From: an uncultured Thermodesulfobacteriota bacterium
GTDB taxonomy: Bacteria; Desulfobacterota; WTBG01; CAIYCZ01; CAIRTM01
Length of the DNA stretch: 64,000 bases
NCBI GenBank assembly: GCA_964566035.1
Contig: CAZMHH010000007.1
Location: 4,803 to 68,802, forward strand
Direction of reading: 5' to 3'
Shown piece by piece: positions 1 through 64,000 of the stretch. The translations under genes and the position numbers were made by a program. How positions within the stretch are numbered: the stretch's first letter is position 1; every line of letters begins with the position of its first letter. The notes under the pieces were generated by a model. It did not search any database. It saw only the letters and a list, made by a program, of their open reading frames with translations, and had not been told where the DNA came from.

Positions 1-440
1 TTAATTGATACAGATCCGAAGGCATTCGGTGAAATTGAATCAATTATTGATACGCTCGGATTCAGGGATTGACAGAAATAGAGGATGAAAACAGCAATTA
101 TCCTTCGAGGTTTTAGTTCGGTATGGTTGCAAAGAAAACAATGGCAGATATTGGGTCATTGCTTTATTGTGTATTAGGATTTGTTTTTTTATTTAATGGC
201 AAAAAAGGTTTTATGTTGTGAAACGTGTCAGTTACCAACTATGAACTACGGGTTAACCCGGAGGAGCCATCTTTCTGTGTCCGGCTTGTACGGGTCAGAT
301 CTTTTAATTTTGAGTTTTAACGTAAAGCATCAGTGCTGTGGTTGACTTAAACAGTTGTTTTGCTTATATTTTTATAATAGAGCATTGTTTATCTCGGAAT
401 AATCTTTAAGAAAATTATTCATTTATACGGAGGAATTGAC

Positions 441-1118
441 ATGCTTAAAGATTACTATATTGTTCTTGGAGTAAGCAGGGGTGCTGATTTAAAAAAAATA
501 AAAAAAGCATATCGGATGATATTAAAAAAGTATCATCCAGACACAGCTTCGGATATGCAGTCAACAGAGAAGCTGCTTGAAATAAAAGAGGCATATCATA
601 CGCTTGCAGATGAAGAAGCAAGACGTGATTATGATGAAAAACTTCAGAGGCAGGAATCAAATATTCAAATACAGTCACCCCCTGAATTTATCCGGCAAAA
701 AGCATCAATAAGGGATATGGATTTATTCAAGTCTGATACGGACGAGTTTTTTGAAGGTTTTATCGCTGGATTTTTTCCAAATTATTTCAGCAAACAGAGA
801 GAAAAAGATAAGGATTTGTATCTTGAAGTTATACTTACCCCTCTTGAAGCAGAAGAAGGCAGCCTGATTCCATTAAAAGTTCCTGTGCCCGAGCCCTGTC
901 CACGATGCCGGCAGGCTCAATATATGGATAATCTTTTTTGCCCTGTCTGTTATGGAAGCGGGAGCATTAAGACTGAGAGGGAGTTCCTGCTGAGTATACC
1001 ACAGGGTGTTGAACATGGCACAAAATTAAGGCTTCCAATGAGAGATATCGGGCTGCACAACGTTTATCTTAACATAGATGTCACTGTTGAACAGAGTTAT
1101 ATTAGTCATTTATGGTAA
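441..1118 (+). CDS. J-domain protein (DnaJ-like) with a single CxxCxGxG zinc finger
   Basis: N-terminal J-domain signature 'YYIVLGVSRGADLKKIKKAYRMILKKYHPD'. C-terminal 'CPRCRQAQ...CPVCYGSG' matches one DnaJ-type Zn-finger repeat. GGAGG ribosome-binding site lies 8 nt upstream. Confidence 0.8.
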   Translation: MLKDYYIVLGVSRGADLKKIKKAYRMILKKYHPDTASDMQSTEKLLEIKEAYHTLADEEARRDYDEKLQRQESNIQIQSPPEFIRQKASIRDMDLFKSDTDEFFEGFIAGFFPNYFSKQREKDKDLYLEVILTPLEAEEGSLIPLKVPVPEPCPRCRQAQYMDNLFCPVCYGSGSIKTEREFLLSIPQGVEHGTKLRLPMRDIGLHNVYLNIDVTVEQSYISHLW

Positions 1119-1275
1119 CAGGATAACTTATAAGAGTTTGGTAATTAAAAAGTGGAACTAAAATACAAAGTATACTTGACCTGCATCTTTGCAGGACGAG
1201 CGCAAGTCATCTATTATGCGGGTAAGTCATTACTGCAAAGGCTTTAATTAAATTAACTTATGTGCGGGAGAGAAA

Positions 1276-1743
1276 ATGGGTGAATATAAATTTGATCCTT
1301 CTATGCCTCGAAAGATGTATACCTCTGATATTGTCTGTCTTAAGTCATGTCCTGAATGCGGTTCGGAGCTGGAACCTGAAATGCATTCATATATCGTATT
1401 AACAAGGCAAGATGGCAATATCAACAATTATATGATTGAAAATGAAGGCGGTTTCTTCTGCGGTAAATGCCCTGTTGTAGTTCTTCATCGTGATTTGTTT
1501 GAAGAATATATTGGTATGATTCAGCCCGATGCTCAGGGGTTGGAGTTTAACGTAATGGGAATTGTTGACTGTAATGCCATTCCTGAAGAAAAAAAAGGTA
1601 TGCCCTTTGATGATGAAACCAATCCTGTACCGCTGGTTCAGTTTTCCGAAATTGTAAGGGAAAGGCCTGCTCCTTCCGTTGATAAAACCCGGGCTGCCAA
1701 ACAGAAAATTAAAAAATTGCTAAAGAAGAAAAAGAAAAAATGA
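1276..1743 (+). CDS. hypothetical Zn-ribbon protein with a poly-lysine C-terminal tail
   Basis: Two CxxC pairs (CPECG ... CGKCP) and a KKLLKKKKKK tail. No recognisable family. Confidence 0.45.
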   Translation: MGEYKFDPSMPRKMYTSDIVCLKSCPECGSELEPEMHSYIVLTRQDGNINNYMIENEGGFFCGKCPVVVLHRDLFEEYIGMIQPDAQGLEFNVMGIVDCNAIPEEKKGMPFDDETNPVPLVQFSEIVRERPAPSVDKTRAAKQKIKKLLKKKKKK

Positions 1744-1957
1744 AAATATTATTTTTAATAACATTTTAAAGCTTACCACCGTAATGTCAATTCTAATAGG
1801 TATTCTAATAACAGTATTGTCTCTTCTTTTAATAGCATTTATTCTTTTATTTATAGGGAAGTTTTTATGTGAAAACTTGTTATAAAAGTTGACTGATATT
1901 TTCCACAAAAGCAACCTTCTGATTTGGGTTAAATTAAAGGAGTTGTTAAAATTCATG

Positions 1958-2193
1958 GACCGGTAAAAAGTCCACAAAGCTCTCTCTCCCTGAAAAGAGC
2001 TGATAAGCTAATAAGCTGATGGCTGATAAGAGGAAAAACAAAAAAGGTTTTGCTTAATAGCTCAATAGCCAACAGCTTAACAGCTAAAACGGGTTGGGGT
2101 GAGGGTGATATAAGAGCAATTACAATATGTTACAAATATCGTTACCCGCAACCCCTTTAGGCAATTTAAGAAAAAATCGACTTTTTACCGGTT
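1958..2193. repeat. ~235 bp element bounded by 15-bp imperfect terminal inverted repeats (MITE-like); contains the GCTGATAAGC-type short repeats
   Basis: 'gaccggtaaaaagtc' at 1958-1972 and 'gactttttaccggtt' at 2179-2193 are reverse complements (14 of 15 positions). Interior is non-coding and repeat-rich. Confidence 0.35.
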
Positions 2194-2202
2194 CATCACT
2201 AT

Positions 2203-3066
2203 ATGAGCAAAATGAAATTTTTGATTGTAAATGCTGATGATATGGGTGCAGATGAAGGCAGAAATGACGGAATTCTTAAAGCTGTTTTATCAGGTTCTGT
2301 CACAAGCATAAGTCTTCTTGCAAACGGTCCTGCATTTAAACATGCTCTGACAGGTTTAAAGAAAATTGGACGGAGGAAAATTTCCTTTGGAGTTCATGTA
2401 AATCTTTCAGAGGGAAAACCACTGTCAAAGGGTTTAAAACTGCTCACAGGCAGCAAGGGTCTGTTTTTAGGAAAAGCTTCGGCTCAAAGTTTGCTGCTTC
2501 AGAGAAGCATTGAATTAGAGGAAGAGATTGCAAAAGAGGTTGAAGCGCAGATATCTTTTTTGAAAGATAATATTGAAATATCCCATATTGACGGACATCA
2601 GCATCTGCATGTTTTTCCGTCTGCTCTAAAACCTGTAGCAGAGGTCTGCCTGAAACAAGGGATAAGCTTTGTCCGGACTCCTTATGAACCTTTCTGGGTG
2701 GAAAAAAGTCTGAATATTGATAAGAATATTATAGCTGAGGCAAGGTTCTTCAGCAGCCAGGCAAAAGATGCAGATGTTTTTTTTAAAAAAAGAGGATTGC
2801 GATCAGCAGATAACTTCAGGGGCCTTTTTTTTAAAGGAAGACTAAGTTTACCCGTAATAAAAACAATGGCAGAGTTGCTGCCTGAAGGGACAACAGAATT
2901 AATGGTTCATCCGGGCTTGTTTTATGATGATGACCAGCGGTCTGAATTCTCAGGCTTTTCAACACCGGAAAGAGAGATTGAGCTTAAAGCTCTGCTCTCT
3001 CCTGATTTTAAAACAATACTTGCAAAAAACAGAATTAATCTCTGTTCATTTTTGACAGTTTCCTGA
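2203..3066 (+). CDS. YdjC/ChbG-family carbohydrate deacetylase (HpnK-like)
   Basis: 'FLIVNADDMGADEG...' and 'HIDGHQHLHV' are the conserved YdjC metal-binding motifs. Confidence 0.8.
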   Translation: MSKMKFLIVNADDMGADEGRNDGILKAVLSGSVTSISLLANGPAFKHALTGLKKIGRRKISFGVHVNLSEGKPLSKGLKLLTGSKGLFLGKASAQSLLLQRSIELEEEIAKEVEAQISFLKDNIEISHIDGHQHLHVFPSALKPVAEVCLKQGISFVRTPYEPFWVEKSLNIDKNIIAEARFFSSQAKDADVFFKKRGLRSADNFRGLFFKGRLSLPVIKTMAELLPEGTTELMVHPGLFYDDDQRSEFSGFSTPEREIELKALLSPDFKTILAKNRINLCSFLTVS

Positions 3067-3212
3067 AAAGTCAAAGAATAAACGGTATCTCATTTGAAAC
3101 CTGCTTTGGTGTTTGAGAAATATTTTTTATCAATATCGTTAAAGACCTCTTGTTTTGAGTTTATATTCAGGAGCTTTTTAGGGGGATTATTGTTTTTGGA
3201 GCTGCAAGAAAA

Positions 3213-4277
3213 ATGCGCATTATGATTTTAACCCCAACCGCTCTGCCTGCAATTACCGGCAATGCAATGACCGTTGAGCGCTGGCGGAGGTCTCTGGTGT
3301 CAAAAGAAGGGTGTCAGGTATCTGTTGTTGAGTCTACTGCTCTTAGTGGCAGTAAACTGAAAAATGAGATTGATAGCTTCAAACCGGATGTTATTCATGT
3401 ACATCATGTCGTTAGAAGCGGAGGGGTGCTTCGCGGTTTTTATTATGATGATGTGTATTGCAGGGTACCACTCGTTGTCTCCCCTTCGGGAACAGATATT
3501 TACATGGATTTTGATGATAATGAAAAAAGAGCTGTTGCTGAAGATGTTTTTAACATGGCTATGTGTGTGATTGTTCAAAACAATGATACATTGCAAAGGG
3601 TAATTGAAATTATGCCTGATTTAAAAAAACGTGTTAAGTATGTTCCAAAATCTTTTATGTGGCTTGGCAGCATGCCCTTTGATCTGCGTAAAAATGCCAG
3701 GCTTGAACCTGATAGTTTTGTTTTCTTTATGCCGGCGAATATAAGACCAGTAAAAGGAAACCTTGAATGTCTTCATATGCTTGCAGAAACCCATAAAAGA
3801 CGTCCTATGATACGTGCTGTTTTTTCTGGAGCTGTCCTTGATCCAGTTTATGGAGAAAGGTTTAAAAAAGAGTTGGTGAGGCATAAAGATTTTGCATGTC
3901 TGCTTCCCCCCATTGCTCCTGAAAAGATTTATTCGGCATACATGGGTGTTGATGTGGTTGTTAACGGGTCTTTTTCTGAAGGGCTTTCAAATGTTCTGAT
4001 AGAGGCAAAGGCGGCGGGCAAACCAGTTTTAGCTTCAAATATTTCAGCAAACATACTGCCTGTCACAGGGGATGATGGCAAAAGCATTTCAGGGTTGCTG
4101 TTTAACCATGGTAACTGTGAGGATTTTATAGAAAAAGCAATAGAGCTTTTTGATAACAAGGGCTTAAGGGATAGGCTTTCCAGAGCCGGCAAAAAAAATG
4201 TCTCTTTGTTACCTGCCCCTGAAGAAGAAGCCTCCCTGCTTGCAGGGGTTTACAGGAAAGCAAAAAGCAATAATTAG
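3213..4277 (+). CDS. glycosyltransferase family 4 (GT-B fold)
   Basis: 'PDVIHVHH' N-domain motif. 'EGLSNVLIEAKAAGKPVLAS' matches the GT4 E-x7-E donor-binding motif. Confidence 0.75.
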   Translation: MRIMILTPTALPAITGNAMTVERWRRSLVSKEGCQVSVVESTALSGSKLKNEIDSFKPDVIHVHHVVRSGGVLRGFYYDDVYCRVPLVVSPSGTDIYMDFDDNEKRAVAEDVFNMAMCVIVQNNDTLQRVIEIMPDLKKRVKYVPKSFMWLGSMPFDLRKNARLEPDSFVFFMPANIRPVKGNLECLHMLAETHKRRPMIRAVFSGAVLDPVYGERFKKELVRHKDFACLLPPIAPEKIYSAYMGVDVVVNGSFSEGLSNVLIEAKAAGKPVLASNISANILPVTGDDGKSISGLLFNHGNCEDFIEKAIELFDNKGLRDRLSRAGKKNVSLLPAPEEEASLLAGVYRKAKSNN

Positions 4278-4447
4278 AGCTTAATCAATCAGTCTTTTTT
4301 CCTATAAACCATAATGTGTTGATTGATTTCAGGAACAGCATTGCAAAAGACGGAGGTTTCGGGGAAACTGAAAACTGAAAAAAAAGTGTTTCAGAACTGT
4401 TGTCTTTTAAGGGAATTTCACCATGCAAAATTTTTGAATCAGGGTGT

Positions 4448-5902
4448 TTAATCGGTAAATGTATCAAAATTATCTGTAAAGGGAGCCCAGCCTCCCCCAA
4501 TTGTTTTGTAAATTTTAACCATATAGCCGGAGGTATTTCCCCGGCTTATGGCAAGATCCTCTTCAAAACGCAGCAGTGAGCGTTGAGCATCAAGAACAGT
4601 GTTGAAATCTGTCAAACCGCTGCTGTATCTGTTTTTTGCAATAAGAACCGCTTCTTCTGCAGCACTGACAGCATTCTTCAGAAATTCGACTCTCTGCTGT
4701 TCCTGAACATAGTCTGACAGTGAGTCTCTGACCTCGGCTATTGCGTTTAGGACTGCTTTTTCATATAGCGCCAGATACTGATCTTTGACAGCGGTCTGTG
4801 AGCGAACCCGGTTCATAAGGTCGCCAGCGCGAAAAATTGGCCAGACAACTCCAGGCACTATCGAGTGTGAGGCAGCTCCTGAAGAAAAAAGCGCTGCGGA
4901 ACTCATTGCCTGTGTTCCGAAAAAACCCTCAAGGGAAAACCTGGGATATAGCATGGCAACCGCCTCTCCGATCCTTGCTGATTCTGCTGCAAGAGAACGT
5001 TCAGCGCGACGGATATCGGGTCTTCGCCTTAGTGCATTGGCGTTTATACCGGGAATCTCCCCTGCAGGGGGAACCGGTATCGGGAGTATTTGTTCAAATA
5101 AGCAGTGCAGACTACCGGGTGGCTTTCCGACCAAAACTGCAAGTACATTCAACGCGTTTTCAAGTCCGGCATTCAAAAGCGGAATCAGGGAACGGGTGGA
5201 CTCCATATTGTAGCGTGCCTGGGAAACATCAAGCCCGTCGGTAAGCCCGGCTCTGTAACGGGAGGTAAGGATTTCAAGCGTCTGATGTTGTGCGTTGAGG
5301 TTCTTATAGGCAACATCAATGCGCTGTTGAAAGGTGCGAATCTCGATATAGCTTAAGGCTACCTCTGCAGCAAGACTGATCCAGACATCCTGAAGGTCAG
5401 CAATTCTGGATTCAATATGAGCCTGAGCAGCCTCAACTGCACGGCGGGTTCCGCCGAAAATATCAATTTCCCAAGAAGCGTCAAGACCTGCCCAATACAT
5501 GGAGGTGTACCCTGAGCCGCCGGCATCCTTACCGGTTTTTGTCCGGGAAAAATCAGCTGAACTGTTCAGCTTTGGGAAGAATGCGGCGCGGCTGATACCC
5601 AGTTCAGCCCTTGCCGCCTCCAACCTGGAAACCGCCGCATGCATATCAGGGGAACCATCCAATGCCTGGATGACAAACTTAACCAGCATCTCATCGCCGA
5701 AACCCTGCCACCATTCTGCAAGTCTTTCGATATCATCGGCATCCGTATCAGCTACAATCCTGCCCGGTACATTGAAACTGGGATCATAGAGTTCCGGGGG
5801 ACTGTAATCCGGACCAACGCTAACGCAACTGCTTAAAAACAAAATGATGAAGACCGAAAAACTGATTGATACTAATTTGGCAAGAAAAAGTTTATGTTTC
5901 AT
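4448..5902 (-). CDS. RND efflux outer-membrane factor lipoprotein (NodT/OprM family)
   Basis: Start trimmed to the internal ATG giving MKHKLF...LSSC, which carries a lipobox. Length and composition fit an outer-membrane factor; overlaps the RND pump stop by 11 nt. Confidence 0.85.
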
Positions 5903-8900
5903 CGGTATCTCTTCCGGGGTTATGTGGTGATGTTTTTTTTGTTTTTTCACGCAGGGTCTGAAAAAGCACATACAGACCCGGAATCAGGATAATTCCAAGC
6001 ACAACCGCAAAAATCATACCAGAAAAAACAGTTGTTCCGATTGCCCTTCGACTTGCTGCTCCCGCCCCTGAGGCAAGTGTCATGGGCAGCATACCGAAAA
6101 TAAAGGTAAAGGCTGTCATGAGTACAGCACGAAAGCGTTCGTATAATCCATTCTTTGCGGACTCAAGAATGGAAAAACCCAGTTCACGCTGTTTCTTGCA
6201 AAACTCAACAATAAGTATTGCATTTTTACCCGCCAAACCTACCATCAGAATGAGTCCTAACTGGGCATAGATACTCAGAGGAAGTCCGGTTAGCATCAAC
6301 CCGACAAGCGAACCAAGCATTGCTACAAAAATGGCAAGCATAACCGGAAGGGGAATAAACCAGCTTTCATACTGCGCAACCAGAAAAAGATAGCCGAATA
6401 TGAGCGCAAGCACAACAAGATAGATTACCTGCCCAGAGACCCTTTTTTCCTGGTAGCTTGTGCCGGACCATTCAATTGCATAACCTTCCGGCAGATGTTC
6501 GGCAGCAAGTTTCTCTGTAAGCTGCATAGCTATGCCGGTGCTTGCAAAAGGTGCTGCCAAAGCGTTTATAGATGCACTAGAGAACTGATTATAGCGTTCA
6601 ATCGCGCGCGGGGCTACCATATGTCTGATGGTAATGAAACTTGAGAGGGGAACCATTGTGCCATTACAATTCTGGACATACAGTCCGTTTATAGAATTAA
6701 TGTTTTTTCGGTGTTGCCAGTCTGCCTGCACATAGACACGGTTAACCTGGCTTCCGATGTTGATATCATTGACGTAGCGGGATCCAAGGTTATTCTGCAG
6801 AGTATTGAAAATATCCATTATCCTTACATTCAGTGCTTCCGCCTTTGCCCGGTCAATATCCAGAAACAGATGCGGGGTACGGGCGGAATAGGTGCTGAAA
6901 GCCATCGTGATTTCGTGCTGACGATTCAAATGTCCCACAAATCCTCCCAGTACTGCTTCAAGCTTTTGTGGGTCGGGATCACCGATAGCTTGAAGACGCA
7001 TATCCATTCCCCCTATCATGCCAAGACCCATAATGGCAGGAGGTGAGAAGAGGTTAATCATGGCACCGGGAATGGCTGCCATTTCCATATTCAGTCTATG
7101 GATAATATCATCAATATGTAGTCCTGGTTTGTCACGTTGGTTCCAGTCGTCAAGTCCTGAGATAATCATTCCCATGTTTTCTCCACCCCCAAAAAAACTC
7201 CATCCGCAAACTGCAATCACAAAATCAACCCCTGGTGTATCGATAAATTTTTCCGAGATCTGGCGCATTATTACCGCTGTGCGATCCAGTGTGGCACCTT
7301 CGGGTAATTGAACATTGCCGAAAATGGCGCCCTGGTCTTCGTCAGGGATAAAAGCCGTAGGTGTCGTTGAAAAAATAAATCCGACTGAAGCAATGGTTGC
7401 CAACAGAATTACAATTACCAGAAAACTTCGGCGGGCAAGTCTGTAGGACATGGAAACATAGGCATTGCGTGTTTGGTTCAGAAAGCGGTTAAACCATGCA
7501 AAAGGTCCTGTAGAAATGGTTTTTGGTGGGAGCAATATCGCAGCACAGAGGGCAGGAGAGAGGGTCAGGGCAGAGAGCGTAGAGAAAAGTACTGCTGAAC
7601 TGATGCTGACAGCAAACTGCTGATAAATCTTACCTGACATGCCCGGTACAAAAGCTATAGGAACAAATATAGCAAGTAGAACAAGAGTAGTTGCTATTAC
7701 AGGACCAGTAATCTGCTGCATAGCTTTAATAGTTGCGCTGCGTCTGTCAAGGCGTTCGTTCTGCATAAGAAATAGAGTTCGCTCTACCACAACAATTGCA
7801 TCATCAACCACCAATCCGACCGCAAGAGCCAGGGCAAACAGGGTCAGGATATTAATGCTGTAACCAAACACCATCAACACTGTAAATGTTGAAAAAAGAG
7901 AGACCGGAATTGTTAGCGCTGGTATAAGTGTTGCGCGGATATCCTGAAGAAAAACAAAACAGACCAGCACAACCAGCAAAAATGTCAGGCTGATCGTAAA
8001 CAGGATCTGGCTAATGGTTGCCCTAACAAAGTCCGTTGAATCAAAAGCAAGAAAACACTCGAAATCATCCGGAAAGTATGCCTCAAGACGATTAAGTTCT
8101 GATTGAATAGCCTTGATTGTTTCCAGAGCGTTTGAGTCAGCTGTTTGATTTAATCCTACTGCAACAGTTGGTGTGCCGTTATACAGGTCATATACATGAT
8201 AGTATTCAAGCCCTATCTCAACCTTAGCCACATCGCACAGACGTACCTGGGCTCCAGAGCCGGATGAGCGCACAATGATATTTTTGAAGTCTTGCGGGTT
8301 GTTTAACCTCCCTTTTGTTTGAAGGGTGTAGAGAATGGTTCTGCCTGGCGGACCTGGGGCAGCCCCTACTGAACCAATCGAAGCCTGAATATTCTGGGAT
8401 TCTATGGCATTAATTACCTCGTGTACACTAATACCAAGGGCGCTCAGACGGTCGGAATCCAGCCATACGCGCATGCTGTATTTGGAGGAGAATACCTCAG
8501 CTTTACCCACCCCGGCAATACGGCTTATCGGTTTTTTTATAAAATCATGGGTATAATTGCTCAAAAACTCTCTGGTGTGTGTGTCTTCCGGTGAACGGAC
8601 GATCAGAAGACCCAGAAAGTCAGAAAATTCTATTGAAACCGTAATTCCCTGGCGGGTAACTTCAGTGGGCAGACGCGGTGTTGCCAGTTGTACCCTGTTC
8701 TGAACCTTAACAAGGGCAATATCGGGATCAGTGCCAACTTCAAACGGTATGGTCAGACTGTAGGTTCCGTTGTTTTCACATCTAGACATCATGTAGAGCA
8801 TATTTTCAACCCCGTTGACTTCATCCTCAAGAGGTGCAGCCACAGTTGTTGCCAGCACCTCTGCACTGGCGCCGGGATAAATGGCTGATACAACGATCTG

Positions 8901-9026
8901 GGGCGGGGCAATTCGTGGATATCTCTCAACAGGCAGTGCAAAAACGGATAATAGACCGGCAAGCGTTAAGACTGTTGCTATAACCATTGCAAGGCGGGGA
9001 CGGTTGATAAAAACAGTTGAAATCAT
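5892..9026 (-). CDS. RND multidrug efflux permease (AcrB/HAE1 family)
   Basis: 1044 aa with 12 TM-type hydrophobic blocks and two large periplasmic loops. Conserved AcrB stretches include '[15 protein letters not shown]' and 'GAASRRAIG'. Confidence 0.9.
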
Positions 9027-10216
9027 TAGCGGGTGCTTTCGGATGTTTTGGTGGAGATTCTGACGGCATTGACAGTTATGCCGGGCCTGACTTTTTGGAT
9101 ACCGTCTACTATTATTGATTCCCCTGCAGAAAGACCTGACTCTACAATTACCTTTCCATTTATCTCATCCCCGGAAATGATCTGTTTTTGCTCGACTTGG
9201 GAATCACTGTTAACAACAAAAACATAATCGCCGGATGCATCAGTTAGAACAGCAACACGTGGGACAGCCAACGCTTTGGGTTGGTCCTGTTTATCCAGAA
9301 TTAGCTTGACATAAGTGCCTGGTATCAACAGCCCGTCCGGGTTGTTAAAGCGCATCCAGACTTTAATTGTTCCTGTTTCAGGATCCATTTCATTGTTGAC
9401 AAAGTCCATTGTGCCTGTGGTTTCCAGTTCAATCCCCCCAGGCAGGATAACCTTGGAGCTCATTTGTGGCCGGGCTCCTGCATGGATCTGTTGTAGCAGT
9501 TTGAGATAGATACTATCTGCGGGGGAGAAGGCGATACGGACGGGATTTACCTGAATAATACGAGCGAGCCGCTGGGTGGCTGAGCTGACATAGTTGCCGG
9601 CTTTAACTGCAGCCTGTCCGATACGACCTCCGATTGGTGCAGTAATCCGGGTGTATCCCAGATTAATTTCCGCCAGTTCAAGGGATGCATGTGCCATCTC
9701 AAGAGCTGCCTTTGCACTCAGCAGATCGCTGAATGCAGTGTCGAGGTCTGCCTGTGAAATGCTGCGAGATTCAGCTGATTTAAGGCGGTTAAGGTATTTT
9801 TCAGCCCGAACCAGTTTTGCCTCAGCCTTAGCAAGTTCGGCGGTTTTCAGGTGAACGGATGCCTCGTATTCTCTCGGGTCTATTGTGACTAAAAGCTGTC
9901 CCTTTTCCACCAGACTGCCCTCCTCAAAATGGATTTCAGCGATATAGCCCTCAATCCGAGGACGCAGGTCAACTTCCTGAATGGGCATCACATGGGCAAT
10001 ATACTCTGTTTGCTTATCAATAAAGTGTTTCTTAACCTCCTGCACAGTGACTGCAGGCAGCGGTGGATTTTCTGTCATAGCATGGGAGGGATTCCCGGCA
10101 GTACCGTAAAGGCAGGTTGACACAAACCAGCCTGCAGCAAAAGCTCCTAAAGTTATAATGAAAATAAGTGCCTGTGAGAAAAACTGCCCCATTTTTTTCG
10201 TATTCGGAATAGTCAT
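9026..10216 (-). CDS. RND efflux periplasmic adaptor (membrane fusion protein, AcrA-like)
   Basis: N-terminal TM anchor, coiled-coil hairpin region and beta-barrel domain. Translationally coupled to the RND permease gene. Confidence 0.85.
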
Positions 10217-10251
10217 GGTATGCCTTTCACGGCTAAAAGATTATAGGTGTT

Positions 10252-10809
10252 TCAGAGCACTCGGTCGAGATTTGAAAAGCCGTTTAAAAAAGTGTCAACA
10301 AGCATTTGAGCTGCCGTATTAATAGCAACATCACCGTTGTGAACGCATTCGCCCATACCCCAGACCTGTAAATCAAGTGACTTCGATGCCCAATTGATAT
10401 TGATATGTCGGCTGATAACATCTTCCTGCTGAAGACGTTCAATCAGCCTTTGCAAAAGCTTCAATGCATTATTGATTACAGATTGATTTATCGGGTCCTG
10501 CTGGACAAAAGGCTCATAGAGCAGAAAATTAAACTGGACATTTCTCCGGATCATTATTTCAATAATCCTGTTGAGCATCTCAATGGCTGGGATATTTTCA
10601 TCCAGTATGGGCATGATAAGGGTTTGTATCTGTTTATCAAATTCCAGGATTACTTTTTGAATGAGTTTTTCCCGGGAGGGGAAATAGCGGAACAGGGTGG
10701 TGCGGCTAATGCCTGCATGCAACGCTATATCTTCAAGCAATCCCCCAGGGTTTCTGGACAGGTAGGAAATCGTTGCCTCGATAATCTGATCTTCTTTTTT
10801 AGGTAACAC
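10252..10809 (-). CDS. TetR/AcrR family transcriptional regulator
   Basis: Helix-turn-helix 'ISRTTLFRYFPSREKL' near the N-terminus. First gene of the efflux operon. Confidence 0.85.
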   Translation of the reverse strand: MLPKKEDQIIEATISYLSRNPGGLLEDIALHAGISRTTLFRYFPSREKLIQKVILEFDKQIQTLIMPILDENIPAIEMLNRIIEIMIRRNVQFNFLLYEPFVQQDPINQSVINNALKLLQRLIERLQQEDVISRHININWASKSLDLQVWGMGECVHNGDVAINTAAQMLVDTFLNGFSNLDRVL

Positions 10810-11309
10810 GTCTGCGTGGCTTTTCTGACATTAAAACACAATTTGAAACATTTAGGTACCATATGAAACGAATAGTGTCAAGCATAATTTCTTTACTTTG
10901 TAATAATGAAGTTATTATATGACATACTCATTGTCCTGGTCCAAATAGATATATAATTCTTGAATCCTAAGCGGACATATCTGACAATGGAGTCGAGTTT
11001 AAATGTTCACAAGGTTGAGCCCTTTTTGGAAAAATGTGCCGTGACTTGGCATAAATCATCTATTTTATATAACGATACAGAACTCGGACAAACACTAAGA
11101 TAGAGGTGTGTTTTTTTAACATAAAAAGATGAATTTTGTTTCCCAATTTTATTTAATTCACATGAAGATATTTCAAAAACCGGATAATTTTCTTTTTGAG
11201 TTTAATCACCTGAGATGATATGTAGCTCTTCAAACATTATGTTTGACATGTAGCAGAATTTATCCTATACCTGCGCATAAAAAAACTTTTTTTGTAAAAA
11301 GGAGAATTT

Positions 11310-11585
11310 ATGAAAAAATTTATTTTGGCATCTTTTTTACTTTGTTTTGCGTGTATGTTTATAAGCGGTTGCGGGCAAGATGAGTCGGAAGAATTATTTG
11401 AAGAAGTACCCCCTGCAGCACCGCTGCCAACATGCCCTGTTATTAGTCCAGAACCATTACCCCCTGTTGTTCCCGGACCAGTTGAACCAGAAGAAGAGGA
11501 AGAAATTGAACCCGAGGATTCTGAATCAGTAGAAACAGAGGAGCAAGCGGAGATAGAAACTATTGAAGATCAAGAGTCAAAATAA
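11310..11585 (+). CDS. small acidic Pro/Glu-rich lipoprotein
   Basis: Signal peptide and lipobox 'FISGC'. Low-complexity acidic C-terminus. Confidence 0.45.
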   Translation: MKKFILASFLLCFACMFISGCGQDESEELFEEVPPAAPLPTCPVISPEPLPPVVPGPVEPEEEEEIEPEDSESVETEEQAEIETIEDQESK

Positions 11586-11678
11586 ACTGTTGATCCATGA
11601 CCATTTATATATAATTAAAGAAGGGCACTTAACCAGCATTAAAAGGTTAGCTGTTCAGATAATATATAATCAATGCTG

Positions 11679-12683
11679 CTAAGTTCCGGGTGGAAAGGCA
11701 ATAACAGTTCCTGCTATATAGATGATGTAGAGCAGCAGCAGAATGATTCCCTTTTTTCTTGTCAGATTATATCCGAGTCTTAACATTATCAGCATTGCAC
11801 CCACAATTATAAACATTGAAGGAAACATGAAATAGGTTTCCTTTGGACTTAACGGCAGGTCGTTTGCTATTGCAGAGGCTCCGGCAACCCAGCAGATATT
11901 CATGATATCTGCTCCAAGTATATTGCCAACAGCTATTTCACCTCTTCCTTTTCGTGCAGCGGTGATGCAGGTTGCTATTTCTGGTACTGATGTTCCGAAT
12001 GCAACAAGTGTTAATGCTATTATAGCTTCAGGTATATTAAAAAAAAGAGCAATTGCGGTGGCTGAAGTTATGGCAAAACTGCTTGAGATAATTATACATA
12101 CAAGTGAAATAAAAAAAACTGCAAGGATTTTCAAGGTTGAGCCCGTAATATTTGAATTTTTTTCAGGTTGGCTCAATCCTGGTGAATCAGAAAGCGGTTT
12201 TTTTTGTTTAAAAAGAAAAATCATGTAGGCGGCAAAAGCAAGAACCAGGAAAATTCCTTCCCCTCTTGTCAGGCTATGGTCAAAGGCTACAAAAAGAAAT
12301 GTTATAAGTTGAATTATTATAAGAAACAACCCGGCGCTTTTTAATATTGAAGGGTTTATAAGAATGGGGGAGGCTGCAAACAGCCCTGCAAGTCCAAGAG
12401 CAAGCCCGTCATCGCATATTACTGAGCCTATGGCATTTCCAAGCGCCATTTCAGGACTGCCTTTCAGGGCAGCGGTAAGAGATACTGAAAGCTCAGGGGC
12501 AGTTGTTGCGAGCGAGACAAGTACAATGCCTATAACAATTTGAGGTATTTTCAGTTTATATGCAAGTCCTACAGCACTCTCTACAAAAATATCCGCAGAC
12601 TTGAAAAGGACAATAAAAGAGAATATTATTACAACAATGCTGACAGTCAGGCTTGAATGAATAAAAGGTTCTAAAAAATCCAT
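11679..12683 (-). CDS. Na+/Ca2+ exchanger, CaCA family (YrbG-like)
   Basis: Two alpha-repeat motifs, 'GNAIGSVICD' and 'GNILGADIMN', in a ~10-TM membrane protein. Confidence 0.8.
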   Translation of the reverse strand: MDFLEPFIHSSLTVSIVVIIFSFIVLFKSADIFVESAVGLAYKLKIPQIVIGIVLVSLATTAPELSVSLTAALKGSPEMALGNAIGSVICDDGLALGLAGLFAASPILINPSILKSAGLFLIIIQLITFLFVAFDHSLTRGEGIFLVLAFAAYMIFLFKQKKPLSDSPGLSQPEKNSNITGSTLKILAVFFISLVCIIISSSFAITSATAIALFFNIPEAIIALTLVAFGTSVPEIATCITAARKGRGEIAVGNILGADIMNICWVAGASAIANDLPLSPKETYFMFPSMFIIVGAMLIMLRLGYNLTRKKGIILLLLYIIYIAGTVIAFPPGT

Positions 12684-12862
12684 TTTTTATGAAGGGATGA
12701 TTAAATTAATATTTGAACTTGCTTTCTTCACTAATCAATCCTTTTAATTTTACAGATTATCTCAGAAGCAATTAAAAAATTCAATTTTTAGTTTGAAATA
12801 AGCCTGGTGTTTATGTTATTAATTTAAATTTATTATCTTTTTTCAAGGACTTTTTGTTTTTG

Positions 12863-14191
12863 ATGGAAAACATATTTATTTTTACTGTATCTGAACTTAA
12901 CAGGGCTGTCAAAAGCGATATTGAGCCTCTGTATAAAAATATATGGGTTGAGGGTGAAATTTCGAATGTGAGGATTCCTGTATCAGGGCACTGTTATTTC
13001 ACCCTTAAGGATGAGACAAGCCAGATTCGGGCTGTAATGTTCAGATTTAAGAACAGGCTGGTACAGTTCAGGCTTTCAGACGGTATGAAAATTATCTGCA
13101 AAGCTGACATAAACGTATATGAACCAAGGGGTGAATACCAGCTTCTGGTTGAGAAAATTGAGCCCAAAGGCGCAGGAGAGTTGCAGCTTGCATTTGAACA
13201 GCTTAAAAACAGACTCAGAGAAGAAGGTATTTTTGATGATAAACATAAAAAATCTCTGCCAATGCTTCCAAGAAGGGTTGCTGTTATAACATCGGCAACA
13301 GGAGCAGCTGTAAGAGATGTTATTCGGGTTATTAAAAACAGGTTCATTAATATGGATATACTGGTGGTACCCGTAAAGGTTCAGGGGGGAGGATCTGCTG
13401 AAGAAATAAGAAATGCAATTGAAACAATAAACAGAAAACAACTCTCAGATGTCATAATGCTTGCAAGAGGGGGAGGTTCTATTGAAGACCTATGGGCATT
13501 TAATGAAGAAATTGTTGCAAGAGCCGTTTATGGATCGCAGATTCCTGTGATAACAGGGATAGGTCATGAGGTTGATTTTACCATTGCAGATTTTGCAGCA
13601 GATGTCAGGGCAGCGACTCCTTCAGCAGCCGCTGAAACAGTGGTAAGGGAAAAAAGAGAGTTTTTAGAAATGTTAAAATACCTCTGTTTGAGAAGCAGGA
13701 AAAGTCTTGAAAACAGGCTGAGTTTTTATTCGCAAAAGTTACAAAATCTTTCTGCTCACATAAGCTCACCTGAAAAAATTATTATAACCCACAGGCTTAG
13801 ATGTGATGAGCTTAATATGAGGATTTGCCGGCTTATAGACAGAATAATGAGTATGAGGAAAAAAGAGGTTGCTTCATTAAAATCCCTGCTTTTTTCAAGA
13901 TCTCCTGTTGCAAAATTACAAAATGCAGCTGAAAGGCTTTCATATAACTTGAAGAACCTGAAAATTTTTACAGAGTCGGTTAAAAACAAGAAACAGTCTC
14001 ACTTTGCAAGTCTTGCGGGAAAGTTAAATGCCCTTAGTCCTTTGAATGTTCTTGAAAGGGGATACTCGATAACCAGAATGCTTCCTGATTTTAAGGTTGT
14101 AAGAGATGCATCAAATCTTAATAAGGGCGATATGGTTAATGTCAGACTCAGCCGGGGTGAGATTGAATGTTGTGTAGAGAAGGTAAAATAG
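12863..14191 (+). CDS. xseA: exodeoxyribonuclease VII large subunit
   Basis: 'FTVSELNRAVK...WVEGEISN...SGHCYFTLKD' matches the XseA OB-fold N-terminus. Start set to the in-frame ATG. Confidence 0.9.
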   Translation: MENIFIFTVSELNRAVKSDIEPLYKNIWVEGEISNVRIPVSGHCYFTLKDETSQIRAVMFRFKNRLVQFRLSDGMKIICKADINVYEPRGEYQLLVEKIEPKGAGELQLAFEQLKNRLREEGIFDDKHKKSLPMLPRRVAVITSATGAAVRDVIRVIKNRFINMDILVVPVKVQGGGSAEEIRNAIETINRKQLSDVIMLARGGGSIEDLWAFNEEIVARAVYGSQIPVITGIGHEVDFTIADFAADVRAATPSAAAETVVREKREFLEMLKYLCLRSRKSLENRLSFYSQKLQNLSAHISSPEKIIITHRLRCDELNMRICRLIDRIMSMRKKEVASLKSLLFSRSPVAKLQNAAERLSYNLKNLKIFTESVKNKKQSHFASLAGKLNALSPLNVLERGYSITRMLPDFKVVRDASNLNKGDMVNVRLSRGEIECCVEKVK

Positions 14192-14444
14192 CGTATATAC
14201 TTAAGGCTGTCAGGGAAAAAGGCTATGGGTGATGCCTATAAAACCCCTTCCGGGAATTCTTTCAGAATTATTTCACAGGATAAACAGGCTACAGGAAAAC
14301 ATTAAAGAGCAAATGGGCAGATGAGTGCACCGGGAAGTTGTGAGAGATAAATGCTGACTGGTTAAATTAATATACACATTATTGTATCAAGACTTTTTAT
14401 CGGTTTTGAACTAAAAATGACTTTAAAAGAGGTCTCTATTTATT

Positions 14445-14687
14445 ATGGCAAAAAAAACATTTGAAAAGGCTCTTTCAGAGCTTGAAAAAATAGTTGAGAA
14501 ACTTGAAAACCCTGATGTTGCCCTTGATGAGGCGCTGGTTTTTTTTGAGGAAGGTATCAAGCTGTCAAGATTCTGTGCGGAAAAACTTGAAGAGGCTGAA
14601 AGCAGGGTAAACATACTGCTCAAAGACAGTAAGGGGGAGTTTTATGAAAAACCCTTTGAAGAAGAGGAAGGACAGGATGGACTTTAA
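14445..14687 (+). CDS. xseB: exodeoxyribonuclease VII small subunit
   Basis: 80 aa; 'FEKALSELEKIVEKLENPDVALDEAL..FEEG' is the XseB signature. Confidence 0.85.
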   Translation: MAKKTFEKALSELEKIVEKLENPDVALDEALVFFEEGIKLSRFCAEKLEEAESRVNILLKDSKGEFYEKPFEEEEGQDGL

Positions 14688-15573
14688 CATCAATAAATAT
14701 ATTGAGCAGAATAAAAAGCTTGTGGATGACACTCTTGAAAGAATTATACCCCCTGAAACAGAATATCCTTTTAGTCTTCACAGGGCTATGAGATATTCGC
14801 TGTTTGCTGGCGGAAAAAGAATAAGACCCATTCTTGCCATTGCTGCATGTGAAGCTGTAGGGGGAGACCCCTTAAAAGTAGTCAGAGAGGCATGTGCGTT
14901 GGAGTTTATTCATACATATACACTGATACATGATGATCTTCCCTGTATGGATGATGATGATTATAGAAGAGGGAGGTTGACCCCGCATAAGGTTTTCGGA
15001 GAGGCAACTGCTGTTCTTGCAGGGGATGCTCTTCAGACAGCGGCTTTTAAGGTTCTTGCCGAAGGTTCTGCGATATCCGGTCATAGCCCTGAAAAAGTTA
15101 TCTCTGCAATAGATTTACTGGCCTTTTCAGCAGGATCACAAGGTGTTATAGGGGGGCAGGTTGTGGATCTTGAATCAGAAGGAAAAACAATTGACGAGAA
15201 AACCCTTGAGTATATTCATATGCATAAAACAGGAAAACTTATCTGTGCATCGGTTCTTTTAGGGGCGTTGTTTGGAAATGCTTTAGAGTCAGAGATTATA
15301 AATCTCAGGAAATACGGTGAAGCCATAGGGCTTGCATTTCAGATAACAGATGATATTCTTGATGTGGTTGGAAACACTGAGGATCTTGGCAAAACAACCG
15401 GCAGTGATGAGAAGAAAGGCAAGGCAACCTATCCGTCTATTGTCGGGTTAGAGGTTGCAAAAGGGTTGCAGGTAAAGTATTATAGAGAATCTATTGAGGC
15501 TCTAAAATGTTTTGAGGAAAAAGCCTCTGCTCTTAGGGAAATAGCAAGAATAGTTGTGAAAAGGACAAATTGA
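14677..15573 (+). CDS. ispA: farnesyl diphosphate synthase / geranyltranstransferase
   Basis: First aspartate-rich motif 'LIHDDLPCMDDDDYRRG' and second 'ITDDILD'. The ATG overlaps the xseB stop by 11 nt. Confidence 0.85.
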   Translation: MDFNINKYIEQNKKLVDDTLERIIPPETEYPFSLHRAMRYSLFAGGKRIRPILAIAACEAVGGDPLKVVREACALEFIHTYTLIHDDLPCMDDDDYRRGRLTPHKVFGEATAVLAGDALQTAAFKVLAEGSAISGHSPEKVISAIDLLAFSAGSQGVIGGQVVDLESEGKTIDEKTLEYIHMHKTGKLICASVLLGALFGNALESEIINLRKYGEAIGLAFQITDDILDVVGNTEDLGKTTGSDEKKGKATYPSIVGLEVAKGLQVKYYRESIEALKCFEEKASALREIARIVVKRTN

Positions 15574-15599
15574 AAAATACTTCCAGAAGAGGTAATTGA

Positions 15600-17486
15600 A
15601 TGTTAGAAAAAATAAATTCACCGGATGATTTAAAAAAATTCAAAATTAATGAACTTCCAGATATTGCCCAGGAAATTCGTGATTTGATAATTGATACCGT
15701 TTCAAAAACAGGAGGGCATCTTGCTGCCAGTCTTGGTGTTGTTGAGCTTACACTTGCCATTCATTATGTTTTTAATTCTCCAGAGGATAAAATTATATGG
15801 GATGTGGGGCATCAGGCTTATGCCCATAAAATAATTACAGGCAGGAAGGATGCTTTCCATACGCTTAGACAGTATGGTGGATTGAGCGGTTTTCCCAAGA
15901 GAGAGGAAAGTTGCTATGATACTTTCAATGTGGGACACAGCAGCACTTCAATATCTGCGGCAATAGGCATGGCACAGGCAAGATGTTTAAAGGGTGATAA
16001 AAATAAAGTCGTTGCTGTAATAGGAGACGGTTCTCTAATGGCAGGTATGGCTCTGGAAGGTTTAAACTACGCAGGTCATGTTAACAAGGATGTTATTATT
16101 ATCCTCAATGACAATGAAATGTCAATTTCTCCCAATGTGGGCGCTCTTTCTTCCGTGCTTTCCCGTATAATTTCAGGGCAGGCATATAATAAGTTCAGGG
16201 ATGAGGTTAGAGTTCTTCTTGAAAAAATACCAGGGATTGGAGAACCTGTCTATAAAGTGCTGCGCCAGTCAGAAGGATTTTTTAAAAGTCTTTTTGTTCC
16301 GGGTATGATATTTGAGGAACTTGGCTTTGTGTATATAGGTCCTGTTCTCGGGCATAAGATAGAACTGCTTGTTGAAAACCTCAAAAATATAAAAAATCTA
16401 AGCGGTCCCATACTCTTGCATGTTATAACAAAAAAAGGTAAAGGCTATAAATATGCGGAAAACAACCCGACATTTTTTCATGGAGTTGGTCCCTTTGATA
16501 AGGATACCGGTGAAACCAGGTCTTCAAGCAAAGCGATAAGCTATACTTCTGTTTTTGGAGAAACACTTACAAAAATAGCCTCTAAGGATCCACGTGTTGT
16601 AGCAATCACAGCAGGAATGACAAGCGGAACAGGGCTTGACAAATTCAGGCAGGAATACCCCGAACGTTTTATTGATGTGGGAATCGCTGAGCAGCATGCA
16701 ATAACATTTGCAGCAGGTATGGCAACGGAAGGATACAGACCTGTTGCAGCCATTTATTCAACTTTTCTGCAAAGAGCCTTTGACCAGGTTCTACATGATG
16801 TGTGCATGCAAAATCTGCCAGTTACATTTGTTCTTGACAGAGCAGGTATTGTGGGTGATGACGGGTCTACACATCACGGGCTTTTTGATATTTCATACCT
16901 GAGTCCTCTGCCCAATCTTGTTTTTATGTCACCCAAGGATGAGAATGAACTCCGTCATATGATTTTTACATCATTAACAATAGAGCAACCTGTTGCCATA
17001 AGGTATCCAAGAGGCGCCGGTGAGGGGGTATCCCTTGATCCTGAGTTTTACAAGATGCCGGTTGGCAAGGCAGAGGTTTTAAGAGATGGAAAAGATATTG
17101 CAATATTTGCTGTTGGCTCAACTGTCTATCCTGCATTTACTGCTGCAGAACGTCTTCTATCTCAAGGAATAGACTGTGCAGTCATTAACGCCAGGTTTAT
17201 CAAACCACTGGATGAGGATATTCTTTTTAAATATGCTGCAAGTGTGAAAAAGATGATTACTGTTGAGGAAAATGTTCTGCACGGGGGGTATGGATCTGCT
17301 TTACTTGAAAAACTTCACAGCAGGGGGTTACTGCTTGATGTGGTATGTCTTGGTATACCGGATCTTTTTGTTGAACACGGAACACAGCAGAAACTCAGGG
17401 CAAAGTATGGGATAGACTCTGATGGAATTTATTCAGCAGCAATGAAGATTATGAAAAATGATAAGAAAAGCAAAGCTGCCTCTTGA
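15600..17486 (+). CDS. dxs: 1-deoxy-D-xylulose-5-phosphate synthase
   Basis: TPP-binding 'GDGSLMAGMALEGLN' and the transketolase-like pyrimidine-binding and C-terminal domains. Canonical xseB-ispA-dxs synteny. Confidence 0.95.
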   Translation: MLEKINSPDDLKKFKINELPDIAQEIRDLIIDTVSKTGGHLAASLGVVELTLAIHYVFNSPEDKIIWDVGHQAYAHKIITGRKDAFHTLRQYGGLSGFPKREESCYDTFNVGHSSTSISAAIGMAQARCLKGDKNKVVAVIGDGSLMAGMALEGLNYAGHVNKDVIIILNDNEMSISPNVGALSSVLSRIISGQAYNKFRDEVRVLLEKIPGIGEPVYKVLRQSEGFFKSLFVPGMIFEELGFVYIGPVLGHKIELLVENLKNIKNLSGPILLHVITKKGKGYKYAENNPTFFHGVGPFDKDTGETRSSSKAISYTSVFGETLTKIASKDPRVVAITAGMTSGTGLDKFRQEYPERFIDVGIAEQHAITFAAGMATEGYRPVAAIYSTFLQRAFDQVLHDVCMQNLPVTFVLDRAGIVGDDGSTHHGLFDISYLSPLPNLVFMSPKDENELRHMIFTSLTIEQPVAIRYPRGAGEGVSLDPEFYKMPVGKAEVLRDGKDIAIFAVGSTVYPAFTAAERLLSQGIDCAVINARFIKPLDEDILFKYAASVKKMITVEENVLHGGYGSALLEKLHSRGLLLDVVCLGIPDLFVEHGTQQKLRAKYGIDSDGIYSAAMKIMKNDKKSKAAS

Positions 17487-18204
17487 CAAACTTCTTACTG
17501 AAAAAAAACTTGCTCCCGACCTGAAGTCTGCAAGGGCGCTTATAATGGCAGGCAGGGTGGTTGTTGATGATAAAAGAGCTGACAAAGCAGGTTCTCTTTT
17601 CTCCTCTAAGTCAAATATCCGTATAAAAAAGAGTTTTTCAGGAGAATTTGCAGGCAGAGGCGGGATTAAACTTGCGACTCCTCTGGATCTTTTTAAAATA
17701 GATGTTGCCGGTAAAACAGTTATTGATGTTGGAGCTTCAACAGGGGGGTTTACAGACTGTCTTCTTCAAAGAGGAGCTTCAATGGTATTTGCAGTAGATG
17801 TAGGTTACGGTCAGCTTGCATGGAAACTACGGATAGACAAAAGAGTTACAGTTCTTGATCGGACAAACATCAAAGCGTTAAAAACCTGCGATTTAAATCC
17901 AGTGCCACAGTTTGCCGTTATCGATGCATCTTTCATATCCCTTAAAAACATATTTTCTCATACCCTTTCTCTTATATCTGACAAAGGTGAACTGCTTGCC
18001 CTTCTAAAACCGCAGTTCGAAGCCGGAAGGGCAGAGGTGGAAAAAGGCGGTATTGTCAAAGACGAAATGATATACCAGCGGCTTATGCAGGAGATTGTAG
18101 CCCTTTGTTTTGAACTTGGACTAATGGTTTGCGGAATAACAGAATCACCTGTCAAGGGAAGAAAGGGAAACAGGGAGTTTTTTATTTATCTAAAAAAACA
18201 GTAA
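17458..18204 (+). CDS. tlyA: TlyA family rRNA 2'-O-methyltransferase
   Basis: S4-like N-terminus and SAM motif 'VIDVGASTGGFTDCLLQRGA'. Overlaps the dxs 3' end. Confidence 0.85.
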   Translation: MIRKAKLPLDKLLTEKKLAPDLKSARALIMAGRVVVDDKRADKAGSLFSSKSNIRIKKSFSGEFAGRGGIKLATPLDLFKIDVAGKTVIDVGASTGGFTDCLLQRGASMVFAVDVGYGQLAWKLRIDKRVTVLDRTNIKALKTCDLNPVPQFAVIDASFISLKNIFSHTLSLISDKGELLALLKPQFEAGRAEVEKGGIVKDEMIYQRLMQEIVALCFELGLMVCGITESPVKGRKGNREFFIYLKKQ

Positions 18205-18282
18205 AGCAATATAGCATATTTTGCCCACGCTGTTCAACAGGTGGCCTTTCTAATATGGTTTGCTATAGGAACCGTTTTTTAG

Positions 18283-19470
18283 TTATTGTTTTTGAATTTG
18301 TTTAAAAGCTAAACTCCTTTTATCCATCATTTCCTCATAAAGTCCAGCAATTCTTTTAATCATATCAGTAACAGAGAACTCTTTTATTGCTGTATCAACA
18401 CCATGCTCTGCTATCTGTTTTCTAAGAGCAGGATTTTTCAGAAGCAGCACAACCTTTTCAGCCATCATCTCAACATTGCCTGCCGGAATCAGAAAACCGT
18501 TTTTACCGTCTTCTATTACTTCAGTAACACCGTCAACAGCATTTGCAGCGACAGGAAGTCCTGATGCCATTGCCTGAGGAATAACACGGGGAAGTCCTTC
18601 CCACAGGGAGGTTAGAATAAATACGTCAAAGCACTTGAGCAGAGCAGCAACATCAGACCGAATACCAGGCAGGAAAATACTGCTTTCAAGCTGCATCTGA
18701 CTTATCATATTTTCAGTTTCATTTCGTAAGGGTCCGTCACCTATAAAAACAAACTGGGTTTCAGGAATACTCTTTTTAATAAGATGAGCTGTTTTGACAA
18801 AACCAGAAGGATTTTTCTGTGCTGATAACCTTCCCACTGTTCCCACAACTGGTCTTTTCGGGTGTAATCCAAGCTCTTTTTTTAAGGTTGCGGTATCATA
18901 ATCATTCTTTAAAAAAGGCTTGAGTTCTATTGAACTGTGGATGGTAGTATATTTTTTTTCAGAGCCAATACCGTCGTGCAGCCCTTTTTCTGAATTTAAC
19001 CTTGAAACCACAATAAGCTTATCGGTCAGCTTTTCACAAAACCTTTCAAGTAAATAAAAGGTTTGTTTCATAAAAAAGCTTTGATGGTCATGGTAACCCC
19101 AACCGTGGACGGTATGAATTATTACTGGCACCATGGCTGCTTTTGCTGCGAGTCTTCCAATTATTCCTGCCTTTGAACTGTGAGTATGCACTACATGGGG
19201 TTTTTCGGATTTAAATATGCGGTACATTTTCATTAAAGCGGTAAAATCCTTAAAAGGGCTTGGCTGTCTGACAAGTTCGGGAATGGTTGCAAGAAGTATG
19301 TTTTTTTCTTGAGCCTCAGGTATCAGGCTGCCCTCAGGCCCCGTCTGCTGACCTGTAATAATTTTAGCATCAAATCTTTTTTTATCAAGCAGGGTGCAGG
19401 TGTCTATTGTGTTCTGCTGTGCACCTCCAACAATAAGTCGAGTAATAGGATGAATTACCTTTATTTTCAT
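18283..19470 (-). CDS. glycosyltransferase family 4
   Basis: GT-B fold. 'EGLPRVIPQAMASGLPV' matches the E-x7-E motif. Confidence 0.8.
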   Translation of the reverse strand: MKIKVIHPITRLIVGGAQQNTIDTCTLLDKKRFDAKIITGQQTGPEGSLIPEAQEKNILLATIPELVRQPSPFKDFTALMKMYRIFKSEKPHVVHTHSSKAGIIGRLAAKAAMVPVIIHTVHGWGYHDHQSFFMKQTFYLLERFCEKLTDKLIVVSRLNSEKGLHDGIGSEKKYTTIHSSIELKPFLKNDYDTATLKKELGLHPKRPVVGTVGRLSAQKNPSGFVKTAHLIKKSIPETQFVFIGDGPLRNETENMISQMQLESSIFLPGIRSDVAALLKCFDVFILTSLWEGLPRVIPQAMASGLPVAANAVDGVTEVIEDGKNGFLIPAGNVEMMAEKVVLLLKNPALRKQIAEHGVDTAIKEFSVTDMIKRIAGLYEEMMDKRSLAFKQIQKQ

Positions 19471-19733
19471 ATTATTTTAACAGTTATATAAATGAAAAAC
19501 TTTTAACCTTGTTACTTGCGATCTTTAAGTGATATAACGACCATGGCCACAGCCACTGAGCAAGCCAGGGGCTCTGCTTATGAGCCAAGGATTTAACAAC
19601 AACAAATTATCCTTTATTGTTTTTATAATGTCAAAAGGTTTAATCCATGCATTGTTTTTAATTATTGACATAAAGGACATTTTATAATTATAGTAAGTAT
19701 TTAACTCGATTGAATTTTTTCAGGAAGAGGAAG

Positions 19734-21041
19734 ATGAACATTAATAAAAACGATCTGTTGAAAAAAATTGATAATAAAAGCTTTGTTACAGGTGTTATAG
19801 GGCTTGGTTATGTCGGTCTGCCCCTTCTTAACTGTTTTGTCGAAAAAGGTTTCACGTCAATAGGGTTTGATGTCGATAAAAAGAAAATCGATATCCTGAA
19901 CAGAGGAGAGTCATATATAAAACATATTCCGCCTGAACGGATTAAACAAGTTATTAGGACAGGAAATTTTAAGGCAACTGCTGATTTTTCATATCTTTCT
20001 GATTGTGATGCAGTACTTATTGCAGTTCCAACACCATTGAACAAGAACAGAGAGCCGGATATGACGTTTGTTGAATTAACCTGCAACACAATAGCCCGTT
20101 TTTTAAGAAAAGGGCAACTTGTCGTTCTTGAATCAACAACATATCCCGGTACGACAGATGAGCTTATGATACCTATACTTGAAAAAAGCGGTTTAAAAGT
20201 AAATTCTGATTTTTATGCTGCCTTTTCTCCGGAAAGAGAAGACCCAAACAACACTGATTACAGCACGGAAACAATACCAAAAGTTGTAGGTGGTTCGTCG
20301 GAAGATGCGCTGGAGGTGGCTGTAAGGCTTTATGAAAACATAGTTGTTAAGACTGTTGCTGTCTCCTCGACAAAAGTTGCTGAGGCAACAAAACTCATGG
20401 AAAATATATTCCGATCTGTAAACATTGCGCTTGTAAATGAGCTTAAAGTCACCTTCATGAAGATGGGAATAGATATATGGGAAGTTATTAATGCTGCAAA
20501 AACAAAACCTTTTGGTTATATGCCTTTTTATCCCGGGCCGGGGCTTGGAGGCCATTGCATTCCGATAGATCCCTTTTATCTCACATGGAAGGCAAGGGAG
20601 TATGGAATTGCAACAAGGTTCATAGAGCTTGCAGGAGAAATAAATGTATCAATGCCATATTTTGTTGTAGAAAGGGCAATGGATGTTTTAAATGAACAGG
20701 GGAGAGCTTTAAAGGGCGCTAAAGTACTTCTTATGGGACTTGCATATAAAACTGATGTTGATGATGACAGAGAGTCTCCTTCATACCGTATAATGGAACT
20801 TCTTGAGGAAAAAGGGGCGGTCGTCAGTTATAACGATCCCTATATTCCTGTAATAAAACCTTCAAGGGAGTATGCCAGATATGCTGGAAGAAGATCTGTT
20901 TCAATAGATGAAAGTTATGATCTTATAATAATCTGCACGGGGCACAGTCAATACAGGGAAATTGATTTCAAAAGTCTCAAAAAACCTGTTCTTGATACAA
21001 GAAACATTATAAATGAGAACAGCCTTATATTTAAAGCATAA
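19734..21041 (+). CDS. nucleotide-sugar dehydrogenase (UDP-N-acetyl-D-mannosamine/glucosamine 6-dehydrogenase family, WecC/WbpA-like)
   Basis: N-terminal Rossmann 'VIGLGYVGLP' and catalytic 'GGHCIPID'. Start moved to the ATG preceded by AGGAAGAGGAAG. Confidence 0.8.
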   Translation: MNINKNDLLKKIDNKSFVTGVIGLGYVGLPLLNCFVEKGFTSIGFDVDKKKIDILNRGESYIKHIPPERIKQVIRTGNFKATADFSYLSDCDAVLIAVPTPLNKNREPDMTFVELTCNTIARFLRKGQLVVLESTTYPGTTDELMIPILEKSGLKVNSDFYAAFSPEREDPNNTDYSTETIPKVVGGSSEDALEVAVRLYENIVVKTVAVSSTKVAEATKLMENIFRSVNIALVNELKVTFMKMGIDIWEVINAAKTKPFGYMPFYPGPGLGGHCIPIDPFYLTWKAREYGIATRFIELAGEINVSMPYFVVERAMDVLNEQGRALKGAKVLLMGLAYKTDVDDDRESPSYRIMELLEEKGAVVSYNDPYIPVIKPSREYARYAGRRSVSIDESYDLIIICTGHSQYREIDFKSLKKPVLDTRNIINENSLIFKA

Positions 21042-21321
21042 CCAGAAGAATAAGTTGGCAGGTTTTGTTGCGCAAACGATAAAATTGTTATTGTAAACCG
21101 CGTTTTACGGAAAATATATACACCGCTCCTTGTAAATCATGGATTTAACCTTTAATGAAATCTACTCAGAGCTTTCAAGCAAAATCAGAGACCTTTTAAA
21201 AGTTCTTTGATGTGTACTTTTACCTTGACACTCGCAATTGAATGGTAGTATTCTTTAGAAATGTATTATTTTGTTGAAATGTATTTAAAACAGGAAATAA
21301 TATAAAGAAAAGGAGTAAGAA

Positions 21322-21858
21322 ATGTCAAGCCTTACACAGAAACAGCTCTACGACGAAATTGTTGAATATCTTGAAACAACAAATATATGTACCCTTGCCT
21401 TTGCATACAACAATATTCCAAGGGCGACACCGGTTGAATACCGCAATGACGGCGCTAATCTTTATGTCGTGACAGAAGGCAGAAGTCATCAAATGTATGA
21501 TGCAGGGGAGAAGGATAAGGTGGTTGAGTGGAAGAAAATGTTTATTGAACGAAATCCACGTTGTTGTGTGGGTATTATATCACCATATTTTGGCTTCAAG
21601 TCAACCCGCGGATTGAGAATGTGGGGAAATGCAGAGGTTTTTCATAAAGGTGAGCCTGAATGGGAAAAAGGTTGTGAACTGCTTCATGTTGAGAGACAGT
21701 TGGCAGATTTTGACCAGACAGAAATTCCTGATTTTCTTGTTATCATTAAAATTGTTCCCGAGATGATCCAGTACTATAATATAGTAAAGGGAATAAAGCG
21801 CGGTTTATGGATATCTCCCAATGTAAATCCTGATTCATGGAACTGTCCTTGGGAATAA
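21322..21858 (+). CDS. hypothetical protein, possibly PNPOx-like FMN-binding split-barrel
   Basis: N-terminal '...TLAF..N.IPRATPVEY..DG.NLYVVT' resembles the pyridoxamine-5'-phosphate-oxidase-like fold. Weak. Confidence 0.35.
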   Translation: MSSLTQKQLYDEIVEYLETTNICTLAFAYNNIPRATPVEYRNDGANLYVVTEGRSHQMYDAGEKDKVVEWKKMFIERNPRCCVGIISPYFGFKSTRGLRMWGNAEVFHKGEPEWEKGCELLHVERQLADFDQTEIPDFLVIIKIVPEMIQYYNIVKGIKRGLWISPNVNPDSWNCPWE

Positions 21859-21911
21859 AGAAAAGTATCTTTAATAAGGGCAGAGATGGTAATTGCTTGA
21901 AAGATTTTTTG

Positions 21912-22529
21912 TTAAGAATTATTTGGTCTGTTTTCTGATCCTGTTTCAGGAAGATTAAAAATAGAAAGTTTTTGGGAGATGTTTTTTGCTATTGTGTTTA
22001 TCTTTGTAATATCTTCTATTGTTTTTTCTCTGTTAGCAAATGAAATATTTCTTGCTGCGGAGGAAAGTTCTGCATGTTCTTTTTTTACTGAATAGATAAT
22101 TTGTGAAAGATTATCAATCATTTTATTTATTTCATCAGCATCTGACTTAAAAAAATCCTTTTCTCTCAGCTTTATCTTTCTTGTGAAATCACCGCAGGCG
22201 ATTTTACGAAATGTGTTTCTGAAATTTACAAGAGGACCGCATATTCTATGGGATAGAAATATGTGGTTTATTGCAAAGAGTATTACAACAGCAATTATGG
22301 CAAGGGGAAGTTTGGCTGTAATATTGAGATAAATCATTGTTGCATAATATTGAGCCTCGCTTGAACCTGGTTTGAACATTATTCCAATAACAGGAAGTAT
22401 TATTACAGCCACTGTAATAATAACAACAAGAAAAATATAGAAGAGATTTGCTGCAAAAAGTTTTAACTGAACTTCTTTGTTAATAAGATAATTAACCAGT
22501 TTTCTGTTCTTGTTTTTACTAAAAAGCAT
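21912..22529 (-). CDS. membrane protein with two TM helices and a HAMP domain, no output domain
   Basis: Hydrophobic segments, then 'HRICGPLVNFRNTFRKIACGDFTRKI...DEINKMIDNL', which is a HAMP-like amphipathic motif. Its start overlaps the upstream pilin-like gene stop. Confidence 0.5.
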   Translation of the reverse strand: MLFSKNKNRKLVNYLINKEVQLKLFAANLFYIFLVVIITVAVIILPVIGIMFKPGSSEAQYYATMIYLNITAKLPLAIIAVVILFAINHIFLSHRICGPLVNFRNTFRKIACGDFTRKIKLREKDFFKSDADEINKMIDNLSQIIYSVKKEHAELSSAARNISFANREKTIEDITKINTIAKNISQKLSIFNLPETGSENRPNNS

Positions 22530-22993
22530 TAGTATGGCTCCAATTCAATTAATTCAAAATCATTTATTGTCCTGTTAAATTCAAATAAAAGGCTGACGGT
22601 TTTCAGCCTGATTTGGACTGTAAATGGTTCATCTTTGGTTTCTACAGAAATTATTTCCAGTATAACATTGCCTGATGGTTGAAAATTTGGTATGGTAATT
22701 GTTGATGCAACTGCAGGATTTCCGCTAATGATGTCACCTTCAGTTCCAAAGAAAACGTCATGTTCGTAATAGTATTCTTTCTGTGCTTCTAAAAATCTGC
22801 GGGCATCATATCTTGCAACCGTTGTATATGCCTTCTGGTTTATTACAATAAAACCGTAGGTTGCTACAGCAGACAGTATTCCAACAATAGCTACAGCACA
22901 TATAACTTCCAGAAGAGATAAACCTTTTTGTGAAGACAGACAGGTAAGCAGGAGCTTATTTTTATTATTTTTCTTAAGGTAAAATGCACGCAT
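22529..22993 (-). CDS. prepilin-type N-terminal cleavage/methylation domain protein (type IV pilin / pseudopilin-like)
   Basis: Class III signal '...QKG|LSLLEVICAVAIVGILSAVA', with Gly at -1 and Glu at +5 followed by a hydrophobic helix. Start is uncertain: the track ORF begins at a TTG at 23089, and the internal ATG was chosen. Confidence 0.6.
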   Translation of the reverse strand: MRAFYLKKNNKNKLLLTCLSSQKGLSLLEVICAVAIVGILSAVATYGFIVINQKAYTTVARYDARRFLEAQKEYYYEHDVFFGTEGDIISGNPAVASTITIPNFQPSGNVILEIISVETKDEPFTVQIRLKTVSLLFEFNRTINDFELIELEPY

Positions 22994-23509
22994 TTTTTGA
23001 GCCCCATTCTTTTTAATGTTATCATAAAAGTATTTATACTTTATGTCAACACTGTAAATTTCCAAGAAAAGCTTATTAGTGCTTGACAAAAAAAGAGAAA
23101 TAAAATATACTATAATCCAATAACTGATTTATTATATTAATCTTATCCCAAATGCTTTTATTCTTTTAGGGTTTGTATTAAATCCTGACCAATTACTGTA
23201 AAACATACTTTAATACTGACGAGGGTTGTAGTATATGGTATTATGCTATAAAATTTTTAGCATATGGGTTAATAAGGAGGTAGAGGATGAATTTACATGA
23301 ACCATGTAAGCGTTTAATATCACAACTTTTAAATTGTAATAAAAAAAGGGTTAAATTCCACATAATCCCCCACAATTTTCCATAAATATTTCCCTGTAAA
23401 ATATTCAAAGTCATAGATTAGTGCTTGGCGTTCATTTAAATGAAATAGTTGCGTCTTGCGCATGGTTTAAGGTGTTTATAAATTTAACAGAAAAATTACA
23501 GGGACAGCT

Positions 23510-24208
23510 ATGCTTGTTACACTAAAAAAACAAATACCAGAAAAAGATAGAATTTACAGTCATTTAGGCAACTCAAGAGCCAGATCCAGGTCAAAATCAA
23601 TAAGGGTGAAAATAAAAAAAATAACTGAAACCCTGCCCGATTATATCGAACCTCGTCTGGTCTACAGTAAATGGCGTGTTGATACAGGAACAGACTGCAT
23701 TAAGTTTGAAAACGGATTGGAGCTAAGAAGCCGAAAATTTGCAATGATTATGAGGCATGCAACTGAAGCGTACTGTTTTGTTGCAACCATAGGCAGTCGT
23801 ATTGACAGGAAAATCAAAAAACTTATGAAAGACAATAAGCTTTCAGATGCTTATTTGCTTGATACGGCAGGATCCTTTGCAATAGAAGATGCTGTTGAGC
23901 AGTTCTGTAATGAAATTCATAAAGAAGCTGAGCAAAAAGCAATGACAACCACAATTCGTTTCAGCCCTGGTTACTGCGACTGTTCTGTAAGTGAACAGCG
24001 CAAGCTTTTTCGTCTTGTAACAGCTGAAAAGATTGGTGTAAGTCTTACCGATGCTTGTCTTATGCAGCCCAGGAAAACAATATCAGGGATTTTTGGCATT
24101 GTTCCTCCCCAAAACATTAAACATTACTCTGCCTATATTCCGTGCAGGGATTGTTCAAGGCAAAAGTGTATGAGCAGAAGAGAAGAATATCAATCAAAAT
24201 CAATATAA
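23510..24208 (+). CDS. stand-alone methionine-synthase (MetH) activation-domain-like protein (AdoMet-binding reactivation module)
   Basis: 'RFSPGYCDC...' and 'IGVSLTDACLMQPRKTISGIFGI' match the Met_synt_B12 activation-domain motifs (RxSPGY and IGx.LTES.mM.P..SVSG). C-terminus carries an extra Cys cluster, CRDCSRQKC. CAGGGACAG ribosome-binding site before the ATG. Confidence 0.55.
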   Translation: MLVTLKKQIPEKDRIYSHLGNSRARSRSKSIRVKIKKITETLPDYIEPRLVYSKWRVDTGTDCIKFENGLELRSRKFAMIMRHATEAYCFVATIGSRIDRKIKKLMKDNKLSDAYLLDTAGSFAIEDAVEQFCNEIHKEAEQKAMTTTIRFSPGYCDCSVSEQRKLFRLVTAEKIGVSLTDACLMQPRKTISGIFGIVPPQNIKHYSAYIPCRDCSRQKCMSRREEYQSKSI

Positions 24209-24252
24209 CAAACCTGCTTGCAGACTCTAAAAAAAACAGGAGATAGATCAGA

Positions 24253-25716
24253 ATGAATATTAGAAAAGGACTCGATGGGGGTCAATATTGCCCATTAAAT
24301 GATGAGGATATAAAAAAAATACATGAAGCCACACTCAGAGTGTTTAGTGAAGTGGGTGTTGAGATAAACCATACTGAAGCCATTGAACTTTTTAAGGGTG
24401 CCGGTGCTGAAGTTGACGGTGATTCCGGAATTGTCCGAATCCCTTCTCACCTGGTTGAAAAATTAGTAGGTATGGCTCCTTCTGAAATTGTGCTGTGCGG
24501 ACGTGATGATGATCAAAGTCTTGACTGCAGGATAGGCGGAACACGTGTCTATATGGGGACCGGCGGAACAGCGCTTCAGGTGCAGGAGTCTGGAAGCAAT
24601 TCAGCCAGGCAGTCAAAGCTTGATGACATTGTTAACATGGCACGTCTTGTTGACAAACTTGAAAATATTCATTTCTATATGTTAAATGTCTATCCAAATG
24701 ACCTTGAAAACAGAAATGTTGATGTCAACCGTTTTGGAGCTGCTCTGAATAACACACAGAAACATATAATGGGAGGAGTCTATAGTGTTGAAGGAATACG
24801 CAATGTTGTCAGAATGGCTGAAATTATAGCAGGGTCTCCTGAAAAGCTGAGGGAACGCCCATTTATTTCAATGGTGGCATGTATTATAAGCCCTTTCAAG
24901 GTTGATGAGAGTTATGGAGAGCTGGCCATAGAGGTAGCCAGGCAGGGCATCCCGCTGGTGGTTCCTGCTGAGCCGTTGTGCGGAGCTACTGCCCCGATTA
25001 CACTTGCCGGAAATCTGTTGGTGCAGAATGTTGATACTCTTACAGGGGTTATGCTCAGCCAGTTGGTCAACCCCGGCACACCTATTTTATACGGTTGTAT
25101 TTCATCAATTACAGATCTGAGAGACATGAAATATCTTGCAGGAGCTGTTGAAATGGGTCTTTTGAATGCTGCATCTTCACAGATGGCAAGATTTTACGGT
25201 ATCCCGATTTATGCCACAGCAGGCATGTCTGATTCCAAGGTAAATGATGCTCAGGTTGGTTATGAGTCTGCAATGACAAACCTTATGGTTGCTCTTGCCG
25301 GAGCAAATTTTATTCACGATGCAGCGGGTTTTTTAGAGTTCTGTAAAACTGCCTCATATGATAAGCTTGTGATAGACAATGAAATTATTGGTATGGTTAT
25401 GCGTGCTGTTGAAGGAATTAAGGTTAGTGATGAGACACTTGCCTTTGATGAGATTAAAAAGGCAGGACCGGGGGGTAATTTCATCTCCTCGCGATTAACA
25501 AGGAAACTCATGCGTTCAGAACAATATAAACCCTGTTTCAGCGACAGGGAGAACAGAGATGTTTGGATGGAAGGCGGGTCAAAGGATGCTGCAACCAGGG
25601 CAACTGAGCATGTCGGCAGGGTTTTGGGTAAGGCTCGAGAAGCTGTTTTGCCCGCAGAGATCAGAAAATCTATTTTAGCTGAAATACAGGGGATTTGTCC
25701 CGAGATAATGCAATAA
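24253..25716 (+). CDS. MttB-superfamily (trimethylamine methyltransferase family) corrinoid-dependent methyltransferase, non-pyrrolysine type (MtgB-like)
   Basis: Full-length, 487 aa, with no internal stop codon, so no in-frame UAG. MttB-family TIM-barrel motifs are spread through the protein. Confidence 0.8.
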   Translation: MNIRKGLDGGQYCPLNDEDIKKIHEATLRVFSEVGVEINHTEAIELFKGAGAEVDGDSGIVRIPSHLVEKLVGMAPSEIVLCGRDDDQSLDCRIGGTRVYMGTGGTALQVQESGSNSARQSKLDDIVNMARLVDKLENIHFYMLNVYPNDLENRNVDVNRFGAALNNTQKHIMGGVYSVEGIRNVVRMAEIIAGSPEKLRERPFISMVACIISPFKVDESYGELAIEVARQGIPLVVPAEPLCGATAPITLAGNLLVQNVDTLTGVMLSQLVNPGTPILYGCISSITDLRDMKYLAGAVEMGLLNAASSQMARFYGIPIYATAGMSDSKVNDAQVGYESAMTNLMVALAGANFIHDAAGFLEFCKTASYDKLVIDNEIIGMVMRAVEGIKVSDETLAFDEIKKAGPGGNFISSRLTRKLMRSEQYKPCFSDRENRDVWMEGGSKDAATRATEHVGRVLGKAREAVLPAEIRKSILAEIQGICPEIMQ

Positions 25717-25743
25717 AAGAAGGGAAGGAGGAACAGATTAATC

Positions 25744-26535
25744 ATGATTATGATAGGTGAGAAGATAAATGCAACAATTAAGCGTGTTAAAAGCATTGTT
25801 GAGAATAGAGATAATGACGGGCTTGTTCAGCTTGCCAAAGCTCAGTCAGAGGCAGGAGCTGATATAATTGATGTAAATGTTGGAACAGGAACAGGAACTC
25901 AAGCAGATGAAATTGATGCAATACAGTGGGCAGTTGAATTGATTCAGCAGCATGTGGATAAACCGCTTTGTATTGACAGTGCCGACAAGGCTGTTCTTGA
26001 AGCTGGCTTGAAAAAAATAGACGGAAGACAGAGCATGATCAATTCCGTAAAGGCAGAAGAAAACAATATGGATGATATTATTCCTTTGGCAAAAGAGTTC
26101 AATTCCATGCTGGTAGCTCTTCCAATGGATGAAAAAGGTATTCCTGCTACTACTGCTGAAAGGGTTGATGTTTGCAGACAACTAATAAACCACTGTAAAA
26201 AATACGGGTTTTCTGTTGATAAACTATTCTTTGATCCGCTGGTGCTGCCGATATCATCTGATATTACTCAAGGGGCTATCACCCTGGACACACTTGCTGC
26301 TATCAAAAAAACATTTCCAGAGTCTAAAACAGTTATGGGGCTCTCAAATGTTTCCTATGGGCTTCCGGAGAGAAAGAAGCTCAACGCCGGTTTTATGTAT
26401 ATGGCAATTTATGCAGGTCTGGATGCTGTTATTGCAAATCCTATGGACGATGAGATTCAAATGGCTATAAAAGTGGCAGAAGCTTTAACCGGTAAAGATC
26501 CCCGTTGCAGGAGATATACAAGGGCTTTGAGATAA
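25744..26535 (+). CDS. pterin-binding methyltransferase (methylcorrinoid:tetrahydrofolate methyltransferase, MtgA/MtrH/AcsE-like)
   Basis: 'IMIGEKINATI' pterin-binding-domain start motif and DHPS-like TIM barrel. Positioned between the two mttB paralogs. Confidence 0.7.
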   Translation: MIMIGEKINATIKRVKSIVENRDNDGLVQLAKAQSEAGADIIDVNVGTGTGTQADEIDAIQWAVELIQQHVDKPLCIDSADKAVLEAGLKKIDGRQSMINSVKAEENNMDDIIPLAKEFNSMLVALPMDEKGIPATTAERVDVCRQLINHCKKYGFSVDKLFFDPLVLPISSDITQGAITLDTLAAIKKTFPESKTVMGLSNVSYGLPERKKLNAGFMYMAIYAGLDAVIANPMDDEIQMAIKVAEALTGKDPRCRRYTRALR

Positions 26536-26724
26536 TTTATAAGCCGATAAGCAAAAAAGCTCGCAGCTGGTAGCTCATAGAAAAACAAAAAGTTGGAGTC
26601 AAAAAAACGCCTGAAAACACTGGTAATAAGGCTATTTCTCTGCACTGAAATATTTTTTGTCAGTAAGTGCAAAAAAAATGAAATCTAAGACATTAAATAA
26701 TCTGTGCAATAGGAAGGATTTTTT

Positions 26725-28266
26725 ATGATTGATAATGAAGAATTTAGAAAGGGTATAGTTGTAAAGCCCTACAATAGACTTACCGAGCAGCAGGTTGGGC
26801 TTCTTGACAGAACCTCTCTTGATATACTGAAGGATCCTGGAATATGGTGTTATAATAAAAGAGCTGCAGATCTTTTTCATGAAAACGGAGCAGTGGTAAG
26901 GGAAGATTCTGATCAAAAGGGACATTTGTGGAGGATAAGCATTCCATCAGAACTTGTAAAAAAATCAGTTAAAAAAGCTCCTTCACGGTTTGTACTTGGA
27001 GCGCGCAATCCTGCAAACAGACTTTTGCTGGATGCCCAGGTACCAAGAGTATATTTTGGCTCAGGGTCTGAAACAAATGTCTGGATTGAGACCGAACTGG
27101 AAGACTTTGTAAGTCGCAGAGAACCGGGTATTAAGGTAAGGCTTCCGCGCTACAGGCAACTGCGAGGCAGCGCAGCTTTGCTGTGCAGGGCTGCAAAAAT
27201 ATGTGACAAGCTTGATAATCTTGATTTTTTTATAAGACCTGTAAATATTCAGGATGAAGGAATAACAGAAGATAATCATGATGTGAACAAGTTTTTTGCA
27301 AGTTTGAACAATATAACCAAACATGTTCAGGCAGGGTTGACAAAACTTGAAAAACTTGACGATGTTGTCCGTATGGCTGAGCTTATAGCAGGTGGAGCGG
27401 ACAATCTCAGAAAAAATCCTTTGATATCCTTTATTGCATGTGTGTTTAAAAGCCCCCTGCAAATGGTTGAAGATACAACCGATAAGGTTTTTGCAATAGT
27501 AGAGGCGGGTCTTCCGCTTGTGATATCATCATCACCGCAGGGGGGTTCCACAGCACCCATTCAGGAGACAGGAATGGTTGCCCAGATAAATGCAGAGATA
27601 CTTGCCGGTATAACTTTCACTCAGCTTATAAAACCCGGAGCACCTGTATTATATGGCAGTGTTCCAGTGCGTGCCCGCATGGATGACCTGCACGATTTAT
27701 ATGGCTGCCCTGAATTTAATCAGTATAATCATGACTGTGTTCAGTTGGCACGTCATTATCAGGTGCCGTGTTATTCCACAGCAGGAGTGGCTGATGCAAA
27801 AGTTCCCGGTATGCAGGCTTCATTTGAAAAGCTTCTTACTCATCTATATATGACAATGACCGGAGCCCAATATATTCATTATGCATTTGGGCTTTTGAAC
27901 AGGACTAATTCATTTTGTCCTGTTCAGGCTGTTATAGACAATGAACATATAGATAAGATTAAACAGAGTCTTAGAAATCCGGATGTCAGTGAACAGACCT
28001 ACGAAGAAACACTTAAGATGGTTCGCAAGGTTATGAATTCTCCCAATCGTCTTTATGCGCGTCATGCCCGCAAAGCAATTCATTCAGGACTTGTATCAGA
28101 GCCATATAAGTTTTCTGGCAGCGGCGCCGAGGACAAGGTTATTGAATATGCACTTAAGGAACTGTCCACCATAGAAGCAGAACCGGCAAGCCATATTCCT
28201 CATGAGATTCAGGACAGGATATTTGCTCAGATTTCCGGTCTTCTGCCGATACTGAAGAGCTGTTAA
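26725..28266 (+). CDS. second MttB-superfamily corrinoid-dependent methyltransferase (non-pyrrolysine)
   Basis: 513 aa, no internal stop. Collinear with the first paralog in the conserved blocks but highly diverged from it. Confidence 0.8.
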   Translation: MIDNEEFRKGIVVKPYNRLTEQQVGLLDRTSLDILKDPGIWCYNKRAADLFHENGAVVREDSDQKGHLWRISIPSELVKKSVKKAPSRFVLGARNPANRLLLDAQVPRVYFGSGSETNVWIETELEDFVSRREPGIKVRLPRYRQLRGSAALLCRAAKICDKLDNLDFFIRPVNIQDEGITEDNHDVNKFFASLNNITKHVQAGLTKLEKLDDVVRMAELIAGGADNLRKNPLISFIACVFKSPLQMVEDTTDKVFAIVEAGLPLVISSSPQGGSTAPIQETGMVAQINAEILAGITFTQLIKPGAPVLYGSVPVRARMDDLHDLYGCPEFNQYNHDCVQLARHYQVPCYSTAGVADAKVPGMQASFEKLLTHLYMTMTGAQYIHYAFGLLNRTNSFCPVQAVIDNEHIDKIKQSLRNPDVSEQTYEETLKMVRKVMNSPNRLYARHARKAIHSGLVSEPYKFSGSGAEDKVIEYALKELSTIEAEPASHIPHEIQDRIFAQISGLLPILKSC

Positions 28267-28381
28267 TAAAAAGGCGATTGTTTTATTCTTCTTTGTTGCC
28301 TTTATTGACTATATGGCAAATATGCAGATTATGATTATTGGGTTAATATTTTAAATACATAACTTTTTAAACAAGGAGCAA

Positions 28382-29083
28382 ATGATGGAAAACGATCTTA
28401 TAGAACAGATAAAATTTAATATTCTTCAGGGACGTATTGAAGCCGAAGATGAAGGGTTTGATGAAGGACTTGAGGGAAAGCCTGCTGTGACAGAATTGAT
28501 TTCCGAGGCATTGAAACAAAAGATTGACACTAAGGAAATAGTAACCGGAGCGCTTAATTCAGCAATGGAAATTGTTGGAGAAAAATTTGAAAAAGGGGAG
28601 TATCTTATTCCTGATATGCTTGCATCTGCTGAGTGTGTGGGGGCTGCCATGGATTTGATTGCTCCTCAGATGGTTGATGATGGCATTGAAAACAAGGGAA
28701 CTTTTGTTATTGCAACCGTCAAGGGAGACTTGCATGATATTGGTAAAAACATAGTGTCTATTATGGTCAAGGGTGCTGGTTATGATGTTGTGGATCTGGG
28801 AACAGATGTTGCTTCAGATCGAATTGCAAAGGAAGTAAAGGACAGAAAGGCTGCATTTCTTGGTTTATCAGCGCTTCTAACAACAACGATGAGGGAGATG
28901 GAAACAGTTATAGGCATGCTGGAAGATACAGGTATTCGAAAAAGTGTAAAGGTGCTGATAGGCGGAGCCCCTACATCAAAAGACTTTGCAAGCCAGATTG
29001 GTGCTGATGCTCACTGCAATGATGCATTTGAGGCGATAGCTGTTTTAAAGTCACTGGCTAATATAAAATCAGTTGCAGCCTAA
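28382..29083 (+). CDS. cobalamin-binding corrinoid protein (MtgC/MttC-like)
   Basis: B12-binding N-terminal cap domain plus Rossmann domain with 'DLHDIGKNIV' (DxHxxG) and 'GGAP' motifs. Confidence 0.9.
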   Translation: MMENDLIEQIKFNILQGRIEAEDEGFDEGLEGKPAVTELISEALKQKIDTKEIVTGALNSAMEIVGEKFEKGEYLIPDMLASAECVGAAMDLIAPQMVDDGIENKGTFVIATVKGDLHDIGKNIVSIMVKGAGYDVVDLGTDVASDRIAKEVKDRKAAFLGLSALLTTTMREMETVIGMLEDTGIRKSVKVLIGGAPTSKDFASQIGADAHCNDAFEAIAVLKSLANIKSVAA

Positions 29084-29101
29084 AAAGGGAAATAAAAACT
29101 T

Positions 29102-30361
29102 ATGGTAGAAAAGAAAGCATATTCAGAAGCAGTAGATACAGGCAAATATAACAAGACTACCGGGCTGCTGGGAAAGTACGATAATGTCAGACGATTCTGG
29201 GAGGATCAGTTGAGCGGTATTTTTTTAAGGCCTGCTCTAAATGAACTTGTTAAAAACAAAACTGACAGGCTCGAAAGGATACGGATTCTTGATCTTGGAT
29301 GCGGAAGCGGAGATGCCTACGATCTGATTATGAATATATATACAAAAGACCCGGGGATTTATGATTATATAACCGGTGCAATTACACACGAAAATTTGCA
29401 GGAATATGTCGGTCTTGATGTGAATGAAGATCTGTTGGAGCAGGCTAGACAGTATTGGGCAGGCAACGCGAAGCTCCGTTTTGTTACAGGAGATCTGAGT
29501 CAGGGTTTGCCGGAATCATCGGTTGGAAATGAAGCTTTTGATATGTATTATACATCCTATGGAACACTGGCTCATTTTACCGATGAGGTTAATACCCGTC
29601 TTATTGCCGATATTTTTAAACATGCATCAAATGGGGCCTTGTTTGTAGGAGATTGGCTTGGCAGATATTCCTATGAATGGCAGGATCTGTGGCACCATTC
29701 TGCAAATGAGGAATATTTTATGGATTACCGCATATCTTATATTTATGAAAAAGATGAGCGGAATAATGCTGATATTGCCTCTTTTCCACTGCGACTGATG
29801 ACACGTGATGAAATAATGAAAATAATAAATAAAGCTTCAGATAGGTCAGGGGTTAAGGTTGTTCCGGTCTGTTTTTATGACCGTTCAATATTTGTCGGAC
29901 GTCATCTTGAAACAGGAGATTATAACCGCTATTGCCCGCCAATGCGAAGCAGGGTAAACTCTCTGTTTGAATCTTATATGCGGACAGATCTTTCATCAAT
30001 CAAATTTGATTATGTTCCGAGACAAGGGTTTGACCACCTTAATAATTTTTTTGAAATGTATTTCATGTCCTGCAATGCCCTTGTTGATTATACAATTTCA
30101 CTGCTTAGCCAATATGAAAGTGAATCAGGTCTTATTAAGTCTGAACCGGAAATAAAGTCTTATTTCCCCGAACCCTTGAAGGAGGTTATGCGCACAATGC
30201 GCAAGGTTGTTGAAGGGGTCGGATCTCTGAAATACGGTGAGGTTCGTGCAAATTTTATAGAACCTCAACTGGGTTATGCATTGCGGGAGCTTGAGATAAA
30301 ACTGCAACCTGGAACCGGAGTTGGACATAGTCTGGCCGGTATATTCAGAATAGAAAAATAG
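29102..30361 (+). CDS. class I SAM-dependent methyltransferase with ~200-aa C-terminal extension
   Basis: Motif I 'ILDLGCGSGDAYD' and post-I acidic residue 'VGLDVNEDLL'. Lies 18 bp after the corrinoid protein gene. Confidence 0.65.
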   Translation: MVEKKAYSEAVDTGKYNKTTGLLGKYDNVRRFWEDQLSGIFLRPALNELVKNKTDRLERIRILDLGCGSGDAYDLIMNIYTKDPGIYDYITGAITHENLQEYVGLDVNEDLLEQARQYWAGNAKLRFVTGDLSQGLPESSVGNEAFDMYYTSYGTLAHFTDEVNTRLIADIFKHASNGALFVGDWLGRYSYEWQDLWHHSANEEYFMDYRISYIYEKDERNNADIASFPLRLMTRDEIMKIINKASDRSGVKVVPVCFYDRSIFVGRHLETGDYNRYCPPMRSRVNSLFESYMRTDLSSIKFDYVPRQGFDHLNNFFEMYFMSCNALVDYTISLLSQYESESGLIKSEPEIKSYFPEPLKEVMRTMRKVVEGVGSLKYGEVRANFIEPQLGYALRELEIKLQPGTGVGHSLAGIFRIEK

Positions 30362-30578
30362 GTTAGCATTTTAGTTCCTATTTCAGAGAAGTTTTTCGTG
30401 ATCGTTATCTGAAGAGCTGTTTTCAGGTGCAAGGAAATTCTTAAAACCAAGTATCATTTATAAGCAAAACCTTTTGTTATCGTCATGATAAAAAAGCCTT
30501 TTATCAGGGCGGAAATATTTTTTCTACGCTAAAAACAGAAAACAGTTTATAAAATACCAAAAGAGGTAATTAAAGGGT

Positions 30579-31838
30579 ATGGAAATCTCAGAGATAGTCA
30601 GTGGCTTAACCTCAAGATCAAAAAAAGGCGCAGCGGAAATAGGAGCAGCACCTTCGATGGTTAAGAACATAATTCTTAACAAAATGGCTGATTTGCTGGA
30701 AAAATACTCTAATGATGTTATTGCCGCAAATAAATCAGACCTTAACTCTGCACTGGATAAAGGTGTTGAGGGATCTCTCTATGAAAGACTCAAATTTGAT
30801 GAGGCAAAGATAAAAGGCAGGGTAAATTCACTGAAAAAAATTACCCAACTACCGGACCCTGTAGGACAGGTGATAGAGGAAAAACAGCTTGAAAACGGGT
30901 TGACCGCTTCAAGGATAAGGGTGCCAATAGGTGTACTGCTTATGATATATGAAGCACGACCCCATGTAACAGTTAATGCAGGAGCTTTTTGCATAAAATC
31001 AGGAAATGCAATTATCTGTAAAGGTGGCAGTGAAGCGTTGCTGTGCAACAGGTTATTGGGCAAGTTGTGGTCAGATGCGCTTATGCATGCAGGTGTCTCC
31101 TCTGATGTTGTGCAGGTGGCAGAACTCAATCACGAGGAAGTTGCACAGTTGCTGACCATGAAAGATGATATTAATCTTGTAATCCCGCGCGGTGGAAAGC
31201 AGCTAATCAGAACAGTGGCTGAAAAATCATCTGTTCCGGTTATAAAACATTTTGAGGGAATTTGTCATATCTATATAGGAGACAGGGCAGACTACAGTAA
31301 GGCATTGAAAATTGTACTTGATTCAAAAATTCTTATGCCGGCAGTGTGTAATGCAGCTGAAACAGTACTGGTAGACTATAGCATGAAGGGGATTTTGCCT
31401 GATATGATTGCAAGCCTTCAGAAAAATGGTGTAGAGGTTCGTGGATGTCCGGAGGTTTGCAGCATTTTTGACGGAATAAAAGAGGCAACAGAGGATGACT
31501 GGTATACCGAATATCTTGACAGTATCTATTCTGTAAGGGTTGTTGATGGGATTCATGAGGCAATTGCCCATATTACCAAATATGGCAGTGGACATACTGA
31601 TGTAATTGTTACAGAAAATTATTCAGAGTCAAGACGTTTTGTTCGGGAAGTGGATTCATCGGTTGTTATTGTTAATGCTTCTACCATGTTTTGTGACGGT
31701 GAGACTCTTGGTATGGGGGCTGAGATAGGTATTTCAACTGACAGACTTCACGCCAGAGGTCCGATGGGTTTAAACGAGCTTACAACTTATAAGCACATTA
31801 TCATGGGAGATGGTCAGACAATGGGGCAGGGTTTTTAA
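30579..31838 (+). CDS. proA: glutamate-5-semialdehyde dehydrogenase (gamma-glutamyl phosphate reductase)
   Basis: 'IRVPIGVLLMIYEARPHVTVNAGAFCIKSGNAIICKGGSEA' and a catalytic Cys region typical of ProA. Confidence 0.9.
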   Translation: MEISEIVSGLTSRSKKGAAEIGAAPSMVKNIILNKMADLLEKYSNDVIAANKSDLNSALDKGVEGSLYERLKFDEAKIKGRVNSLKKITQLPDPVGQVIEEKQLENGLTASRIRVPIGVLLMIYEARPHVTVNAGAFCIKSGNAIICKGGSEALLCNRLLGKLWSDALMHAGVSSDVVQVAELNHEEVAQLLTMKDDINLVIPRGGKQLIRTVAEKSSVPVIKHFEGICHIYIGDRADYSKALKIVLDSKILMPAVCNAAETVLVDYSMKGILPDMIASLQKNGVEVRGCPEVCSIFDGIKEATEDDWYTEYLDSIYSVRVVDGIHEAIAHITKYGSGHTDVIVTENYSESRRFVREVDSSVVIVNASTMFCDGETLGMGAEIGISTDRLHARGPMGLNELTTYKHIIMGDGQTMGQGF

Positions 31839-31972
31839 ATGCAGATATGAGTTATTGAAAAAATGGCCATCCCTGTAAAACCTGTTTTGGAGAATTATTT
31901 CAGATTATAAAAAGGCTTTTGCCAGGTAGTTAAAAGGGTAATTGAAAATATTTAAAAATTAAATGAGGTTTT

Positions 31973-33367
31973 TTGTTTTGCTTAAGAGCCAATAGCAGAA
32001 CAGCTATTATGTCAAAGATATATGATTATTACATGAAAAGATTTAATGCCTCTCAGGTTGGAGTGGATGCAGCTCAGAGACGCATAGGATCAGAACTTAA
32101 ATTTCCGCTTGTATGTGAAGATGGGTCAGCTGTAAGTCGTGATGTGGTAGATGTTTTATGGTCATATCTGCAGGGGCTTGGATGGAAACCGGTTGTTGAT
32201 GGAATGACTAAAAAAATAGTAGGAGCTCAGCGGCCCGGTGAGAAAAATGATACCATTGCATCATGTGAAACCGGTTATTGTAAAACAGAATTTTCACTTT
32301 CCCATGTTGCTGACCTTAACCAGTTGAATAAAGATATAGAAGATCTTAAACACATTCTTCAGAATTTTTCAGAACAACACCGTGTCAGATTTCTTGGATA
32401 TGGAATACATCCGGTTTCACACCCAGGCAAAAAGTTATTGATGAAAAAAAGCCGTTCAGGTGTATGGGACAAATTGTTTGGAGCCAATCGACATATCGCT
32501 CATGAGGATGGTGATGATGTGCATCTTTTCACTGTTAACGCTGCAAGCCATACTCATATAAGTGTAGCCCCAGATGAGGCCGTAAAAACCGTAAATGTGC
32601 TTAATGGTTTTGCAGGAGCCCAGATTGCACTCAATGCCAATTCAAGTATCTGGAAAGGTGATATTGATCCCCGATATAAATGTGTTGCTGAAAAATTCTG
32701 GGATTGGTGGATGTCTGACAGAAAAAGGATTGGTGTTCCTGAAGTTCCGTTTCGGGATATGCGCCATTATATTGATACCGTATCAGAGTTCAGGCCAGTG
32801 TTTATTCTGAGAGAAGGGAAACCATTGCTCCTTAGCAGGTATGATTCCTTTGCAGGATATTTTGACGAAACCGATGCCATAGCTGTTGATACTGATAATA
32901 AAGAAGTTAATGTTGTCCCGGAGCATGGAGATTTTGATCTGCACTGCACCTGTTACTGGTATAATGCAAGGATATCGCGCTATTTTACAGTTGAAAACAG
33001 AATTAATGATCAGCAGCCTCCCGCAGAATTGATGACTGTTCCTGCAATAACCCTTGGTCTTGTATCAGCACTTGATGAAGCATGGGAAGAGGTTAGAGTC
33101 TGGGACTGGATTGAGATTCGAAAAAGCAGGGAGACAGCCTGTGAAAAAGCTATGGATGGTGCTATTGGAAAGGTTTCACTTGTTGAGTATATCCAACGAA
33201 TGCTGTCTGTTGCAAGGCTTGGTTTAGAACGAAGGGGCAGAGGAGAAGAGATGTTTCTTGCACCTCTTTTTGAACGTCTTCAAAACAGGAAGTGCCCTGC
33301 AGAAGAATCCGAAAGAGTGTTTAGAAAAGAGGGTATGGCAGGATTTCTTAATTCGGTAACAATATAA
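31973..33367 (+). CDS. glutamate--cysteine ligase family 2 (GCS2/YbdK/EgtA-like carboxylate-amine ligase), putative
   Basis: N-terminal 'IGSELKFPLV' resembles the GCS2 'GxExEFxLVD' motif. The ORF starts at a TTG, since the track uses alternative start codons. The true start could instead be the ATG at 32009. Confidence 0.45.
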   Translation: MFCLRANSRTAIMSKIYDYYMKRFNASQVGVDAAQRRIGSELKFPLVCEDGSAVSRDVVDVLWSYLQGLGWKPVVDGMTKKIVGAQRPGEKNDTIASCETGYCKTEFSLSHVADLNQLNKDIEDLKHILQNFSEQHRVRFLGYGIHPVSHPGKKLLMKKSRSGVWDKLFGANRHIAHEDGDDVHLFTVNAASHTHISVAPDEAVKTVNVLNGFAGAQIALNANSSIWKGDIDPRYKCVAEKFWDWWMSDRKRIGVPEVPFRDMRHYIDTVSEFRPVFILREGKPLLLSRYDSFAGYFDETDAIAVDTDNKEVNVVPEHGDFDLHCTCYWYNARISRYFTVENRINDQQPPAELMTVPAITLGLVSALDEAWEEVRVWDWIEIRKSRETACEKAMDGAIGKVSLVEYIQRMLSVARLGLERRGRGEEMFLAPLFERLQNRKCPAEESERVFRKEGMAGFLNSVTI

Positions 33368-33385
33368 CATGACTATTATTAGAAA

Positions 33386-34627
33386 ATGAACAATACAAAT
33401 ACATCTCAGCCTACCTTGGCGCTTGATTTGCCGCCAGGCATGACAATAGAAGATTTGATATATCCTGTTTACTATCTTGATACAACTCAAATCAACCTTA
33501 ATGATTCTGACAGTAAAGCAATAGTAAACAATGCGTTATATGATTTATTCTGTCTTGCCCATGATGGTGCTGTTAAGGGACAAACTCTCATTAAACTGCA
33601 TATTGGCGAACCACGTTGCAAGACAAGGTTGCGTCCGGAATATACTGCTTCTATTAAGCGTTTCCTTGAACATCAGGGAGCAGACAGTGTTGTTGCCGGT
33701 GATTCAACGGTTGCATATACAGGAATGCGCGGGCATAAACAGAACCCCATAGATGATGTTTCCAGTTATATGAACCTTGCCGAAAAGCATGGCTGGTCTG
33801 TGAATGGAACTGCGGGGGTTCCGTTCGTTGTGCTTGATAGACCTTGTTCTGCAATACAAGGTGTATATGAGTTCGGTGAGGAACAGCAATGCAGAAAGGT
33901 GGACGGGGTAGCAAGATATACAGACTTTTTCTTATCCGGTGGATTTGCTGAAGCGGATTTTATTGTTAACAGTGCACACCTGACACTGCATGGTTTGGCA
34001 GGACTGGCAGGTTGTGTTAAGAACATTGCAATGGGGTGCGCCGGTTTGACAGGAAAATTGAGAATGCATCAGTTTCTTCTTCCCGGATTTGATGGGGATT
34101 TATGCACGCGTTGCGGGATATGTGTTGCAAACTGTCCGGAAGATGCTCTATCATTAACTGATACTGATCTATTTCCCTGGGTTGCTGAAGGGGTATGTAT
34201 CGGGTGCGGGGAGTGTGTTTCATTATGTCCAAGTAAGGCTGTAAAGCTGTCCGGAAAAGATATCAATGACTGGTCAAGGGGAGAGGAGACACTTCCCGTA
34301 CGTATGGCAGATTATACCATAGGGCTCATGAACGGATTCTGGGATAAATCCCTGCATGTGCTGCATATGTATAGCATAACGGAACTTTGTGACTGTGTGG
34401 ATAAGTTTCAAAAACCATTTGTGGATGATTTAGGCTTTGTTGTCAGTAAAAATCCCTTTGCGGTTGATCTTGTAAGTGCCGACCTGCTCAGCAGAAAACA
34501 TTCAGAAAGCGTTTCAGTAAATATTGATAAGAAAATTAAATCTGCGGAGTTAATAGCTGATTATGTAAAAGAAAAATATGGTATTTTCAGTAAAGTTCCT
34601 GTGCATAAAGTTGTAATAAAAAAATGA
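33386..34627 (+). CDS. DUF362-family protein with inserted 2x[4Fe-4S] ferredoxin domain
   Basis: Two 'CxxCxxCxxxCP' motifs (CTRCGICVANCP and CIGCGECVSLCP). DUF362-like N- and C-terminal blocks. Confidence 0.55.
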   Translation: MNNTNTSQPTLALDLPPGMTIEDLIYPVYYLDTTQINLNDSDSKAIVNNALYDLFCLAHDGAVKGQTLIKLHIGEPRCKTRLRPEYTASIKRFLEHQGADSVVAGDSTVAYTGMRGHKQNPIDDVSSYMNLAEKHGWSVNGTAGVPFVVLDRPCSAIQGVYEFGEEQQCRKVDGVARYTDFFLSGGFAEADFIVNSAHLTLHGLAGLAGCVKNIAMGCAGLTGKLRMHQFLLPGFDGDLCTRCGICVANCPEDALSLTDTDLFPWVAEGVCIGCGECVSLCPSKAVKLSGKDINDWSRGEETLPVRMADYTIGLMNGFWDKSLHVLHMYSITELCDCVDKFQKPFVDDLGFVVSKNPFAVDLVSADLLSRKHSESVSVNIDKKIKSAELIADYVKEKYGIFSKVPVHKVVIKK

Positions 34628-34805
34628 AGCTGTTTGAAGCAATCTGCTAAGTGCAGTTTTTTAAGTGAAAGCACCTCTTCCTTGAGCAAAGACTTACAAT
34701 CAGAAAATTGATACCTGACAACAGATCATCTGCAAATATCTATGTGCTGTAATTTAAAGGCAAAGCCCAAGCAGTTTATCTACACTATTTTTTGCAGGAT
34801 ATTCA

Positions 34806-35780
34806 ATGATACGGTTTGAAGAGATATCCAAGGTATATCCGGGAAAAGTAAAGGCGGTTTCCGGTATATCACTTGATGTTTCAGCCGGAGAAACGCTTGT
34901 ATTGCTTGGAACAAGCGGAAGCGGAAAGACTACCCTTTTAAAGATGGTGAACAGATTGATAGAACCATCAGGAGGGCGTATCCTGATTGAGCAACAGGAT
35001 ATTATGGATTATAATCCTGTAGAGCTAAGGCGAAGGATTGGATATGCTATTCAGCATATAGGGCTGTTTCCCCATATGACTGTCGCAGAGAATATTGCTG
35101 TTGTTCCTCAACTGTTGAAATGGTCTCGTAAAAACATACTTCAACAAACTGAAAAGTTATTATCCATGACAGGTCTCGCACCGGATGAATTTAAGGACAG
35201 ATATCCGTTCCAGTTGAGCGGGGGCCAAAGGCAGAGGGTTGGGGTAGCAAGGGCATTGGCTGCCGATCCTGTAATTGTGCTTATGGATGAACCTTTTGGT
35301 GCATTAGATCCTCTCACCCGAGAAAGCCTGCAGGATGAGTTTATAGAGCTTGAAGCTGATATTAAAAAAACTATTCTTTTTGTCACCCATGATGTGTTTG
35401 AGGCTGTAAAAATGGGAGACAGGGTTGCGCTTATAGACAACGGCATTCTGCAACAGCTTTCTACCCCTTCAGAACTTATAGAAAATCCTGCCAACGAATT
35501 TGTTTCATCTTTCCTGGGCCAGCATCGGTTTCAGTTATTACTTCTTACAAAAAAACTTAAAGATGTAATTAAAGCCGGTGAAACAGAGTGGATTGAACAA
35601 ACAAAGCCGGAAGTCTATCTTGATGCAGAACAGTCAATTATTAAGGCGCTTGACACATTCGGGAAAACCAAAACAAAAACCTTGCCCGTGTTTGAGGGGG
35701 AATCAAATAATATAGGAACTCTTGCAAAAAAGGAGTTGCTTGCTATTATTTCAGATATTCTGGGGGATATCAGTCAATAG
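34806..35780 (+). CDS. ABC transporter ATP-binding protein, osmoprotectant (glycine betaine/choline/carnitine) uptake type (OpuCA/OpuBA-like)
   Basis: Walker A 'GTSGSGKTT', signature 'LSGGQRQRV' and Walker B 'LMDEPFGALD'. C-terminal regulatory extension. Confidence 0.85.
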   Translation: MIRFEEISKVYPGKVKAVSGISLDVSAGETLVLLGTSGSGKTTLLKMVNRLIEPSGGRILIEQQDIMDYNPVELRRRIGYAIQHIGLFPHMTVAENIAVVPQLLKWSRKNILQQTEKLLSMTGLAPDEFKDRYPFQLSGGQRQRVGVARALAADPVIVLMDEPFGALDPLTRESLQDEFIELEADIKKTILFVTHDVFEAVKMGDRVALIDNGILQQLSTPSELIENPANEFVSSFLGQHRFQLLLLTKKLKDVIKAGETEWIEQTKPEVYLDAEQSIIKALDTFGKTKTKTLPVFEGESNNIGTLAKKELLAIISDILGDISQ

Positions 35781-35845
35781 TTATAATACAGCGTGGACTG
35801 TATTTTCCGGAAGAACACTTAAAACCTAATACAGGTTGATAAAAA

Positions 35846-36514
35846 ATGGATTTGGCAACCTTCTGGCAGAGAATGGGGCAGGATATAATACATGCAACGA
35901 TAGAACATATTTATCTTACCTTTATCGCTCTTATTTTGGCCTTGTTTATCGCTATCCCTCTGGGTATATATCTCACGAGAACCAGATATCAAAAACTTGC
36001 AGATATTGTTCTCAATATTTTTGGTGTGGTTCAGACAATTCCAAGTCTTGCTCTTATTGCCCTCATAGTTGTCATTTTTGCTTTAGCAGGTTTGCCAACT
36101 ATAGGTACGTTGCCGGGTATAGTAGCCCTTGTTATGTATGCCCTGCTTCCGTTATTGCGCAATACTTATACCGGCATTAAGCAGGTTGATCCAGCTCTTA
36201 TAGAAGTAGCCAGGGGAATGGGGATGAGAGACTATCAAATGCTTTTTACTGTCGAACTGCCTTTGGCTCTGCCTGTAATTACAGCAGGTATAAGGATTTC
36301 AACGGTCTGGACGATAGGTGTGGCAACACTTGTGGGGCTTATCGGGGCAGGAGGGTTGGGTGATCTTATTATCAGGGGACTGAGAACAATACAGATTGAT
36401 TATCTTTTAGCCGGCACTGTACCTGCTGCTATTCTTGCGCTCTTGGCGGATTTTATAATAAGCAGGCTTGAGCGCTGGCTAGTGCCTGAAGGGCTTTCCA
36501 AAAACAGTCAGTAG
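35846..36514 (+). CDS. ABC transporter permease (OpuCB/OpuBB-like)
   Basis: Five or six TM segments. 'EVARGMGMRDYQMLFTVELPLA' is the EAA loop. Confidence 0.85.
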   Translation: MDLATFWQRMGQDIIHATIEHIYLTFIALILALFIAIPLGIYLTRTRYQKLADIVLNIFGVVQTIPSLALIALIVVIFALAGLPTIGTLPGIVALVMYALLPLLRNTYTGIKQVDPALIEVARGMGMRDYQMLFTVELPLALPVITAGIRISTVWTIGVATLVGLIGAGGLGDLIIRGLRTIQIDYLLAGTVPAAILALLADFIISRLERWLVPEGLSKNSQ

Positions 36515-36569
36515 AGAAAAACGGGGATCACAAAACTGACAAACAGATCGGATATGCGAGACGATTTTT

Positions 36570-37511
36570 ATGACATTAAAAACAAAACTTTTAACTATTG
36601 TCGGAGTCAGTATCCTTATCGGAGCATTGCTTTTCGCAACTCAGAAGGATAAGGTAACCGGTTTCAGACCAGCTTTTGATGCGGAATTCTTAGCCAGACC
36701 CGACGGATACAGGGGGCTTAAAAAAATATATAAACTTGAATTTCCTGTGCGGCCATTGCAAATGGAACCGGGACTTATGTATAGAGCATTAAAGGATAAA
36801 GCTGTTAATGTAATTAACGCATTTGCAACTGACGGCAGAATTCCTGCCTACAACCTTATTACCCTTGAAGATGACAGAGGTTTTTTCCCCCCTTATTATG
36901 CAGCGCCAGTTATCAGGCGTGATACACTTGATAAATATCCTGAACTTGAATCCGTACTCAATGTATTGGCAGGGAGGATAACACAAAAAAAGATGCAACA
37001 ACTCAACTATAAGGTGGATGAAAAGCGCATGAGAGCAGCAGATGTAGCTGCTGATTTTCTGGTTTCAGAAGGGCTGATACAGACAGGAAATATCTCTTCG
37101 CAGCCGACGGCAGGGAGAGTTGCAGTTGGGGCGAAACACTTTACCGAGCAGGAAATATTGGGTGAAATGCTGTCGTTGCTCATAGAACAAAATACCAGCC
37201 TACAGGTAAAACGTTATTTGAATCTTGGAGGAACACTAATATGTTTTAACGCTTTAAGAACAGGGGGTATAGACATATATGCGGAATATACAGGTACAGG
37301 CCTTATCAACATTTTAAATGAAGATATGGTTTCTGACCCTGAACAAGCCTATCAAAAAGTAAAAGAAGAGTTTAAGGAGCAGTTTGATATTTTATGGCTT
37401 AAACCCTTTGGTTTCAATAATACCTATACACTTACCATGCGCAAAGATGAGGCTGAAAAACTTGCAATAGAGTCCATTTCAGACCTTTCTGAATTTCTTC
37501 AAAATCAATAA
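36570..37511 (+). CDS. glycine betaine/quaternary amine ABC substrate-binding protein (OpuAC-fold, OpuCC-like)
   Basis: Signal/TM anchor. 'NAFATDGRIPAYNLITLEDDRGFFPPYYAAPVIR' is typical of OpuCC/OpuBC-type binding proteins. Confidence 0.8.
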   Translation: MTLKTKLLTIVGVSILIGALLFATQKDKVTGFRPAFDAEFLARPDGYRGLKKIYKLEFPVRPLQMEPGLMYRALKDKAVNVINAFATDGRIPAYNLITLEDDRGFFPPYYAAPVIRRDTLDKYPELESVLNVLAGRITQKKMQQLNYKVDEKRMRAADVAADFLVSEGLIQTGNISSQPTAGRVAVGAKHFTEQEILGEMLSLLIEQNTSLQVKRYLNLGGTLICFNALRTGGIDIYAEYTGTGLINILNEDMVSDPEQAYQKVKEEFKEQFDILWLKPFGFNNTYTLTMRKDEAEKLAIESISDLSEFLQNQ

Positions 37512-37904
37512 CCCTGAATTTTCTGATACCGGAAAGCCAGTTCCAGATAACAGATAACCCATGACTCCATTTATATACTTCTGCCAGCTATGAACCAAAT
37601 ATTTAACCAGTATTATAGAGTTGAAATAATACAAGTATCCTGATATTATAGCCTGAATATTATTGAAAAATATGTAATATAAACTGACCAATAAGCAGTA
37701 TTTACAGAGTGAGCATCCCCGACTGTCATTTCAAAGGATCATAGCGACTGAGAAATATAAGTTTATAGTACATATCTTTCCGATTTTTTTTACCTTCGAA
37801 TTGAGGATTTAAATGACAGGAGCAGGATAGTAATTATATATTGCATTTTATACTGTTAAGAGTATTTGAGACTGATAATATTTTTTGTGTATGGAGAGTT
37901 TCAG

Positions 37905-39464
37905 GTGAATAAAAGAGTTAATAAACAGGGAAAAGTTGTGGTAGTAGGGGCAGGGGCAGGAGGGTTAAGCTCTGCTGTTCACCTTGCTGCACAAGGCTGG
38001 GAAGTGGTGATATTTGAAAAAGAGGAGACCCCGGGAGGAAGGTTAGGAGCCATTGAATCTGATGGATACCGTATTGATGTCGGAGCGACCATCCTTATGA
38101 TGTATGATGTGTTTGAGCAGTTTTTTTCTGGCTTGGGAAGGGACATTAAAGATTATCTGGAATTGACCCGCTTAAACCCATGTTACCATCTAAATTTTAC
38201 TGACGGAACCATGATGACTCCTTCAAATGATCTTAAACATAACCTTGATGAAATAAGAGCCATAAATCCCGATGACGTAGAAGGCTATCTCAAGTATCTT
38301 GCCCAGATTCACAGGCGCTATATGGTTGCCCGGTATAATTTCATTGAAAAGCCAATGACAAGGCTCAGAGACTTTCTTAATATAAAAACACTTACAAGCA
38401 TGTTGAAGCTTAAAACATTAAACAACATGTATGCTGATATCAGCCGTTTTGTAAAAGATGAACGGGTTCGCATATCGCTTACCTTTCAGTCAATTTATCT
38501 TGGTATTTCACCATATCAGGCGCCTTCAATCTATACATTAATTCCCTATGTTGAGCACGGACTTAGCGGAATATGGTATCCAAAAGGCGGTATGAACTCT
38601 ATTACAAGAGCTCTTGTTTGTCTGCTGGAAGAGTTCGGAGGAGAGATTCATCTAAAAAGCTCTGTAGAGAGCATAACAGTTGAAAATGGGCAGGTTAAGG
38701 GGGTGACTCTCAGCACCGGCAAAACAGTGTCTGCAGATGTTGTGATTTCAAATGTTGATTTTCCAACAACCATGCAGAAACTGGTACCGAAACAGCACAG
38801 GGGAGGCTATACACTTCCTAAGTTTGAAAGTATGACAAACTCCTGCGGCTGCATGATGTTTTATCTTGGTTCAAAGCAGCGGTATAACAGTCTGGGTGTT
38901 CACAATATTTATTTTACTGAAAATTACAAGAAGAGCCTTGATCAGATTTTTATTGAAAAGGTTCTGCCTGATGACCCTGCAATATATATATACTCGCCAA
39001 CACGCATTGATCCCTGTCTCGCCCCTGAAGGAGAAGAGATAATCTATGTTTTAGTTCCTGTTCCCAATATGGGAAGCAATGTAAACTGGGAGACAGAGGG
39101 CAAAGACTATCGCAGGCTGGTTTTTGAAAAACTTGAAAAATGCGGTCTGGAGGGTTTAAGAAAGAATATTGTTTTTGAAAAATATGCTGATCCAGGAACA
39201 TTCAGTGAACGGTTCAACACCTATCAGGGTGCAGGGTTTGGGCTTGCGCCGACCCTCTTTCAGTCGGGTTATTTCAGACCTTCTATTAAATCAAAAAAAG
39301 TTTCAGGGCTCTATTATGCCGGTGCAAGTGTTCACCCAGGCGGAGGGGTGCCTGTGGTGCTGGTCTGCGGCAGGCTTGTTGCACAGCAGATTCATTCAGA
39401 TAATAAATTAAACTGGGCGGTTCATACAAAGAAAAGCCATTATCTTCTTGAAAGACAAAATTGA
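37905..39464 (+). CDS. phytoene desaturase-family FAD-dependent oxidoreductase (CrtI/CrtD-like)
   Basis: Dinucleotide fold 'KVVVVGAGAGGLSSAVHLAAQGWEVVIFEKEETPGGR' and C-terminal 'GLYYAGASVHPGGGVP'. Start set to the GTG preceded by GGAGAG. Confidence 0.8.
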   Translation: MNKRVNKQGKVVVVGAGAGGLSSAVHLAAQGWEVVIFEKEETPGGRLGAIESDGYRIDVGATILMMYDVFEQFFSGLGRDIKDYLELTRLNPCYHLNFTDGTMMTPSNDLKHNLDEIRAINPDDVEGYLKYLAQIHRRYMVARYNFIEKPMTRLRDFLNIKTLTSMLKLKTLNNMYADISRFVKDERVRISLTFQSIYLGISPYQAPSIYTLIPYVEHGLSGIWYPKGGMNSITRALVCLLEEFGGEIHLKSSVESITVENGQVKGVTLSTGKTVSADVVISNVDFPTTMQKLVPKQHRGGYTLPKFESMTNSCGCMMFYLGSKQRYNSLGVHNIYFTENYKKSLDQIFIEKVLPDDPAIYIYSPTRIDPCLAPEGEEIIYVLVPVPNMGSNVNWETEGKDYRRLVFEKLEKCGLEGLRKNIVFEKYADPGTFSERFNTYQGAGFGLAPTLFQSGYFRPSIKSKKVSGLYYAGASVHPGGGVPVVLVCGRLVAQQIHSDNKLNWAVHTKKSHYLLERQN

Positions 39465-39560
39465 TGGAATACCTGCTTTTATTGCAATAATCTTGATTAT
39501 CATCATCTTTTGAAATCTATATCCAGAAGCAAATAAAATTGTTCTTGCATAAAAAAAAGC

Positions 39561-40367
39561 CTAAAGCACCCCCCTTTTTTTAGCAATAATTCTGACAGTT
39601 GAATTTATAATTATAACAAGACAGATCGCAGTTGATACAACTACCAAAATGTCAACAGGATCATCCCTCAGCCTGGCTACAATTATCGCCAGAAAAGCCC
39701 AGACTGCCACCAGTCCGTAAAGCCAGTCACGGTATTTAAAGATTACGGAAAGAACAATTGCAGTGGCAATAATCAAGACCATGACCATCCAGAAAGCCTC
39801 AGACAGCCCTAATCTTCCCCATCCAATTGAAATCAGAAAAGCACTTACATTTGCAACCGTAGCAATAGTTATCCAGCCCAGATAAATGCTGAAAGCACAT
39901 CGGACAAGAGAGCCTAACCTTTCTTCTTTTACTGCCGGATCCTGAAGTTTTTTATATATTAAAATTAAATTAATTAAAAGAGCTATCATTACAATAAGTG
40001 ACAGTCCGATTCTCAGATATAGCCATGCGAAAATCCAGCCTGAATTGAGAAGACAGGAGATAAAGAATAAATATGATATTTTTTCTACATATAACAGCTT
40101 TTTCCCATCCTTTTTGACAAGACCTTTTGCCTGATAAACTGCAAAAATACCCAGCAACAGGTAAATTAACCCCCATATAGAAAAAGCATAACCGGCAGGC
40201 ACAAAAATGTTGGAAAACTTGCCTGAAACCTCTCCTACCGTCATATTGTTAATCGGCAGGGCATTTGCCAGATAATTTACGGTCAACATTGCCATAAAAC
40301 CCAGTAAATTAAAAATTTGCATCTGTTTGTATTTGTAGTTTTTTGAATTTTTAGCAATTTTAATCAT
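39561..40367 (-). CDS. TspO/MBR-related integral membrane protein (extended form)
   Basis: 'IFVPAGYAFSIWGLIYLLLGIFAVY' resembles the TspO TM1-TM2 signature, but the protein is longer than canonical TspO. Confidence 0.45.
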   Translation of the reverse strand: MIKIAKNSKNYKYKQMQIFNLLGFMAMLTVNYLANALPINNMTVGEVSGKFSNIFVPAGYAFSIWGLIYLLLGIFAVYQAKGLVKKDGKKLLYVEKISYLFFISCLLNSGWIFAWLYLRIGLSLIVMIALLINLILIYKKLQDPAVKEERLGSLVRCAFSIYLGWITIATVANVSAFLISIGWGRLGLSEAFWMVMVLIIATAIVLSVIFKYRDWLYGLVAVWAFLAIIVARLRDDPVDILVVVSTAICLVIIINSTVRIIAKKRGVL

Positions 40368-40415
40368 GATATGCCTTATTATTGTTTGTTTAATGTTTTG
40401 TTTGGACCCTGAACA

Positions 40416-40853
40416 TTATTTATCTGTGTTGCAATGTTTCTGAATTAATTCTTCGGCAAAATATCCCAGTTCTCCCGCTTTATGCAGATCTGAACAAGCC
40501 CCGTCTTTGTCACCGAGTTTAATTTTCACTAAACCTCTGTCATAATAAGCCCATGCATTCTTAGGGTCAACTTCTACTGCTTTGTTGAAATATGTTAATG
40601 CCTCTTCATAATTTCCGAGTCTGGCTTGTAATGAACCCTTAATATAAAGATCAGATCCATCATCTGGTTTAATATTCTTTTGCCCGCCCTCTTCAGAAGA
40701 TTCGATAGATTTATTGTTATCAAAAACCTTGCTGCCATGAACAATTTTTTCAATTTCATGTTGCACGTAATCAGTAAGTTTCTCTATCTCGTCTTGTCCA
40801 AAAAGAATAGCAATACAAAGTACAGCCATTAAAACAAGTAACACTTTTTGCAT
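40416..40853 (-). CDS. secreted TPR-repeat protein
   Basis: Signal peptide followed by TPR-like 'YEEALTYFNKAVEVDPKNAWAYYDRGLVKIKLGD'. Confidence 0.7.
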   Translation of the reverse strand: MQKVLLVLMAVLCIAILFGQDEIEKLTDYVQHEIEKIVHGSKVFDNNKSIESSEEGGQKNIKPDDGSDLYIKGSLQARLGNYEEALTYFNKAVEVDPKNAWAYYDRGLVKIKLGDKDGACSDLHKAGELGYFAEELIQKHCNTDK

Positions 40854-41475
40854 GCTTATTACCTTCTATGTAAATTTTTCCAGAAAACCAATAGGGGTTG
40901 AAGTGTTAAAAGTCTGTCATAAAAGTCATTTTATCAAAGGGCAGTGTTTGAACTATATCAATACATCTGCTGAAAGTTGTATCTATCTACAATAATATAT
41001 CAGTTTGATAAAAATATCAATTTTATAAGTTTAAATAGTGCCGCCCTATATTGTTGTTTTCAGGAAAACCATGCATTGGGTCATGGTTTCCAGAAAAGTG
41101 CAACTAAAACAGAAAGTGTTTTATTAACATTCTTAATGATGTTAATTTTATCGCTTGACTTAGCCCGATAGCATTTAAATTGAACAGGTCTTGAAAAACT
41201 CAGTTTTTGTTTTGTCTCATCATTGTCTTGCTAACGGCCGTATAATGAATTCAATGATACCAGGCAATTTCGTTCATCCTGTATCCGTAGTTTAAATGGC
41301 CTGTCATAGCCGTATCTCCAATTATATTTACGGGTATAAACTCTGTCTAACTGCCTCATTCTTTTTGTTCAAGTCTTTTCTTATCACATTATACTATATA
41401 TTGTAATAATGACCGCTAACTTGTACCGTTATTTGTTGAACAGGCAAGTTCGCATGCCCTATGATAACTTTTTTA

Positions 41476-41504
41476 TTGACATAAAAGACTGGTTTTTCTA
41501 TACT
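41476..41504 (+). promoter_or_regulatory. sigma70-type promoter (TTGACA-17-TATACT) upstream of the cNMP/FHA gene
   Basis: TTGACA at 41476-41481, a 17-nt spacer, and TATACT at 41499-41504. Confidence 0.4.
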
Positions 41505-41542
41505 TCATATAAAATAAGCAGATTAAAAATGACGTAATTTCT

Positions 41543-42352
41543 ATGATACCGTTAATAAAATTCGATGCCGGAGAGATCATTCTTAAAGAGAATGAGATTG
41601 GTGAAGCAGCCTATATAATAGTTGAAGGCGAAGTAGGTATATTTAAAGACTGGTCCGGGAAAAAGATTCGTATTGGAAAGCTGGGTTCAGGAGAGACCGT
41701 GGGCGAAATGAGCATGGTTGATGAAAAGCCCATAAGCGCAACAGTTGTAGCTTCAATGCCTACAACAGTTCAGAAGATACATCGGGATGAATTTTTAGGG
41801 GCGCTTAAAACAGATCCAAACCTCACTATTAAAATCCTGAAAAACTTATTTGAAAGGCTTAGAGAGGCTAATGCTACCATAGCAAGGCTCCAGACAGTTG
41901 AAAAGAAAAGTCAGGATACTGTGGATGCCTTGCCTGTAAGGACAGAGGCAATACCCGAACACAGAAAAGATAAACCCCATTCATATATTGCACTTGAAGG
42001 TATAACCTCAAGCAGTCAGAATTCACTGCCTGTCAGTCCTTTCGTTATAAAAACATTTCCTTTTCTTATCGGACGTGAGAATCCGGATCCTCTTTCAAAT
42101 AATGATATGATGATTCCTGATTCTCCCCCCTATCAGGTATCAAGACATCACGTTAAAATTATTTTACAGAATGGTCAAATCGGAATATGCGACCGGGGCA
42201 GCACTCTGGGTTCAATTGTTGATGGCATACATGTAGGAGGGAGCAGCAACAACCCTGGACCGGTGTTTTTTCAGGAGAAGGGAAGTCTGCTGATTCTGGG
42301 AAATCAGAGATCTCCTTATAAATACAGAGTTTCCGTATTTACTTCTGTATAA
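41543..42352 (+). CDS. cyclic-nucleotide-binding domain + FHA domain fusion protein
   Basis: cNMP-binding 'GEAAYIIVEGEVGIF...GETVGEMSMVDEKPISATVVA' in the N-terminal half. FHA-like 'FLIGRENPD...SRHHVKIILQNGQIGICDRGSTLGSIVDG' in the C-terminal half. Confidence 0.65.
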   Translation: MIPLIKFDAGEIILKENEIGEAAYIIVEGEVGIFKDWSGKKIRIGKLGSGETVGEMSMVDEKPISATVVASMPTTVQKIHRDEFLGALKTDPNLTIKILKNLFERLREANATIARLQTVEKKSQDTVDALPVRTEAIPEHRKDKPHSYIALEGITSSSQNSLPVSPFVIKTFPFLIGRENPDPLSNNDMMIPDSPPYQVSRHHVKIILQNGQIGICDRGSTLGSIVDGIHVGGSSNNPGPVFFQEKGSLLILGNQRSPYKYRVSVFTSV

Positions 42353-42518
42353 GCTCTGGATACTGTTTAATAAGTTTTACATTGATGACCGGGGCTCCTT
42401 TTTAAGGAGATCCTTTCCTCGCTGGCACCGGCCAATTCAAAAGACCCGTTTTTGTAAAAACATAATTAAAAAATTGATTGATAGCTTTTTTACACATAAA
42501 TAAAGGCGGTTTAAAATC

Positions 42519-43322
42519 ATGAAGCATAATTTTGACAGATTTAATGGAAAAACTGCTGTTATCACAGGATCCGGAAGCGGTATAGGAAGAGAAATAGCCG
42601 TAAGGTTAGCAGAAGAAGGGTGTAATGTGGTTATAAGCGATATCAGTAAACATGACAGCCTTCAAACCGAGAAGATGATAAAGCAGAATGGAAAACAGTG
42701 CGTCACATTTTATGGAGATGTTGGGGATGAAAAATATCTGCATGAACTTTTTGAAAAGTCTATCAATCATTTCAAATCGATAGAAATACTTGTGAACAAT
42801 GCAGGTATAGGAGACACGGGTAAAAGCTTTGATGAAATTGACGCTCAACTTTGGGACAGAATTTATAATGTAAATGTTAAGGCTGCTTTTATTCTTTCAA
42901 AACTCATTGCAAAACAGATGATAGATGGAAATTTAAAAGGGCGAATAATAAATATAGCTTCAACAGAAGGCAAAACAAACAGAAGCGGTACTATTGCATA
43001 TTCCTCATCAAAAAGTGCCTTAATAAGCCTTTCACAAGGGCTGGCATTTCAGCTTGCCCCTTATGAGATAACAGTAAATGCAGTTTGCCCGGGGCTTATT
43101 GATACACCAATATGGCACAGATCAGACAGAGATTTAAACCTTGCAGAGGGAAGCACTGTTAAAATGGTGGCAGATGCAGCAATAGAGTCAAGGCAGTTAA
43201 AGATAATGAGAATAGGTCTGCCTGAAGAGATAGCTTCAACAGTTGCATTTCTTGCATCAGAAGAGGCTTGTTACATTACAGCGCAGGCAATAAATGTTTG
43301 CGGAGGACTGGAAGTCCATTAA
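42519..43322 (+). CDS. short-chain dehydrogenase/reductase (SDR) family oxidoreductase
   Basis: 'AVITGSGSGIGREIA' (TGxxxGxG), 'NNAG' and catalytic 'YSSSKSAL'. Confidence 0.85.
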   Translation: MKHNFDRFNGKTAVITGSGSGIGREIAVRLAEEGCNVVISDISKHDSLQTEKMIKQNGKQCVTFYGDVGDEKYLHELFEKSINHFKSIEILVNNAGIGDTGKSFDEIDAQLWDRIYNVNVKAAFILSKLIAKQMIDGNLKGRIINIASTEGKTNRSGTIAYSSSKSALISLSQGLAFQLAPYEITVNAVCPGLIDTPIWHRSDRDLNLAEGSTVKMVADAAIESRQLKIMRIGLPEEIASTVAFLASEEACYITAQAINVCGGLEVH

Positions 43323-43436
43323 AATTGATGCTATCGAGTCTGAATTTATTATTGACATGCAGCAGAACCAAATGCTATAGTTGCCTCATATGACAATAGG
43401 GAACAGGTTTTTGTAAATAAACAAAAGGAGTCCTAA

Positions 43437-44063
43437 ATGAAAGTCACTATATTTGGTTCAACCGGTGCTACGGGGATTGAAATTGTCAGGCAGGCTCTCG
43501 AACGAGAACATTCGGTGGTAGCCTTTGCCCGTAATCCTGAAAAGATAGATATAAAACATGATAATCTCAGGCTTCATCAGGGTGATATACTGGATTATTC
43601 ATCGGTAGAAAACGCTTTAAAAGGACAAGAGGGTGTAGTGTCTGCCATTGGTGCAGGAGCAAAGCGTACAACTCTGCGAACAGACGGGACTCGTAATATA
43701 GTTAAGGCAATGGAGAATACCGGGGTGAGGCGTCTGGTTAACCAGTCTACAGTCGGTATCGGGGAAAGTCGTAACAATCTGCCTTTTTTATCAAAATATA
43801 TCTTTCTTCCTCTTTTGTTGCAGAACGCAATAACAGATCATGAGGGGCAGGAACAATGTATAATGCAGAGTGGTTTGGACTGGGTTATTGTTCGACCTGC
43901 AGGTCTTACAAAGGGGCCGCGTACCGGCACTTATCAGCATGGAGATTTATCTACTGTAAAAGGATTAAAGTTCAGGATATCACGTGCTGATGTTGCTGAC
44001 TTCATGTTGAATCAACTTCAAAGTGATACTTATTTACACAAAACACCCAGCATATCTTATTGA
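43437..44063 (+). CDS. NAD(P)H-binding atypical SDR (NmrA/BVR-B-like)
   Basis: 'MKVTIFGSTGATGIEIVRQAL...VVAFARNPEK' Rossmann motif without the SDR catalytic tetrad. Confidence 0.75.
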   Translation: MKVTIFGSTGATGIEIVRQALEREHSVVAFARNPEKIDIKHDNLRLHQGDILDYSSVENALKGQEGVVSAIGAGAKRTTLRTDGTRNIVKAMENTGVRRLVNQSTVGIGESRNNLPFLSKYIFLPLLLQNAITDHEGQEQCIMQSGLDWVIVRPAGLTKGPRTGTYQHGDLSTVKGLKFRISRADVADFMLNQLQSDTYLHKTPSISY

Positions 44064-44484
44064 AAAATGACCGGGAGTAAATTGACGTATCGGCGGCCTT
44101 TGACAGCTTATGTCATATTATTATACCTAAATTGAGCGATTTTAAAGTTTTGTAGGCATTCGCAACGGTTTTTAGCTCATTCACGGGCAGGCATCCATGC
44201 CTGTTCTGCCGAGGCATGTCGCACGTTTCACCATCCAGGTGAAACCTTTGTGTGACATGAATCCGCTACAAACCATTGTGAATGCCTTGTTTGACACAAC
44301 ACGTCTGCTCATAATCGCTCAGATTAGGTTATAGTTATATCCAGTTATTCTCAAAACCGTTCCTTTGAAGATATTTTTTTGCAAGTAAGTCCTAAAATCT
44401 TTTCTCTTGAAGATAACAATCCCATTTTTGCTTATGTTCTTGCTGATCCATGATGACTGACTGCTGATTCTCTATAATTTTTTC

Positions 44485-44499
44485 TTGACAACATATTTT

Positions 44500-44512
<13 letters not shown>
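44485..44512 (+). promoter_or_regulatory. consensus sigma70 promoter (TTGACA-16-TATAAT), duplicate of the rrf2 promoter, oriented toward metY
   Basis: TTGACA at 44485-44490 and TATAAT at 44507-44512, followed by an ATCTCTAT...ATAGAGAT inverted repeat. Paralogous to 49599-49650. Confidence 0.4.
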
Positions 44513-46168
<1,656 letters not shown>

Positions 46169-46330
46169 CTGCTGGCTGTTAAGCTGTTGAGCAAGGAGCA
46201 GCTATCAGGTGTCGGCAGTCGGCTGTCAGCAAAAAATAAAAGCTGATAAGCTGATAAGCCGTACAGAAAAGATTATTTACCATTAAATGCAGAAAATAAA
46301 GCTGAAGTTATTAAATAAGAGGATTCATCT

Positions 46331-46792
46331 ATGAATATTGATGAAAAATATCTTGGATTTGTTAAAGCAGTCTGTTTGAGCGATAAAAAAGGGTGCAGAA
46401 AAAAACAGGCTGAATCAGGAACTCTTGTGGAGAATGCAGGGTTTGCAGGTGATGCACACGCTGACGGTTCTACCCACAGGCAGGTAAGCCTTCTTGCAAT
46501 AGAGAGCATAGATAAAATGAGGAAAATGGGGCTTGATGTCAATCCAGGTGATTTTGCTGAAAACTTAACAACAGAAGGCATTGATCTGCTCTCTCTTGCA
46601 ATAGGTGAAAGGATTGGTATTGGCAGCAGTGCAGTTATTGAGGTTACCCAGCACGGAAAAGAATGTCATGCGCCTTGTGCCATTTACAGGCAGGCAGGAA
46701 CCTGCATTATGCCAAGTGAAGGAATATTTGCCCGTGTTGTAAGGGGAGGCAGTGTTAAAAACGGTGATGTAATTGAAAAATACTCCAGATAG
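46331..46792 (+). CDS. MOSC domain-containing protein
   Basis: 153 aa beta-barrel MOSC-like sequence with a conserved Cys near the C-terminus ('GKECHAPC'). Confidence 0.6.
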   Translation: MNIDEKYLGFVKAVCLSDKKGCRKKQAESGTLVENAGFAGDAHADGSTHRQVSLLAIESIDKMRKMGLDVNPGDFAENLTTEGIDLLSLAIGERIGIGSSAVIEVTQHGKECHAPCAIYRQAGTCIMPSEGIFARVVRGGSVKNGDVIEKYSR

Positions 46793-46922
46793 TTAATCCG
46801 GAAAGAGTACTGGAGAAAAATCTTTGAAAACGCTGAAGTCTGTCCCTGTGGTGCAGACAGGTGAATGTCTGGTGTAACACCTTACTGCCAGCATTATTAA
46901 ATGATAAAAGGATTAAGGATAT

Positions 46923-48071
46923 ATGAACAAAAATGTACTTGATATTTCAACAAGACTGGTTCACGGCAGTAAGGGGGGTGACAGTCATACCGGGGCTCTC
47001 AGTTTTCCTATTTATCAGAGCGCCACGTTCAGACATCCCGGACTTAACCAATCCACGGGTTATGATTATACCAGAACCTTAAACCCGACCAGGCAGGAAG
47101 TTGAAGAAACAATTGCTATACTTGAAAATGCAAAAGAGGGGTTTGCTTTTTCAAGCGGAATGGCGGCGGTTTCTGCTCTGCTGGATCTGTTTGCCGCAGG
47201 AGATCATCTCATTGTGTCGGAAGATATCTATGGCGGAACATACCGCTTGTTTGATAAAATATGCAGAAAAAGGGGGGTTGAATTTTCCTATATTGATACC
47301 TGCAGGGTCCGGGATGTCAGGGATGGTATCAGAAAAAATACCAAGGCAATATTTGTTGAAACGCCTTCCAATCCAATGATGAAGGTGACAGATATTTCCG
47401 CTATGGCGCAGATTGCAAAGAACTCCAAAGCGCTTTTGATTGTTGATAATACATTTCTGACCCCCTATTTTCAAAGACCCCTTGAACTTGGGGCGGATAT
47501 TGTTCTGCACAGCGGAACAAAGTTTCTCGGCGGGCATAATGATACCTTAGCGGGTTTTATCGCTGTAAAGGATAGGCAGGCTGCAGAAAAGATAAAATTT
47601 ATTCAGAATTCCGCTGGGGCAGTGCTTGCCCCTTTTGACAGTTGGCTAATTTTGCGGGGGATAAAGACGCTTGGGGTGCGGCTTGAAAAACAGCAGAAAA
47701 ATGCCATGAAAATTGCCCGCTGGCTCAAACGCAGCAAAAGTGTGGAAAAGGTTTATTACACAGGGCTTGAAGAACACAGCGGGTATGAAATTTCAAAAAA
47801 ACAGGCATCAGGGTTCGGATCGATGATATCCTTTACGGTGAAGGATCCAGCCGTAATTGAAAAGCTGCTTGGCAGGGTAAGGGTTTTTTCATTTGCTGAA
47901 AGTCTTGGCGGGGTTGAGAGTCTGATCACCTATCCGGTAAAGCAGACCCATGCAGATATTCCATGGGACCTCAGAAACAAACTGGGTATCAATGAAAAAC
48001 TGATGAGACTTTCTGTCGGGATAGAAGCAGCAGATGATCTTATAGCTGATTTAAAACAGGCGTTGAGGTAA
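46923..48071 (+). CDS. Cys/Met-metabolism PLP-dependent enzyme (cystathionine gamma-synthase/beta-lyase family)
   Basis: 'TRLVHGS...SFPIYQSATF' and 'FAFSSGMAAVSA' fold-type I gamma-family motifs. Confidence 0.85.
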   Translation: MNKNVLDISTRLVHGSKGGDSHTGALSFPIYQSATFRHPGLNQSTGYDYTRTLNPTRQEVEETIAILENAKEGFAFSSGMAAVSALLDLFAAGDHLIVSEDIYGGTYRLFDKICRKRGVEFSYIDTCRVRDVRDGIRKNTKAIFVETPSNPMMKVTDISAMAQIAKNSKALLIVDNTFLTPYFQRPLELGADIVLHSGTKFLGGHNDTLAGFIAVKDRQAAEKIKFIQNSAGAVLAPFDSWLILRGIKTLGVRLEKQQKNAMKIARWLKRSKSVEKVYYTGLEEHSGYEISKKQASGFGSMISFTVKDPAVIEKLLGRVRVFSFAESLGGVESLITYPVKQTHADIPWDLRNKLGINEKLMRLSVGIEAADDLIADLKQALR

Positions 48072-48077
48072 ATATAT

Positions 48078-49220
48078 ATGAAGTTCGGTACAAAACTTAT
48101 TCATGGCAGATATCTGACAGACCCCGGGACAGGGGCGTTAAGCGTGCCTATTTATCAAGTGTCAACCTACCATCAGGATGATGTTGAAAAAAGACAGCCC
48201 TATGATTATTCAAGATCAGGCAATCCCACAAGGAGCGCTCTTGAAGAAGCCATAGCGGCGCTTGAGTCAGGGAAAAGAGGGTTTGCGTTTTCCTCAGGCA
48301 TGGCGGCAACATCATCGGTGCTGTCCATTTTTTCATCAGGAGACCATTTTGTGGTCCGCAGGGATGTCTATGGCGGAACATACAGGGTTCTGACAACCCT
48401 GTTTAACAGGCTGGGCATAGAAACAACCTTTGTGGATACCACAAAGCTGGAAAATATAGCCGGGGCAGTCCGGAAAAATACCCGGGCTGTTTTTCTTGAA
48501 ACCCCGTCAAACCCCCTGCTGAAAATCACCGATCTAAAAGGGGCAATAGCGCTGGCAAAAGATAACGGGGCTCTTGTGATTATTGATAACACCTTTATGA
48601 CGCCCTACCTGCAAAGACCCCTTGAACTCGGGGCAGACATTGTTATCCACAGCGCCACTAAATTTATCGGGGGGCACAGTGATGTGGTCGGCGGGCTTGC
48701 AGCTGTAAAGGATGAAGAGATTGCTGAAAGAATTTATTCGGTGCAGAACGGATTTGGCGCTGTTTTGGGACCGCAGGACTGCTGGCTTTTGCTGAGAGGT
48801 TTGAAAACACTTAAAGTGAGAATGGACTGTCAGCAGAAAAATGCTTTAAAAATCTCTCAATGGCTCGCCACCCTGCCACAGATCAAAGAGGTCTTCTATC
48901 CGGGACTGTTAAACCATCCCGGGCATCAACTTCATGTGTCTCAGGCTGAAGGACCAGGCGCTGTTCTCTCATTTAGAACAGAAGATGCCCCTACAGCCAA
49001 AAGTTTTATGAAAAAGCTTAGTTTTGCAGCAGTGGCAGTAAGCCTCGGCGGGGTTGAAACTATAGTTTCCTATCCTGCAAAAATGTCGCATGCGTCCATA
49101 CCAAAGCCGGAAAGAGAAAAACTCGGTATTACCGATAACCTGATACGGGTGTCTCCGGGGCTTGAAGATGTAGATGATTTAATCAGCGATTTTGAGAAAG
49201 CATTAAACAGCAGTAAATAA
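48078..49220 (+). CDS. second Cys/Met-metabolism PLP-dependent enzyme (cystathionine beta-lyase/gamma-synthase family)
   Basis: Paralogous to the preceding gene: 'TKLIHGR...SVPIYQVSTY', 'FAFSSGMAATSS'. Separated from it by 6 bp. Confidence 0.85.
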   Translation: MKFGTKLIHGRYLTDPGTGALSVPIYQVSTYHQDDVEKRQPYDYSRSGNPTRSALEEAIAALESGKRGFAFSSGMAATSSVLSIFSSGDHFVVRRDVYGGTYRVLTTLFNRLGIETTFVDTTKLENIAGAVRKNTRAVFLETPSNPLLKITDLKGAIALAKDNGALVIIDNTFMTPYLQRPLELGADIVIHSATKFIGGHSDVVGGLAAVKDEEIAERIYSVQNGFGAVLGPQDCWLLLRGLKTLKVRMDCQQKNALKISQWLATLPQIKEVFYPGLLNHPGHQLHVSQAEGPGAVLSFRTEDAPTAKSFMKKLSFAAVAVSLGGVETIVSYPAKMSHASIPKPEREKLGITDNLIRVSPGLEDVDDLISDFEKALNSSK

Positions 49221-49598
49221 AAAGGCAACTTTTGTTTTTGATGGGTTTCAGGATTAGTAACTTAGAAGTTATTTTTTGCATTTACTGGCAAAAAATATTT
49301 CAGTGTAGAGAAATAGCCTTGAAAACAGAAGTCAGAATAAAAAGTGAAAAGCTGCAAGTTACAAGTTTAAGAGTTTAAAAGTTTACCCGCTTTTGCTGAG
49401 AGCTACGATAACGACCACGAAGGGTTTGCTGATAGCTGACAACTGATACCTGACAGCTGCTTTTTGCTATGAGCTACCAGCTACGAGCTAACCCGGACAT
49501 CTTTTTGGTTCCGGCTTGTCCGGGTTAGGGGTCACTCATTAAAGGCTCTCTGTCAAGGCAATAATAGTTTCCCTGAGACAGAAGAATCTTTTTTCTGC

Positions 49599-49626
49599 TT
49601 GACAATGCTGATTTATGAGCTATAAT
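49599..49626 (+). promoter_or_regulatory. consensus sigma70 promoter (TTGACA-16-TATAAT) of the rrf2 gene with a downstream inverted-repeat operator candidate
   Basis: TTGACA at 49599-49604 and TATAAT at 49621-49626. Imperfect palindrome 'ATGTCTAT-N18-ATAGAGAT' lies between the promoter and the start codon. Confidence 0.45.
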
Positions 49627-49669
49627 GTCTATAAAGATAGTAGATTTAATAGAGATGCAGGGAGAAAAG

Positions 49670-50110
49670 ATGAAATTATCAACCAAGGGCAGATACGGGT
49701 TAAGGCTTATGATCGATATTGCCAGACATGGCGGCAGTGAGCCTGTTATCCTGGCAGATATTGCTCAAAGGGAGGAGATGTCTGTAAAATACCTGTGGCA
49801 TCTCATAAACCCCTTAAAAACCGCCGGACTTATACGTTCGGTAAGGGGAGCTCATGGCGGGTATTATATTGCAAAGCCTCTTAATGATATAACGCTTAAA
49901 GATATTGTCTGCGCTCTTGAAGGGTCGATGAGTGTAACCGAATGCGTGGATATGCCTGCAATATGTGATCGTTCCGATGGCTGTATTTCAAGAGAAATAT
50001 GGAAGGATATATCTGATAAAATATCAGGCACACTTGAATCAATCACCCTGCAGAATATTGTTGAAAAAAAGAACAATAAAAAGGGAAAACAGTTTGATTA
50101 TGTGATATAG
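49670..50110 (+). CDS. Rrf2 family transcriptional regulator with Fe-S-type Cys triad (IscR/CymR-like)
   Basis: 'MKLSTKGRYGLRLMIDIARHGG' N-terminal HTH and 'C-x6-C-x5-C' cluster-ligand spacing. GGGAGAAAAG ribosome-binding site before the ATG. Confidence 0.85.
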   Translation: MKLSTKGRYGLRLMIDIARHGGSEPVILADIAQREEMSVKYLWHLINPLKTAGLIRSVRGAHGGYYIAKPLNDITLKDIVCALEGSMSVTECVDMPAICDRSDGCISREIWKDISDKISGTLESITLQNIVEKKNNKKGKQFDYVI

Positions 50111-50198
50111 CAGGGCAGCCGGTAAATATAAAAAAAGTTTCAAGCTGCAAGGGTCAGAAAACAAGGATGATTAATTATAATATATGGGAGTTATGATT

Positions 50199-51122
50199 AT
50201 GGCAAATATTTATAAAGATATTACTGAAACAATAGGCAATACCCCGCTTGTCAGACTTAACCGTATGGGAAAGGATTTGCCGGGGGAAATCGCAGTAAAG
50301 CTGGAGTCTTTCAATCCGCTGTCAAGCGTAAAAGACAGAATCGGGGTTGCAATGATACAGGATGCTGAACAGAAAGGGCTTTTAAAGAAAGATTCGGTTA
50401 TTGTAGAGCCCACCAGCGGAAACACCGGCATTGCGCTTGCTTTTGTAGCTGCAGCAAGGGGATACAAACTGATTCTGACTATGCCCGATACCATGAGCAT
50501 GGAGAGAAGGCAGTTGCTTAAAATATTCGGAGCAGAGCTTGTGCTTACTCCCGGAGCTGAAGGGATGAAGGGCGCTGTGAGGAAGGCGGAAGAGATTACA
50601 GCCGCCACCCCCAACGCCTATATGCCGCAGCAGTTTAAAAATCCGGCAAACCCGGATATTCACAGAAAAACAACAGCTCTGGAAATCTGGAAGGATACAG
50701 ACGGAAGGGTGGATTTCTTTGTATCAGGCGTCGGTACAGGGGGAACAGTAACAGGGGTTGCAGAAATTATAAAGAAGAAAAAAAAAGGTTTTAAGGCAGT
50801 GGCGGTTGAGCCTGAAGCATCACCTGTCCTGTCCGGCGGGCAGCCCGGACCTCACAAAATTCAGGGAATCGGAGCCGGGTTTATCCCCGAAATTGTGAAC
50901 ACGAATATCATTGATGAGATAATAAAAGTATCCAATGACAATTCAGGGGAAACAGCAAGAAGACTTGCAAAAGAAGAGGGTATTCTTGCAGGTATTTCAA
51001 GCGGCGCAGCGCTTTGGGCAGGGCTACAGGTTGCCGCAAGACCTGAGAACAAGGGGAAACTGATTGTAGTACTTCTTCCGGACACGGGAGAACGGTATTT
51101 GTCAACATGGCTGTATAGTTGA
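50199..51122 (+). CDS. cysK: cysteine synthase A (O-acetylserine sulfhydrylase)
   Basis: '[11 protein letters not shown]', PLP-lysine 'SSVKDR', 'GTGGT' and 'SSG' motifs. Confidence 0.9.
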
Positions 51123-51201
51123 AAAAAGCTCTCAGTCATCAGCCTTCAGAGGTCAGTAAAACCCGAACCTTAAAACCTTCATATGATCACAGGAGAAAAC
51201 A

Positions 51202-52338
51202 ATGAACGTACTTCAAACCGAATTTGCTCCGGCAGAAAGAGCTGAGATGTCTGTGATCCAGAGACAGGCTGCTGTATTTACCAACCTGGATCCATTGGTT
51301 TTTCTGGCGGATGCAGCAATTGAGTACATACTTGTTTTGAATAATTTTCGGCAGATTGTGTTTGCTAACCTGTCATTTACTGATTTTATTAAAATAGAAA
51401 ACCGGCAGGCTGTTTATGGAAAGAGACCAGGTGAAGCTGTGAACTGTATCAATGCCTGTCTATCTGAAGAGGGATGCGGCACAACCGGTTTCTGCAGGGA
51501 GTGCGGTGCGGCAAACACGATTCTGCAGGCGCTTACCGGCAAACCCGCTATTATGGAATGTCATATCCTGAGAAGACCTGATAAAAATATTGAAGCCATC
51601 GACTGCCTTGCCCATACCACCCCATTCAATTACCGGGGAGAGGATTTCGCGGTTCTCACCTGGACAAATATTAGCGATCAGAACAGAAGAAAGATTCTTG
51701 AAAGGACATTTTTTCATGACATTATGAACATTGCCGGTCCGCTTAAAGGATTTGCTGATCTGCTTATTTCGTCGGAAACGGAGAAAAAAGAAAAATATGC
51801 GGGTTTTATTAAAAACATTTCAGAGCGGCTTTTCGATGAAATTGAAGCACAGCGCAGTCTGCTTGCAGCAGAGAACAATGAACTTGCCATAAATGCGGTA
51901 CAGATCAACTCAAAGGAACTTGCTGCAAGTGTGATTTCCCTGTTTCATGACCATACACTGGCAGGCAACAAATATATTGTGACCCGCGCAGATTTTGAGG
52001 AAATTCAATTCAAATCCGACCGGGCGTTGATACATCGGGTTCTGGTTAATATGTTGAAAAATGCGCTTGAAGCAACAGTAAGTAGCGATACTGTTACCAT
52101 TGGTTGTATAAATAAGCAGGGTAAGGTGCTTTTCAGTGTTCACAATCCGGGAGTTATCCCGAAACACGTTCAAATGCAGATATTCAAACGCTCATTTTCC
52201 ACAAAAGGCAATGGAAGAGGAATCGGCACCTACAGCATGAAATTGCTTTGTGAAAATTATCTGGGGGGAACGGTTTATTTTACCTCTTGCCCTGAAACAG
52301 GAACAACGTTTACCGCTGAGTTTCCTCTTAACTTATAA
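51202..52338 (+). CDS. soluble sensor histidine kinase with Cys-rich N-terminal sensor domain; no cognate response regulator adjacent
   Basis: H-box 'FFHDIMNIAGPLKGFADLL'. HATPase_c N, G1 and G2 boxes: 'VNMLKNALEA', 'GNGRGIGT', 'GGTVYF'. No TM segment. Sensor has 'CINACLSEEGCGTTGFCRECG'. Confidence 0.7.
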   Translation: MNVLQTEFAPAERAEMSVIQRQAAVFTNLDPLVFLADAAIEYILVLNNFRQIVFANLSFTDFIKIENRQAVYGKRPGEAVNCINACLSEEGCGTTGFCRECGAANTILQALTGKPAIMECHILRRPDKNIEAIDCLAHTTPFNYRGEDFAVLTWTNISDQNRRKILERTFFHDIMNIAGPLKGFADLLISSETEKKEKYAGFIKNISERLFDEIEAQRSLLAAENNELAINAVQINSKELAASVISLFHDHTLAGNKYIVTRADFEEIQFKSDRALIHRVLVNMLKNALEATVSSDTVTIGCINKQGKVLFSVHNPGVIPKHVQMQIFKRSFSTKGNGRGIGTYSMKLLCENYLGGTVYFTSCPETGTTFTAEFPLNL

Positions 52339-52349
52339 ACTTTGAAGTC

Positions 52350-53486
52350 ATGAATGTACAGAACACGTTATTTAAACAACAAAGCATCGGAATTGTAAAA
52401 ACAGACTATGCTGATTTTGATGAACTTCTGCTTGAGAGCGGGGAGATGATTGCACCGTTCAAGATCGCTTATGAGATGTACGGCAAACTGAACCCTTCAA
52501 AATCAAATGCAGTGCTGGTCTGCCATGCACTTTCCGGGGATGCCCATGCAGCGGGTTTTCATGAATCACAGAACAAACCCGGCTGGTGGGACAGTATGAT
52601 CGGACAGGGCAGAGCCTTTGACACGGACAGATATTTTGTTATCTGCTCAAATGTACTTGGAGGCTGTTCCGGAAGCACGGGTCCGTCTTCGACTAACCCT
52701 GCAACCGGTCTTGCTTATGGCATTGATTTTCCTGTTATAACAATTGGAGATATGGTTTCAGCACAAAAAAAACTGACCGAATACCTTGGTATTGAAAAGC
52801 TTCTGGCGGTTGCCGGCGGGTCAATGGGCGGGATGCAGGCGCTTGAGTGGCTGATTAAATATCCTGACAATACCGGCGGGGCGGTTCTGATTTCAACTTC
52901 ATCAAAACATTCCCCTCAGCAGATTGCCTTTAATGAGGTGGGAAGACAGGCAATAATGGCAGACCCTTCCTGGCAAAACGGAAGCTATTATGGCAGTGAT
53001 TATCCGGGAAGAGGGCTTGCTGTGGCGAGAATGATAGGACATATTACATTTATGAGCGATGCGTCGATGATGAAAAAATTCGGCAGACAGAAGAAGCTTG
53101 AAAAAGAGCCATTTAAATTCAATCCGGACTTTGAGGTGGAGGGCTATCTGCAGTACCGGGGAAACAGCTTTGTTAAACGGTTTGATGCCAACAGCTATCT
53201 CTATATCACAAAGGCGATGGACTACTATGACGCTTCAAGAGGAAAACAGCTTTTTGAGGTCTTGATGGGCATTCAATCCCAGGCGCTTGTGATTGCTTTT
53301 AAGTCGGACTGGCTATATCCTGAATACCAGTCTCAGGAGATTATAAAAGCCTGCAAGCTTGCAGGGGTTGCTTCATCCTACTGTGTAATTGAATCAAATT
53401 ACGGACACGATGCATTCCTTCTGGAGACTGTTGAACAGTCGCATCTGATCCGCCATTTTTTGAAGAGAGTGGGGAGTAGCTGTTAA
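52350..53486 (+). CDS. metX: homoserine O-acetyltransferase
   Basis: alpha/beta-hydrolase fold with 'LVCHALSGDAHAAG' and nucleophile 'GGSMGGMQA', typical of MetX. Confidence 0.9.
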   Translation: MNVQNTLFKQQSIGIVKTDYADFDELLLESGEMIAPFKIAYEMYGKLNPSKSNAVLVCHALSGDAHAAGFHESQNKPGWWDSMIGQGRAFDTDRYFVICSNVLGGCSGSTGPSSTNPATGLAYGIDFPVITIGDMVSAQKKLTEYLGIEKLLAVAGGSMGGMQALEWLIKYPDNTGGAVLISTSSKHSPQQIAFNEVGRQAIMADPSWQNGSYYGSDYPGRGLAVARMIGHITFMSDASMMKKFGRQKKLEKEPFKFNPDFEVEGYLQYRGNSFVKRFDANSYLYITKAMDYYDASRGKQLFEVLMGIQSQALVIAFKSDWLYPEYQSQEIIKACKLAGVASSYCVIESNYGHDAFLLETVEQSHLIRHFLKRVGSSC

Positions 53487-53720
53487 GCTGATAAGCAAAG
53501 GTATAAAAGCTACGAGCTGAATTGCTTTTACTTGCTTGCCCTGTGAAATATACGAAGTATGAGCGAAGCGAATTTCACTGGGGTATCTTGCAACTTGAAG
53601 CTTGTATCTGTATATTCGTGTTCGTAGGCGTTATCGTAATCGTAATCGAAAGAGCCGATTTCAGGTTTCAGGAAAAACATAAAAGCAGGTGTTGGCTTTC
53701 AGGTTTCAGGAAAAGGGATG

Positions 53721-53846
53721 ACGATTACGAGCACGAAAAACGGGTGGCAAAACAGTTTCAAGATTCAAGCTGCAGGTGGAAAGCAAAAGGATATTCTGAC
53801 TTCTGTGTTTTGTCCGGGAGCGCCGCACCCCAGTGCGGCAAGTTAT
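53721..53846. repeat. ~125 bp intergenic repeat, copy A, with terminal GC hairpin (gccgcac-N4-gtgcggc)
   Basis: Near-identical to 56504-56631. Sits inside a 380-bp insertion-like spacer between metX and metW. Confidence 0.7.
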
Positions 53847-53868
53847 TTACTCATTTACCCTTTAACTT

Positions 53869-54456
53869 ATGCAACGAATTGATCACAAAATAATATTTGA
53901 TATCGTGGTGCCGGGTGCTTCGGTGCTGGATCTGGGATGCGGAGACGGAGAATTGCTCTACTCTCTTACAAAAGATAAAAATGTAAAAGCCCAGGGTATT
54001 GAGATAGACAGCAGGGCTGTTTTAAAGTGTTCAGAAAAAGGAATCGGTGTATATCACAGCAATATTGATGAAGGTCTTTCTGATTATACAGACAGCCGTT
54101 TTGACTATGTCATACTGAATCAGTCCATGCAGCAGGTGATAAAGCCTGAGTATGTGCTGAGCGAGGCGCTCAGGGTCGGGGTCAGGGTAATAGTGGGGTT
54201 TCCAAATTTTGCTTTTTATAGGGCAAGATTTCAGTTGGGTATTATGGGCAGAACGCCTGTCACGCCATCTCTTCCGTTTCACTGGTATGATACCCCGAAC
54301 CTTCATTTTCTGACCATTGCCGATTTTGTCTGGTACTGTAAGGAAAAGAATATTAGAATTGAAAAGGCTTTCGCAACAGGCAAAAAAAGGATAATTAAAA
54401 TTCTGCCCAATCTATTCGGGCGAAGCGCAATATTTATGATTAGAAGGAAGTTATGA
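53869..54456 (+). CDS. metW: methionine biosynthesis protein MetW
   Basis: 'VLDLGCGDGELL' SAM-MTase-like motif and overall MetW collinearity. Normal partner of metX. Confidence 0.8.
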   Translation: MQRIDHKIIFDIVVPGASVLDLGCGDGELLYSLTKDKNVKAQGIEIDSRAVLKCSEKGIGVYHSNIDEGLSDYTDSRFDYVILNQSMQQVIKPEYVLSEALRVGVRVIVGFPNFAFYRARFQLGIMGRTPVTPSLPFHWYDTPNLHFLTIADFVWYCKEKNIRIEKAFATGKKRIIKILPNLFGRSAIFMIRRKL

Positions 54457-55520
54457 CACAAAAGGTACTGGCTGCAATGAGCGGAGGGGTTGACTCCTCT
54501 GTCAGCGCACTTCTTCTAAAAGAGAAAGGGTTTAATGTCGAGGGGGTTACCATGTGCTTTGGTCTGAAAGACCAAAACCTGGATGGTAAAAAATGCTGTG
54601 ATGCCTCTTCAATTACAGATGCACAAAAGTGCTGCAAGGTTCTTGGTATAAGACATTTTGTGCTTGATTTTGCAGATGAGCTTGAGAACCATGTCATCAG
54701 AAACTTTATCTCTGAATATGAAAGGGGCAGAACCCCCAACCCTTGTGTTGAGTGCAACAGAGCAATAAAATTCGGGGCTCTTCTGAAAAAAGCCTCTTCT
54801 TTGGGTTTTGATTATCTTGCAACAGGACATTATGCTCAGCTTGAACTCTACAATAACTCTTTAACCTTAAAAAAACATAAAGATGCAAAAAAGGATCAGG
54901 TATATTTTTTATATGCGGTAGATAAAGACTGTTTCAGAAAAACTCTCTTCCCCCTTGCCGGATATACCAAGACGCAGGTCAGGCAGCTTGCAAAAGAGGC
55001 AAATCTGCCGGTTCAGAAAAAACCGGAAAGTCAGGATATCTGTTTTATAAAGGGCAGAGATTACGGGCAGTTTCTATCCTCACGCATTGGAGGCAGAATC
55101 AAACCGGGAGAGATTATTGACCTGAAAGGAAAGGTGCTTGGAAGACACAACGGTGTCTGTTTTTATACAATTGGCCAGAGGTACGGGCTTGGAATCAGTT
55201 CACCGCACCCTCTTTATGTTATACGTATTGATGACCAAAATAACAGACTTATTGTAGGCGGCAGAAAGCATTTAAAGTCCGGCGGATTAAAGGCTGACAG
55301 TATTAATATATTTGTTGACAAACTTCCTGAAAGCGTTTATGCAAAGATAAGATATGCCCACAGACCGCAGCCTTGCAGGGCTTTTGTTTCTGATGATATG
55401 TTGAATGTATGTTTTGATGAACCCCAGGAGGCGGTAACTCCGGGACAGTCTGTTGTGTTGTATGATGGTGATTATCTGCTTGGCGGTGGGGTTATAAAGG
55501 AGGTTTTGCCTTATGAGTAA
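54453..55520 (+). CDS. mnmA: tRNA 2-thiouridine(34) synthase
   Basis: PP-loop 'AAMSGGVDSSV', catalytic Cys region and C-terminal barrel typical of MnmA. Confidence 0.9.
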   Translation: MTQKVLAAMSGGVDSSVSALLLKEKGFNVEGVTMCFGLKDQNLDGKKCCDASSITDAQKCCKVLGIRHFVLDFADELENHVIRNFISEYERGRTPNPCVECNRAIKFGALLKKASSLGFDYLATGHYAQLELYNNSLTLKKHKDAKKDQVYFLYAVDKDCFRKTLFPLAGYTKTQVRQLAKEANLPVQKKPESQDICFIKGRDYGQFLSSRIGGRIKPGEIIDLKGKVLGRHNGVCFYTIGQRYGLGISSPHPLYVIRIDDQNNRLIVGGRKHLKSGGLKADSINIFVDKLPESVYAKIRYAHRPQPCRAFVSDDMLNVCFDEPQEAVTPGQSVVLYDGDYLLGGGVIKEVLPYE

Positions 55521-56442
55521 TAAAATGTATAAAGAGATTGCAGCTTTCATGAAAATGCCGCTTTTAGAGCTTGTTCAAAAGGCGGATACCGTTCGTCGTG
55601 ACAGGGGTTTTGAGAAGATGGATATCTGCACAATCTTCAACGCAAAATCGGGAAAATGCACCGAGGACTGCAAATTCTGCGCTCAGTCTTCCTACCACAA
55701 AACAGATATTTCACGCTATCCTTTGAAAAGTGTGGAAGAGATATTTAAAGCAGCTTTTGAAGCATATCAAAACGGCGCTCAGAGTTTCGGTATTGTCTGC
55801 AGCGGCAACAAACCGACGGAGAAAGAGTTCGGCGTGATTTGTGATGCAACAGAAAAAATCAGCCGAGAGATCGGAATTAAGGTCTGTGCCTCACTTGGTG
55901 CAATATCACGGGAAGAACTTAAACAGTTAAAGCAGTCAGGACTTTCAAAATATCATCACAACATTGAAACCTCCCCAAGGTTTTATCCGGAGATAGTCAC
56001 CACCCACAGCTTTGATGAAAGACTGCGCACAATCAATGCAGCTAGTAAAGCAGGGCTTGATGTGTGCTGCGGTGTTTTAATCGGAATGGGTGAGACAATG
56101 GATGACAGGATTGAGATGGCTCTCATCCTGAAAGAACTGCCTGTTGTTTCGGTTCCTGTAAACATCCTTGTCCCGATAAAGGGCACTCCGCTTGAGAATA
56201 AAGAGGCGCCTTCCTGTGATGAGATCATCAGAACAATTGCCATTTTCAGGATTCTGATTCAGGATAAAAGCATAAAGATTGCAGCAGGAAGAGAGACCGT
56301 ACTGAAGGACTTTCAGTCGCTGGGGTTTATGGCGGGAGCAACAGGAATGCTGATCGGAGGATATCTCACGGTAAAGGGAAGGCAAATTGAAGAAGACAGA
56401 AGGCTGATAAAGGAGATAGAGAGTGTATGGGATAGCTCGTAG
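55513..56442 (+). CDS. bioB: biotin synthase-like radical SAM enzyme
   Basis: 'KSGKCTEDCKFCAQS' CxxxCxxC radical-SAM motif in a BioB-like context. No other bio genes are nearby. Confidence 0.65.
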   Translation: MSNKMYKEIAAFMKMPLLELVQKADTVRRDRGFEKMDICTIFNAKSGKCTEDCKFCAQSSYHKTDISRYPLKSVEEIFKAAFEAYQNGAQSFGIVCSGNKPTEKEFGVICDATEKISREIGIKVCASLGAISREELKQLKQSGLSKYHHNIETSPRFYPEIVTTHSFDERLRTINAASKAGLDVCCGVLIGMGETMDDRIEMALILKELPVVSVPVNILVPIKGTPLENKEAPSCDEIIRTIAIFRILIQDKSIKIAAGRETVLKDFQSLGFMAGATGMLIGGYLTVKGRQIEEDRRLIKEIESVWDSS

Positions 56443-56503
56443 TAAAACATAAAAGCCGTTGAGCTGTTAAGCTGATAAGCAAAAGCGATAATGACAACGA
56501 TAG

Positions 56504-56631
56504 CGATTACGAGCACGACCACGGGTGGCAAAAACAGTTTCAAGATTCAAGCTGCAAGTGGAAAGCAAAAGGATATTCTGACTTCTGTTTTTCTGTCAGG
56601 GAGCGCCGCACCCACAGTGCGGCAAGTTATT
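56504..56631. repeat. ~125 bp intergenic repeat, copy B
   Basis: 'cgattacgagcacga..acgggtggcaaaaacagtttcaagattcaagctgcaagtggaaagcaaaaggatattctgacttctg...gagcgccgcaccc.cagtgcggcaagttatt' matches copy A with only a few substitutions and short indels. Confidence 0.7.
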
Positions 56632-56671
56632 AACACATATACACTCATACACATATACACATTTTGAAAAC

Positions 56672-57490
56672 ATGGGATCAATTGAAAAGAAATACAGTAA
56701 ATTAAAAAGCATACTGTCTGAAATGGAAAGTGTGCTTGTGGCATATTCCGGCGGAACGGACAGCACCTTTTTACTGAAAACAGCCCAGGATGTTCTTGGT
56801 GACAGGGTGATTGCTGCTATAGCAGAATCTCCGACTTTTCCTGCTTCTGAAAAAGACCGTGCCCTTTCAGAAGCAAAAAAGATGAATGTAGAGGTAATTG
56901 TTTTTAAAAGCACCGAGATAAGGAACAAACGGTACCTCCAAAACAAGCCCGACAGATGTTACTGGTGCAAAAAAGAGCTCTTTACAGGGTTTAAAAAGGA
57001 AGCTCATAAAAAAGGCATATCCTGTATTGTTGAAGGCAGCAACTTTGACGACCGGAAAGATTACAGACCTGGCTTTAAAGCTGTTACTGAGCTTGGTATA
57101 AAAAGCCCTCTTTATGAAGCAAAACTTATAAAGGCTGATATCCGTGAGTTGTCGAGAAAAGCAGGGCTTGATACATGGAACCGTCCGGCATCTGCCTGTC
57201 TTGCATCACGCATACCTTACGGTAAGCCGATTAATGAAAAAACACTTAAACAGATTGACCGTGCTGAACAGTATCTGAAAAAACTTGGGATAAATCAGGT
57301 CAGGGTGCGTCATCATGGCGATACAGCAAGGATTGAGACCTTAAATGAGTTTTTCACATTGCTGTTCAGAGATGATGTAAGAAAAAAAACAATCAGAGCT
57401 TTCAAAAGAATTGGCTATTTATACATCACCGTTGATCTGGAAGGTTATTCTATGGGCAGTCTTAATAAAGTATTGTCAGTTAAGGTGTGA
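56672..57490 (+). CDS. PP-loop ATP pyrophosphatase of the LarE/TIGR00268 family (putative sacrificial sulfur transferase)
   Basis: PP-loop 'VAYSGGTDSTFLL' and 'RPASACLASRIPYG', which matches the LarE reactive-Cys motif. Confidence 0.65.
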   Translation: MGSIEKKYSKLKSILSEMESVLVAYSGGTDSTFLLKTAQDVLGDRVIAAIAESPTFPASEKDRALSEAKKMNVEVIVFKSTEIRNKRYLQNKPDRCYWCKKELFTGFKKEAHKKGISCIVEGSNFDDRKDYRPGFKAVTELGIKSPLYEAKLIKADIRELSRKAGLDTWNRPASACLASRIPYGKPINEKTLKQIDRAEQYLKKLGINQVRVRHHGDTARIETLNEFFTLLFRDDVRKKTIRAFKRIGYLYITVDLEGYSMGSLNKVLSVKV

Positions 57491-57495
57491 ACTGT

Positions 57496-58713
57496 ATGAG
57501 ACCAATTTATCTTGACTATGCAGCCACAACACCAGTACTGCCGGAGGTGCTGGAAGTTGCAAACAGATACTGTCTTGAACAATTCGGTAACCCCTCCTCC
57601 CTGCATGAATTTGGTTTTGAAGCAAAAAAGGCGATAGAACATACACGAAGCACAGTTGCGCGGTTTATTGGAGCATCAGCTTCTGAATCAATAATTTTTA
57701 CCTCATCTGCTACAGAGTCAAACAACCTTGCCATACAGGGACTTGTCTTAAACATTGCAGAAAAACCCGTTCATATCATCACCTCTGAAACAGAGCATAG
57801 TTCAGTCTATAATGTATGCACATTTTTACAGGGTTTGGGGCATGATGTTACTTTTCTGCCGGTTGATTCATACGGCAGGGTAAGTCCAAAAGCACTTAAT
57901 AAAAACATAAAGCCTGACACAGCGCTAATCTCCATTCATTATGCAAACAGCGAGACAGGTGTAATCCAGGACATTGAAACTATCGGTGAAATTGCTCTCA
58001 AAAGCAGTATGGTTTTTCATACAGATGCGGTTCAGCCAATCGGCAGGATACAAATAGATGTTTTAAAGAGCAGCATCTCTATGCTGTCATGCTCTGCGCA
58101 CAAACTCTACAGTATCAAAGGAGCAGGGTTTCTGCTTGCTGATATGGCTGATATCAGACTCAGACTTGTTCAAAGAAATATCAGGCTTGAAGCAGATGAT
58201 TCTCTGTTAAAACCCCTGATGTATGGCGGAAGTCAGGAAGAAGGTCTGAGACCCTCAACCGAAAATGTTCCGGCAATTACAGCAATGAGTAAAGCCATTG
58301 AGATTGCAGCGGCAGATATGACGGCTGAAAGCCAGAGACAGAAAGAGCTGCGGGAGTATTTTATCGGTTCTGTCTTAGAGAGGATCCCGGGAACAGACCT
58401 TAACGGTTCAAGGCAGAAGCGTCTTCCAAACAACTGTAATTTATGTTTCAGGGGGGTGAATGCTTATGAGCTGATGCTTCTGCTTGACAGAAGGGGGATT
58501 GCCTGCTCAATCGGTTCAGCCTGCACATCCCATTCAGAGAAACCGTCAAGAGTGTTAACAGCAACGGTACTGACCAGTGAGGAAGCAGCAGGTTCTCTCA
58601 GGTTTATACTTGGAAGGTACACTACACTACAAGATCTGGACTATGCAGTAGAGGAAATTAGAAGATGTGTTGGTAAGCTGAACAAGGTTAGCAGCGTAGC
58701 TCGTAGCTGGTAG
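57496..58713 (+). CDS. cysteine desulfurase (NifS/IscS family)
   Basis: 'IYLDYAATTP' N-terminus, PLP-lysine region 'SCSAHKLYSIKG', catalytic Cys near the C-terminus. Confidence 0.85.
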   Translation: MRPIYLDYAATTPVLPEVLEVANRYCLEQFGNPSSLHEFGFEAKKAIEHTRSTVARFIGASASESIIFTSSATESNNLAIQGLVLNIAEKPVHIITSETEHSSVYNVCTFLQGLGHDVTFLPVDSYGRVSPKALNKNIKPDTALISIHYANSETGVIQDIETIGEIALKSSMVFHTDAVQPIGRIQIDVLKSSISMLSCSAHKLYSIKGAGFLLADMADIRLRLVQRNIRLEADDSLLKPLMYGGSQEEGLRPSTENVPAITAMSKAIEIAAADMTAESQRQKELREYFIGSVLERIPGTDLNGSRQKRLPNNCNLCFRGVNAYELMLLLDRRGIACSIGSACTSHSEKPSRVLTATVLTSEEAAGSLRFILGRYTTLQDLDYAVEEIRRCVGKLNKVSSVARSW

Positions 58714-58859
58714 CAATAAGCAGCTATCAGGTATCAGGTATCGGCTGTCAGCAAAGAGCAGGTATCGGGTATTAGGTGTCAGTTATCAGCAAAACCTTTT
58801 CGTGGTCGTAATCGTAATCGCTTTTGCTTTATAGCACATTGAAAAAAGGATGGAGTATT

Positions 58860-59693
58860 ATGAAGAAATATTCATCATTGACGGAAGAGCAGATAGAGAG
58901 ATATTCAAGACAGATTACCTTAAAAGAGATCGGCGGAAAGGGGATGAAAAAACTGCTCTCCTCAAAGGTTGTGATTGTAGGGGCAGGGGGACTTGGCTGC
59001 CCTGCTGCTCAGATACTTGGCGCAGCAGGAGTTGGCAGGATAAGAATTATTGACGGTGACAGAATCGAAACATCCAATCTCCCCAGACAGTTTCTCCACC
59101 ACTATGATGATATCGGAAAATTTAAAGCAGAAAGTATTAAGGCAAAAATTAATGCCATGAATCCTGATGTGGAGGCAGAGGCAGCAGTTGAGTTTGTCAC
59201 TGTTTCAAATGCGGAAAGGCTTCTTAAAGGGTTTGACTATGTGATTGAAGCAAGCGATAATCAGGCGACCAAGTTTCTGATAAACGATGCCTGCATTCAT
59301 TTTGATATTCCGTTTTCTGTTGCCGGAGTTGTTCAGTTCTATGGACAGGTGCTGTCGGTTAGACCAGGAGAGACCAGGTGCCTGAGATGTCTTTTCAAGG
59401 AGCCTTTTCATGAAGGTGAAGGGATGAACTGTGCAGGAGCAGGTGTCATAGGAACAGTCCCGGCATTTGCTGCCACAATGCAGGCAAATGAGGCAATAAA
59501 GTCAATTCTCGAATTGAAAAGAGGATTTCTTGACCGGTTGTTTGTTTTCTCTCTTCTTGAAAATTCCTATGATTTTCTTGATATTAAAAATTTGCCACTT
59601 TGTCCAGCCTGTTTAAAAAAAAATGAGCCTTTTTATTGCAACTATGACTATGATGCATATATGAATAAAAGATGTGATGTTAAGGGGATTTAG
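58860..59693 (+). CDS. thiF: ThiF/MoeB-family E1-like sulfur-carrier adenylyltransferase
   Basis: 'RYSRQI' start and 'VVIVGAGGLGCPAAQILGAAGVG' nucleotide-binding loop. Two CxxC pairs near the C-terminus. Confidence 0.8.
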   Translation: MKKYSSLTEEQIERYSRQITLKEIGGKGMKKLLSSKVVIVGAGGLGCPAAQILGAAGVGRIRIIDGDRIETSNLPRQFLHHYDDIGKFKAESIKAKINAMNPDVEAEAAVEFVTVSNAERLLKGFDYVIEASDNQATKFLINDACIHFDIPFSVAGVVQFYGQVLSVRPGETRCLRCLFKEPFHEGEGMNCAGAGVIGTVPAFAATMQANEAIKSILELKRGFLDRLFVFSLLENSYDFLDIKNLPLCPACLKKNEPFYCNYDYDAYMNKRCDVKGI

Positions 59694-59714
59694 GTATTTA
59701 TGAAAAGTTCAAAA

Positions 59715-59962
59715 TATGATAATATTAATAATACTGATCTTAATTTCATTGACTTGAAAGGAAAAAATGTCCCCTGAATTTTGTTTATACAAAACTTGCA
59801 TTAGAAGATTTAAAGCAGGGACAGATACTAAAGGTAGCCCTTGATTACCCTCCGGCATTTACAAATGTTCCCAGATCGGTTAAACTTCAGGAACTTGGAG
59901 AGGTGCTGGATGAATCTGAGTCTGAGACCGGTGAAAAAATTATCTGGATAAAGAAAATATAA
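59715..59962 (+). pseudogene. TusA-family sulfurtransferase gene interrupted by a +1/-1 frameshift in an A6 homopolymer (59762-59767)
   Basis: Frame 0 reads 'MINI NNTDLNFIDLKGKNVP*'. The next frame continues '(KK)CPLNFVYTKLALEDLKQGQILKVALDYPPAFTNVPRSVKLQELGEVLDESESETGEKIIWIKKI*'. Inserting one A gives an intact 82-aa TusA with the 'DLKGKKCPLNF' active-site motif. Confidence 0.6.
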
Positions 59963-59976
59963 AGGAATTATATAAC

Positions 59977-60888
59977 ATGCAAAGAAATGACATTATTAAA
60001 GAGATAGAACATTTGAAAAAGAAACACAATGCTGTGATTCTGGCTCATAATTATCAGAGGGACGAGGTTCAGGAACTCGCTGATTTCAGTGGAGATTCAT
60101 TTGCTTTGAGTGTACAGGCAAGCAAAACTAAGGCAGATATGATAGTATTCTGCGGAGTTCATTTTATGGCTGAAACAGCAGCAATTCTGTCTCCGCAGAA
60201 AACAGTTCTTATACCTGACCCTGGAGCAGGATGTCCAATGGCTGATATGATAACAGCGGCGCAACTTAAAGATTTAAAAGCAGAACATCCGGGTGCGAAA
60301 GTTATTGCCTATGTAAACACCTCAGCAGAGGTAAAGGCTGAAACAGATATCTGCTGTACCTCTTCAAATGCTCTTAAGGTGGTGCAGAGTGTGGAGAAGG
60401 AAAGTGAGATTATTTTTGTCCCTGATAAATATCTCGGAACATATATAAGCTCCATAACAGACAGAGAGTTTATACTGTGGAACGGTTTCTGTCCCACTCA
60501 TATTAAAATAACAGAGGATGATATCCTTCTGCTGAAAGAAAAACTGCCGGGCGCAAAAGTTCTTGTCCATCCCGAATGTACACCTGAGGTTACAGGGGTT
60601 GCCGATGAGGTCCTCTCAACAGAGGGTATCTGCCGTTATGCCCGGAGCTCAAACGCTCAAAAATTTATAATAGGAACAGAGATCGGAATTATGTACAGGC
60701 TGAGGAAAGAAAATCCGGGTAAGGAGTTTTTCCCTGCTTCTGAAAAGGCAGTATGCCCGAACATGAAGAAAACAACCCTTGAAAAAGTTCTGTCCTGTTT
60801 AGAGGGTTTGCAAAACCCGGTAAGGGTGCCTGAGGCGATTTCCAGCAAAGCAAGAGAAGCTCTGACGAGGATGATAAGCATTTCCTGA
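59977..60888 (+). CDS. nadA: quinolinate synthase
   Basis: 'AVILAHNYQRDEVQELADFSGDS' and the three-domain NadA architecture with conserved Cys ligands. Confidence 0.9.
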   Translation: MQRNDIIKEIEHLKKKHNAVILAHNYQRDEVQELADFSGDSFALSVQASKTKADMIVFCGVHFMAETAAILSPQKTVLIPDPGAGCPMADMITAAQLKDLKAEHPGAKVIAYVNTSAEVKAETDICCTSSNALKVVQSVEKESEIIFVPDKYLGTYISSITDREFILWNGFCPTHIKITEDDILLLKEKLPGAKVLVHPECTPEVTGVADEVLSTEGICRYARSSNAQKFIIGTEIGIMYRLRKENPGKEFFPASEKAVCPNMKKTTLEKVLSCLEGLQNPVRVPEAISSKAREALTRMISIS

Positions 60889-60900
60889 ACCTCAAAACTT

Positions 60901-61461
60901 ATGAAATATTTTGCAATAACCCCTGATGATTGTTCCATTGACTATTTAGCATCCAAAATTCCTCATCTCAAAGAGAAAGGGGTTTGGGGACTTTATCTGC
61001 GCTCCGGTGACCTTAAAAACCGTGTTGCAGGCGCTGCTAAGATTACAGCAGAAGCAGGTATTATACCTATTGTTTATAATGCTGATTACAGTTGCTGCAG
61101 AGCAGAGCTTGAGAGGTTTAAGGCGGGAGTTCATTTCAAAAGCAGTGAATACAGCAGAAGTCTAAGAGATAGATTCACAGGTTCCTGTATATGCACAGTA
61201 TCTGCCCACAGCACTCAAGAGGCAGAAAGGCTTTTAACAGAAAAGGTGGATTATGTCTTTCTGTCTCCTGTATTTAAACCGTTTTCAAAGAATCAGGCAA
61301 GCCCGAGACTTCTGCCTCTTAATGACATAAAAATGCTGGTAGCTGTTTATTCAGAGAAAGTGGTGCTGCTTGGCGGAATGACCATTCAGAGGATAGGGAT
61401 GATAAGGAAAGATATCAAGGATGATTTTTCAGTTGCAGGTATAACCATGTTTTTTGAATGA
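60901..61461 (+). CDS. thiamine-phosphate synthase-like protein (ThiE/TenI family, divergent)
   Basis: 'VDYVFLSPVFKPFSK' against the ThiE 'DY.g.gP.F.T.TK' motif. C-terminal 'VVLLGGM' against 'VAIGGI'. Confidence 0.55.
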   Translation: MKYFAITPDDCSIDYLASKIPHLKEKGVWGLYLRSGDLKNRVAGAAKITAEAGIIPIVYNADYSCCRAELERFKAGVHFKSSEYSRSLRDRFTGSCICTVSAHSTQEAERLLTEKVDYVFLSPVFKPFSKNQASPRLLPLNDIKMLVAVYSEKVVLLGGMTIQRIGMIRKDIKDDFSVAGITMFFE

Positions 61462-61473
61462 TTGTGAGGAAGT

Positions 61474-61677
61474 ATGTTTTTAAAAGTAAATGGAGAAAAA
61501 AAGGAAGTAGGCAGCAGCGTGAAAAACCTTGCTCAGCTTATTGCAGAGCTGGGGATAAAGAATCGTTTTGTTGCTGTTGAGCTTAACGGTGAAATAGTCC
61601 AGTCTGATAAATTTGAAACAACACCTGTGGCAGAAAATGACAGGGTGGAGGTTGTAACTTTTGTAGGAGGAGGATGA
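61474..61677 (+). CDS. thiS: sulfur carrier protein ThiS
   Basis: 67 aa ubiquitin-like protein ending in GG, immediately upstream of thiG. Confidence 0.75.
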
Positions 61678-61678
61678 T

Positions 61679-62455
61679 ATGAAAAAACTAACCATTGCAG
61701 GCGTTGAATTTAAGTCAAGACTTTTTATAGGAACAGGCAAATACCCTTCTCCTTCAGTTCTTGCCAAGTCTCTTGAGGCATCAGGCTCAGAGCTTGTTAC
61801 AGTTGCCTTGAGACGAGTGGATCTGCAAGACAGGGAAGACCCTACACTTTCTGCAATAGATTTCAACATGTATCATGTTGTGCCAAACACATCAGGCGCA
61901 AAGGACGCTGATGAGGCTGTAAGGCTCGCCATGCTTGCAAGGGCTGCTTCAGGGTTAAACTGGATAAAACTTGAAGTAACCCCGGATCCGGTTTACCTTA
62001 TGCCTGATCCCTATGAGACATTAAAGGCAGCAGAAAGGCTTGTCAGGGAGGGTTTTGTTGTTCTTCCCTATATTCACGCAGACCCTGTTCTTGCCAAGCG
62101 TCTTGAGGATGCAGGATGTGCCGCTGTGATGCCGCTTGGTTCTCCTATCGGCTCTGCGCGGGGTATTAAGACAGTTGATTTTATCGATATTATTATTCAA
62201 CAGGCAAAAGTTCCTGTTGTTGTTGATGCGGGCATAGGACTTCCTTCCCATGCAGCCCAGGCAATAGAGCTTGGGGCTGATGCAGTTCTTGTCAATACTG
62301 CCATTGCTGTTGCAGGCGACCCGGTAAAAATGGCATATTCCTTCAAGCTGGCTGTGGATGCAGCAGTAGCGGCAGTAGAGGCTGAACCTGTTGACATGAA
62401 GATAACCGCATCTGCATCAAGTCCATTAACCGGTTTTCTTGACAAGGATGTATAA
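61679..62455 (+). CDS. thiG: thiazole synthase
   Basis: '[12 protein letters not shown]' and a TIM-barrel lysine region. Canonical ThiG length. Confidence 0.9.
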
Positions 62456-63600
62456 TGAGTTTTGCAGATGAACTTAAAAGTATTGACCTTACCAAAATCA
62501 GGGCATTAACAGAAAGCTTTACTGATTATGATGTAAAAAAGGTTCTGTCTAAAAAGAGCTATACGGTGAAAGATCTCCCTGCTCTGATCTCACCTGCTGC
62601 CTCAGGATATATCGAAGAGATGGCACAGCATTCAAAAAAAAACACGCTGCTTCGGTTCGGGCGGATTGTAAAACTCTATGCTCCGCTTTATATCTCAAAT
62701 GAATGTATTAACAGATGTGCTTATTGCGGTTTTAATGCTGACAACAAACTGGAGAGAAAAACACTTGAAAAACAGGAGGTGCTTAAGGAAGCTGAAATGC
62801 TGAGCCTGCAGGGGTTCAGGCATATACTTCTTGTATCAGGGGAAAGCCCAAAGCATGTCCCGCTTGAATATCTTGAGGAAATATCACTGGAACTTCAGAA
62901 GATGTTTTCAGCTGTGTCCATTGAGGTCTATCCGCTGGATGAACCCGCATACAGAAGACTTCTTAAAAGCGGGGTTACAGGCATTGCAATCTATCAGGAA
63001 ACATACAGCAAAGAGATGTATAAAAAATTTCATAGCGGGCCAAAAGCTGATTTTGACTTCCGTTTAATAACACCTGAAAATGCTGGAAAAGCCGGGTTCA
63101 GGGAGATTGGCATCGGAGCGCTTATGGGGCTTAATGATTTCAGAACAGAGGTTGTCTGTATAGGGCTGCATGCTGAATATTTAATGAAAAATTTCTGGAA
63201 AGCTCAAATTGCCATATCCTTTCCAAGAATCAGGGCATCGGCTGGAAATTTTGTTCCGGATTCAGTTGTATCAGATTCAAATCTTGCGCAGGCTATGTTT
63301 GCCCTGCGCATGGTATTGCCGGATGCTGATCTGGTGTTGTCAACAAGAGAAAATCCCCGTTTCAGGGATGCAATGGCTGGAATTGCCATAACACGGATGA
63401 GCGCTGGGTCTAAAACAAATCCTGGAGGCTACTGTTTTGATGAAGGATCGCTGAAACAGTTTGAGATTGCAGACGAAAGATCCCCTGAAGAGATAGCCCG
63501 CATGCTTTGTAATAAAGGGCTTGAGCCGGTCTGGAAAGATTTTGATACAGCGTTTATATCTTGTGCCGGGTCGGTAAACGGCGGACAGAATTCTGCTTAA
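62455..63600 (+). CDS. thiH: 2-iminoacetate synthase (tyrosine lyase), radical SAM
   Basis: '[10 protein letters not shown]' radical-SAM motif and ThiH-like N-terminus. Overlaps the thiG stop. Confidence 0.85.
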
Positions 63601-63636
63601 AAAAAGATTATGGGTCCAAAGACTGAGTTAATAAAA

Positions 63637-63672
63637 ACAGGCTCTCCATCTAAAAAGGAGAGCCTGTTTCAT
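63637..63672 (+). terminator. intrinsic terminator candidate after thiH
   Basis: Perfect 11-bp stem 'acaggctctcc' / 'ggagagcctgt' with a 9-nt loop, followed by 'ttcat'. The T-tract is weak. Confidence 0.5.
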
Positions 63673-64000
63673 ATCCCATTAGAAAATAAAAAAATATTAT
63701 TGTCAAAATGTATCATAATTTCTGTGCTGAAAAGTATTCATCCGGTATGCAGTTCATGTAATAACTGAACCCCATAATTGTATCCGGTGGGGCAGGGGCA
63801 AGACTTCATACCTAAGCGAAAGGGATCGTCATTAAAAACAATTATGTTCATCTGACAGTGACGGAAGGGACTCTGAGGAGTCAGGAATATTTTTTGTAGC
63901 TTAGATATTTGAAAACCCTGTTTTCTGACTCCTGAACACCATTTTTTCTCTTTTATTCCTCAGTCTCTTCTTCATCAGCACAGTTCTCTGCATCAGAGAG

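Follow-up and report, generated by a model that had tools for sequence, protein, structure and literature searches.

Two non-pyrrolysine MttB paralogs and a dedicated SAM-dependent methyltransferase in a widespread operon family with osmoadaptation neighbors

Gene content of the locus

The window, the whole 64,000-nucleotide stretch analyzed here, comes from an uncultured Thermodesulfobacteriota bacterium and contains all 12 genes that a first-pass annotation had named between positions 23510 and 37511. Based on the open reading frame list and domain profiles, each ORF lies where it had been placed, all are on the plus strand, and the domain matches are strong. Chance is ruled out by the E-values and by synteny across about 100 related loci (see below). 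The features are:

23083..23111, plus strand: putative promoter-like site, TTGACA-17-TATACT, 11/12 match by consensus scan only
23510..24208, plus strand: TM0269/MetH-type reactivation (activation-domain) protein, 232 aa (PF02965, E 2.3e-9)
24253..25716, plus strand: MttB1, MttB-a clade, non-Pyl, 487 aa (PF06253, 345 bits)
25744..26535, plus strand: pterin-binding methyl-THF:corrinoid methyltransferase, 263 aa (PF00809, E 6.9e-28)
26725..28266, plus strand: MttB2, MttB-b clade, non-Pyl, 513 aa (PF06253, 186 bits)
28382..29083, plus strand: corrinoid (B12-binding) protein, 233 aa (PF02607 and PF02310)
29102..30361, plus strand: class I SAM-dependent methyltransferase, 419 aa (weak generic Pfam matches; motif I ILDLGCGSG)
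30579..31838, plus strand: ProA (gamma-glutamyl phosphate reductase), 419 aa (NF001221, 516.5 bits, cutoff 289)
31973..33367, plus strand: GCS2-like ATP-dependent carboxylate-amine ligase, 464 aa (PF04107, weak at 22.2 bits, cutoff 21)
33386..34627, plus strand: DUF362 protein with two [4Fe-4S] motifs, 413 aa (PF04015 and Fer4 families)
34806..37511, plus strand: betaine/choline-family ABC importer, three genes (PF00005, PF00528, PF04069)
34806-35780, plus strand: importer ATPase (PF00005)
35846-36514, plus strand: importer permease (PF00528)
36570-37511, plus strand: importer OpuAC-family binding protein (PF04069, 208 bits)

The promoter-like site falls within the 420-bp gap 5' of the first gene, that of the MetH-activation protein. 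An Rfam scan upstream of the operon (22900-23600) found no riboswitch, and a scan of 24208-37511 found no terminator-like site between genes. A methionine-biosynthesis-like cluster lies 7 kb downstream of the operon in the same window.

The MetH-activation protein aligns over nearly its full length (residues 15-196) to Thermotoga maritima TM0269 (PDB 1j6r, E 1.7e-9) and retains the RxSPGYxD and PRKTI motifs; the cassette has this MetH-type activator and no RamA-type activase. The pterin-binding methyltransferase resembles MtgA, AcsE and the MetH pterin module, and scores 285.9 bits against NF005719 (cutoff 259). The corrinoid protein carries a DLHDIG motif at residue 116, its nearest NCBIfam model being MtgC_2 (189 bits, under the cutoff of 370), and the MetH-like modules match TIGR02082 (E 4e-41 and 4.8e-40). 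As previously noted from the sequence, the gene content has one corrinoid protein and one MtgA-like enzyme common to two diverged MttB paralogs. The SAM methyltransferase belongs to an uncharacterized family, and structure searches with it gave no substrate clue.

Among the accessory genes, the GCS2-like ligase matches the plant-type glutamate-cysteine ligase model TIGR01436 over its full length (E 2.3e-13) as well as PDB 2gwc/6gmo (E 8e-5), and the DUF362 protein has CxxCxxCxxxC motifs at 240 and 271. A scan of the larger ORFs of the window revealed neither proB nor proC. The importer had been called OpuC-type; the link to betaine-type transport stands, but the label is loose: a single permease is present instead of two, the binding protein comes closest to OsmF (147.7 bits, cutoff 400), and the ATPase scores 315 bits against the proV subfamily model (cutoff 326.6).

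Conservation across related loci and phyla

The locus is one copy of a widespread, hitherto undescribed operon family. In about 100 related loci, with order and presence counted only where there was enough flank, the cassette has the same order throughout: MetH-activation protein, MttB1, MtgA-like enzyme, MttB2, corrinoid protein and 419-aa SAM methyltransferase. The MetH-activation protein is the first cassette gene in 48 of 49 loci, and upstream of the SAM methyltransferase lie the corrinoid protein (83/83 loci), MttB2 (69/69), MtgA (62/62) and MttB1 (55/55), with median intergenic gaps of 27-68 nt. Hosts of this type I cassette include Desulfobacterota, Nitrospirota and others. The SAM methyltransferase is followed by an AsnB-like gene in 60 of 74 loci (81%) and by ProA in 4 of the 74; one AsnB subtype exceeds the asparagine synthase B cutoff (574 versus 499 bits). 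MetK (10 loci) and AhcY (5 loci), one or both of which occur in about 10% of loci, frequently lie within the operon, with the SAM methyltransferase on one side and AsnB on the other. A betaine-type transporter is present in 29 of 96 related loci and is co-oriented in L107 and L103.

Three further phylum-level groups also join ProA and the GCS2-like ligase to the MttB pair and SAM methyltransferase, in differing orders. In Pirellulales and similar contigs the order is SDR-ProA-GCS2-MttBa-MttBb-SAM methyltransferase-transporter, with a divergent MarR gene in front, and in Actinomycetota it is ProA-GCS2-MttBa-MttBb-corrinoid protein-SAM methyltransferase. The ProA orthologues that adjoin the MttB pair in Pirellulales and Actinomycetota are 49-54% identical, and the GCS2-like ligase, a conserved partner of ProA, is 36-49% identical to its orthologues in other phyla. 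The DUF362 protein, which stands where the type II clusters carry the SDR, also occurs in loci L002, L025 and L027. Both the corrinoid protein and MtgA are absent from the Planctomycetota cluster. The invariant core is MttB-a and MttB-b with a single dedicated class I SAM methyltransferase after them; one variant locus (L105) lacks MttB-a and has an additional class I methyltransferase upstream.

The neighborhood consists of osmoadaptation genes, not C1-oxidation genes. In particular, related loci carry lysine 2,3-aminomutase and a GNAT acetyltransferase, the pair that makes N-epsilon-acetyl-beta-lysine, together with sucrose-phosphate synthase and phosphatase, TrkHA, MscS, a Na+/H+ exchanger and a ClC channel. 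The accessory genes had been described as atypical and without counterpart in known Mtg/Mtp/Mtc clusters; the latter is correct, and across phyla these genes are obligatory or recurrent partners.

The MttB pair and its characterized relatives

Both paralogs are non-pyrrolysine MttB members, as had been proposed. At the pyrrolysine position MttB1 has ATG (25225, Met) and MttB2 has GTG (27787, Val), neither gene has an in-frame stop, and no Pyl genes were seen within the window. Against TIGR02369 (cutoff 525), MttB1 scores 469.6 bits and MttB2 255 bits; the two are 31% identical, and MttB2 is deeply diverged. The best solved-structure match of MttB1 is the pyrrolysine-dependent MttB (MttB/MttC system) of Methanosarcina barkeri (PDB 7xcl), to which it is somewhat closer than to MtgB (37% versus 34% identity, 288.7 versus 272.2 bits). 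Like that enzyme, it has Tyr at the MtgB R312 position, and the Rfam PYLIS_3 model matches the homologous coding stretch, as in Pyl-MttB; unlike that enzyme, neither paralog has UAG. Despite this likeness, MttB1 falls in its own non-Pyl clade and does not group with pyrrolysine-type TMA methyltransferases, the placement that the first-pass annotation had named as counting against its reading.

MttB-a and MttB-b are two separate clades, each spanning phyla. At MtgB positions Y97/R312/Pyl/H348/F356 the MttB1 signature is G/Y/M/D/C in 15 of 15 aligned type I orthologues; G, Y and D are also retained in other phyla, and the pocket Cys is missing in Planctomycetota and Actinomycetota. The MttB2 signature at these positions, S/Y/V/Y/T, is conserved across four phyla. 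All four glycine-betaine-binding residues of MtgB are replaced in both paralogs, with Tyr for R312 in each. The conserved Cys and His residues are H171, C243 and H355 in MttB-a and H200, C239, C338 and H385 in MttB-b. Homocysteine and CoM methyltransferases have a conserved Cys/His zinc site, and no such site is conserved in either MttB clade. The methyltransferase active sites are the same whether the tail is of the AsnB or the ProA type.

The locus resembles the MtgB-MtgC-MtgA system of Desulfitobacterium hafniense and Acetobacterium woodii, in which a non-Pyl MttB TIM-barrel, a DxHxxG corrinoid protein and a pterin-binding methyltransferase share one operon, with a betaine-type transporter close by. 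It differs in having two obligatory paralogs that belong to other clades, share 34% and 27.5% identity with MtgB and have altered betaine pockets, a MetH/TM0269-type activator instead of RamA, and an obligatory SAM methyltransferase and carboxylate-activating enzymes in an osmoadaptation context. MtpB, MtcB, MtyB and MthB of Eubacterium limosum, whose substrates are proline betaine, carnitine, gamma-butyrobetaine and phosphocholine, likewise are non-Pyl members whose partners are a corrinoid protein and an MtgA-type enzyme, and MthK is a precedent for an accessory enzyme that alters the substrate ahead of demethylation. These systems have no counterpart to the SAM methyltransferase, to AsnB or to the pair of ProA and GCS2-like ligase. 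R312, which binds the acidic group, is kept in every characterized member acting on acidic quaternary amines, including, by their published description, the E. limosum enzymes (PMC13080624).

Split methionine synthases (T. maritima TM0268/TM0269; MtgC/MtgD/MtgE of Phaeobacter and Ruegeria) share the pterin, B12 and stand-alone TM0269-like reactivation proteins, and suggest that several methyltransferase partners could draw on a single corrinoid core; here, however, MttB barrels take the place of the homocysteine-binding module.

An anabolic or remodeling reading

On balance, we lean toward an operon that is anabolic or remodeling rather than purely catabolic. Strict co-occurrence, the AsnB/ProA tails, MetK/AhcY, the osmoadaptation neighbors, the replaced betaine pocket and the MetH-type activator all argue for this. 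More tentatively, the specific mechanism may be one in which a methyl-THF-fed MttB pair N-methylates an amino-acid-type solute and SAM gives the last methyl. We infer the direction of methyl flow, the substrate and product, and what each accessory enzyme does, as follows. The MtgA-like enzyme would move methyl groups from methyl-THF to the corrinoid protein, and MttB-a and MttB-b would transfer them to the amine in the first two N-methylations, each using its own conserved pocket, with the invariant Asp (MttB-a) and Tyr (MttB-b) as candidate general bases. The SAM methyltransferase would perform the last, quaternizing methylation, a step that methyl-THF cannot drive. The TM0269-like protein would return oxidized cobalt to service through SAM-dependent reductive methylation, the route known from MetH. 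A glutamate-type carboxylate may be activated and reduced by the GCS2-like ligase, ProA and the DUF362 protein, so that the carbon skeleton is made or finished; in other lineages AsnB would amidate such a carboxylate. The importer may take up or recapture the same solute class, and the end product would be an N-methylated, amino-acid-derived compatible solute.

The energetics are consistent with this scheme. By an estimate from textbook free energies of methylotrophic methanogenesis, moving a methyl group from methylamines to Co(I) costs about 25 kJ/mol, so methyl-corrinoid N-methylation of primary and secondary amines should be favorable, and the transfer potential of a quaternary N-methyl exceeds that of methyl-THF. 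GSMT/SDMT glycine betaine synthesis clusters, which are linked to metK and ahcY, similarly combine a SAM methyltransferase with SAM synthetase and SAH hydrolase (here in related loci) in an osmoadaptation context, and MetK/AhcY in the operon would be expected of a bulk SAM consumer. Against the anabolic reading, all characterized MttB-family enzymes are, to our knowledge, demethylases, and we know of no case of corrinoid-dependent amine N-methylation in biosynthesis. The frequency of ABC importers and their binding proteins in the operon likewise gives a classical catabolic-operon look, and the substitution argument from L105 has a single locus as its basis. A precedent in favor of the scheme is that corrinoid methyltransferase I enzymes have been reported to be reversible on aryl ethers (PMC13618148). 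Any corrinoid-based reading of the Planctomycetota cluster needs genes elsewhere. The near-canonical AsnB and near-canonical ProA tails point to different carbon skeletons, and since the active sites do not change with them, the tail genes may be parallel osmoadaptation genes and not pathway steps.

Alternative readings

Catabolic quaternary-amine demethylation, as the first-pass annotation had it, is a close rival that we consider somewhat unlikely. From an imported osmolyte (for example, proline betaine), MttB-a and MttB-b would sequentially strip two methyls, which would pass through the shared corrinoid protein and MtgA-like enzyme to THF and oxidation. In this reading the ProA-GCS2-reductase set could oxidize proline to glutamate, with SDR or DUF362, reversed ProA and the GCS2-like enzyme leading through P5C and gamma-glutamyl phosphate. 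Common importers, upstream MarR-type regulators and two distinct conserved active sites, which suit two different substrates, fit this scheme, and every non-Pyl MttB characterized so far is a catabolic demethylase partnered by a corrinoid protein and an MtgA-type enzyme (PMC8604678, PMC12155760, PMC13080624). A plain Mtg/Mtp/Mtc-like locus, however, is not supported, given the loss of the betaine-binding residues, R312 included, the lack of a RamA-type activase and the recurrent accessory genes. A catabolic-only scheme gives no role to the universal SAM methyltransferase, the prevalent AsnB-like genes, MetK or AhcY and does not account for ProA with the GCS2-like ligase as a recurrent partner, and the adjoining genes serve osmolyte synthesis and ion homeostasis. 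A second demethylation would also act on a tertiary amine, for which, without pyrrolysine, we know of no precedent.

Methyl harvesting, in which the MttBs demethylate imported amines to feed the THF/methionine pool via the corrinoid protein and MtgA and so keep up SAM regeneration for the SAM methyltransferase, which would make a different methylated product, is clearly unlikely. In Ruegeria pomeroyi, glycine betaine demethylation and methionine synthesis share a single corrinoid protein and a single pterin module (PMC12478193), and the cassette here is a split MetH minus its homocysteine module, with an importer and, in some operons, MetK and AhcY. Yet none of the annotated related loci has a homocysteine-binding gene (PF02574), swapping one good osmolyte for another is hard to justify, and the constant retention of two paralogs with different pockets is left unexplained.

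It is very unlikely that the six-gene corrinoid cassette, a ProA/GCS2-like proline-synthesis pair and the Opu transporter are separate osmoadaptation units lying side by side. The gaps of 217, 134 and 178 bp in the window before the ProA, GCS2 and ATPase genes would suit such an arrangement, as would a tail that varies by lineage (AsnB or ProA-GCS2-DUF362) with no effect on the active sites; the recurrent linkage of ProA/GCS2 to the MttB pair in other phylum-level groups, the lack of an intergenic terminator-like site in the scanned interval and the short gaps in related loci argue otherwise. Finally, a split cobalamin-dependent methionine synthase with an MttB paralog for its homocysteine-binding barrel is highly improbable, since neither clade conserves the zinc site and one paralog would do, even though the locus has MetH-like modules for pterin binding, B12 binding and activation (TIGR02082; 1j6r), MetK and AhcY are close by in some loci, and the window has its methionine-biosynthesis-like cluster.

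A conserved operon built on two new MttB clades

The locus is a corrinoid methyl-transfer system that is built on two new clades of the MttB superfamily (MttB-a and MttB-b) and has a SAM methyltransferase as its obligatory partner. The 12 co-oriented genes described in the first-pass annotation are all present as listed, and each is confirmed by Pfam or NCBIfam models. The operon and its immediate upstream neighbours are:

23510-37511, + strand: six-gene cassette (MetH-activation protein, MttB1, MtgA-like methyltransferase, MttB2, corrinoid protein, 419-aa SAM methyltransferase), followed by ProA, a GCS2-like ligase, a DUF362 protein with two 4Fe-4S motifs, an ABC ATPase, one permease and an OpuAC-family binding protein
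21912-23089, - strand: two small genes divergent from the operon, one with a type IV pilin-like N-terminal methylation motif

MttB1 (487 aa, clade MttB-a) and MttB2 (513 aa, clade MttB-b) are full-length matches to PF06253 (345 and 186 bits, respectively; cutoff 25). The pterin-binding methyl-THF:corrinoid methyltransferase exceeds the cutoff of NF005719 (285.9 bits; cutoff 259), and the corrinoid protein combines PF02607 (B12-binding_2) with PF02310 (B12-binding) and carries the DxHxxG motif as DLHDIG at residue 116. ProA scores 516.5 bits against an equivalog cutoff of 289 (NF001221); a proB partner was not found, its conserved neighbour being instead the GCS2-like ligase. The importer (PF04069 at 208.3 bits, with PF00005 and PF00528) is predicted from its domains to be a betaine/choline ABC importer of the OpuAC family, and the subtype models stay below their cutoffs (OsmF, 147.7 against 400; proV, 315 against 326.6). 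The best promoter-like site of the window lies 5' of the first operon gene, no terminator-like site was found in the intergenic gaps of the operon, and no Rfam riboswitch was found upstream of the cassette in the window or in seven related loci. The nearest species representative is an uncultured Thermodesulfobacteriota MAG (~70% protein identity), and the contig itself also occurs in the Logan assembly of run SRR15425353.

Distribution of the operon in Desulfobacterota and Nitrospirota

A scan of species-representative genomes with MttB2 identifies 15 loci in Desulfobacterota, Nitrospirota and one Dehalococcoidia, the Desulfobacterota carriers including an Eth-SRB1 MAG, Desulfomonilaceae MAGs, Candidatus Desulfaltia and Desulfatitalea alkaliphila strain M08but. 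The six-gene cassette occurs in identical order in 13 of these loci; the exceptions are one locus whose contig ends upstream of MttB2 (L008) and the incomplete Dehalococcoidia locus (L015), in which MtgA lies 3' of the SAM methyltransferase. The SAM methyltransferase family has 1866 database relatives, of which the best 120 are 61-86% identical and 418-434 aa long; none of the matches listed carries a specific protein name. A metagenome scan with a profile of this enzyme gave 468 relatives, and the loci of 80 of these were examined. Across 96 loci, wherever the contig reaches far enough, the SAM methyltransferase is preceded by the corrinoid protein (83/83) and MttB2 (69/69) and, further upstream, by MtgA (62/62), MttB1 (55/55) and the activation protein (48/49), with median gaps of 27-68 nt within the cassette.

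The genes that follow the cassette are more variable. The gene directly 3' of the SAM methyltransferase is AsnB-like in 60 of 74 loci and ProA in four, and the ProA-GCS2-DUF362 tail of the window recurs in three related loci (L002, L025, L027) and partly in two more (L021, L023). SAM synthetase genes are found in 10 loci and SAH hydrolase genes in five, often between the SAM methyltransferase and AsnB genes. In Desulfoferrobacter suflitae (L017), for instance, MarR, the cassette, two AsnB, MetK and AhcY form one string, flanked by an MscS-type channel and TrkHA. SAM synthetase or SAH hydrolase lies inside or directly after the operon in ~10% of loci (L017 at 11385-17261, L044, L049, L080, L082, L084, L090, L093), and between the two AsnB-like genes in L080, L082 and L084. 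Betaine-type ABC transporter genes accompany 29 of the 96 loci and a MarR regulator 32; the window has no MarR at the position where these 32 relatives carry one.

Some loci contain additional MttB genes. A second set of MtgA-like protein, corrinoid protein and two MttB1-like proteins is found 3' of AsnB in seven loci (L062, L066, L075, L076, L080, L083, L039), and a third MttB is found upstream in L002 and L014. The one in L014 adjoins DUF1638 and a RACo-type activase, the only place in the related loci where these two were seen. These extra sets may be conventional catabolic MttB systems that lie beside the operon.

Versions of the operon in other phyla

Pirellulales and similar contigs (L100, L101, L103, L104, L106) carry a divergent MarR followed by SDR, ProA-like, GCS2-like, MttB-a, MttB-b and SAM methyltransferase genes, and an MFS or ABC/OpuAC transporter as the last gene. 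The corrinoid protein, MtgA and the activation protein are absent from these clusters. On an Actinomycetota contig, ProA-like and GCS2-like genes come first, then MttB-a, MttB-b, the corrinoid protein and the SAM methyltransferase; an MTHFR gene lies close by. The genes that the first-pass annotation took for atypical accessories are recurrent partners across phyla, such as the ProA-like and GCS2-like genes that accompany the MttB pair in both Pirellulales and Actinomycetota.

Table. Identity of orthologues from other phyla to the window proteins
Protein; identity
ProA; 49-54%
GCS2-like ligase; 36-49%
MttB-a; 45-54%
MttB-b; 49-54%
SAM methyltransferase; 45-50%

Since the versions in other phyla retain only subsets of the genes, the universal core of the operon is MttB-a, MttB-b and the SAM methyltransferase. 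In a reduced variant (L105, 7214-11290), a second class I methyltransferase of 294 aa lies upstream of MttB-b and the SAM methyltransferase, and a GNAT/DUF3604 protein comes after them; MttB-a, ProA and GCS2 are absent from it, and the 294-aa protein has no sequence match in the PDB.

Active sites of the two MttB clades

MttB1 is 37% identical to the pyrrolysine-containing MttB of M. barkeri (Pyl-MttB; 7xcl) and 34% identical to D. hafniense MtgB. The corresponding values for MttB2 are 28% and 27.5%, and the two paralogs are 31% identical to each other. In a neighbour-joining tree MttB-a and MttB-b are each monophyletic, span all phyla and stand apart from MtgB and Pyl-MttB, with MttB-b as the deepest branch. 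With MtgB (9yce) and Pyl-MttB (7xcl) as its only references, this tree covers part of the phylogeny called for in the first-pass annotation, and neither paralog groups with Pyl-MttB in it.

To our knowledge, all characterised members of the superfamily are catabolic demethylases of trimethylamine or acidic quaternary amines. In MtgB, the quaternary nitrogen is held by Y97 and F356 and the carboxylate by R312 and H348; the 2026 study that shows this (PMC13080624) also states that every characterised member keeps R312 and that each of them acts on an acidic quaternary amine. We mapped these positions onto the two clades through a phmmer alignment to 9yce.

Table. Residues of MttB-a and MttB-b at active-site positions
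Position; MttB-a; MttB-b
Y97 (MtgB); G; S
R312 (MtgB); Y; Y
Pyl position; M (T or A in other phyla); V
H348 (MtgB); D; Y
F356 (MtgB); C (D or A in other phyla); T, preceded by R

The betaine-binding residues are replaced throughout (Y97/R312/H348/F356 by G/Y/D/C in MttB1 and by S/Y/Y/T in MttB2), and the same replacements are found in all 15 type I orthologues aligned, that is, those of the Desulfobacterota/Nitrospirota version. In particular, a Tyr stands at the R312 position of both paralogs and of every orthologue, across five phylum-level groups. The residue preceding the MttB-b Thr is R, or K in one protein; the window reads N-R here (R393). The aligned residues, which are conserved within each clade, indicate two distinct pockets under strong selection, neither of which resembles a known betaine pocket. 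The substrate of MttB-b may still be acidic, since other arginines (R316, R318) are conserved there.

As the first-pass annotation had stated, neither MttB contains pyrrolysine: both frames are uninterrupted, and the codon aligned with pyrrolysine is ATG in MttB1 (25225) and GTG in MttB2 (27787). Scores against the Pyl-MttB equivalog model TIGR02369 (cutoff 525) are all below the cutoff: 469.6 for MttB1, 431-454 for MttB1 orthologues and 255.1 for MttB2. MtgB of D. hafniense, scored for comparison as a 427-aa fragment, reaches 376.1 bits. The Rfam model PYLIS_3 exceeds its gathering threshold of 38 in MttB1 at 25225-25324 (62.9 bits) and in seven of seven MttB-a orthologues tested (44-59 bits; L017, L019, L024, L025, L029, L045, L069); in MttB2, at 27787-27886, it reaches 26.4 bits. 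We considered and rejected a recoding signal in MttB1, given the AUG codon, several non-canonical model pairs and the same match in every MttB-a orthologue tested. Because all of these orthologues match and the 'UAG' position reads AUG or GUG, the match reflects coding homology, and such matches in MttBs that lack pyrrolysine call for caution in automated pyrrolysine annotation.

The activation protein, SAM methyltransferase and AsnB-like proteins

The activation protein covers the C-terminal portion of the MetH activation domain. Almost all of it can be aligned with TM0269 of T. maritima (1j6r, E 1.7e-9), a separate protein that reactivates a split methionine synthase, and the RxSPGYxD and PRKTI motifs are kept. 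The methionine synthase model TIGR02082 partially matches the pterin (E 4e-41), B12 (E 4.8e-40) and activation (E 7.7e-7) proteins. The homocysteine-binding domain PF02574 was found neither among the window genes scanned nor in any related locus with Pfam annotation. The cassette is a split MetH that has the pterin, B12 and activation modules but lacks the homocysteine barrel. The cassette contains no ATP-dependent reductive activase of the RamA/RACo type, but a TM0269/MetH-type protein instead. A zinc-thiolate site that would allow methylation of homocysteine was sought in both clades, and neither MttB-a nor MttB-b was found to have a conserved Cys/His cluster of the kind that activates homocysteine or CoM (Cys3-type zinc-thiolate).

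The SAM methyltransferase (419 aa) is a class I enzyme with motif I intact. Its AF2 model (pLDDT 86.4, from a 65-sequence alignment) consists of a Rossmann core with large additions; a first model from 32 close homologues was discarded (pLDDT 60.5). Structure searches return generic class I enzymes only, sequence and profile searches of the PDB give weak generic matches only, and specific similarity to GSMT or SDMT beyond the class I fold was not found in sequence or structure. An invariant aromatic-rich loop, DWLGRYSYEWQ.LW, lies directly after strand 4 and might suit a cationic substrate.

The AsnB-like proteins are of two kinds, both of which retain the SGGxDSS loop. The first has an N-terminal Cys and scores 574 bits against the asparagine synthase B cutoff of 499; the second has Ser or Ala in place of this Cys and scores 364 bits. 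In three loci (L003:13525-15084, L017:13003-14526 and L005:11749-13371) the Cys-less proteins begin with MSG or MAG for MCG and keep the PP-loop. Enzymes of the beta-lactam synthetase type likewise have a PP-loop and no N-terminal catalytic Cys. The Cys-less proteins may use a different nucleophile or form an amide intramolecularly.

Osmoadaptation genes near related loci

The neighbourhood of the related loci has a common theme of osmoadaptation. In the Eth-SRB1 MAG (L004), lysine 2,3-aminomutase and a GNAT acetyltransferase, which together are the N-epsilon-acetyl-beta-lysine osmolyte pair, lie directly 3' of AsnB (15500-17649). Other neighbours include sucrose-phosphate synthase and its phosphatase (L100, L104), TrkHA and an MscS-type channel (L017, L010), an Na+/H+ exchanger and GlgE (L014), and a ClC channel (L005, L007).

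Direction of methyl flow

The first-pass annotation had read the locus as one for the demethylation of quaternary amines. A plain catabolic system of the Mtg/Mtp/Mtc type is not borne out by the gene set. A universal SAM methyltransferase would have no role in such a locus; AsnB, which is glutamine-dependent and converts ATP to AMP, is a biosynthetic enzyme; MetK and AhcY inside the operon indicate stoichiometric use of SAM; the activator is of the biosynthetic MetH type; and both MttBs lack the acid-binding arginine (R312) of the family. On balance, we lean towards an operon that is anabolic or remodelling rather than purely catabolic. If it is anabolic, the co-expressed MttBs could not sensibly demethylate its product, and the most coherent direction for them is therefore towards methylation. 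We tentatively propose that the MttBs run in this direction and that the SAM methyltransferase completes a betaine-type solute.

In the proposed scheme, the corrinoid protein, the methyl-THF methyltransferase and the MetH-type reactivator would work with the two MttBs in a SAM-sparing, cobalamin-dependent N-methylation of amines. Of the three methyls of a betaine-type osmolyte, the MttBs would install two, taken directly from methyl-THF; the linked SAM methyltransferase would be left with the final methyl alone, whose transfer is the thermodynamically demanding step. Methyl transfer from methylamines to Co(I) is uphill by ~25 kJ/mol (our own estimate from textbook free energies of methylotrophic methanogenesis), so that a methyl-corrinoid should be able to methylate primary and secondary amines. 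By the same kind of estimate, a quaternary N-methyl has a transfer potential above that of methyl-THF and requires SAM. Two corrinoid-dependent enzymes and one SAM enzyme would match the three methyls of a betaine. On aryl ethers, corrinoid methyltransferase I enzymes are documented to work reversibly (PMC13618148). That the MttBs work 'backwards' as a machine of this kind for a betaine-type osmolyte is nonetheless, in our judgement, a doubtful proposition taken as a whole. Our confidence in the anabolic mechanism is limited because every characterised family member is a demethylase, because binding-protein-dependent importers are common in the operon, because the clusters of Planctomycetota carry no corrinoid genes, and because the AsnB and ProA tails, both near-canonical, point to different skeletons although the pockets of the methyltransferases are constant. 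The tail genes may serve osmoadaptation in parallel and not be successive steps of one pathway.

The demethylase record of the family and the importers are equally what would be expected of sequential demethylation, the alternative put forward in the first-pass annotation. Proline betaine, for example, would be converted to N-methylproline and proline, and oxidation could then proceed through ProA running in reverse. The SAM methyltransferase and the missing R312 fit this alternative poorly, and we regard it as slightly less probable than the anabolic mechanism. What probability remains is shared by three models, namely methyl-harvesting, chance adjacency and a methionine synthase, the last of which has the MetH-like modules in its favour and the lack of a conserved Cys/His zinc site against it.

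Implications for the MttB superfamily

Substrates have been established for only a handful of members of the very large MttB superfamily. Our analysis adds two further, strongly conserved clades that are always paired, lack the acid-binding arginine and are tied to a SAM methyltransferase and carboxylate-activating enzymes. Their carriers are abundant sediment bacteria from the Desulfobacterota, Nitrospirota, Dehalococcoidia, Planctomycetota and Actinomycetota. We found no description of this cluster in the open-access full-text literature, although an earlier description elsewhere is possible; the papers found on mercury methylation, and on the sulfate reducers that partner archaea oxidising methane or alkanes, do not address it. 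Metagenome studies routinely label such genes 'trimethylamine methyltransferase' or 'glycine betaine demethylase', and infer methane precursors or mercury methylation from them. For this group of MttBs these annotations are probably wrong.

If the operon is indeed an N-methylation machine, this would be the first biosynthetic role in the MttB superfamily and the first corrinoid-dependent N-methylation in primary metabolism, and it might lead to a new compatible solute in anaerobes of sediments. An operon that makes an osmolyte would imply both such a solute and, where energy is limiting, a less costly means of amine methylation; a catabolic one would imply new substrates and a pyrrolysine-free way of demethylating further. 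Both direction and substrate should be directly testable, since Desulfatitalea alkaliphila M08but and Desulfoferrobacter suflitae, two of the carriers, bear the names of cultured strains.

Other features of the window

Several gene groups lie outside the operon:

4448-10216, - strand: RND efflux system (outer-membrane factor, AcrB-type pump at 995 bits, membrane-fusion protein)
37866-39464: phytoene-desaturase-family (CrtI-like) flavoprotein (TIGR02734, 486.8 bits), 354 bp after the transporter
44870-53486: methionine/cysteine-biosynthesis-like run (three Cys/Met-metabolism PLP enzymes, a PALP enzyme, an Rrf2 regulator, a histidine-kinase-like protein and an alpha/beta hydrolase, possibly MetX-like)
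54453-63600: cofactor and tRNA-thiolation genes (MnmA-like protein, two radical-SAM/BATS proteins, class V aminotransferase, ThiF, NadA, ThiG)

The run at 44870-53486 begins ~7 kb downstream of the locus, and a link to the methyl cycle is possible. The CrtI-like flavoprotein does not accompany the operon elsewhere, and the higher G+C at 4-10 kb is due to the RND efflux genes.

Follow-up and report, generated by a model that had tools for sequence, protein, structure and literature searches.

Corrinoid methyltransferases of anaerobes are inactivated when their Co(I) is oxidised, and the route by which they are repaired sets the cost of the system and its tolerance of oxygen and of redox conditions. 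The ATP-driven RamA/RACE proteins are used by the methylamine, betaine, methanol and O-demethylase systems, and to our knowledge SAM-dependent reductive methylation is known only for methionine synthase (MetH). In the 64-kb stretch of DNA analysed here (the window), the gene for a small protein of the MetH reactivation type, which we call RD, stands directly upstream of an mttB gene, and the question is what such a protein does there. The initial annotation proposed a MetH-like reductive methylation in place of a RamA/RACE enzyme. We think that this is probably right, and would put at about 0.6 the probability that RD carries out SAM-dependent reductive methylation of the operon's corrinoid protein, a chemistry that we infer from homology and synteny.

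RD as a stand-alone reactivation protein

The gene and the motifs of its product are as follows.

23510-24208, + strand: RD, stand-alone MetH-type reactivation protein (AdoMet-binding, class II methyltransferase) of the TM0269 kind; first gene of the operon
23957-23983, + strand: RFSPGYCDC (residues 150-158), the RxxxGY AdoMet motif (R150, G154, Y155), then the clade-specific C156, then C158
24032-24100, + strand: IGVSLTDACLMQPRKTISGIFGI (residues 175-197), the second motif quoted in the initial annotation, confirmed
24143-24169, + strand: C212-x2-C215-x4-C220 (CX2CX4C), C-terminal motif, putative metal site (Fe-S or Zn)

The open reading frame has an ATG start and a 232-aa product, and it is as first described, with both of the quoted motifs in place. 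The PF02965 search that had been proposed gave a match to RD that is significant (E=2.3e-9, 37.6 bits, the gathering cut-off being 25 bits) but partial, as the alignment covers only residues 143-195 (about 50 residues), or profile positions 192-246 of 273. Beyond these residues the assignment is made because of the likeness to TM0269 and the predicted structure. In a phmmer search of the PDB, RD matched 1J6R (T. maritima TM0269) with E=1.7e-9 over residues 15-196, and the RD family profile aligned to 1J6R over positions 4-206 with E=3e-30. The AF2 model of RD (pLDDT 93.9, pTM 0.89) matched 1J6R in Foldseek with E=5e-14 and a TM of 0.83, and all 19 of the significant PDB matches to the model were MetH reactivation domains. 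The fold predicted is the class II fold, with a long antiparallel sheet flanked by helices. The Pfam domains of RD do not include the RamA/RACE architecture of a Fer2 or 2x4Fe-4S domain, a RACo middle domain and a C-terminal ASKHA ATPase. The full-length homology to TM0269, the predicted fold and the RxxxGY motif agree, and support the claim that RD is a stand-alone, compact AdoMet reactivation module of the MetH type (class II, RxxxGY).

TM0269 is the best match of RD in both sequence and structure, and the two share the compact fold of about 200-230 aa and the motifs R-x-S-P-G-Y and P-R-K-T-I. Like TM0269, RD is a separate polypeptide of that size, and by sequence comparison it is homologous to it across the whole length. 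However TM0269 adjoins and reactivates a three-module MetH, whereas RD heads an MttB/corrinoid operon and falls in a separate clade, and the 64-kb window holds no S-methyl_trans/MetH gene that would make RD the neighbour of a MetH without activation domain. TM0269 also has PGYG where RD has PGYC, and ends without the CX2CX4C tail. TM0269 together with AdoMet was reportedly found by Huang et al. in 2007 (a study cited in PMC7857596) to reactivate a separate MetH polypeptide. The activation domain of E. coli and human MetH (PF02965; 1MSK, 6BM5, 2O2K) has the class II fold and RxxxGY in common with RD, and the same chemistry is presumed, but it has about 100 more residues, forms part of the MetH polypeptide, has flavodoxin or MSR as electron donor and lacks the Cys cluster. 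In structural alignments its identity to RD is only about 13-15%.

The AdoMet motif and the cysteine site

The family profile aligns R150-F-S-P-G154-Y155 to R-P-A-P-G-Y of E. coli MetH, leaving intact RxxxGY, the motif by which class II methyltransferases bind SAM (PMC9508554). Conservation of R150, G154 and Y155 across the RD family is complete or at least 90%, and the Glu that lines up with the one in E. coli 'DRLAE' is invariant or nearly so.

The extra C-terminal Cys cluster pointed out in the initial annotation is real (C212, C215 and C220, with C156 and C158 in addition), but it is not peculiar to RD, since most stand-alone members of the family carry the tail, including those linked to MetH. 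The CX2CX4C tail is present in 94 of 104 family members, and all 80 genome-derived MttB-linked RDs have both PGYC and the tail, so that the four-Cys signature is invariant among them. The AF2 model keeps a pLDDT of about 90 up to residue 220, Cys tail included. CX2CX4C is a proven [4Fe-4S] motif in ThiC (PMC4389238), and RD shares it at its C-terminus with the ThiC-like proteins that have a site-differentiated [4Fe-4S] cluster, a resemblance at the level of the motif only. C156 is a candidate for the fourth ligand of the putative metal site.

This leads to a wider suggestion that we make tentatively and hold to be doubtful. RDs of the MttB-linked clade, and perhaps most stand-alone RDs, may have a redox-active Fe-S cluster, made by CX2CX4C and the PGYC Cys right after the AdoMet motif, and so be self-contained reactivases supplying both electron and methyl group to Co(II). 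They would then make up a third class of corrinoid reductive activator, separate both from the MetH domain, which depends on flavodoxin, and from the ATP-dependent RACE, and would serve non-MetH systems: the MttB clusters of Desulfobacterota and, in a xylanase locus, a URO-D/corrinoid pair.

The operon in the window

The region around RD holds the following features.

23083-23509, + strand: leader/intergenic region upstream of RD; best sigma-70-like match of the region, TTGACA-17-TATACT, at 23083-23111
24253-25716, + strand: MttB1, non-pyrrolysine methyltransferase of the MttB superfamily (MT1)
25744-26535, + strand: MT2, pterin-binding methyl-THF:corrinoid methyltransferase (MtgA/MeTr-like); PF00809, E=7e-28
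26725-28266, + strand: MttB2, divergent second MttB-family paralog; PF06253, E=8e-55
28382-29083, + strand: corrinoid protein, B12-binding cap and Rossmann domain; PF02310 and PF02607, D-x-H-x-x-G in 'GDLHDIG'
29102-30361, + strand: MT419, class I SAM-methyltransferase-like; weak Methyltransf_25/31 matches
30579-34627, + strand: variable downstream module of ProA (30579-31838), GCS2-like carboxylate-amine ligase (31973-33367) and DUF362 protein with 2x[4Fe-4S] (33386-34627)
34806-37511, + strand: OpuA-type glycine-betaine/proline-betaine ABC transporter with ATPase, permease and OpuAC binding protein; ABC_tran, BPD_transp_1 and OpuAC (E=2e-61)

The promoter at 23083-23111 comes from a promoter scan and is a consensus match only, which is weak evidence, and a scan of the whole window at Rfam gathering thresholds found no B12, SAM or THF riboswitch in the 420-nt leader. 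The gap between RD and MttB1 is 44 nt. MttB1 matches PF06253 with E=6e-103 and TIGR02369 with 469.6 bits, under the cut-off of 525 for that model, and its PDB matches are the MttB structure 7XCL (6e-85) and MtgB (2QNE/9YCE, 6e-80). The position of the pyrrolysine UAG is taken in MttB1 by Met325 (25225-25227), there is no in-frame UAG, and the Rfam model PYLIS_3 matches at 62.9 bits with the AUG aligned to the UAG. MttB1 is thus not a true, pyrrolysine-containing TMA methyltransferase, and the Met is invariant at this position in all 66 MttB1 orthologs. MttB2 is 31% identical to MttB1 (BLASTP).

MT2 scores 285.9 bits with NF005719 (cut-off 259). The best NCBIfam matches of the corrinoid protein are of the MtgC and pyl_corrinoid types, with metH at 137 bits, and this protein is the presumed substrate of RD. 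The three components of such a methyl-transfer system, MT1 (PF06253), corrinoid protein (PF02310/PF02607) and MT2 (PF00809), are therefore present together in the window. MT419 is specific to the RD-headed type of cluster, where it is present in 32 of 43 loci and is highly conserved (79% mean column identity among orthologs). Its matches in the PDB, SAM methyltransferases and juvenile-hormone-acid O-methyltransferases, are all weak, and the nearest are carboxyl O-methyltransferases with E of 1e-3 or worse.

Conservation of the operon in related genomes

The RD family was sampled as 108 homologs, and in a global library there were 8090 cluster representatives, 614 of them at E<=1e-30. Relatives of RD were found in 478 species-level genomes. 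The search for related loci used an alignment of the close clade of RD and gave 80 genomic loci, almost all from Desulfobacterota, with a conserved order of seven genes: RD, MttB1, pterin methyltransferase, MttB2, corrinoid protein, the 419-aa methyltransferase-like protein and an AsnB-like protein. Carriers of the RD-headed cluster include the cultured Desulfoferrobacter suflitae DRH4 (locus L065) and the complete genomes CP070769 and CP070843.

The placement of RD directly upstream of mttB, to which attention had been drawn, is strongly conserved across these loci. Of the 73 loci with enough downstream sequence, 65 have an MttB gene right after RD, 6 have MTHFR and then MttB, and 2 have the pterin methyltransferase. 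The full set of MttB, pterin methyltransferase and corrinoid protein was present in 52 of the 55 loci with at least 6.5 kb downstream, and independent metagenome loci with 34-41% identity have the same gene order. Comparative gene order thus argues strongly that the placement of RD before mttB is a conserved operon arrangement and not due to chance. There are two loci (L050 and L058) in which RD is with the pterin methyltransferase and corrinoid protein only, and MttB is absent.

The part downstream of the core is less constant. The module of ProA, GCS2-like ligase and DUF362 protein was found in only 3 of 43 related loci, and in most (37 of 43) there is an AsnB-like amidotransferase in its place. 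MTHFR adjoins the RD cluster in several loci. Osmolyte-related genes recur as neighbours, for OpuAC (near the cluster in about 10 related loci), lysine/glutamate 2,3-aminomutase-like proteins and glutamine synthetase. Among the small neighbouring genes only that of a MarR-type regulator recurs, in 40 of the 80 loci.

Separation from the MetH-linked proteins

In a neighbour-joining tree all 148 of the PGYC-type RDs fall in one clade, and the RDs in confirmed MTHFR-RD-MetH operons (P0072, P0081, P0104 and the second RD of locus L089) are outside it. Locus L089 has both kinds in one genome, as a three-module MetH with its own small RD is encoded about 4 kb from the MttB-linked RD. A homocysteine-methyltransferase module is near the RD-headed cluster in 2 of 80 loci, with none in the present window. 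In L090 there is a fused Hcy-S-methyltransferase/MTHFR gene just downstream. From the tree and gene neighbourhoods RD is probably a dedicated paralog recruited to the MttB operon. The wider family also has orphan members, such as P0093, in Prevotella, and P0056.

The activator position and the electron donor

The claim that there is no RamA/RACE homolog in the window holds. When almost every ORF of 150 aa or more in the 64-kb window was scanned with Pfam, no RACo, DUF1638, MetH or flavodoxin came up, and tblastn of two RACo references and a DUF1638 reference against the 64 kb found nothing. In at least four relatives (L055, L011, L012 and L095) there are RACE-type activators within 10 kb of the RD gene, so these lineages do own RACE enzymes. 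However in the two cases that can be resolved, L095 and L055, the RACE belongs to a separate paralogous cluster, of pterin methyltransferase, corrinoid protein, two MttB genes, DUF1638 and RACo, that adjoins the RD-headed cluster, while the RD-headed clusters themselves have neither DUF1638 nor RACo. RD and RACE thus seem to fill the same activator slot, and from gene content RD would appear to take the place of RamA/RACE (with DUF1638) in this type of MttB cluster, although in the relatives with a RACE gene within 10 kb that RACE could serve both types. The RD-linked and RACE-linked corrinoid proteins are equally similar to the MetH B12 domain (36-43% identity in both groups), so there is no sign of specific co-adaptation of the RD-linked corrinoid protein to the MetH type, and we set this aside as a signal.

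With regard to the source of electrons, the DUF362 protein with 2x[4Fe-4S] (33386-34627) had been put forward as donor. As described above it is present in only 3 of the 43 loci that are long enough, always with ProA and the GCS2-like ligase, and is therefore part of the variable downstream module, and we reject it as a general electron partner of RD. Among the 80 loci no small ferredoxin or flavodoxin recurs in the related operons.

Comparison with known systems

RamA/RACE proteins (RACo, COG3894/DUF4445, often with DUF1638) have the same presumed job as RD, the return of a Co(II) corrinoid to the active cycle, but fold and mechanism are unrelated: they have a 2Fe-2S or 4Fe-4S domain with an ASKHA ATPase, are driven by ATP and use no methyl donor. 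For the betaine and methylamine systems that have been characterised, the activators described are of the RamA type (PMC12478193, PMC5764234), as the initial annotation had stated. MtgBCD(E) of Ruegeria and Phaeobacter and MtgABC of Desulfitobacterium hafniense have the same logic of MT1, corrinoid protein and pterin MT2 as the present operon, and are tied to betaine uptake and C1 oxidation, but for the Mtg systems it is RamA (with DUF1638) that is described for reactivation, with no PF02965 protein (PMC12478193, PMC5764234), where the present operon has RD. The opposite crossover has been genetically documented in Desulfovibrio and Phaeobacter, in which a MetH without PF02965 is activated by a RamA-type protein (Price et al. 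2018, PMC5764234). There RACE serves MetH, and here a MetH-type RD seems to serve an MttB system. Since MetH can have RamA-like reactivation, reactivation modules are exchangeable between MetH and the methylotrophic corrinoid systems.

A cluster of related kind was already noted by bioinformatics in 2022, and is widespread in diverse bacteria (Williams et al. 2022, PMC9324843). It resembles the present operon in that a stand-alone activation protein of the MetH type goes together with a corrinoid protein and a non-pyrrolysine MttB homolog, but the second methyltransferase is a homocysteine-binding one and methionine synthesis was proposed. The present operon has in contrast a pterin-binding (methyl-THF) module, two MttB paralogs, MT419 and AsnB-like or ProA/GCS2/DUF362 genes, these differences being judged from the description of the 2022 cluster. 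Our literature searches turned up no experiments on a protein of the RD type in a methylotrophic corrinoid system.

Alternative readings

The alternative that bears most directly on the chemistry is that RD is a redox or conformational partner and not a SAM-dependent methylase, its four-Cys Fe-S site reducing Co(II) and/or the protein holding the corrinoid base-off and cap-off, perhaps as a corrinoid-loading chaperone, with the methyl trap coming from the operon's substrate via MttB. The invariance of C156, C212, C215 and C220 in all 80 MttB-linked RDs, the high confidence with which the Cys tail is modelled, the ThiC precedent for CX2CX4C and the lack of a separate conserved electron donor in the operon would all fit. 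But the conservation of RxxxGY and the aligned Glu argues for retained SAM binding, MetH-linked relatives with a four-Cys tail are found in MTHFR-RD-MetH operons of the classical kind, for which SAM-dependent repair is established, and an Fe-S cluster and the use of SAM are mutually compatible, so we regard this as unlikely. It is quite unlikely too, in our view, that RD serves methionine synthesis, either by reactivating a three-module MetH encoded elsewhere or because the pterin methyltransferase and corrinoid protein double as a split methionine synthase whose homocysteine-binding module is at another site (compare MtgC/MtgD/MtgE of Ruegeria), with the MttB genes just sharing the hub. In Ruegeria one corrinoid hub is proven to serve both betaine demethylation and methionine synthesis (PMC12478193), methionine synthesis is what was proposed for the 2022 clusters of MttB homolog, Hcy-methyltransferase, corrinoid and activation protein (PMC9324843), and the two loci without MttB, the fused gene in L090 and the MetH in L089 point the same way. 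The rarity of Hcy-methyltransferase modules near the cluster counts against it, as do the separate RD of the adjacent MetH in L089 and the position of every MetH-linked RD outside the PGYC clade; and were it correct it would alter the physiological purpose of RD and not its chemistry.

RD might also be a stoichiometric donor, passing a methyl group from SAM to the corrinoid at each turnover for biosynthetic methylation by the MttB paralogs working in reverse, and not a repair protein. The operon does encode a SAM-methyltransferase-like protein along with enzymes that form amides (AsnB-like or GCS2-like), and the osmolyte-related neighbours give it a biosynthetic flavour. However it already has a methyl-THF:corrinoid methyltransferase, which would make a second donor redundant, and the adjoining MTHFR of several loci and the betaine uptake genes suit catabolism. 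In MetH, methylation by SAM at the activation domain needs the four-coordinate Co(I) made in reactivation, which is separate from turnover, and this too makes the stoichiometric role very improbable. Finally the partial Pfam match and the existence of orphan family members could be taken to mean that RD is what remains of a MetH activation domain, drifting or degenerate, its adjacency to mttB being meaningless. The gene order is kept at an identity of about 40% in no fewer than 70 species-level genomes, with many columns invariant, and this, with the high pLDDT and the large number of close cluster representatives, effectively refutes the remnant reading.

Proposed mechanism and significance

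We thus return to SAM-dependent reductive methylation by RD as the best-supported reading, one in which SAM binding, docking on the corrinoid protein, the source of the electron and the direction in which methyl groups flow through the operon are all putative. When the corrinoid cofactor is accidentally oxidised to inactive Co(II), RD would dock on the uncapped B12 domain of the corrinoid protein. An electron from a low-potential donor, which may pass via the putative four-Cys metal site of RD itself, would give Co(I), and the methyl group of S-adenosylmethionine held at the RxxxGY site would trap this as CH3-Co(III), with which the corrinoid protein would re-enter the methyl-transfer cycle. 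The four-Cys site next to the SAM pocket may be where electrons enter RD, a candidate built-in entry point that lends itself to testing.

The analysis defines a conserved and uncharacterised seven-gene operon, and the RD clade that goes with it is found in sulfate reducers and syntrophs abundant in sediments, among them partner organisms of archaea that oxidise methane and ethane. Reconstitution of these MttB enzymes may require SAM and a reductant, and not RamA and ATP. If our reading is true, the presence of a MetH-type module for an MttB operon would mean that the SAM route of corrinoid repair is used outside methionine synthesis.

Identity and fold of the reactivation protein

The open reading frame at 23510-24208 (+) is real and encodes the protein of 232 aa that we call RD. 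It carries both motifs named in the initial annotation, RFSPGYCDC at residues 150-158 and IGVSLTDACLMQPRKTISGIFGI at residues 175-197. The PF02965 (Met_synt_B12) match suggested there as a check is significant (E=2.3e-9, 37.6 bits, gathering cut-off 25 bits) but only partial, with residues 143-195 aligned to profile positions 192-246 of 273. The metH models of NCBIfam were matched at the C-terminal tip only, and by the Pfam evidence alone RD would be a motif-level match.

Assignment of the whole protein is based on other comparisons. Residues 15-196 are similar to the stand-alone protein TM0269 of Thermotoga maritima (1J6R, "activation domain of methionine synthase"; E=1.7e-9 in phmmer against PDB sequences), and a profile of 104 RD family sequences matches TM0269 over essentially its full length (E=3e-30) and also reaches the activation domains of Thermus and E. 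coli MetH. The AlphaFold2 model built from the family alignment has a pLDDT of 93.9 and pTM of 0.89. In a Foldseek search of the PDB its top match is 1J6R (E=5e-14, TM 0.83 on target), and the 19 matches at E<=1e-3 comprise nothing but MetH reactivation domains (Thermus, E. coli, human). In the profile alignment the R-F-S-P-G-Y that is invariant in the family lines up with E. coli R-P-A-P-G-Y, RxxxGY being the SAM-binding motif of class II methyltransferases (PMC9508554), and E126, invariant or nearly so, with the Glu of E. coli "DRLAE". The profile, model and motif matches together identify RD, from sequence and predicted structure, as a reactivation domain of the MetH type that is compact and stands alone.

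Gene neighbourhood in the window

RD is the first gene of a co-directional string, in this order:

23510-24208 (+), RD
24253-25716, MttB1, PF06253 (E=6e-103)
25744-26535, pterin-binding methyl-THF:corrinoid methyltransferase (pterin MT), NF005719, above cut-off
26725-28266, MttB2, 31% identical to MttB1
28382-29083, corrinoid protein, B12-binding_2 and B12-binding domains
29102-30361, MT419, 419 aa, class I SAM-methyltransferase-like
then ProA, a GCS2-like ligase, a DUF362 protein with 2x[4Fe-4S] and an OpuA-type betaine ABC transporter
37866-39464, flavin amine oxidase (PF01593), 532 aa

The placement of RD directly upstream of mttB was thus correctly described, the gap to MttB1 being 44 nt. 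On the 5' side there is a leader of 420 nt and then divergently oriented pilin-like genes. A consensus scan gave a good sigma-70-like match in the leader, and no Rfam element was found in it. The flavin amine oxidase lies directly 3' of the transporter and may act on a demethylated amine product.

About 10 kb 3' of the operon there is a region for sulfur-amino-acid biosynthesis (44870-54456), with three Cys/Met PLP enzymes (44870-46168, 46923-48071 and 48078-49220), an Rrf2 regulator, a PALP cysteine-synthase-like protein, a MetX-like alpha/beta hydrolase and MetW, and no methionine synthase gene among them.

Pfam scans of practically all window ORFs of at least 150 aa gave no RACo/RamA, DUF1638, MetH/homocysteine methyltransferase or flavodoxin, and tblastn of the window with two RACo and one DUF1638 protein from related loci gave no match, in agreement with the earlier statement that no RamA/RACE homolog is present there.

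A conserved operon in Desulfobacterota

It could be argued that the adjacency of RD and mttB is meaningless. However the same gene order is found in distant loci and recurs among the best 80 genomic loci, and the adjacency is therefore meaningful. Independent metagenome and MAG loci with RDs only 34-41% identical to that of the window keep the order RD-(MTHFR)-MttB-pterin MT-MttB-corrinoid protein. The genome scan, with one genome per species, gave 478 loci with an RD relative, and the best 80, annotated by BLAST, are almost all from Desulfobacterota (Desulfobacterales, Syntrophobacterales, Syntrophales, Desulfobacca, Desulfomonilaceae, SEEP-SRB2 and Eth-SRB1), including one cultured strain, Desulfoferrobacter suflitae DRH4. 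Counts for these loci are given in the table.

Genes associated with RD in the best 80 loci
Position; gene; loci
Next after RD (at least 1.6 kb downstream); MttB; 65/73
Next after RD; MTHFR then MttB; 6/73
Next after RD; pterin MT; 2/73
Within the cluster (at least 6.5 kb downstream, 55 loci); MttB1 54, pterin MT 54, MttB2 53, corrinoid protein 53
Within the cluster (at least 9.5 kb downstream); MT419; 32/43
Same loci; AsnB-like amidotransferase; 37/43
Same loci; ProA/GCS2-like/DUF362 trio; 3/43
About 0.8 kb 5' of RD; MarR-type regulator; 40/80

The conserved operon is thus (MarR)-RD-MttB1-pterin MT-MttB2-corrinoid protein-MT419-AsnB-like (window 23510-30361, and loci L011 to L090), and it is apparently uncharacterised. 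In the window and three related loci (L016, L031 and L045) AsnB-like is replaced by ProA, GCS2-like and DUF362/ferredoxin; the AsnB-like and GCS2-like enzymes are both ATP-dependent and amide-forming at carboxylates. The DUF362 protein had been put forward as electron donor to RD, and its rarity, always in the trio, leaves that proposal without comparative support. No recurrent ferredoxin or flavodoxin was found near RD in the best 80 loci.

No protein of the operon is better conserved than MT419, whose 24 orthologs have a mean column identity of 79% and are about 62% identical to the window copy. MT419 is confined to this cluster type, with weak similarity only, to carboxyl O-methyltransferases (JHAMT, BioC, Tam-like). 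Osmolyte-type genes, for a lysine/glutamate 2,3-aminomutase-like radical SAM protein and glutamine synthetase, lie beside some clusters (L002 5771-8235; L089 18842-20146), and about 10 loci have an OpuAC binding-protein gene nearby.

The family is large: of 1.84 billion cluster representatives, 8090 belong to it at E<=1e-3, and 614 still do at E<=1e-30. Stand-alone proteins of about 220-260 aa make up nearly all of the best 150.

Relationship to MetH-linked reactivation proteins

Three family members outside the close clade (P0072, P0081 and P0104) are in MTHFR-RD-MetH operons, whose MetH, of 792-793 aa, consists of three modules and lacks the activation domain; the arrangement at TM0269 is of this type. 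In a neighbour-joining tree of 185 RDs one clade holds, with no exceptions, all 148 sequences with Cys directly after the RxxxGY motif (PGYC), and every confirmed MetH-linked RD is outside it.

Locus L089 (Desulfobacteraceae Eth-SRB1) has both kinds. Its three-module MetH (808 aa, S-methyl_trans, Pterin_bind, B12-binding_2 and B12-binding) is 5' of the cluster and has directly 5' of it a small RD-like gene with motif RFSAGYGDF and no Cys tail (L089 2674-5738 for the two), while a PGYC-type RD heads an MttB operon about 4 kb away. The presence of both kinds at L089 is strong evidence against reading the window RD as no more than a MetH repair protein that happens to lie beside mttB, and the MttB-linked RD is best seen as a dedicated paralog.

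Outside the main operon type there are other settings. At L096 (6893-9936) an MtaA/CmuA-like URO-D methyltransferase and a corrinoid protein are followed by an RD of 311 aa, which is extended at its N terminus and lacks the Cys tail, and this is a second non-MetH setting. The trio lies within a locus, on a 1-Mb contig, of GH10 xylanases and a Por_Secre_tail protein, and may carry out corrinoid-dependent demethylation of methylated xylan sugars using a MetH-type RD. An outlier is P0056 (L091 3192-9753), a divergent PGYC-type RD, 31% identical, from a high-GC organism. It follows a branched-chain-type ABC transporter, and genes for a URO-D family protein, for HpaB and for an AMP-binding enzyme are 5' of it; MttB and corrinoid protein are both absent within 9 kb.

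Cysteine motifs

The C-terminal cluster C212-x2-C215-x4-C220 (window 24143-24169) is present as first described, but it is not an extra feature: CX2CX4C is found in 94 of the 104 stand-alone members of the family alignment, MetH-linked ones included, so the tail is a family trait. TM0269, the L089 MetH-linked RD and some others lack it entirely. In the AlphaFold2 model pLDDT is about 90 up to residue 220.

PGYC-clade proteins have C156 directly after the AdoMet motif (window 23972-23983) and a three-Cys tail (66 sequences), while many other RDs, often MetH-linked and Firmicutes-type, have the four-Cys tail C-x4-C-x2-C-x4-C (15 sequences). The association of fourth-Cys position with lineage (Fisher's exact p=4e-9) probably reflects close to a single evolutionary event, and the p value overstates the evidence. 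Among the MttB-linked RDs from genomes, PGYCDW and the tail are common to all 80; PGYCDC is found in the window RD and its two closest relatives.

In this motif the tail resembles ThiC, a SAM enzyme whose [4Fe-4S] motif is likewise a CX2CX4C near the C terminus (PMC4389238). The widespread triad, with a fourth Cys at one of two positions, points to a putative, so far undescribed metal site in most MetH reactivation proteins that stand alone. A rival, less likely explanation for RD is a redox or chaperone role in which SAM is not used; the conserved cysteines speak for it, and the SAM motif, invariant or nearly so, against it.

MttB1 and the pyrrolysine element

MttB1 has a match at 25225-25324 (62.9 bits, gathering score 38) to PYLIS_3, the pyrrolysine insertion element of mttB (Rfam). 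The UAG of the model is aligned to the AUG of Met325, and the ORF (24253-25716) has no in-frame stop. Several base pairs are lost, so the match is one of coding-sequence similarity to true mttB, and a functional RNA element is poorly supported. Met is at the Pyl-aligned position in 66/66 MttB1 orthologs (context AGMSDSK). Taken with the match, this marks MttB1, on sequence, as a very close non-Pyl relative of the true TMA methyltransferase, with Met for Pyl.

RD and the RACE/DUF1638 pair

Loci L095 (1-15466) and L055 (1917-19673) each have a pair of adjoining paralogous methyltransferase clusters. The order in type A is pterin MT-corrinoid protein-MttB-MttB-DUF1638-RACo, the RACo having Fer2, RACo_linker, Raco_middle and RACo_C_ter domains, and type B is (MarR)-RD-MttB1-pterin MT-MttB2-corrinoid protein-MT419-AsnB. 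Between types the corrinoid proteins share about 46% identity, and within a type 62-67%. Reactivation in the roseobacter MtgBCD and split-MetH systems is assigned to RamA together with DUF1638 (PMC12478193; PMC5764234), and the natural reading by analogy is that type A would be repaired by RACE/DUF1638 and type B by RD. The two loci present a natural either/or arrangement of reactivation genes. At least four relatives (L055, L095, L011 and L012) have a RACE gene within 10 kb of RD; these lineages therefore do own RACE enzymes, which counts against that reading.

Proposed role

Repair of the operon's corrinoid protein by SAM-dependent reactivation is the best-supported reading, to which we give a probability of about 0.6. 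It builds on the fold, motif, synteny and clade structure described here. RD would dock on the corrinoid protein, its presumed partner, once the cofactor has fallen into its inactive Co(II) form; a low-potential donor would supply the electron that gives Co(I), and SAM, putatively bound at the RxxxGY site, would methylate this to CH3-Co(III) by the MetH mechanism (summarised in PMC10293825). The corrinoid protein could then return to methyl transfer between MttB1/MttB2 and the pterin MT. RD as a stoichiometric SAM donor is an unlikely rival to this repair cycle.

A less likely alternative is that RD serves methionine synthesis, or a hub shared with it. A genomics paper has noted, "in diverse bacteria", clusters in which a non-Pyl MttB homolog is combined with a homocysteine methyltransferase, corrinoid protein and activation protein, and has proposed a methionine-synthesis role for them (PMC9324843). 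The L089 MetH, and at L090 (13885-15531) a fused Hcy-S-methyltransferase/MTHFR directly 3' of the RD-headed cluster, hint at such a link in some lineages.

Stand-alone RDs such as TM0269 are known, the domain "can be a separate protein" (Price et al., PMC5764234), and there is genetic evidence in Desulfovibrio and Phaeobacter for the reverse cross-over, with RamA-type proteins repairing MetH that lacks PF02965 (PMC5764234). In the searchable literature we found no account of a cluster variant that combines a methyl-THF module with two MttB paralogs, or of how very strongly it is conserved in Desulfobacterota. Nor did we find there the clade split from MetH-linked RDs, the alternation of RD with RACE/DUF1638 in adjoining paralogous clusters, or the four-Cys signature.

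At two loci (L050 and L058) the partners of RD are a pterin methyltransferase and corrinoid protein only, and thus the constant set is RD plus folate and B12 modules. Of the four module types of MetH this set has three, and MttB stands in for the homocysteine module. With regard to direction of methyl flow, the window has a betaine transporter, several loci have MTHFR, and MttB1 is similar to MttB and MtgB in PDB sequence comparison; on these grounds we favour an operon in which a quaternary amine would be demethylated catabolically into methyl-THF.

Follow-up and report, generated by a model that had tools for sequence, protein, structure and literature searches.

The window analysed here, i.e., the whole stretch of 64,000 nucleotides from an uncultured Thermodesulfobacteriota bacterium (contig CAZMHH010000007.1, positions 4,803 to 68,802), carries a run of genes on the + strand in the order MetHact-MttB1-MT2-MttB2-CoP-MTase-ProA-GCS2-DUF362-Opu, and the same arrangement was found on an independent Logan contig. 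It begins with a MetH activation-domain-like protein (232 aa, 23510-24208; PF02965, 37.6 bits), followed by MttB1, a non-pyrrolysine MttB-family methyltransferase (487 aa, 24253-25716; PF06253, 345 bits), MT2, a pterin-binding methyl-THF:corrinoid methyltransferase (25744-26535; NF005719, 286 bits against a cutoff of 259, and PF00809), MttB2, a divergent MttB paralogue also devoid of pyrrolysine (513 aa, 26725-28266; PF06253, 186 bits) and a corrinoid (B12-binding) protein (28382-29083; PF02310 and PF02607). An earlier note on this DNA had singled out the next four genes as an unexplained block, and a check of the window's ORFs confirmed their coordinates and common strand: a class I SAM-dependent methyltransferase (419 aa, 29102-30361), which indeed starts 18 nt past the end of the corrinoid-protein gene, the gamma-glutamyl phosphate reductase ProA (30579-31838), a GCS2-superfamily carboxylate-amine ligase-like protein (452 aa, 32009-33367) and a DUF362 protein into which a 2x[4Fe-4S] ferredoxin domain is inserted (33386-34627). 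Located 3' of the DUF362 gene is an OpuA/OpuC-type ABC importer for quaternary amines (34806-37511), made up of an ATPase (34806-35780; 315 bits with the proV subfamily model), a permease (35846-36514) and a substrate-binding protein (36570-37511) that is nearest to the OpuBC, OpuCC, ProX and EgtUC structures, with its two domains in permuted order. Related operons carry sigma54/NtrC or MarR regulators; these, and the importer as well, are features usually seen in catabolic operons.

MT1, the corrinoid protein, MT2 and the activator are encoded jointly in the window and are syntenic in ca. 60 loci. The MetH-activation-like gene keeps its place in nearly all related loci with sufficient upstream flank, and its product likely serves in the reductive reactivation of the corrinoid protein, which resembles MtgC models at scores under their cutoffs. 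Every cluster type has exactly two MttB paralogues and one SAM methyltransferase. MttB2 is ca. 31% identical to MttB1, whose top PDB match is Methanosarcina barkeri MttB (7xcl, 289 bits), slightly nearer than MtgB (272 bits). MttB1 keeps Gly110-Thr111 and Tyr329 of the M. barkeri enzyme, and the Rfam PYLIS_3 model matches the homologous site of its gene (62.9 bits, 25225-25324), but both MttB ORFs are uninterrupted, with no in-frame UAG for pyrrolysine (position 334); an ATG (Met325) occupies this position in the window, Met or Thr is found in MttB1 in general, and Val in MttB2. The substrate pockets are equally distinct. M249, Y364 and G365 of MttB are replaced in MttB1 by E, H and D (E249 and D365 in 87 of 89 orthologues, H364 in all 89), and the positions of Y97, R312, H348 and F356 of MtgB are taken by T, Y, D and C in the window's MttB1, by T, Y, D and C/D across its 89 orthologues and by S/T, Y, Y and T in MttB2 (94 orthologues), the pocket residues S/T, Y, V, H, Y and T being conserved throughout the latter. 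The acidic-betaine binding motif formed by these four MtgB residues (roles according to PMC13080624 and PMC9842639) is absent from all 89 MttB1 and 94 MttB2 orthologues checked. With no pyrrolysine and none of the four residues by which MtgB binds glycine betaine, the sequences of both paralogues make known acidic-betaine demethylation an unlikely model for this operon.

Like MtgBCA of Desulfitobacterium hafniense and the MtpB, MtcB, MtyB and MthB systems of Eubacterium limosum, the operon combines an MttB-family MT1 with a cognate corrinoid protein, MT2, a reactivation protein and an adjoining betaine-type importer, and with MthB it further shares an ATP-dependent accessory enzyme in the pathway. 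It differs from these systems in always having two paralogous MT1s, in replacing all four substrate-binding residues of MtgB, including the Arg common to all characterised members, in its obligatory SAM methyltransferase, in a reactivation protein that is MetH-like and not RamA-like, and in the ProA/GCS2/DUF362 or AsnB modules that this operon family adds.

The SAM methyltransferase belongs firmly to the core of the MttB1/MttB2/corrinoid module. Wherever the flank of a related locus is long enough, its gene comes after that of the corrinoid protein or of MttB2, and it is retained even where the other three genes are missing; the four genes therefore do not form the single unit that had been proposed. 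Relatives were found in ca. 1800-1900 protein clusters at E<=1e-5 (the best 120 listed being 61-87% identical) and in 325 GTDB species. Profile HMMs gave only generic assignments (Methyltransf_25/31/12), and as these are confined to residues ca. 55-180, the protein has a long C-terminal part, in agreement with the large extension described before, of which a helical domain of ca. 170 aa remained unmatched. With the AF2 model (pLDDT 77), Foldseek retrieved only generic small-molecule methyltransferases at a TMq of ca. 0.3; among the 750 matches, GSMT (5hij) and GNMT (1r74) reached TMq 0.28-0.31, values that unrelated methyltransferases also attain. Similar to GSMT/SDMT, which are accompanied by metK-ahcY, this is a small-molecule class I enzyme in a compatible-solute context, with metK and ahcY adjoining in some relatives and GSMT and GNMT among the fold matches; however, the similarity is at the level of the fold, and the present enzyme is a single methyltransferase with a unique 170-aa C-terminal domain, embedded among corrinoid methyltransferases. 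In the loci of several relatives, metK-ahcY stand directly after the module.

ProA scores well above its curated equivalog cutoffs (NF001221, 516.5 vs. 289 bits; TIGR00407, 421 vs. 317 bits) and matches Burkholderia ProA (PDB 4ghk) with 357 bits, the catalytic Cys being kept (CNAAET aligned with CNTMET). As previously noted, it comes without proB: a Pfam scan of 52 of the 55 window ORFs of at least 110 aa (three short ORFs were left out) found no ProB-like family and neither proB nor proC, and the neighbours conserved across 48 long loci likewise include no ProB or ProC family. The assignment of the next protein to GCS2 holds marginally (PF04107, 22.2 bits against a cutoff of 21, residues 103-230 only). 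It resembles plant/proteobacterial-type glutamate-cysteine ligase and YbdK weakly, though over the full length in the case of the plant-type model TIGR01436 (49 bits, far under the equivalog cutoff of 463), and reaches 32 bits with TIGR02050 (YbdK; cutoff 176) and 8e-5 with PDB 2gwc. The HxH motif of the family is kept, but the protein has strongly conserved motifs of its own (CETGYCKxE and EKFWDWW), no glutathione or ergothioneine partners, and ProA as an obligate neighbour. Its homologues (467 clusters, the best 120 listed being 52-73% identical) are 452 aa long, and their first residue corresponds to the Met encoded at 32009; this is therefore probably the true start, and the TTG at 31973, from which the longest ORF runs, lies too far upstream. 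Among 57 metagenomic loci, ProA is directly 5' of GCS2 in 50 and no more than 1.1 kb upstream in 56; a median of 10 nt separates the two genes, which overlap in 16 of 63 loci, even though gaps of 135-218 nt surround proA in the window itself. The proA and GCS2-like genes are thus a separate, translationally coupled pair, which is almost restricted to the MttB operon and never occurs with proB.

The DUF362 assignment is secure (PF04015, 80.1 bits against a cutoff of 24, plus Fer4 families), with two CxxCxxCxxxCP motifs, CTRCGICVANCP and CIGCGECVSLCP, at residues 240-251 and 271-282. Its gene was found in 27 of the 41 long loci of the ProA-GCS2 type but never in those of the AsnB type, which makes this protein an optional third member that appears only with the ProA-GCS2 pair.

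The earlier note had named a lack of co-conservation with mttB clusters as the outcome that would speak against its proposal; what we found is linkage across several phyla and in rearranged orders, a strong co-conservation that supports its central intuition. Within the 41 long GCS2 loci, MttB is present in 37, the SAM methyltransferase in 32 and the OpuAA importer in 30. The order in Planctomycetota and Kiritimatiellae is ProA-GCS2-MttB1-DUF362-MttB2-MTase-Opu, and, given such lineage-dependent variation, the linkage is more than inherited synteny. In 58 of 66 Desulfobacterota-type loci, an AsnB-like gene comes after the SAM methyltransferase gene in place of the ProA/GCS2/DUF362 trio, and the two alternatives are mutually exclusive in the surveyed loci, i.e., they were never seen in the same one. 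In most AsnB-like copies Cys1 is replaced by Ser, which indicates that most of them are not glutamine amidotransferases; in locus L173, of differing arrangement, the AsnB-type module also holds an aspartate aminotransferase, and the presence of bona fide AsnB with this enzyme in some loci points to ordinary Asn synthesis there. Since the methyltransferase of the window is 64-68% identical to those of AsnB-type loci, the accessory modules are probably not the source of its substrate, and what ties them to the core may be a common theme (osmoadaptation) and not one pathway.

Based on these observations, we tentatively favor the possibility, to which we grant somewhat less than even chances, that the block belongs to a widespread methylated-amine or compatible-solute operon built on two non-pyrrolysine MttB paralogues, the ProA-GCS2 branch included, with a chemistry that looks unlike any betaine pathway described so far. 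Enzymes of the glutamate-cysteine ligase type all form an enzyme-bound gamma-glutamyl phosphate first. As ProA is canonical, the GCS2-like enzyme would most likely be the missing glutamate 5-kinase that passes this intermediate to ProA, although we know of no kinase-only role for a GCS2-family protein, the strongly conserved motifs that set this family apart also weigh against such a role, and ProA could also act oxidatively, from GSA to gamma-glutamyl phosphate. Glutamate would then reach glutamate-5-semialdehyde/P5C (the proline branch) by a route that is independent of ProB and hence probably insensitive to feedback, and the DUF362 protein is a candidate for a ferredoxin-linked step on a pyrroline or proline intermediate; the absence of its gene from ca. 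one third of the loci speaks against this reading. A comparable coupling of canonical reductase and ATP-dependent glutamate gamma-carboxylate enzyme (here a putative activity), also in a setting related to osmotic stress, is that of ProB-ProA and the osmostress ProJ-ProA-ProH system, but here the partner is a GCS2-superfamily protein instead of an amino-acid kinase and, with no ProC or ProH, the DUF362 protein is the sole candidate for the third step. From these putative roles of ProA/GCS2 and AsnB, the accessory modules would convert an acidic amino acid into a neutral one, Glu to Pro or, in the AsnB variant, Asp to Asn. The core may act on one series of N-methylated amines, in which MttB1 and MttB2, with acid/base residues in their pockets and neither aromatic cage nor Arg, would handle protonatable or non-acidic methylamines, and the SAM methyltransferase would take a step that involves a quaternary species. 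This reading has to contend with a methyltransferase that consumes SAM beside demethylases, a paradox if the operon is catabolic, and with regulators and an importer of catabolic type.

The same genes can be read as a catabolic link to the glutamate node, which we consider unlikely. An imported methylated proline- or ornithine-type amine would be demethylated by MttB1 and MttB2 and taken to P5C/GSA by the DUF362 protein as dehydrogenase, ProA would oxidise GSA to gamma-glutamyl phosphate, and the GCS2-like enzyme would convert the latter to glutamate and ATP, or to glutamine, with conservation of energy. This scheme would account for an operon with an importer, regulators of catabolic type and two homologues of demethylases, and is in line with a binding protein similar to the ProX/OpuC proteins that bind proline betaine, the exclusive occurrence of DUF362 with ProA-GCS2, and the ProA/kinase chemistry, which is reversible and exergonic towards glutamate and ATP. 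However, both paralogues lack the Arg that every characterised acidic-betaine demethylase has, MtpB among them, and the pocket of MttB1 is acidic. A third of the loci have no DUF362 gene, no comparable catabolic rationale can be seen in the AsnB variant, and the SAM methyltransferase is left without a role. The earlier suggestion that the block processes the demethylated product of proline betaine is further weakened by the lack of the conserved carboxylate-binding Arg and His in MttB1 and MttB2.

We give rather poor odds to a hybrid betaine biosynthesis, in which MttB1 and MttB2 would methylate an amine twice with methyl groups that reach them from methyl-THF through MT2 and the corrinoid protein, these first two N-methylations being near-isoenergetic, and the SAM methyltransferase would perform the uphill quaternisation; further solutes or precursors would come from ProA-GCS2(-DUF362) or AsnB, and the importer would take the product back up. 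This would account for exactly two MttB paralogues and one SAM methyltransferase per cluster type, and it agrees with MttB pockets that hold acid/base residues but lack a cage for quaternary amines, the MetH-like reactivation, metK-ahcY adjoining in several loci and the neighbors MscS, Trk and MarC. To our knowledge, though, no MttB-family enzyme runs in the methylating direction, the regulators and the placement of the importer look catabolic, and the thermodynamic feasibility is argued from general knowledge.

A still smaller chance goes to substrate derivatisation, whereby the ligase (GCS2-like or AsnB-like) and/or the methyltransferase would mask or conjugate a carboxylate or amine of the imported compound before MttB1/MttB2 act. 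An ATP-dependent derivatisation tied to an MttB enzyme has a precedent in E. limosum, where, according to PMC12155760 (cited in PMC13080624), choline is phosphorylated by a choline kinase ahead of MthB. The MttB1 pocket, acidic and not basic, the weak methyltransferase matches to carboxyl O-methyltransferases, and the fact that both mutually exclusive accessory enzymes are of ATP-dependent carboxylate-amine ligase types favor such a role, but it gives no reason for the translational coupling of the ligase to a canonical ProA and sits poorly with those loci that have bona fide AsnB and aspartate aminotransferase.

The synthesis of a gamma-glutamyl thiol or ergothioneine-like compound by an EgtA-like ligase and an N-methyltransferase, as the earlier note had envisaged, is very improbable: membership in the GCS2 superfamily and a binding protein similar to the ergothioneine transporter EgtUC speak for it, but EgtB, EgtC, EgtE, EanB and GshB are absent among the conserved neighbors of the 48 long loci, the window's Pfam scan and these neighbors yielded no EgtD-type histidine methyltransferase or EgtB/EgtC/EgtE, the methyltransferase has no Methyltransf_33/EgtD signature, and ProA would again be left over. 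Least probable of all, housekeeping genes that are merely adjacent, as a normal-scoring ProA and the wide gaps around proA in the window might suggest, are refuted by a linkage that survives across phyla and rearrangements and by the tight ProA-GCS2 spacing, gaps of <=10 nt or overlaps being the rule elsewhere.

The loci of relatives are neighbored by MscS, TrkAH and MarC, i.e., an osmotic context, and a few recurring JGI sample series, which we take to be saline or salt-marsh sediment sets, account for many of the matching contigs.

Between 23.5 and 37.5 kb of the window all genes are co-directional and form a single array. It opens with a MetH-activation-like protein (23510-24208), followed by MttB1 (24253-25716), the pterin-binding methyltransferase MT2 (25744-26535), MttB2 (26725-28266) and a corrinoid protein (28382-29083), MttB1 and MttB2 being two non-pyrrolysine paralogues of the trimethylamine (TMA) methyltransferase family. 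The gene of a 419-aa class I SAM methyltransferase (MTase, 29102-30361) starts 18 nt past the corrinoid protein gene and precedes those of ProA (30579-31838), a GCS2-like protein (start at 31973 or 32009, end at 33367), a DUF362 protein with two 4Fe-4S motifs (33386-34627) and a three-gene OpuA/OpuC-type ABC importer (34806-37511). The earlier note had described four ORFs here, from the MTase to the DUF362 protein, and these are confirmed except for the start of the GCS2-like gene, which is probably at 32009, judging from its homologues (467 sequences, ca. 452 aa long, beginning at the Met encoded there). The reported occurrence of proA without proB is likewise borne out in the window, where proB, proC, metK and ahcY are all absent from the 52 ORFs scanned. 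Housekeeping genes (RND efflux, xseA, ispA, dxs, methionine and thiamine biosynthesis) fill the rest, and Rfam searches of the intergenic gaps from 22.8 to 38 kb (gathering threshold and E<=1) gave no riboswitch or leader. The window comes from a metagenome-derived genome, and the same array was also found on an independent Logan contig.

The MTase family is large and tightly conserved. Searches with the MTase matched ca. 1800-1900 protein clusters (1866 by one count; the best 120 at 61-87% identity over the full length), and relatives turned up in 325 GTDB species when each species was represented by one genome, with Desulfobacterota, Planctomycetota, Kiritimatiellae, Poribacteria and Hydrogenedentes among the carriers. 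Eighty loci were fetched, almost all from Desulfobacterota, among them the isolated strains Desulfoferrobacter suflitae DRH4, an AsnB-type carrier, and Desulfatitalea alkaliphila M08but, and the order MetH-activation-like protein-MttB1-MT2-MttB2-corrinoid protein-MTase was intact wherever the contig was long enough. Sixty-six loci extend 1.7 kb or more beyond the MTase; an AsnB-like gene follows directly in 58 of these, ProA-GCS2-DUF362 follows as in the window in two, the same three genes lie upstream of the MTase in a rearranged operon in another two, and four have neither. The AsnB-like gene replaces ProA-GCS2-DUF362 in most Desulfobacterota (e.g., at 13003-14526 of the related locus L002), and its copies mostly start with MSG(F/L), i.e., with Ser in place of Cys1, so that the class II amidotransferase (glutaminase) nucleophile is missing; a minority start with MCGI and exceed the AsnB equivalog cutoff. 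In some loci a bona fide AsnB accompanies the AsnB-like gene or takes its place. The association with AsnB is recurrent too, as seen in L173, a locus of the Planctomycetota-type MTase clade that reads MarR-MttB-MttB-MTase-OpuA-AsnB-AsnB-like-aspartate aminotransferase, where the AsnB genes and the aminotransferase resemble a module for making Asn from Asp. The AsnB-like genes are immediately followed by metK and ahcY in three to five loci. Osmotic-stress genes (MscS-type channel, TrkH/TrkA, MarC) flank some related loci (L002, L005 and, at 15126-17098, L172), the MscS-type channel of L002 and L005 carrying a BON domain.

The search from the GCS2-like protein yielded 80 metagenomic loci, 57 of them with enough upstream DNA and 41 of them long. 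ProA is upstream of GCS2 in 56 of the 57 and its direct neighbour in 50, with a median gap of 10 nt and an overlap (typically 4 nt) in 16 of 63 pairs. MttB1 or MttB2 orthologues are present in 37 of the 41 long loci, the MTase in 32, the importer ATPase in 30 and DUF362 in 27, and AsnB in none (0/41). The usual order is ProA-GCS2-MttB1-(DUF362)-MttB2-MTase-OpuAA-AB-AC, in hosts that include Kiritimatiellae, Phycisphaerae, other Planctomycetota, Brocadiia, Poribacteria, Hydrogenedentes and Armatimonadia. Upstream of proA in this non-Desulfobacterota form of the operon lie a sigma54 NtrC-type activator and two conserved proteins of ca. 130 aa, receiver-like in look and without a Pfam match (4743-5542 in one related locus, L107, and ca. 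25 others). Five loci (L139, at 8916-9992, L108, L125, L134 and L147) have a 358-aa gene between proA and GCS2 that has no match in Pfam or PDB; its product gives a 25-bit match to an archaeal core methionine synthase model, has the motifs HVCG and SCGAG and may be a methylcobamide:thiol methyltransferase. On the 508-kb contig of locus L146, all that comes after ProA-GCS2 is a 128-aa N-terminal MttB fragment (11394-11780), with a same-family MTase elsewhere on the contig, and this copy of the operon appears decayed or split. An apparent GCS2-DUF362 fusion in locus L144 proved to be an artefact and was traced to a long ORF, itself spurious, read in a different frame.

MttB1, MttB2 and the SAM MTase are the invariant core of the operon. 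The corrinoid protein, MT2 and the activation protein can be part of it too, and for many loci outside Desulfobacterota they are presumably encoded elsewhere. ProA and GCS2 are a two-gene unit, DUF362 is limited to loci with this unit and dispensable there, and the unit and the AsnB-like module are mutually exclusive alternatives. The earlier note had treated the four genes as one block and had made its case depend on co-conservation with mttB clusters; the single block dissolves, and the co-conservation holds across phyla despite rearrangement. Linkage that persists in this way points to function rather than shared ancestry, so that mere adjacency of the genes is effectively excluded.

Neither MttB paralogue contains pyrrolysine. 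The Pyl codon position of MttB1 is ATG (Met325), from which the Rfam mttB pyrrolysine insertion sequence, PYLIS_3, is matched at 62.9 bits (25225-25324), and MttB2 has Val at the Pyl position and a weak match of 26 bits at the homologous site (27787-27886). MttB1 orthologues carry Met (54), Thr (32), Ile (2) or Ala (1) at this position, and both paralogues resemble relatives of true TMA methyltransferases that have lost their pyrrolysine. The idea that an aldehyde is installed in MttB after translation was set aside as unsupported. The glycine betaine methyltransferase MtgB binds its substrate by Y97, R312, H348 and F356, R312 being common to all characterised acidic-betaine enzymes (PMC13080624). 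None of the four is kept in 89 MttB1 or 94 MttB2 orthologues, and these active sites break the conserved-Arg rule proposed for characterised non-pyrrolysine MttB enzymes. With M. barkeri MttB as the reference for positions 110, 111, 249, 329, 364 and 365 (PMC9842639), MttB1 keeps Gly110-Thr111 and Tyr329 and has Glu 249, His 364 and Asp 365, all three invariant or near-invariant across its orthologues; at 249, 364 and 365 the MttB2 residues are Ser/Cys, His and Tyr. From the alignment we infer that the pockets are not made for glycine betaine or proline betaine, and that they would fit non-acidic or protonatable amines.

The MTase has intact SAM motifs and invariant residues rich in Arg and aromatics. 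A first AF2 model from 25 close homologues was unusable (pLDDT 58); addition of a second clade gave a model (pLDDT 77, pTM 0.80) with a Rossmann core and a helical C-terminal domain of ca. 170 residues. Foldseek returned only generic small-molecule class I N-, C- and O-methyltransferases (TMq ~0.3) and no match for the C-terminal domain, and sequence and profile searches of PDB gave weak matches only. The 64-68% identity between the window MTase and those of AsnB-type loci speaks against the accessory modules as the source of its substrate. A role connected with ArsM or arsenobetaine was set aside, as the Cys motif is absent. A futile cycle of quaternisation and demethylation was also set aside.

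ProA is canonical (equivalog model, 516 bits; Burkholderia ProA, 357 bits; catalytic Cys kept), and for this reason gamma-glutamyl phosphate and glutamate-5-semialdehyde (GSA)/P5C are very probably real intermediates. Within the GCS2 superfamily, the GCS2-like protein represents a separate subfamily that has its own invariant motifs and resembles plant-type GCL weakly, over the full length. Catalysis in this superfamily opens with the formation of gamma-glutamyl phosphate; given an obligate, translationally coupled ProA and a missing ProB, the simplest inference is that the GCS2-like protein would supply this intermediate or, in reverse, consume it. Pfam assigns DUF362 to the same clan as the N-terminal domain of lactate racemase (PMC11770544). 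Only its ferredoxin insert has a solved relative in PDB searches. The substrate-binding protein of the importer (36570-37511) groups with OpuBC, OpuCC, ProX and EgtUC, which are binding proteins for trimethylammonium head groups. Its lobes are swapped relative to the OpuBC, ProX and EgtUC structures (query 182-309 aligns with chain 17-148, and 40-170 with 160-289), which indicates a putative circular permutation.

We tentatively propose, as a reading that may well be wrong, that the locus is a compatible-solute methylated-amine operon, in which the SAM MTase, MttB1 and MttB2 would act on one shared series of N-methylated amines, and ProA with GCS2 would form a branch that leads from glutamate to P5C/proline without ProB. 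DUF362 would be a candidate for a ferredoxin-linked third step of this branch, and the AsnB module its aspartate-to-asparagine counterpart. Both modules would then convert an acidic into a neutral amino acid, which fits the osmotic context and does not amount to proof of one pathway.

A catabolic core working in the demethylating direction would agree with the importer and regulators, but leaves the SAM MTase unexplained. Oxidation of GSA yielding ATP is an unlikely role for the ProA-GCS2 branch. It is improbable that the core is biosynthetic, with two corrinoid steps and one SAM step; this would account for the trio of MttB1, MttB2 and MTase and for the MttB pockets, as well as for metK-ahcY and a reactivation of the MetH type, but enzymological precedent is lacking. 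We likewise give little credence to the trio as three pyrrolysine-free N-methyl steps of one amine series, in which the corrinoid enzymes MttB1 and MttB2 would use acid/base catalysis on protonatable methylamines and SAM would serve the quaternary step only, either for low-cost betaine biosynthesis driven by methyl-THF or for full demethylation independent of Pyl. In a more extreme version, P5C/GSA made by GCS2-ProA would be a diffusible substitute for the pyrroline ring of pyrrolysine. Derivatisation of the substrate, comparable with choline kinase and the MttB-family enzyme MthB in Eubacterium limosum, is quite improbable, and an Egt-like thiol pathway, a possibility raised by the earlier note, is effectively excluded.

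The component families are already known, and as a whole they make up a corrinoid methyl-transfer operon; in full-text searches of the literature we found no description of the operon, the MTase family or the GCS2-ProA pair. There are thousands of non-pyrrolysine MttB homologues; to our knowledge, substrates are known for only a handful, every one an acidic quaternary amine. The operon represents a large cross-phylum MttB subgroup in which the SAM methyltransferase is constant and a proB-less proA has been recruited with a GCS2-type partner. The hybrid methylation or pyrrolysine-surrogate idea, if true, could take the novelty beyond a variant of a known system. Working out what the operon does would give functions to a DUF362 protein and to a new subfamily of GCS2, might bring to light a non-canonical proline route and would provide a clearer view of how methylated osmolytes, from which methane and trimethylamine arise, are cycled by anaerobic sediment bacteria.

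Directly after the importer and on the same strand lies a CrtI/phytoene-desaturase-family FAD oxidoreductase (37866-39464; TIGR02734, 487 bits), shared with the Logan contig and not kept in the closest related locus, L007. About 7 kb downstream of the array, a methionine/cysteine biosynthesis cluster (44870-54456) comprises three Cys/Met PLP enzymes, an Rrf2 regulator, a PALP enzyme, a MetX-like hydrolase and MetW.

Follow-up and report, generated by a model that had tools for sequence, protein, structure and literature searches.

A mosaic intergenic repeat of probable REP/BIME type lies between metX and metW and between bioB and larE in an uncultured Thermodesulfobacteriota bacterium

The locus considered here lies in a 64,000-nucleotide stretch of DNA from an uncultured Thermodesulfobacteriota bacterium (hereinafter the window) and comprises, by gene calls, a run of genes coding for a MetX-type homoserine O-acetyltransferase (52350-53486), MetW (53869-54456), MnmA (54453-55520), BioB (55513-56442), LarE (56672-57490), NifS/IscS (57487-58713), and ThiF (from about 58824). 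The metX-metW and bioB-larE junctions are occupied by spacer A (53487-53868, 382 nt) and spacer B (56443-56671), respectively. The gene content of the window is Gram-negative in character (AcrB/OEP efflux, xseA-ispA-dxs); among named proteins its Dxs is closest to those of Desulfobacterota and Deltaproteobacteria MAGs (63-70%), and the nearest Dxs relative, 83% identical, is encoded on a 4.6-kb Logan contig (L100) that does not carry the operon. A search of 5.8 billion proteins recovered the closest MetX homologues at 69% identity, and from these we took five related loci for comparison. All five display the gene order Rrf2 - DUF2292 - O-acetylhomoserine sulfhydrylase - CysK - MetX - MetW, which in L005-L007 continues past MetW with BioB-like - NifS - ThiF - TusA; in each of the five, metX and metW overlap by 29 nt, long spacers are absent, and blast recovered no match to the repeat element described below. 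The view that metX and metW are normally contiguous is thus upheld. Because the operon of the relatives is compact and devoid of such spacers, those in the window are best seen as lineage-specific insertions. Three genes of the window operon are gains relative to these loci, namely a histidine-kinase-like gene, mnmA, and larE.

The consequences for the flanking genes are visible in their termini. Homology of the window MetX to its relatives stops at ...HFLKRV and is followed by the tail GSSC*, encoded by the octamer-array motif GCTGTTAAGCTGATAAGCAAA (53479-53499, + strand), which covers the last metX codons and supplies the stop codon TAA (53484-53486); the relatives' MetX proteins have 12 further residues, whose codons overlap the metW start, and the window MetW starts about 10 residues later than its counterparts. 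As both proteins are shortened relative to those of the relatives, the metX|metW junction has been replaced by the 382-nt spacer, with both gene ends trimmed and translational coupling lost. Unlike most genes of the window, metW and larE lack a Shine-Dalgarno-like (SD-like) motif upstream.

Each of the two spacers contains a copy of the same repeat. The first-pass annotation had reported two near-identical copies of about 125 bp, one in the metX-metW spacer and the other between bioB and larE, and both the copies and the gene assignments withstood scrutiny: a blastn comparison within the 64-kb window aligned 53722-53847 (copy A) with 56504-56631 (copy B) at 93.0% identity over 129 columns (E 1.9e-39). 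Their global alignment has 120 matches, 5 substitutions, and 4 single-base gap columns (9 differing positions), and the similarity runs on for another 14 nt, to 53861 and 56645, giving 143 columns at 90.9%. We accordingly delimit the repeat units as 53722-53861 and 56504-56645, both on the + strand. A 22-mer from the repeat core occurs within the 64 kb only in copies A and B, where shuffled sequences are expected to yield none; hence, the window holds two full copies, alongside one decayed, inverted copy discussed below. Three contigs of the Logan assembly of SRR15425353 match the window base for base, one of them (L061) independently confirming 56443-56587, and their ends fall inside the repeat (53555, 53777, and 56587), as is expected of a repeat in a de Bruijn graph. 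Since an independent assembly reproduces both copies, which moreover differ at 9 positions and have unique flanks, an assembly artefact is ruled out.

Closer inspection showed the unit to be a mosaic of short, degenerate arrays ending in a GC-rich hairpin. In copy A, a hexamer array (CGATTA/CGAGCA/CGAAAA) is followed by five heptamers of the form nTnCAAG, three of the form TTCTGnn, the hairpin, and a conserved 22-nt tail. In copy B, octamers ending in AGC lie upstream of the arrays; a period-6 part (CGATAA TGACAA CGATAG CGATTA CGAGCA CGACCA) then leads into a first period-7 part (TTTCAAG ATTCAAG CTGCAAG TGGAAAG CAAAAGG) and a second one (TTCTGAC TTCTGTT TTTCTGT), after which come the hairpin and an array of 3.8 copies of ACACATAT with period 8, detected with TRF at 56633-56662 (+ strand), downstream of copy B and ahead of the larE start codon. 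With their head-to-tail 6-8-nt units in intergenic DNA, these stretches qualify as short tandem intergenic arrays. The hairpin itself (+ strand, intergenic in both cases) has a 7-bp GC-rich stem, a loop of 4-5 nt, and conserved flanks (GGGAGC...AAGTT): it is GCCGCAC-CCCA-GTGCGGC in copy A (53822-53839; predicted -13.7 kcal/mol) and GCCGCAC-CCACA-GTGCGGC in copy B (56605-56623; predicted -13.6 kcal/mol). Both are followed by AAGTTATT, consistent with the earlier description of the two copies as ending in GCCGCAC-NNNN-GTGCGGC and this sequence. Within the 64 kb these two hairpins are the only ones, and each is a singlet. When examined for an adjoining T-run (at least 5 T in 8), copy A (AAGTTATTTA) passed and copy B (AAGTTATTAACA) failed, so that the signature of an intrinsic terminator is not consistent between the two copies.

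The two spacers differ in the setting that they provide for the unit. Upstream of copy A, spacer A contains a diverged, inverted copy of the unit (A', about 53497-53649, - strand), which was recovered by comparing the unit with the reverse complement of 53487-53670 (local scores 49-62, as against 22-24 with an sd of about 4 for shuffles). On account of this inverted third copy, the spacer is predicted to form a long imperfect hairpin, from about 250 nt up to all 382 nt, with A' as its left arm: a 396-nt stretch spanning spacer A folds into one such structure at -120 kcal/mol (z -3.17; none of 100 shuffles as good). A hexamer array (CGTAAT)3.3 at 53629-53648 (+ strand, TRF) is complementary to 53717-53739, the two being recovered as inverted repeats. 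The predicted loop (53659-53716, + strand) is made up of two copies of TTTCAGGTTTCAGGAAAA (53659-53676 and 53697-53714) around AAAACATAAAAGC; this doublet and the (CGTAAT)3.3 array substantiate the tandem motifs noted earlier inside spacer A. The AAAACATAAAAGC segment also opens spacer B, and it is here that the homology between the two spacers restarts upstream of the unit (53674-53686 corresponding to 56444-56456). The start of spacer B (56443-56503, + strand) thus comprises the AAAACATAAAAGC homology, the octamer-array motif at 56463-56483, and hexamers (CGATAA/TGACAA/CGATAG) from 56484. The 21-nt motif GCTGTTAAGCTGATAAGCAAA is exact at both 53479-53499 and 56463-56483, in agreement with the claim that a short shared motif precedes both copies, and recurs with 3 mismatches at 46175-46195. 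Spacer B therefore has the loop-derived AAAACATAAAAGC and a direct copy with no inverted partner; because that partner is present in spacer A only, the structural contexts of A and B differ.

The individual building blocks extend to further spacers of the cluster. TRF placed tandem arrays starting at 53478, 53629, 56462, 56633, 58695-58820, and other positions, and the fraction covered by tandem repeats is 0.36 in 46169-46330, 0.27 in 53487-53868, 0.39 in 56443-56671, 0.41 in 58714-58823, and 0.24 in 49221-49624. Elsewhere it amounts to 0.20 in the spacer 1744-2202 (which holds a MITE), at most 0.18 in other intergenic regions, and 0.04 in coding sequence. The array-rich spacers have a G+C content of 0.39-0.45, like that of coding regions. 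The nifS-thiF spacer contains, on the - strand, a hexamer array together with the 5' end of the unit (58794-58825; blastn 29 nt at 58797-58825, 89.7%; also an nhmmer match), and the spacer upstream of the Rrf2 promoter contains the module ATTCTGACTTCTGTTTTC (49322-49339, - strand, 18/18). The A/B duplication at 93% is one particular string of modules, single members of which recur in other spacers in either orientation. The segment between the two direct copies is unremarkable in G+C and GC3; this, together with metW and bioB being native and syntenic in the relatives, rules out a composite transposon or foreign cassette bounded by the direct repeats.

Coding potential is likewise ruled out, since each reading frame is thrown out of register from one copy to the other by the four single-base indels; the repeat is thus non-coding. 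A 123-aa ORF over spacer A (53522-53893), deposited as a protein, is spurious, with a self-match as its only match among 5.8 billion proteins. A search of 53400-56700 against Rfam 15 returned no match to the element, whether at gathering thresholds or with the cutoff relaxed to E<=10, and the fold check called for earlier showed that, beyond the 7-bp hairpin, which is their sole notable structure, the units fold no better than shuffles (z +1.11 for A and -0.47 for B); the proposal of a riboswitch or other known RNA is accordingly not sustained. These results bear on the main rival to the reading that we prefer (see below), namely that the repeat would be a cis-regulatory RNA leader common to metW-mnmA-bioB and larE-nifS, that is, a new riboswitch or an RNA-binding-protein platform. 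In one variant, a periodic protein would control translation of the SD-less genes by reading either GGA motifs (CsrA-like) or NAG/AAG triplets at 7-nt spacing, the latter being an arrangement that we take to resemble the sites of HutP/TRAP. The direct copies do lie on the coding strand in equal orientation and comparable position, 29 and 48 nt upstream of SD-less genes, and A/B conservation continues beyond the hairpin for 22 nt in the direction of the start codons; these features would fit a translation- or RNA-level function in general, and the heptamer register from TTTCAAG through ATTCAAG, CTGCAAG, and TGGAAAG to CAAAAGG is plainly visible. There is also a precedent in the heptamer repeats of Beggiatoaceae, which occur upstream of SD-less genes and have been proposed as translational-regulator sites (MacGregor, 2015; PMC4679880). 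The Rfam result and the fold z-scores (+1.1 and -0.5) nevertheless speak against a leader, as do the occurrence of the same operon without the element in relatives, the presence of the modules in other spacers in either orientation, and the fact that copy A is one half of a long hairpin and copy B is not. Moreover, as there are only two near-identical copies, covariation is impossible. We hence judge a shared RNA leader to be improbable.

Another candidate function is that of a duplicated internal promoter/operator in front of two sub-operons, which would restore transcription past the spacers and bind a common sulfur-responsive regulator. The location of the copies upstream of gene blocks would suit this, and the cluster does contain promoter/operator modules in duplicate at other sites, TTGACA-16-TATAAT with a palindrome being present both at 44478-44573 and at 49592-49687. 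The repeat itself offers little of the kind: there are no sigma-70-like hexamer pairs at equivalent + strand positions in A and B (only a weak minus-strand pair is common to both), a Rrf2-type palindrome is absent from the element, and the sigma-54-like TGGCA...TTTC found in both copies has no GC at -12, and its spacing in A is not that in B (a difference of 1 nt), which rules out a sigma-54 promoter. The shared internal promoter that had been envisaged was thus not recovered, and we regard a duplicated promoter/operator as very improbable.

We also considered a dispersed mobile element (a MITE or REPIN) with many copies in the genome, of which two would have transposed independently into the operon. 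High A/B identity and the ending of Logan unitigs at the repeat are in keeping with this, as is the multi-copy nature of the hairpin family in other genomes (see below), and the genome does carry MITEs: the repeat search of the window detected an unrelated one at 1955-2196 with 18-nt terminal inverted repeats. The same search recovered neither terminal inverted repeats nor a target-site duplication at the ends of the unit (53722/53861 and 56504/56645). Furthermore, the remaining ~60 kb of the window has no copy, the protein search with the spacer ORF (5.8 billion proteins) yielded no other called copy, and the presence of three copies within 3.2 kb suggests local duplication instead. Independent transposition of a dispersed element therefore seems to us rather unlikely. 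No transposase domains were found in the window ORFs scanned (those outside 25-44 kb). Two further classes of repeat could be dismissed. An integron attC site is a unit-long imperfect palindrome with R''/R' core sites of the form RYYYAAC...GTTRRRY; the repeat has no unit-wide dyad symmetry, its GTTATT mismatches GTTRRRY, and the neighbors are housekeeping genes syntenic with those of relatives. A DGR TR/VR pair, in which one copy is coding, only the adenines of one copy give rise to differences, and a reverse transcriptase is encoded nearby, is at odds with the A/C, G/A, G/T, and C/A changes and the indels between two non-coding copies; the cluster yielded no reverse-transcriptase domain.

To place the modules in a wider context, we turned to searches of other organisms. 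Exact patterns for the 27-nt and 22-nt cores had no matches in GTDB genome representatives and JGI metagenomes, collections that contain neither the source genome nor a close relative of it; the stretch of ~100 nt that links hexamer array and hairpin within the unit matched nothing else in the genome, metagenome, plasmid, and viral collections, and nothing in the phage and viral collections matched the repeat. The array and hairpin modules taken singly fared differently. The octamer array AAGCTGATAAGCTGATAAGC was found at 53 loci of GTDB representative genomes, including about 20 Desulfobacterota MAGs, in which the (AGCTGATA)n arrays are long, intergenic, and often arranged as inverted pairs. 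A pattern of the hairpin plus its 3' flank matched 35 metagenome loci, most of which we discarded as coding coincidences in high-GC contigs (e.g., ...PHTGCGKF...), along with L092, a coding repeat and not an instance of the element. The retained loci include an unrelated metagenome contig of 58% G+C (L071) bearing three copies of CCCCGGGAGCGCCGCACCCC[A/G]GTGCGGCAAGTT within 700 nt, the first of which is identical to window 53814-53844 at 31/31 positions, and two contigs of about 40% G+C (L080 and L095) with GAAGCGCCGCAC-CTGCC-GTGCGGCAAGTTTT inside tandem units.

A scan of 72,556 plasmids found the 26-nt CCGGGAGCGCCGCACCCCAGTGCGGC (window 53814-53839, 26/26) solely on pTs417 and pTs485 of Ca. 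Thiodictyon syntrophicum Cad16T, where it occupies 16 places on 0.9 Mb. The hairpin occurs there as REPIN-like inverted doublets (GGGAGCGCCGCACCCCAGTGCGGCGCGGCC, about 40 nt, and the complement), predicted to fold into a 31-bp perfect stem (-94.8 kcal/mol, z -9.7). The plasmids carry a second element in at least 22 places, in which a conserved core of ~55 nt is flanked by (TCGTTG/TCGTAA)n and (CAACGA/TTACGA)n; these hairpin elements built on hexamer arrays lie between co-oriented genes (e.g., pqqB|pqqC and phoX|ppk2). An nhmmer profile of the Thiodictyon arrays matched only cluster spacers in the window (53617-53658, E 2.7e-5; 56486-56523; 58794-58821; 49403-49420). As the match consists mainly of arrays plus a few adjacent bases, it is suggestive of homology between the array modules of the window and those of Thiodictyon. 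The homology of the hairpin module exceeds chance. The same hairpin is seen at a genomic G+C of 41%, at one of 58%, and in Thiodictyon loci of visibly much higher G+C. Rfam searches of L071 and the Thiodictyon loci turned up nothing beyond look-alikes of miRNA precursors below the threshold, owing to their long perfect hairpins. The proposal that the repeat is a regulatory site common to two sulfur operons is weakened, because other spacers contain its blocks in either orientation, the hairpin appears elsewhere in unrelated contexts, and the relatives' operon lacks the element. As for the idea of a MITE- or REP-like element, the REP-like part is favored, the hairpin belonging to a palindrome family that is multi-copy elsewhere, and a classical MITE is not supported, neither terminal inverted repeats nor a target-site duplication having been found.

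Of the options put forward in the first-pass annotation, 'REP-like' is thus the best fit, and we consider it reasonably probable that the ~125 bp shared by A and B are part of a larger intergenic repeat of REP/BIME type, mosaic in build and non-coding. The unit would be a fixed string of degenerate, fast-evolving arrays, with octamers nnnnnAGC upstream, then hexamers CGAnnA, and heptamers nnnCAAG and TTCTGnn, terminated by the 7-bp GC hairpin. Such units may have entered an ancestrally compact Rrf2-...-metX-metW-bioB-nifS-thiF operon and later been copied locally, leaving a decayed inverted copy plus a direct copy in spacer A and a single direct copy in spacer B; the 93% identity of A and B could reflect either recent duplication or gene conversion keeping the copies alike. 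The insertion between metX and metW would have replaced the overlapping gene ends, such that an array motif came to provide the metX stop and metW came to start about 10 codons later without an SD motif. The hairpin family may spread as selfish DNA, possibly through a hairpin-recognizing transposase; that the palindrome family is multi-copy in unrelated bacteria and REPIN-like in Thiodictyon points to such spread and away from a function specific to sulfur genes. For the mode of spread we infer either local duplication/gene conversion or transposition by a hairpin-recognizing enzyme. Set against a REP/BIME-type repeat are the confinement of the two full copies and the decayed one to a single gene cluster, which local duplication fits equally well, the failure to find a terminal inverted repeat, target-site duplication, or transposase, and the ~100 nt upstream of the hairpin that are unmatched elsewhere.

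Because the units are co-transcribed inside the operon, their hairpins probably act as mRNA-level punctuation. If the units behaved like REP, Correia, and ERIC elements, the GC hairpin might block 3'-exonucleases or serve as a weak terminator, and the long hairpin of spacer A might be a substrate for a double-strand RNase. Punctuation of this kind would uncouple the expression of metX, metW-mnmA-bioB, and larE-nifS. A bolder extension is that GGGAGC-GCCGCAC-N4-5-GTGCGGC and the 6-8-nt arrays are parts of one horizontally spreading system of sulfidic-water anaerobes, seeded among co-transcribed genes by a hairpin-recognizing transposase or an array-binding RNA/DNA protein and providing programmable operon punctuation along with SD-independent translation control. 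We regard this as a long shot; if true, purple sulfur bacteria, Desulfobacterota, and the present lineage would have a horizontal system in common, and copies A and B would co-regulate metW-mnmA-bioB and larE-nifS.

The preferred reading, a REP/BIME-type repeat, would imply that repeat DNA, selfish or neutral, is able to disrupt a junction at which operon genes were tightly coupled and yet leave the genes themselves intact: here the overlapping tails of metX and metW are lost, a repeat motif serves as a stop codon, and the downstream gene is without a ribosome-binding site. Intergenic palindromic and mosaic repeats are a familiar kind; Rfam has no entry for the present family, which is also unannotated in the records examined. 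The palindrome family thus appears to be undescribed, and its 26-31-nt core, identical across phyla and very different G+C contents, is unusual for a REP-type element and could offer a handle on the horizontal spread of such elements. It is mildly surprising that arrays and hairpin are combined in one build and that the core is identical at 41% G+C, at 58% G+C, and in Thiodictyon. In practical terms, the 123-aa ORF should not be annotated as a protein, and assemblies of this lineage can be expected to break at these spacers.

Several known classes of repeat offer points of comparison. Correia/NEMIS elements of Neisseria and ERIC elements of enterobacteria are co-transcribed MITEs that are cleaved by RNase III, are bounded by defined terminal inverted repeats, and duplicate their target (TA for Correia). 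The repeat described here resembles them in lying within operons and, as the inverted pair of spacer A would, in being transcribed into long hairpins affecting the stability of flanking mRNA; it differs in that neither terminal inverted repeats nor target duplications were found for its units. It shares with the cyanobacterial STRR and the TAACTGA repeats of Beggiatoaceae (PMC4679880) the intergenic 6-8-nt arrays, often placed before SD-less starts, and a patchy spread across phyla. Its arrays differ in sequence (AGCTGATA, TCGTAA, and TTCAAGn), are short and degenerate, are joined to a REP-like hairpin, and often occur in inverted pairs.

Closer analogies are provided by the BIMEs of E. coli and the BOX elements of Streptococcus pneumoniae, which are modular, mosaic intergenic repeats with a variable number of modules, occur between co-transcribed genes, and can stabilize the upstream mRNA. 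Like these, the window repeat combines a palindromic unit with other short conserved motifs between co-transcribed genes; there is no sequence relationship, and its modules are degenerate 6-8-nt arrays instead of fixed boxes. REPs typically begin with a 5' tetranucleotide of the GTAG type, which the window hairpin does not have, and it further departs from REP/REPIN elements in being embedded in a ~180-nt unit of tandem arrays. REPs, which number tens to hundreds per genome, are mobilized by RAYT (Y1) transposases whose genes they flank; the window has two hairpins in 64 kb, and no RAYT gene was seen among its scanned ORFs. REPIN-RAYT systems are described in the RAREFAN preprint as mostly vertically inherited, and the window hairpin differs from this in being found in identical form in genomes of 41%, 58%, and visibly much higher G+C. 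Nonetheless, the hairpin resembles REPs and REPINs (Bertels and Rainey, 2011; PMC3116915; PMC3337134), whose palindromes measure about 20-40 nt, in being short, GC-rich, and extragenic and in having conserved flanks; the doublets of the identical hairpin with a ~40-nt spacer in Thiodictyon have the layout of a REPIN, and the singlets of the window resemble decayed REPINs.

Compared to the syntenic compact operon of the relatives recovered via the closest MetX homologs, the sulfur-transfer cluster in the window contains three additional genes, namely one coding for a soluble histidine-kinase-like protein with only a HATPase_c domain (51202-52338) between cysK and metX, mnmA (54453-55520) between metW and bioB, and larE (56672-57490) between bioB and nifS. 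Downstream of thiF, we also found an unlisted small ORF (59730-59960) coding for a TusA-like protein (…CPLNFVYTKLALEDLKQGQILKVALD…); the order of thiF followed by this ORF is the thiF-tusA order of the relatives.

The window harbors two paralogous sulfur-amino-acid gene blocks, each headed by a copy of a duplicated Rrf2 promoter/operator module (44478-44573 and 49592-49687), with further duplicated stretches at 44770-44831 and 49685-49746. In each module, the TTGACA-16-TATAAT pair is succeeded by a palindrome, CTCTAT-N16-ATAGAG, and then by the initial codons of an Rrf2 regulator. The upstream of the two Rrf2 copies survives only as a disrupted remnant, interrupted by a ~195-nt insertion whose start (44574-44610; 37 nt, 32/37 identical) is a second copy of the 5′ end of a MITE-like element found elsewhere in the window. 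This element (~240 bp; 1955-2196) is bounded by 18-nt terminal inverted repeats (ATGGACCGGTAAAAAGTC/GACTTTTTACCGGTTCAT; 94% complementary) and has internal octamer arrays in the forward as well as the reverse orientation. An inverted repeat, TAACCCGGACA...TGTCCGGGTTA (49489-49528), is situated upstream of the Rrf2 promoter; 25 nt of this repeat (TAACCCGGACAAGCCGGAACCAAAA, read on the window's minus strand) reappear at the extreme end (L100, 4614-4638) of the contig carrying the closest Dxs relative (83% identical). A Logan contig (L002) begins exactly at this inverted repeat, which probably represents another lineage-specific repeat family.

Elsewhere in the window, the Rfam pyrrolysine insertion sequence model for mttB, PYLIS_3, matches positions 25225-25324 (62.9 bits) within an MttB-family ORF (24253-25716). 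In the ORF list this frame is uninterrupted by a stop codon; hence, it may code for a non-pyrrolysine MttB homolog, with the model matching via coding conservation.

Beyond the window, the octamer AGCTGATA, together with variants of it, forms intergenic arrays in 53 representative genomes (L008-L060; e.g., L047 6450-6610, L040 3350-3500, and L043 3320-3420), of which ~20 are Desulfobacterota MAGs. These arrays are often paired with a reverse-complement array, resulting in long hairpins, and we found no account of such arrays in a literature search. A hexamer-array hairpin element, unannotated in the plasmid records, occurs in at least 22 places on the plasmids of Ca. Thiodictyon syntrophicum (e.g., L097 5290-5420 and 2905-3000; L099 3380-3495, 19145-19254, 38220-38373, and 39744-39885). 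It is built as (TCGTTG/TCGTAA)n, a conserved core GGAGAAGCGATGCAATTTGGGGTGCGAGAGAATCC..., and (CAACGA)n, and lies between co-oriented genes, including within the pqq operon (pqqB|pqqC). Finally, tandem units of ~75 nt in two low-GC metagenome contigs (L080 1-300; L095 1363-1419) bring together ATTTGATTCAAATCAAATC, GGAAAATCT arrays, and a hairpin, AACTTGCCGCAC-GGCAG-GTGCGGCGCTTC, which is a variant of the hairpin module of the window.
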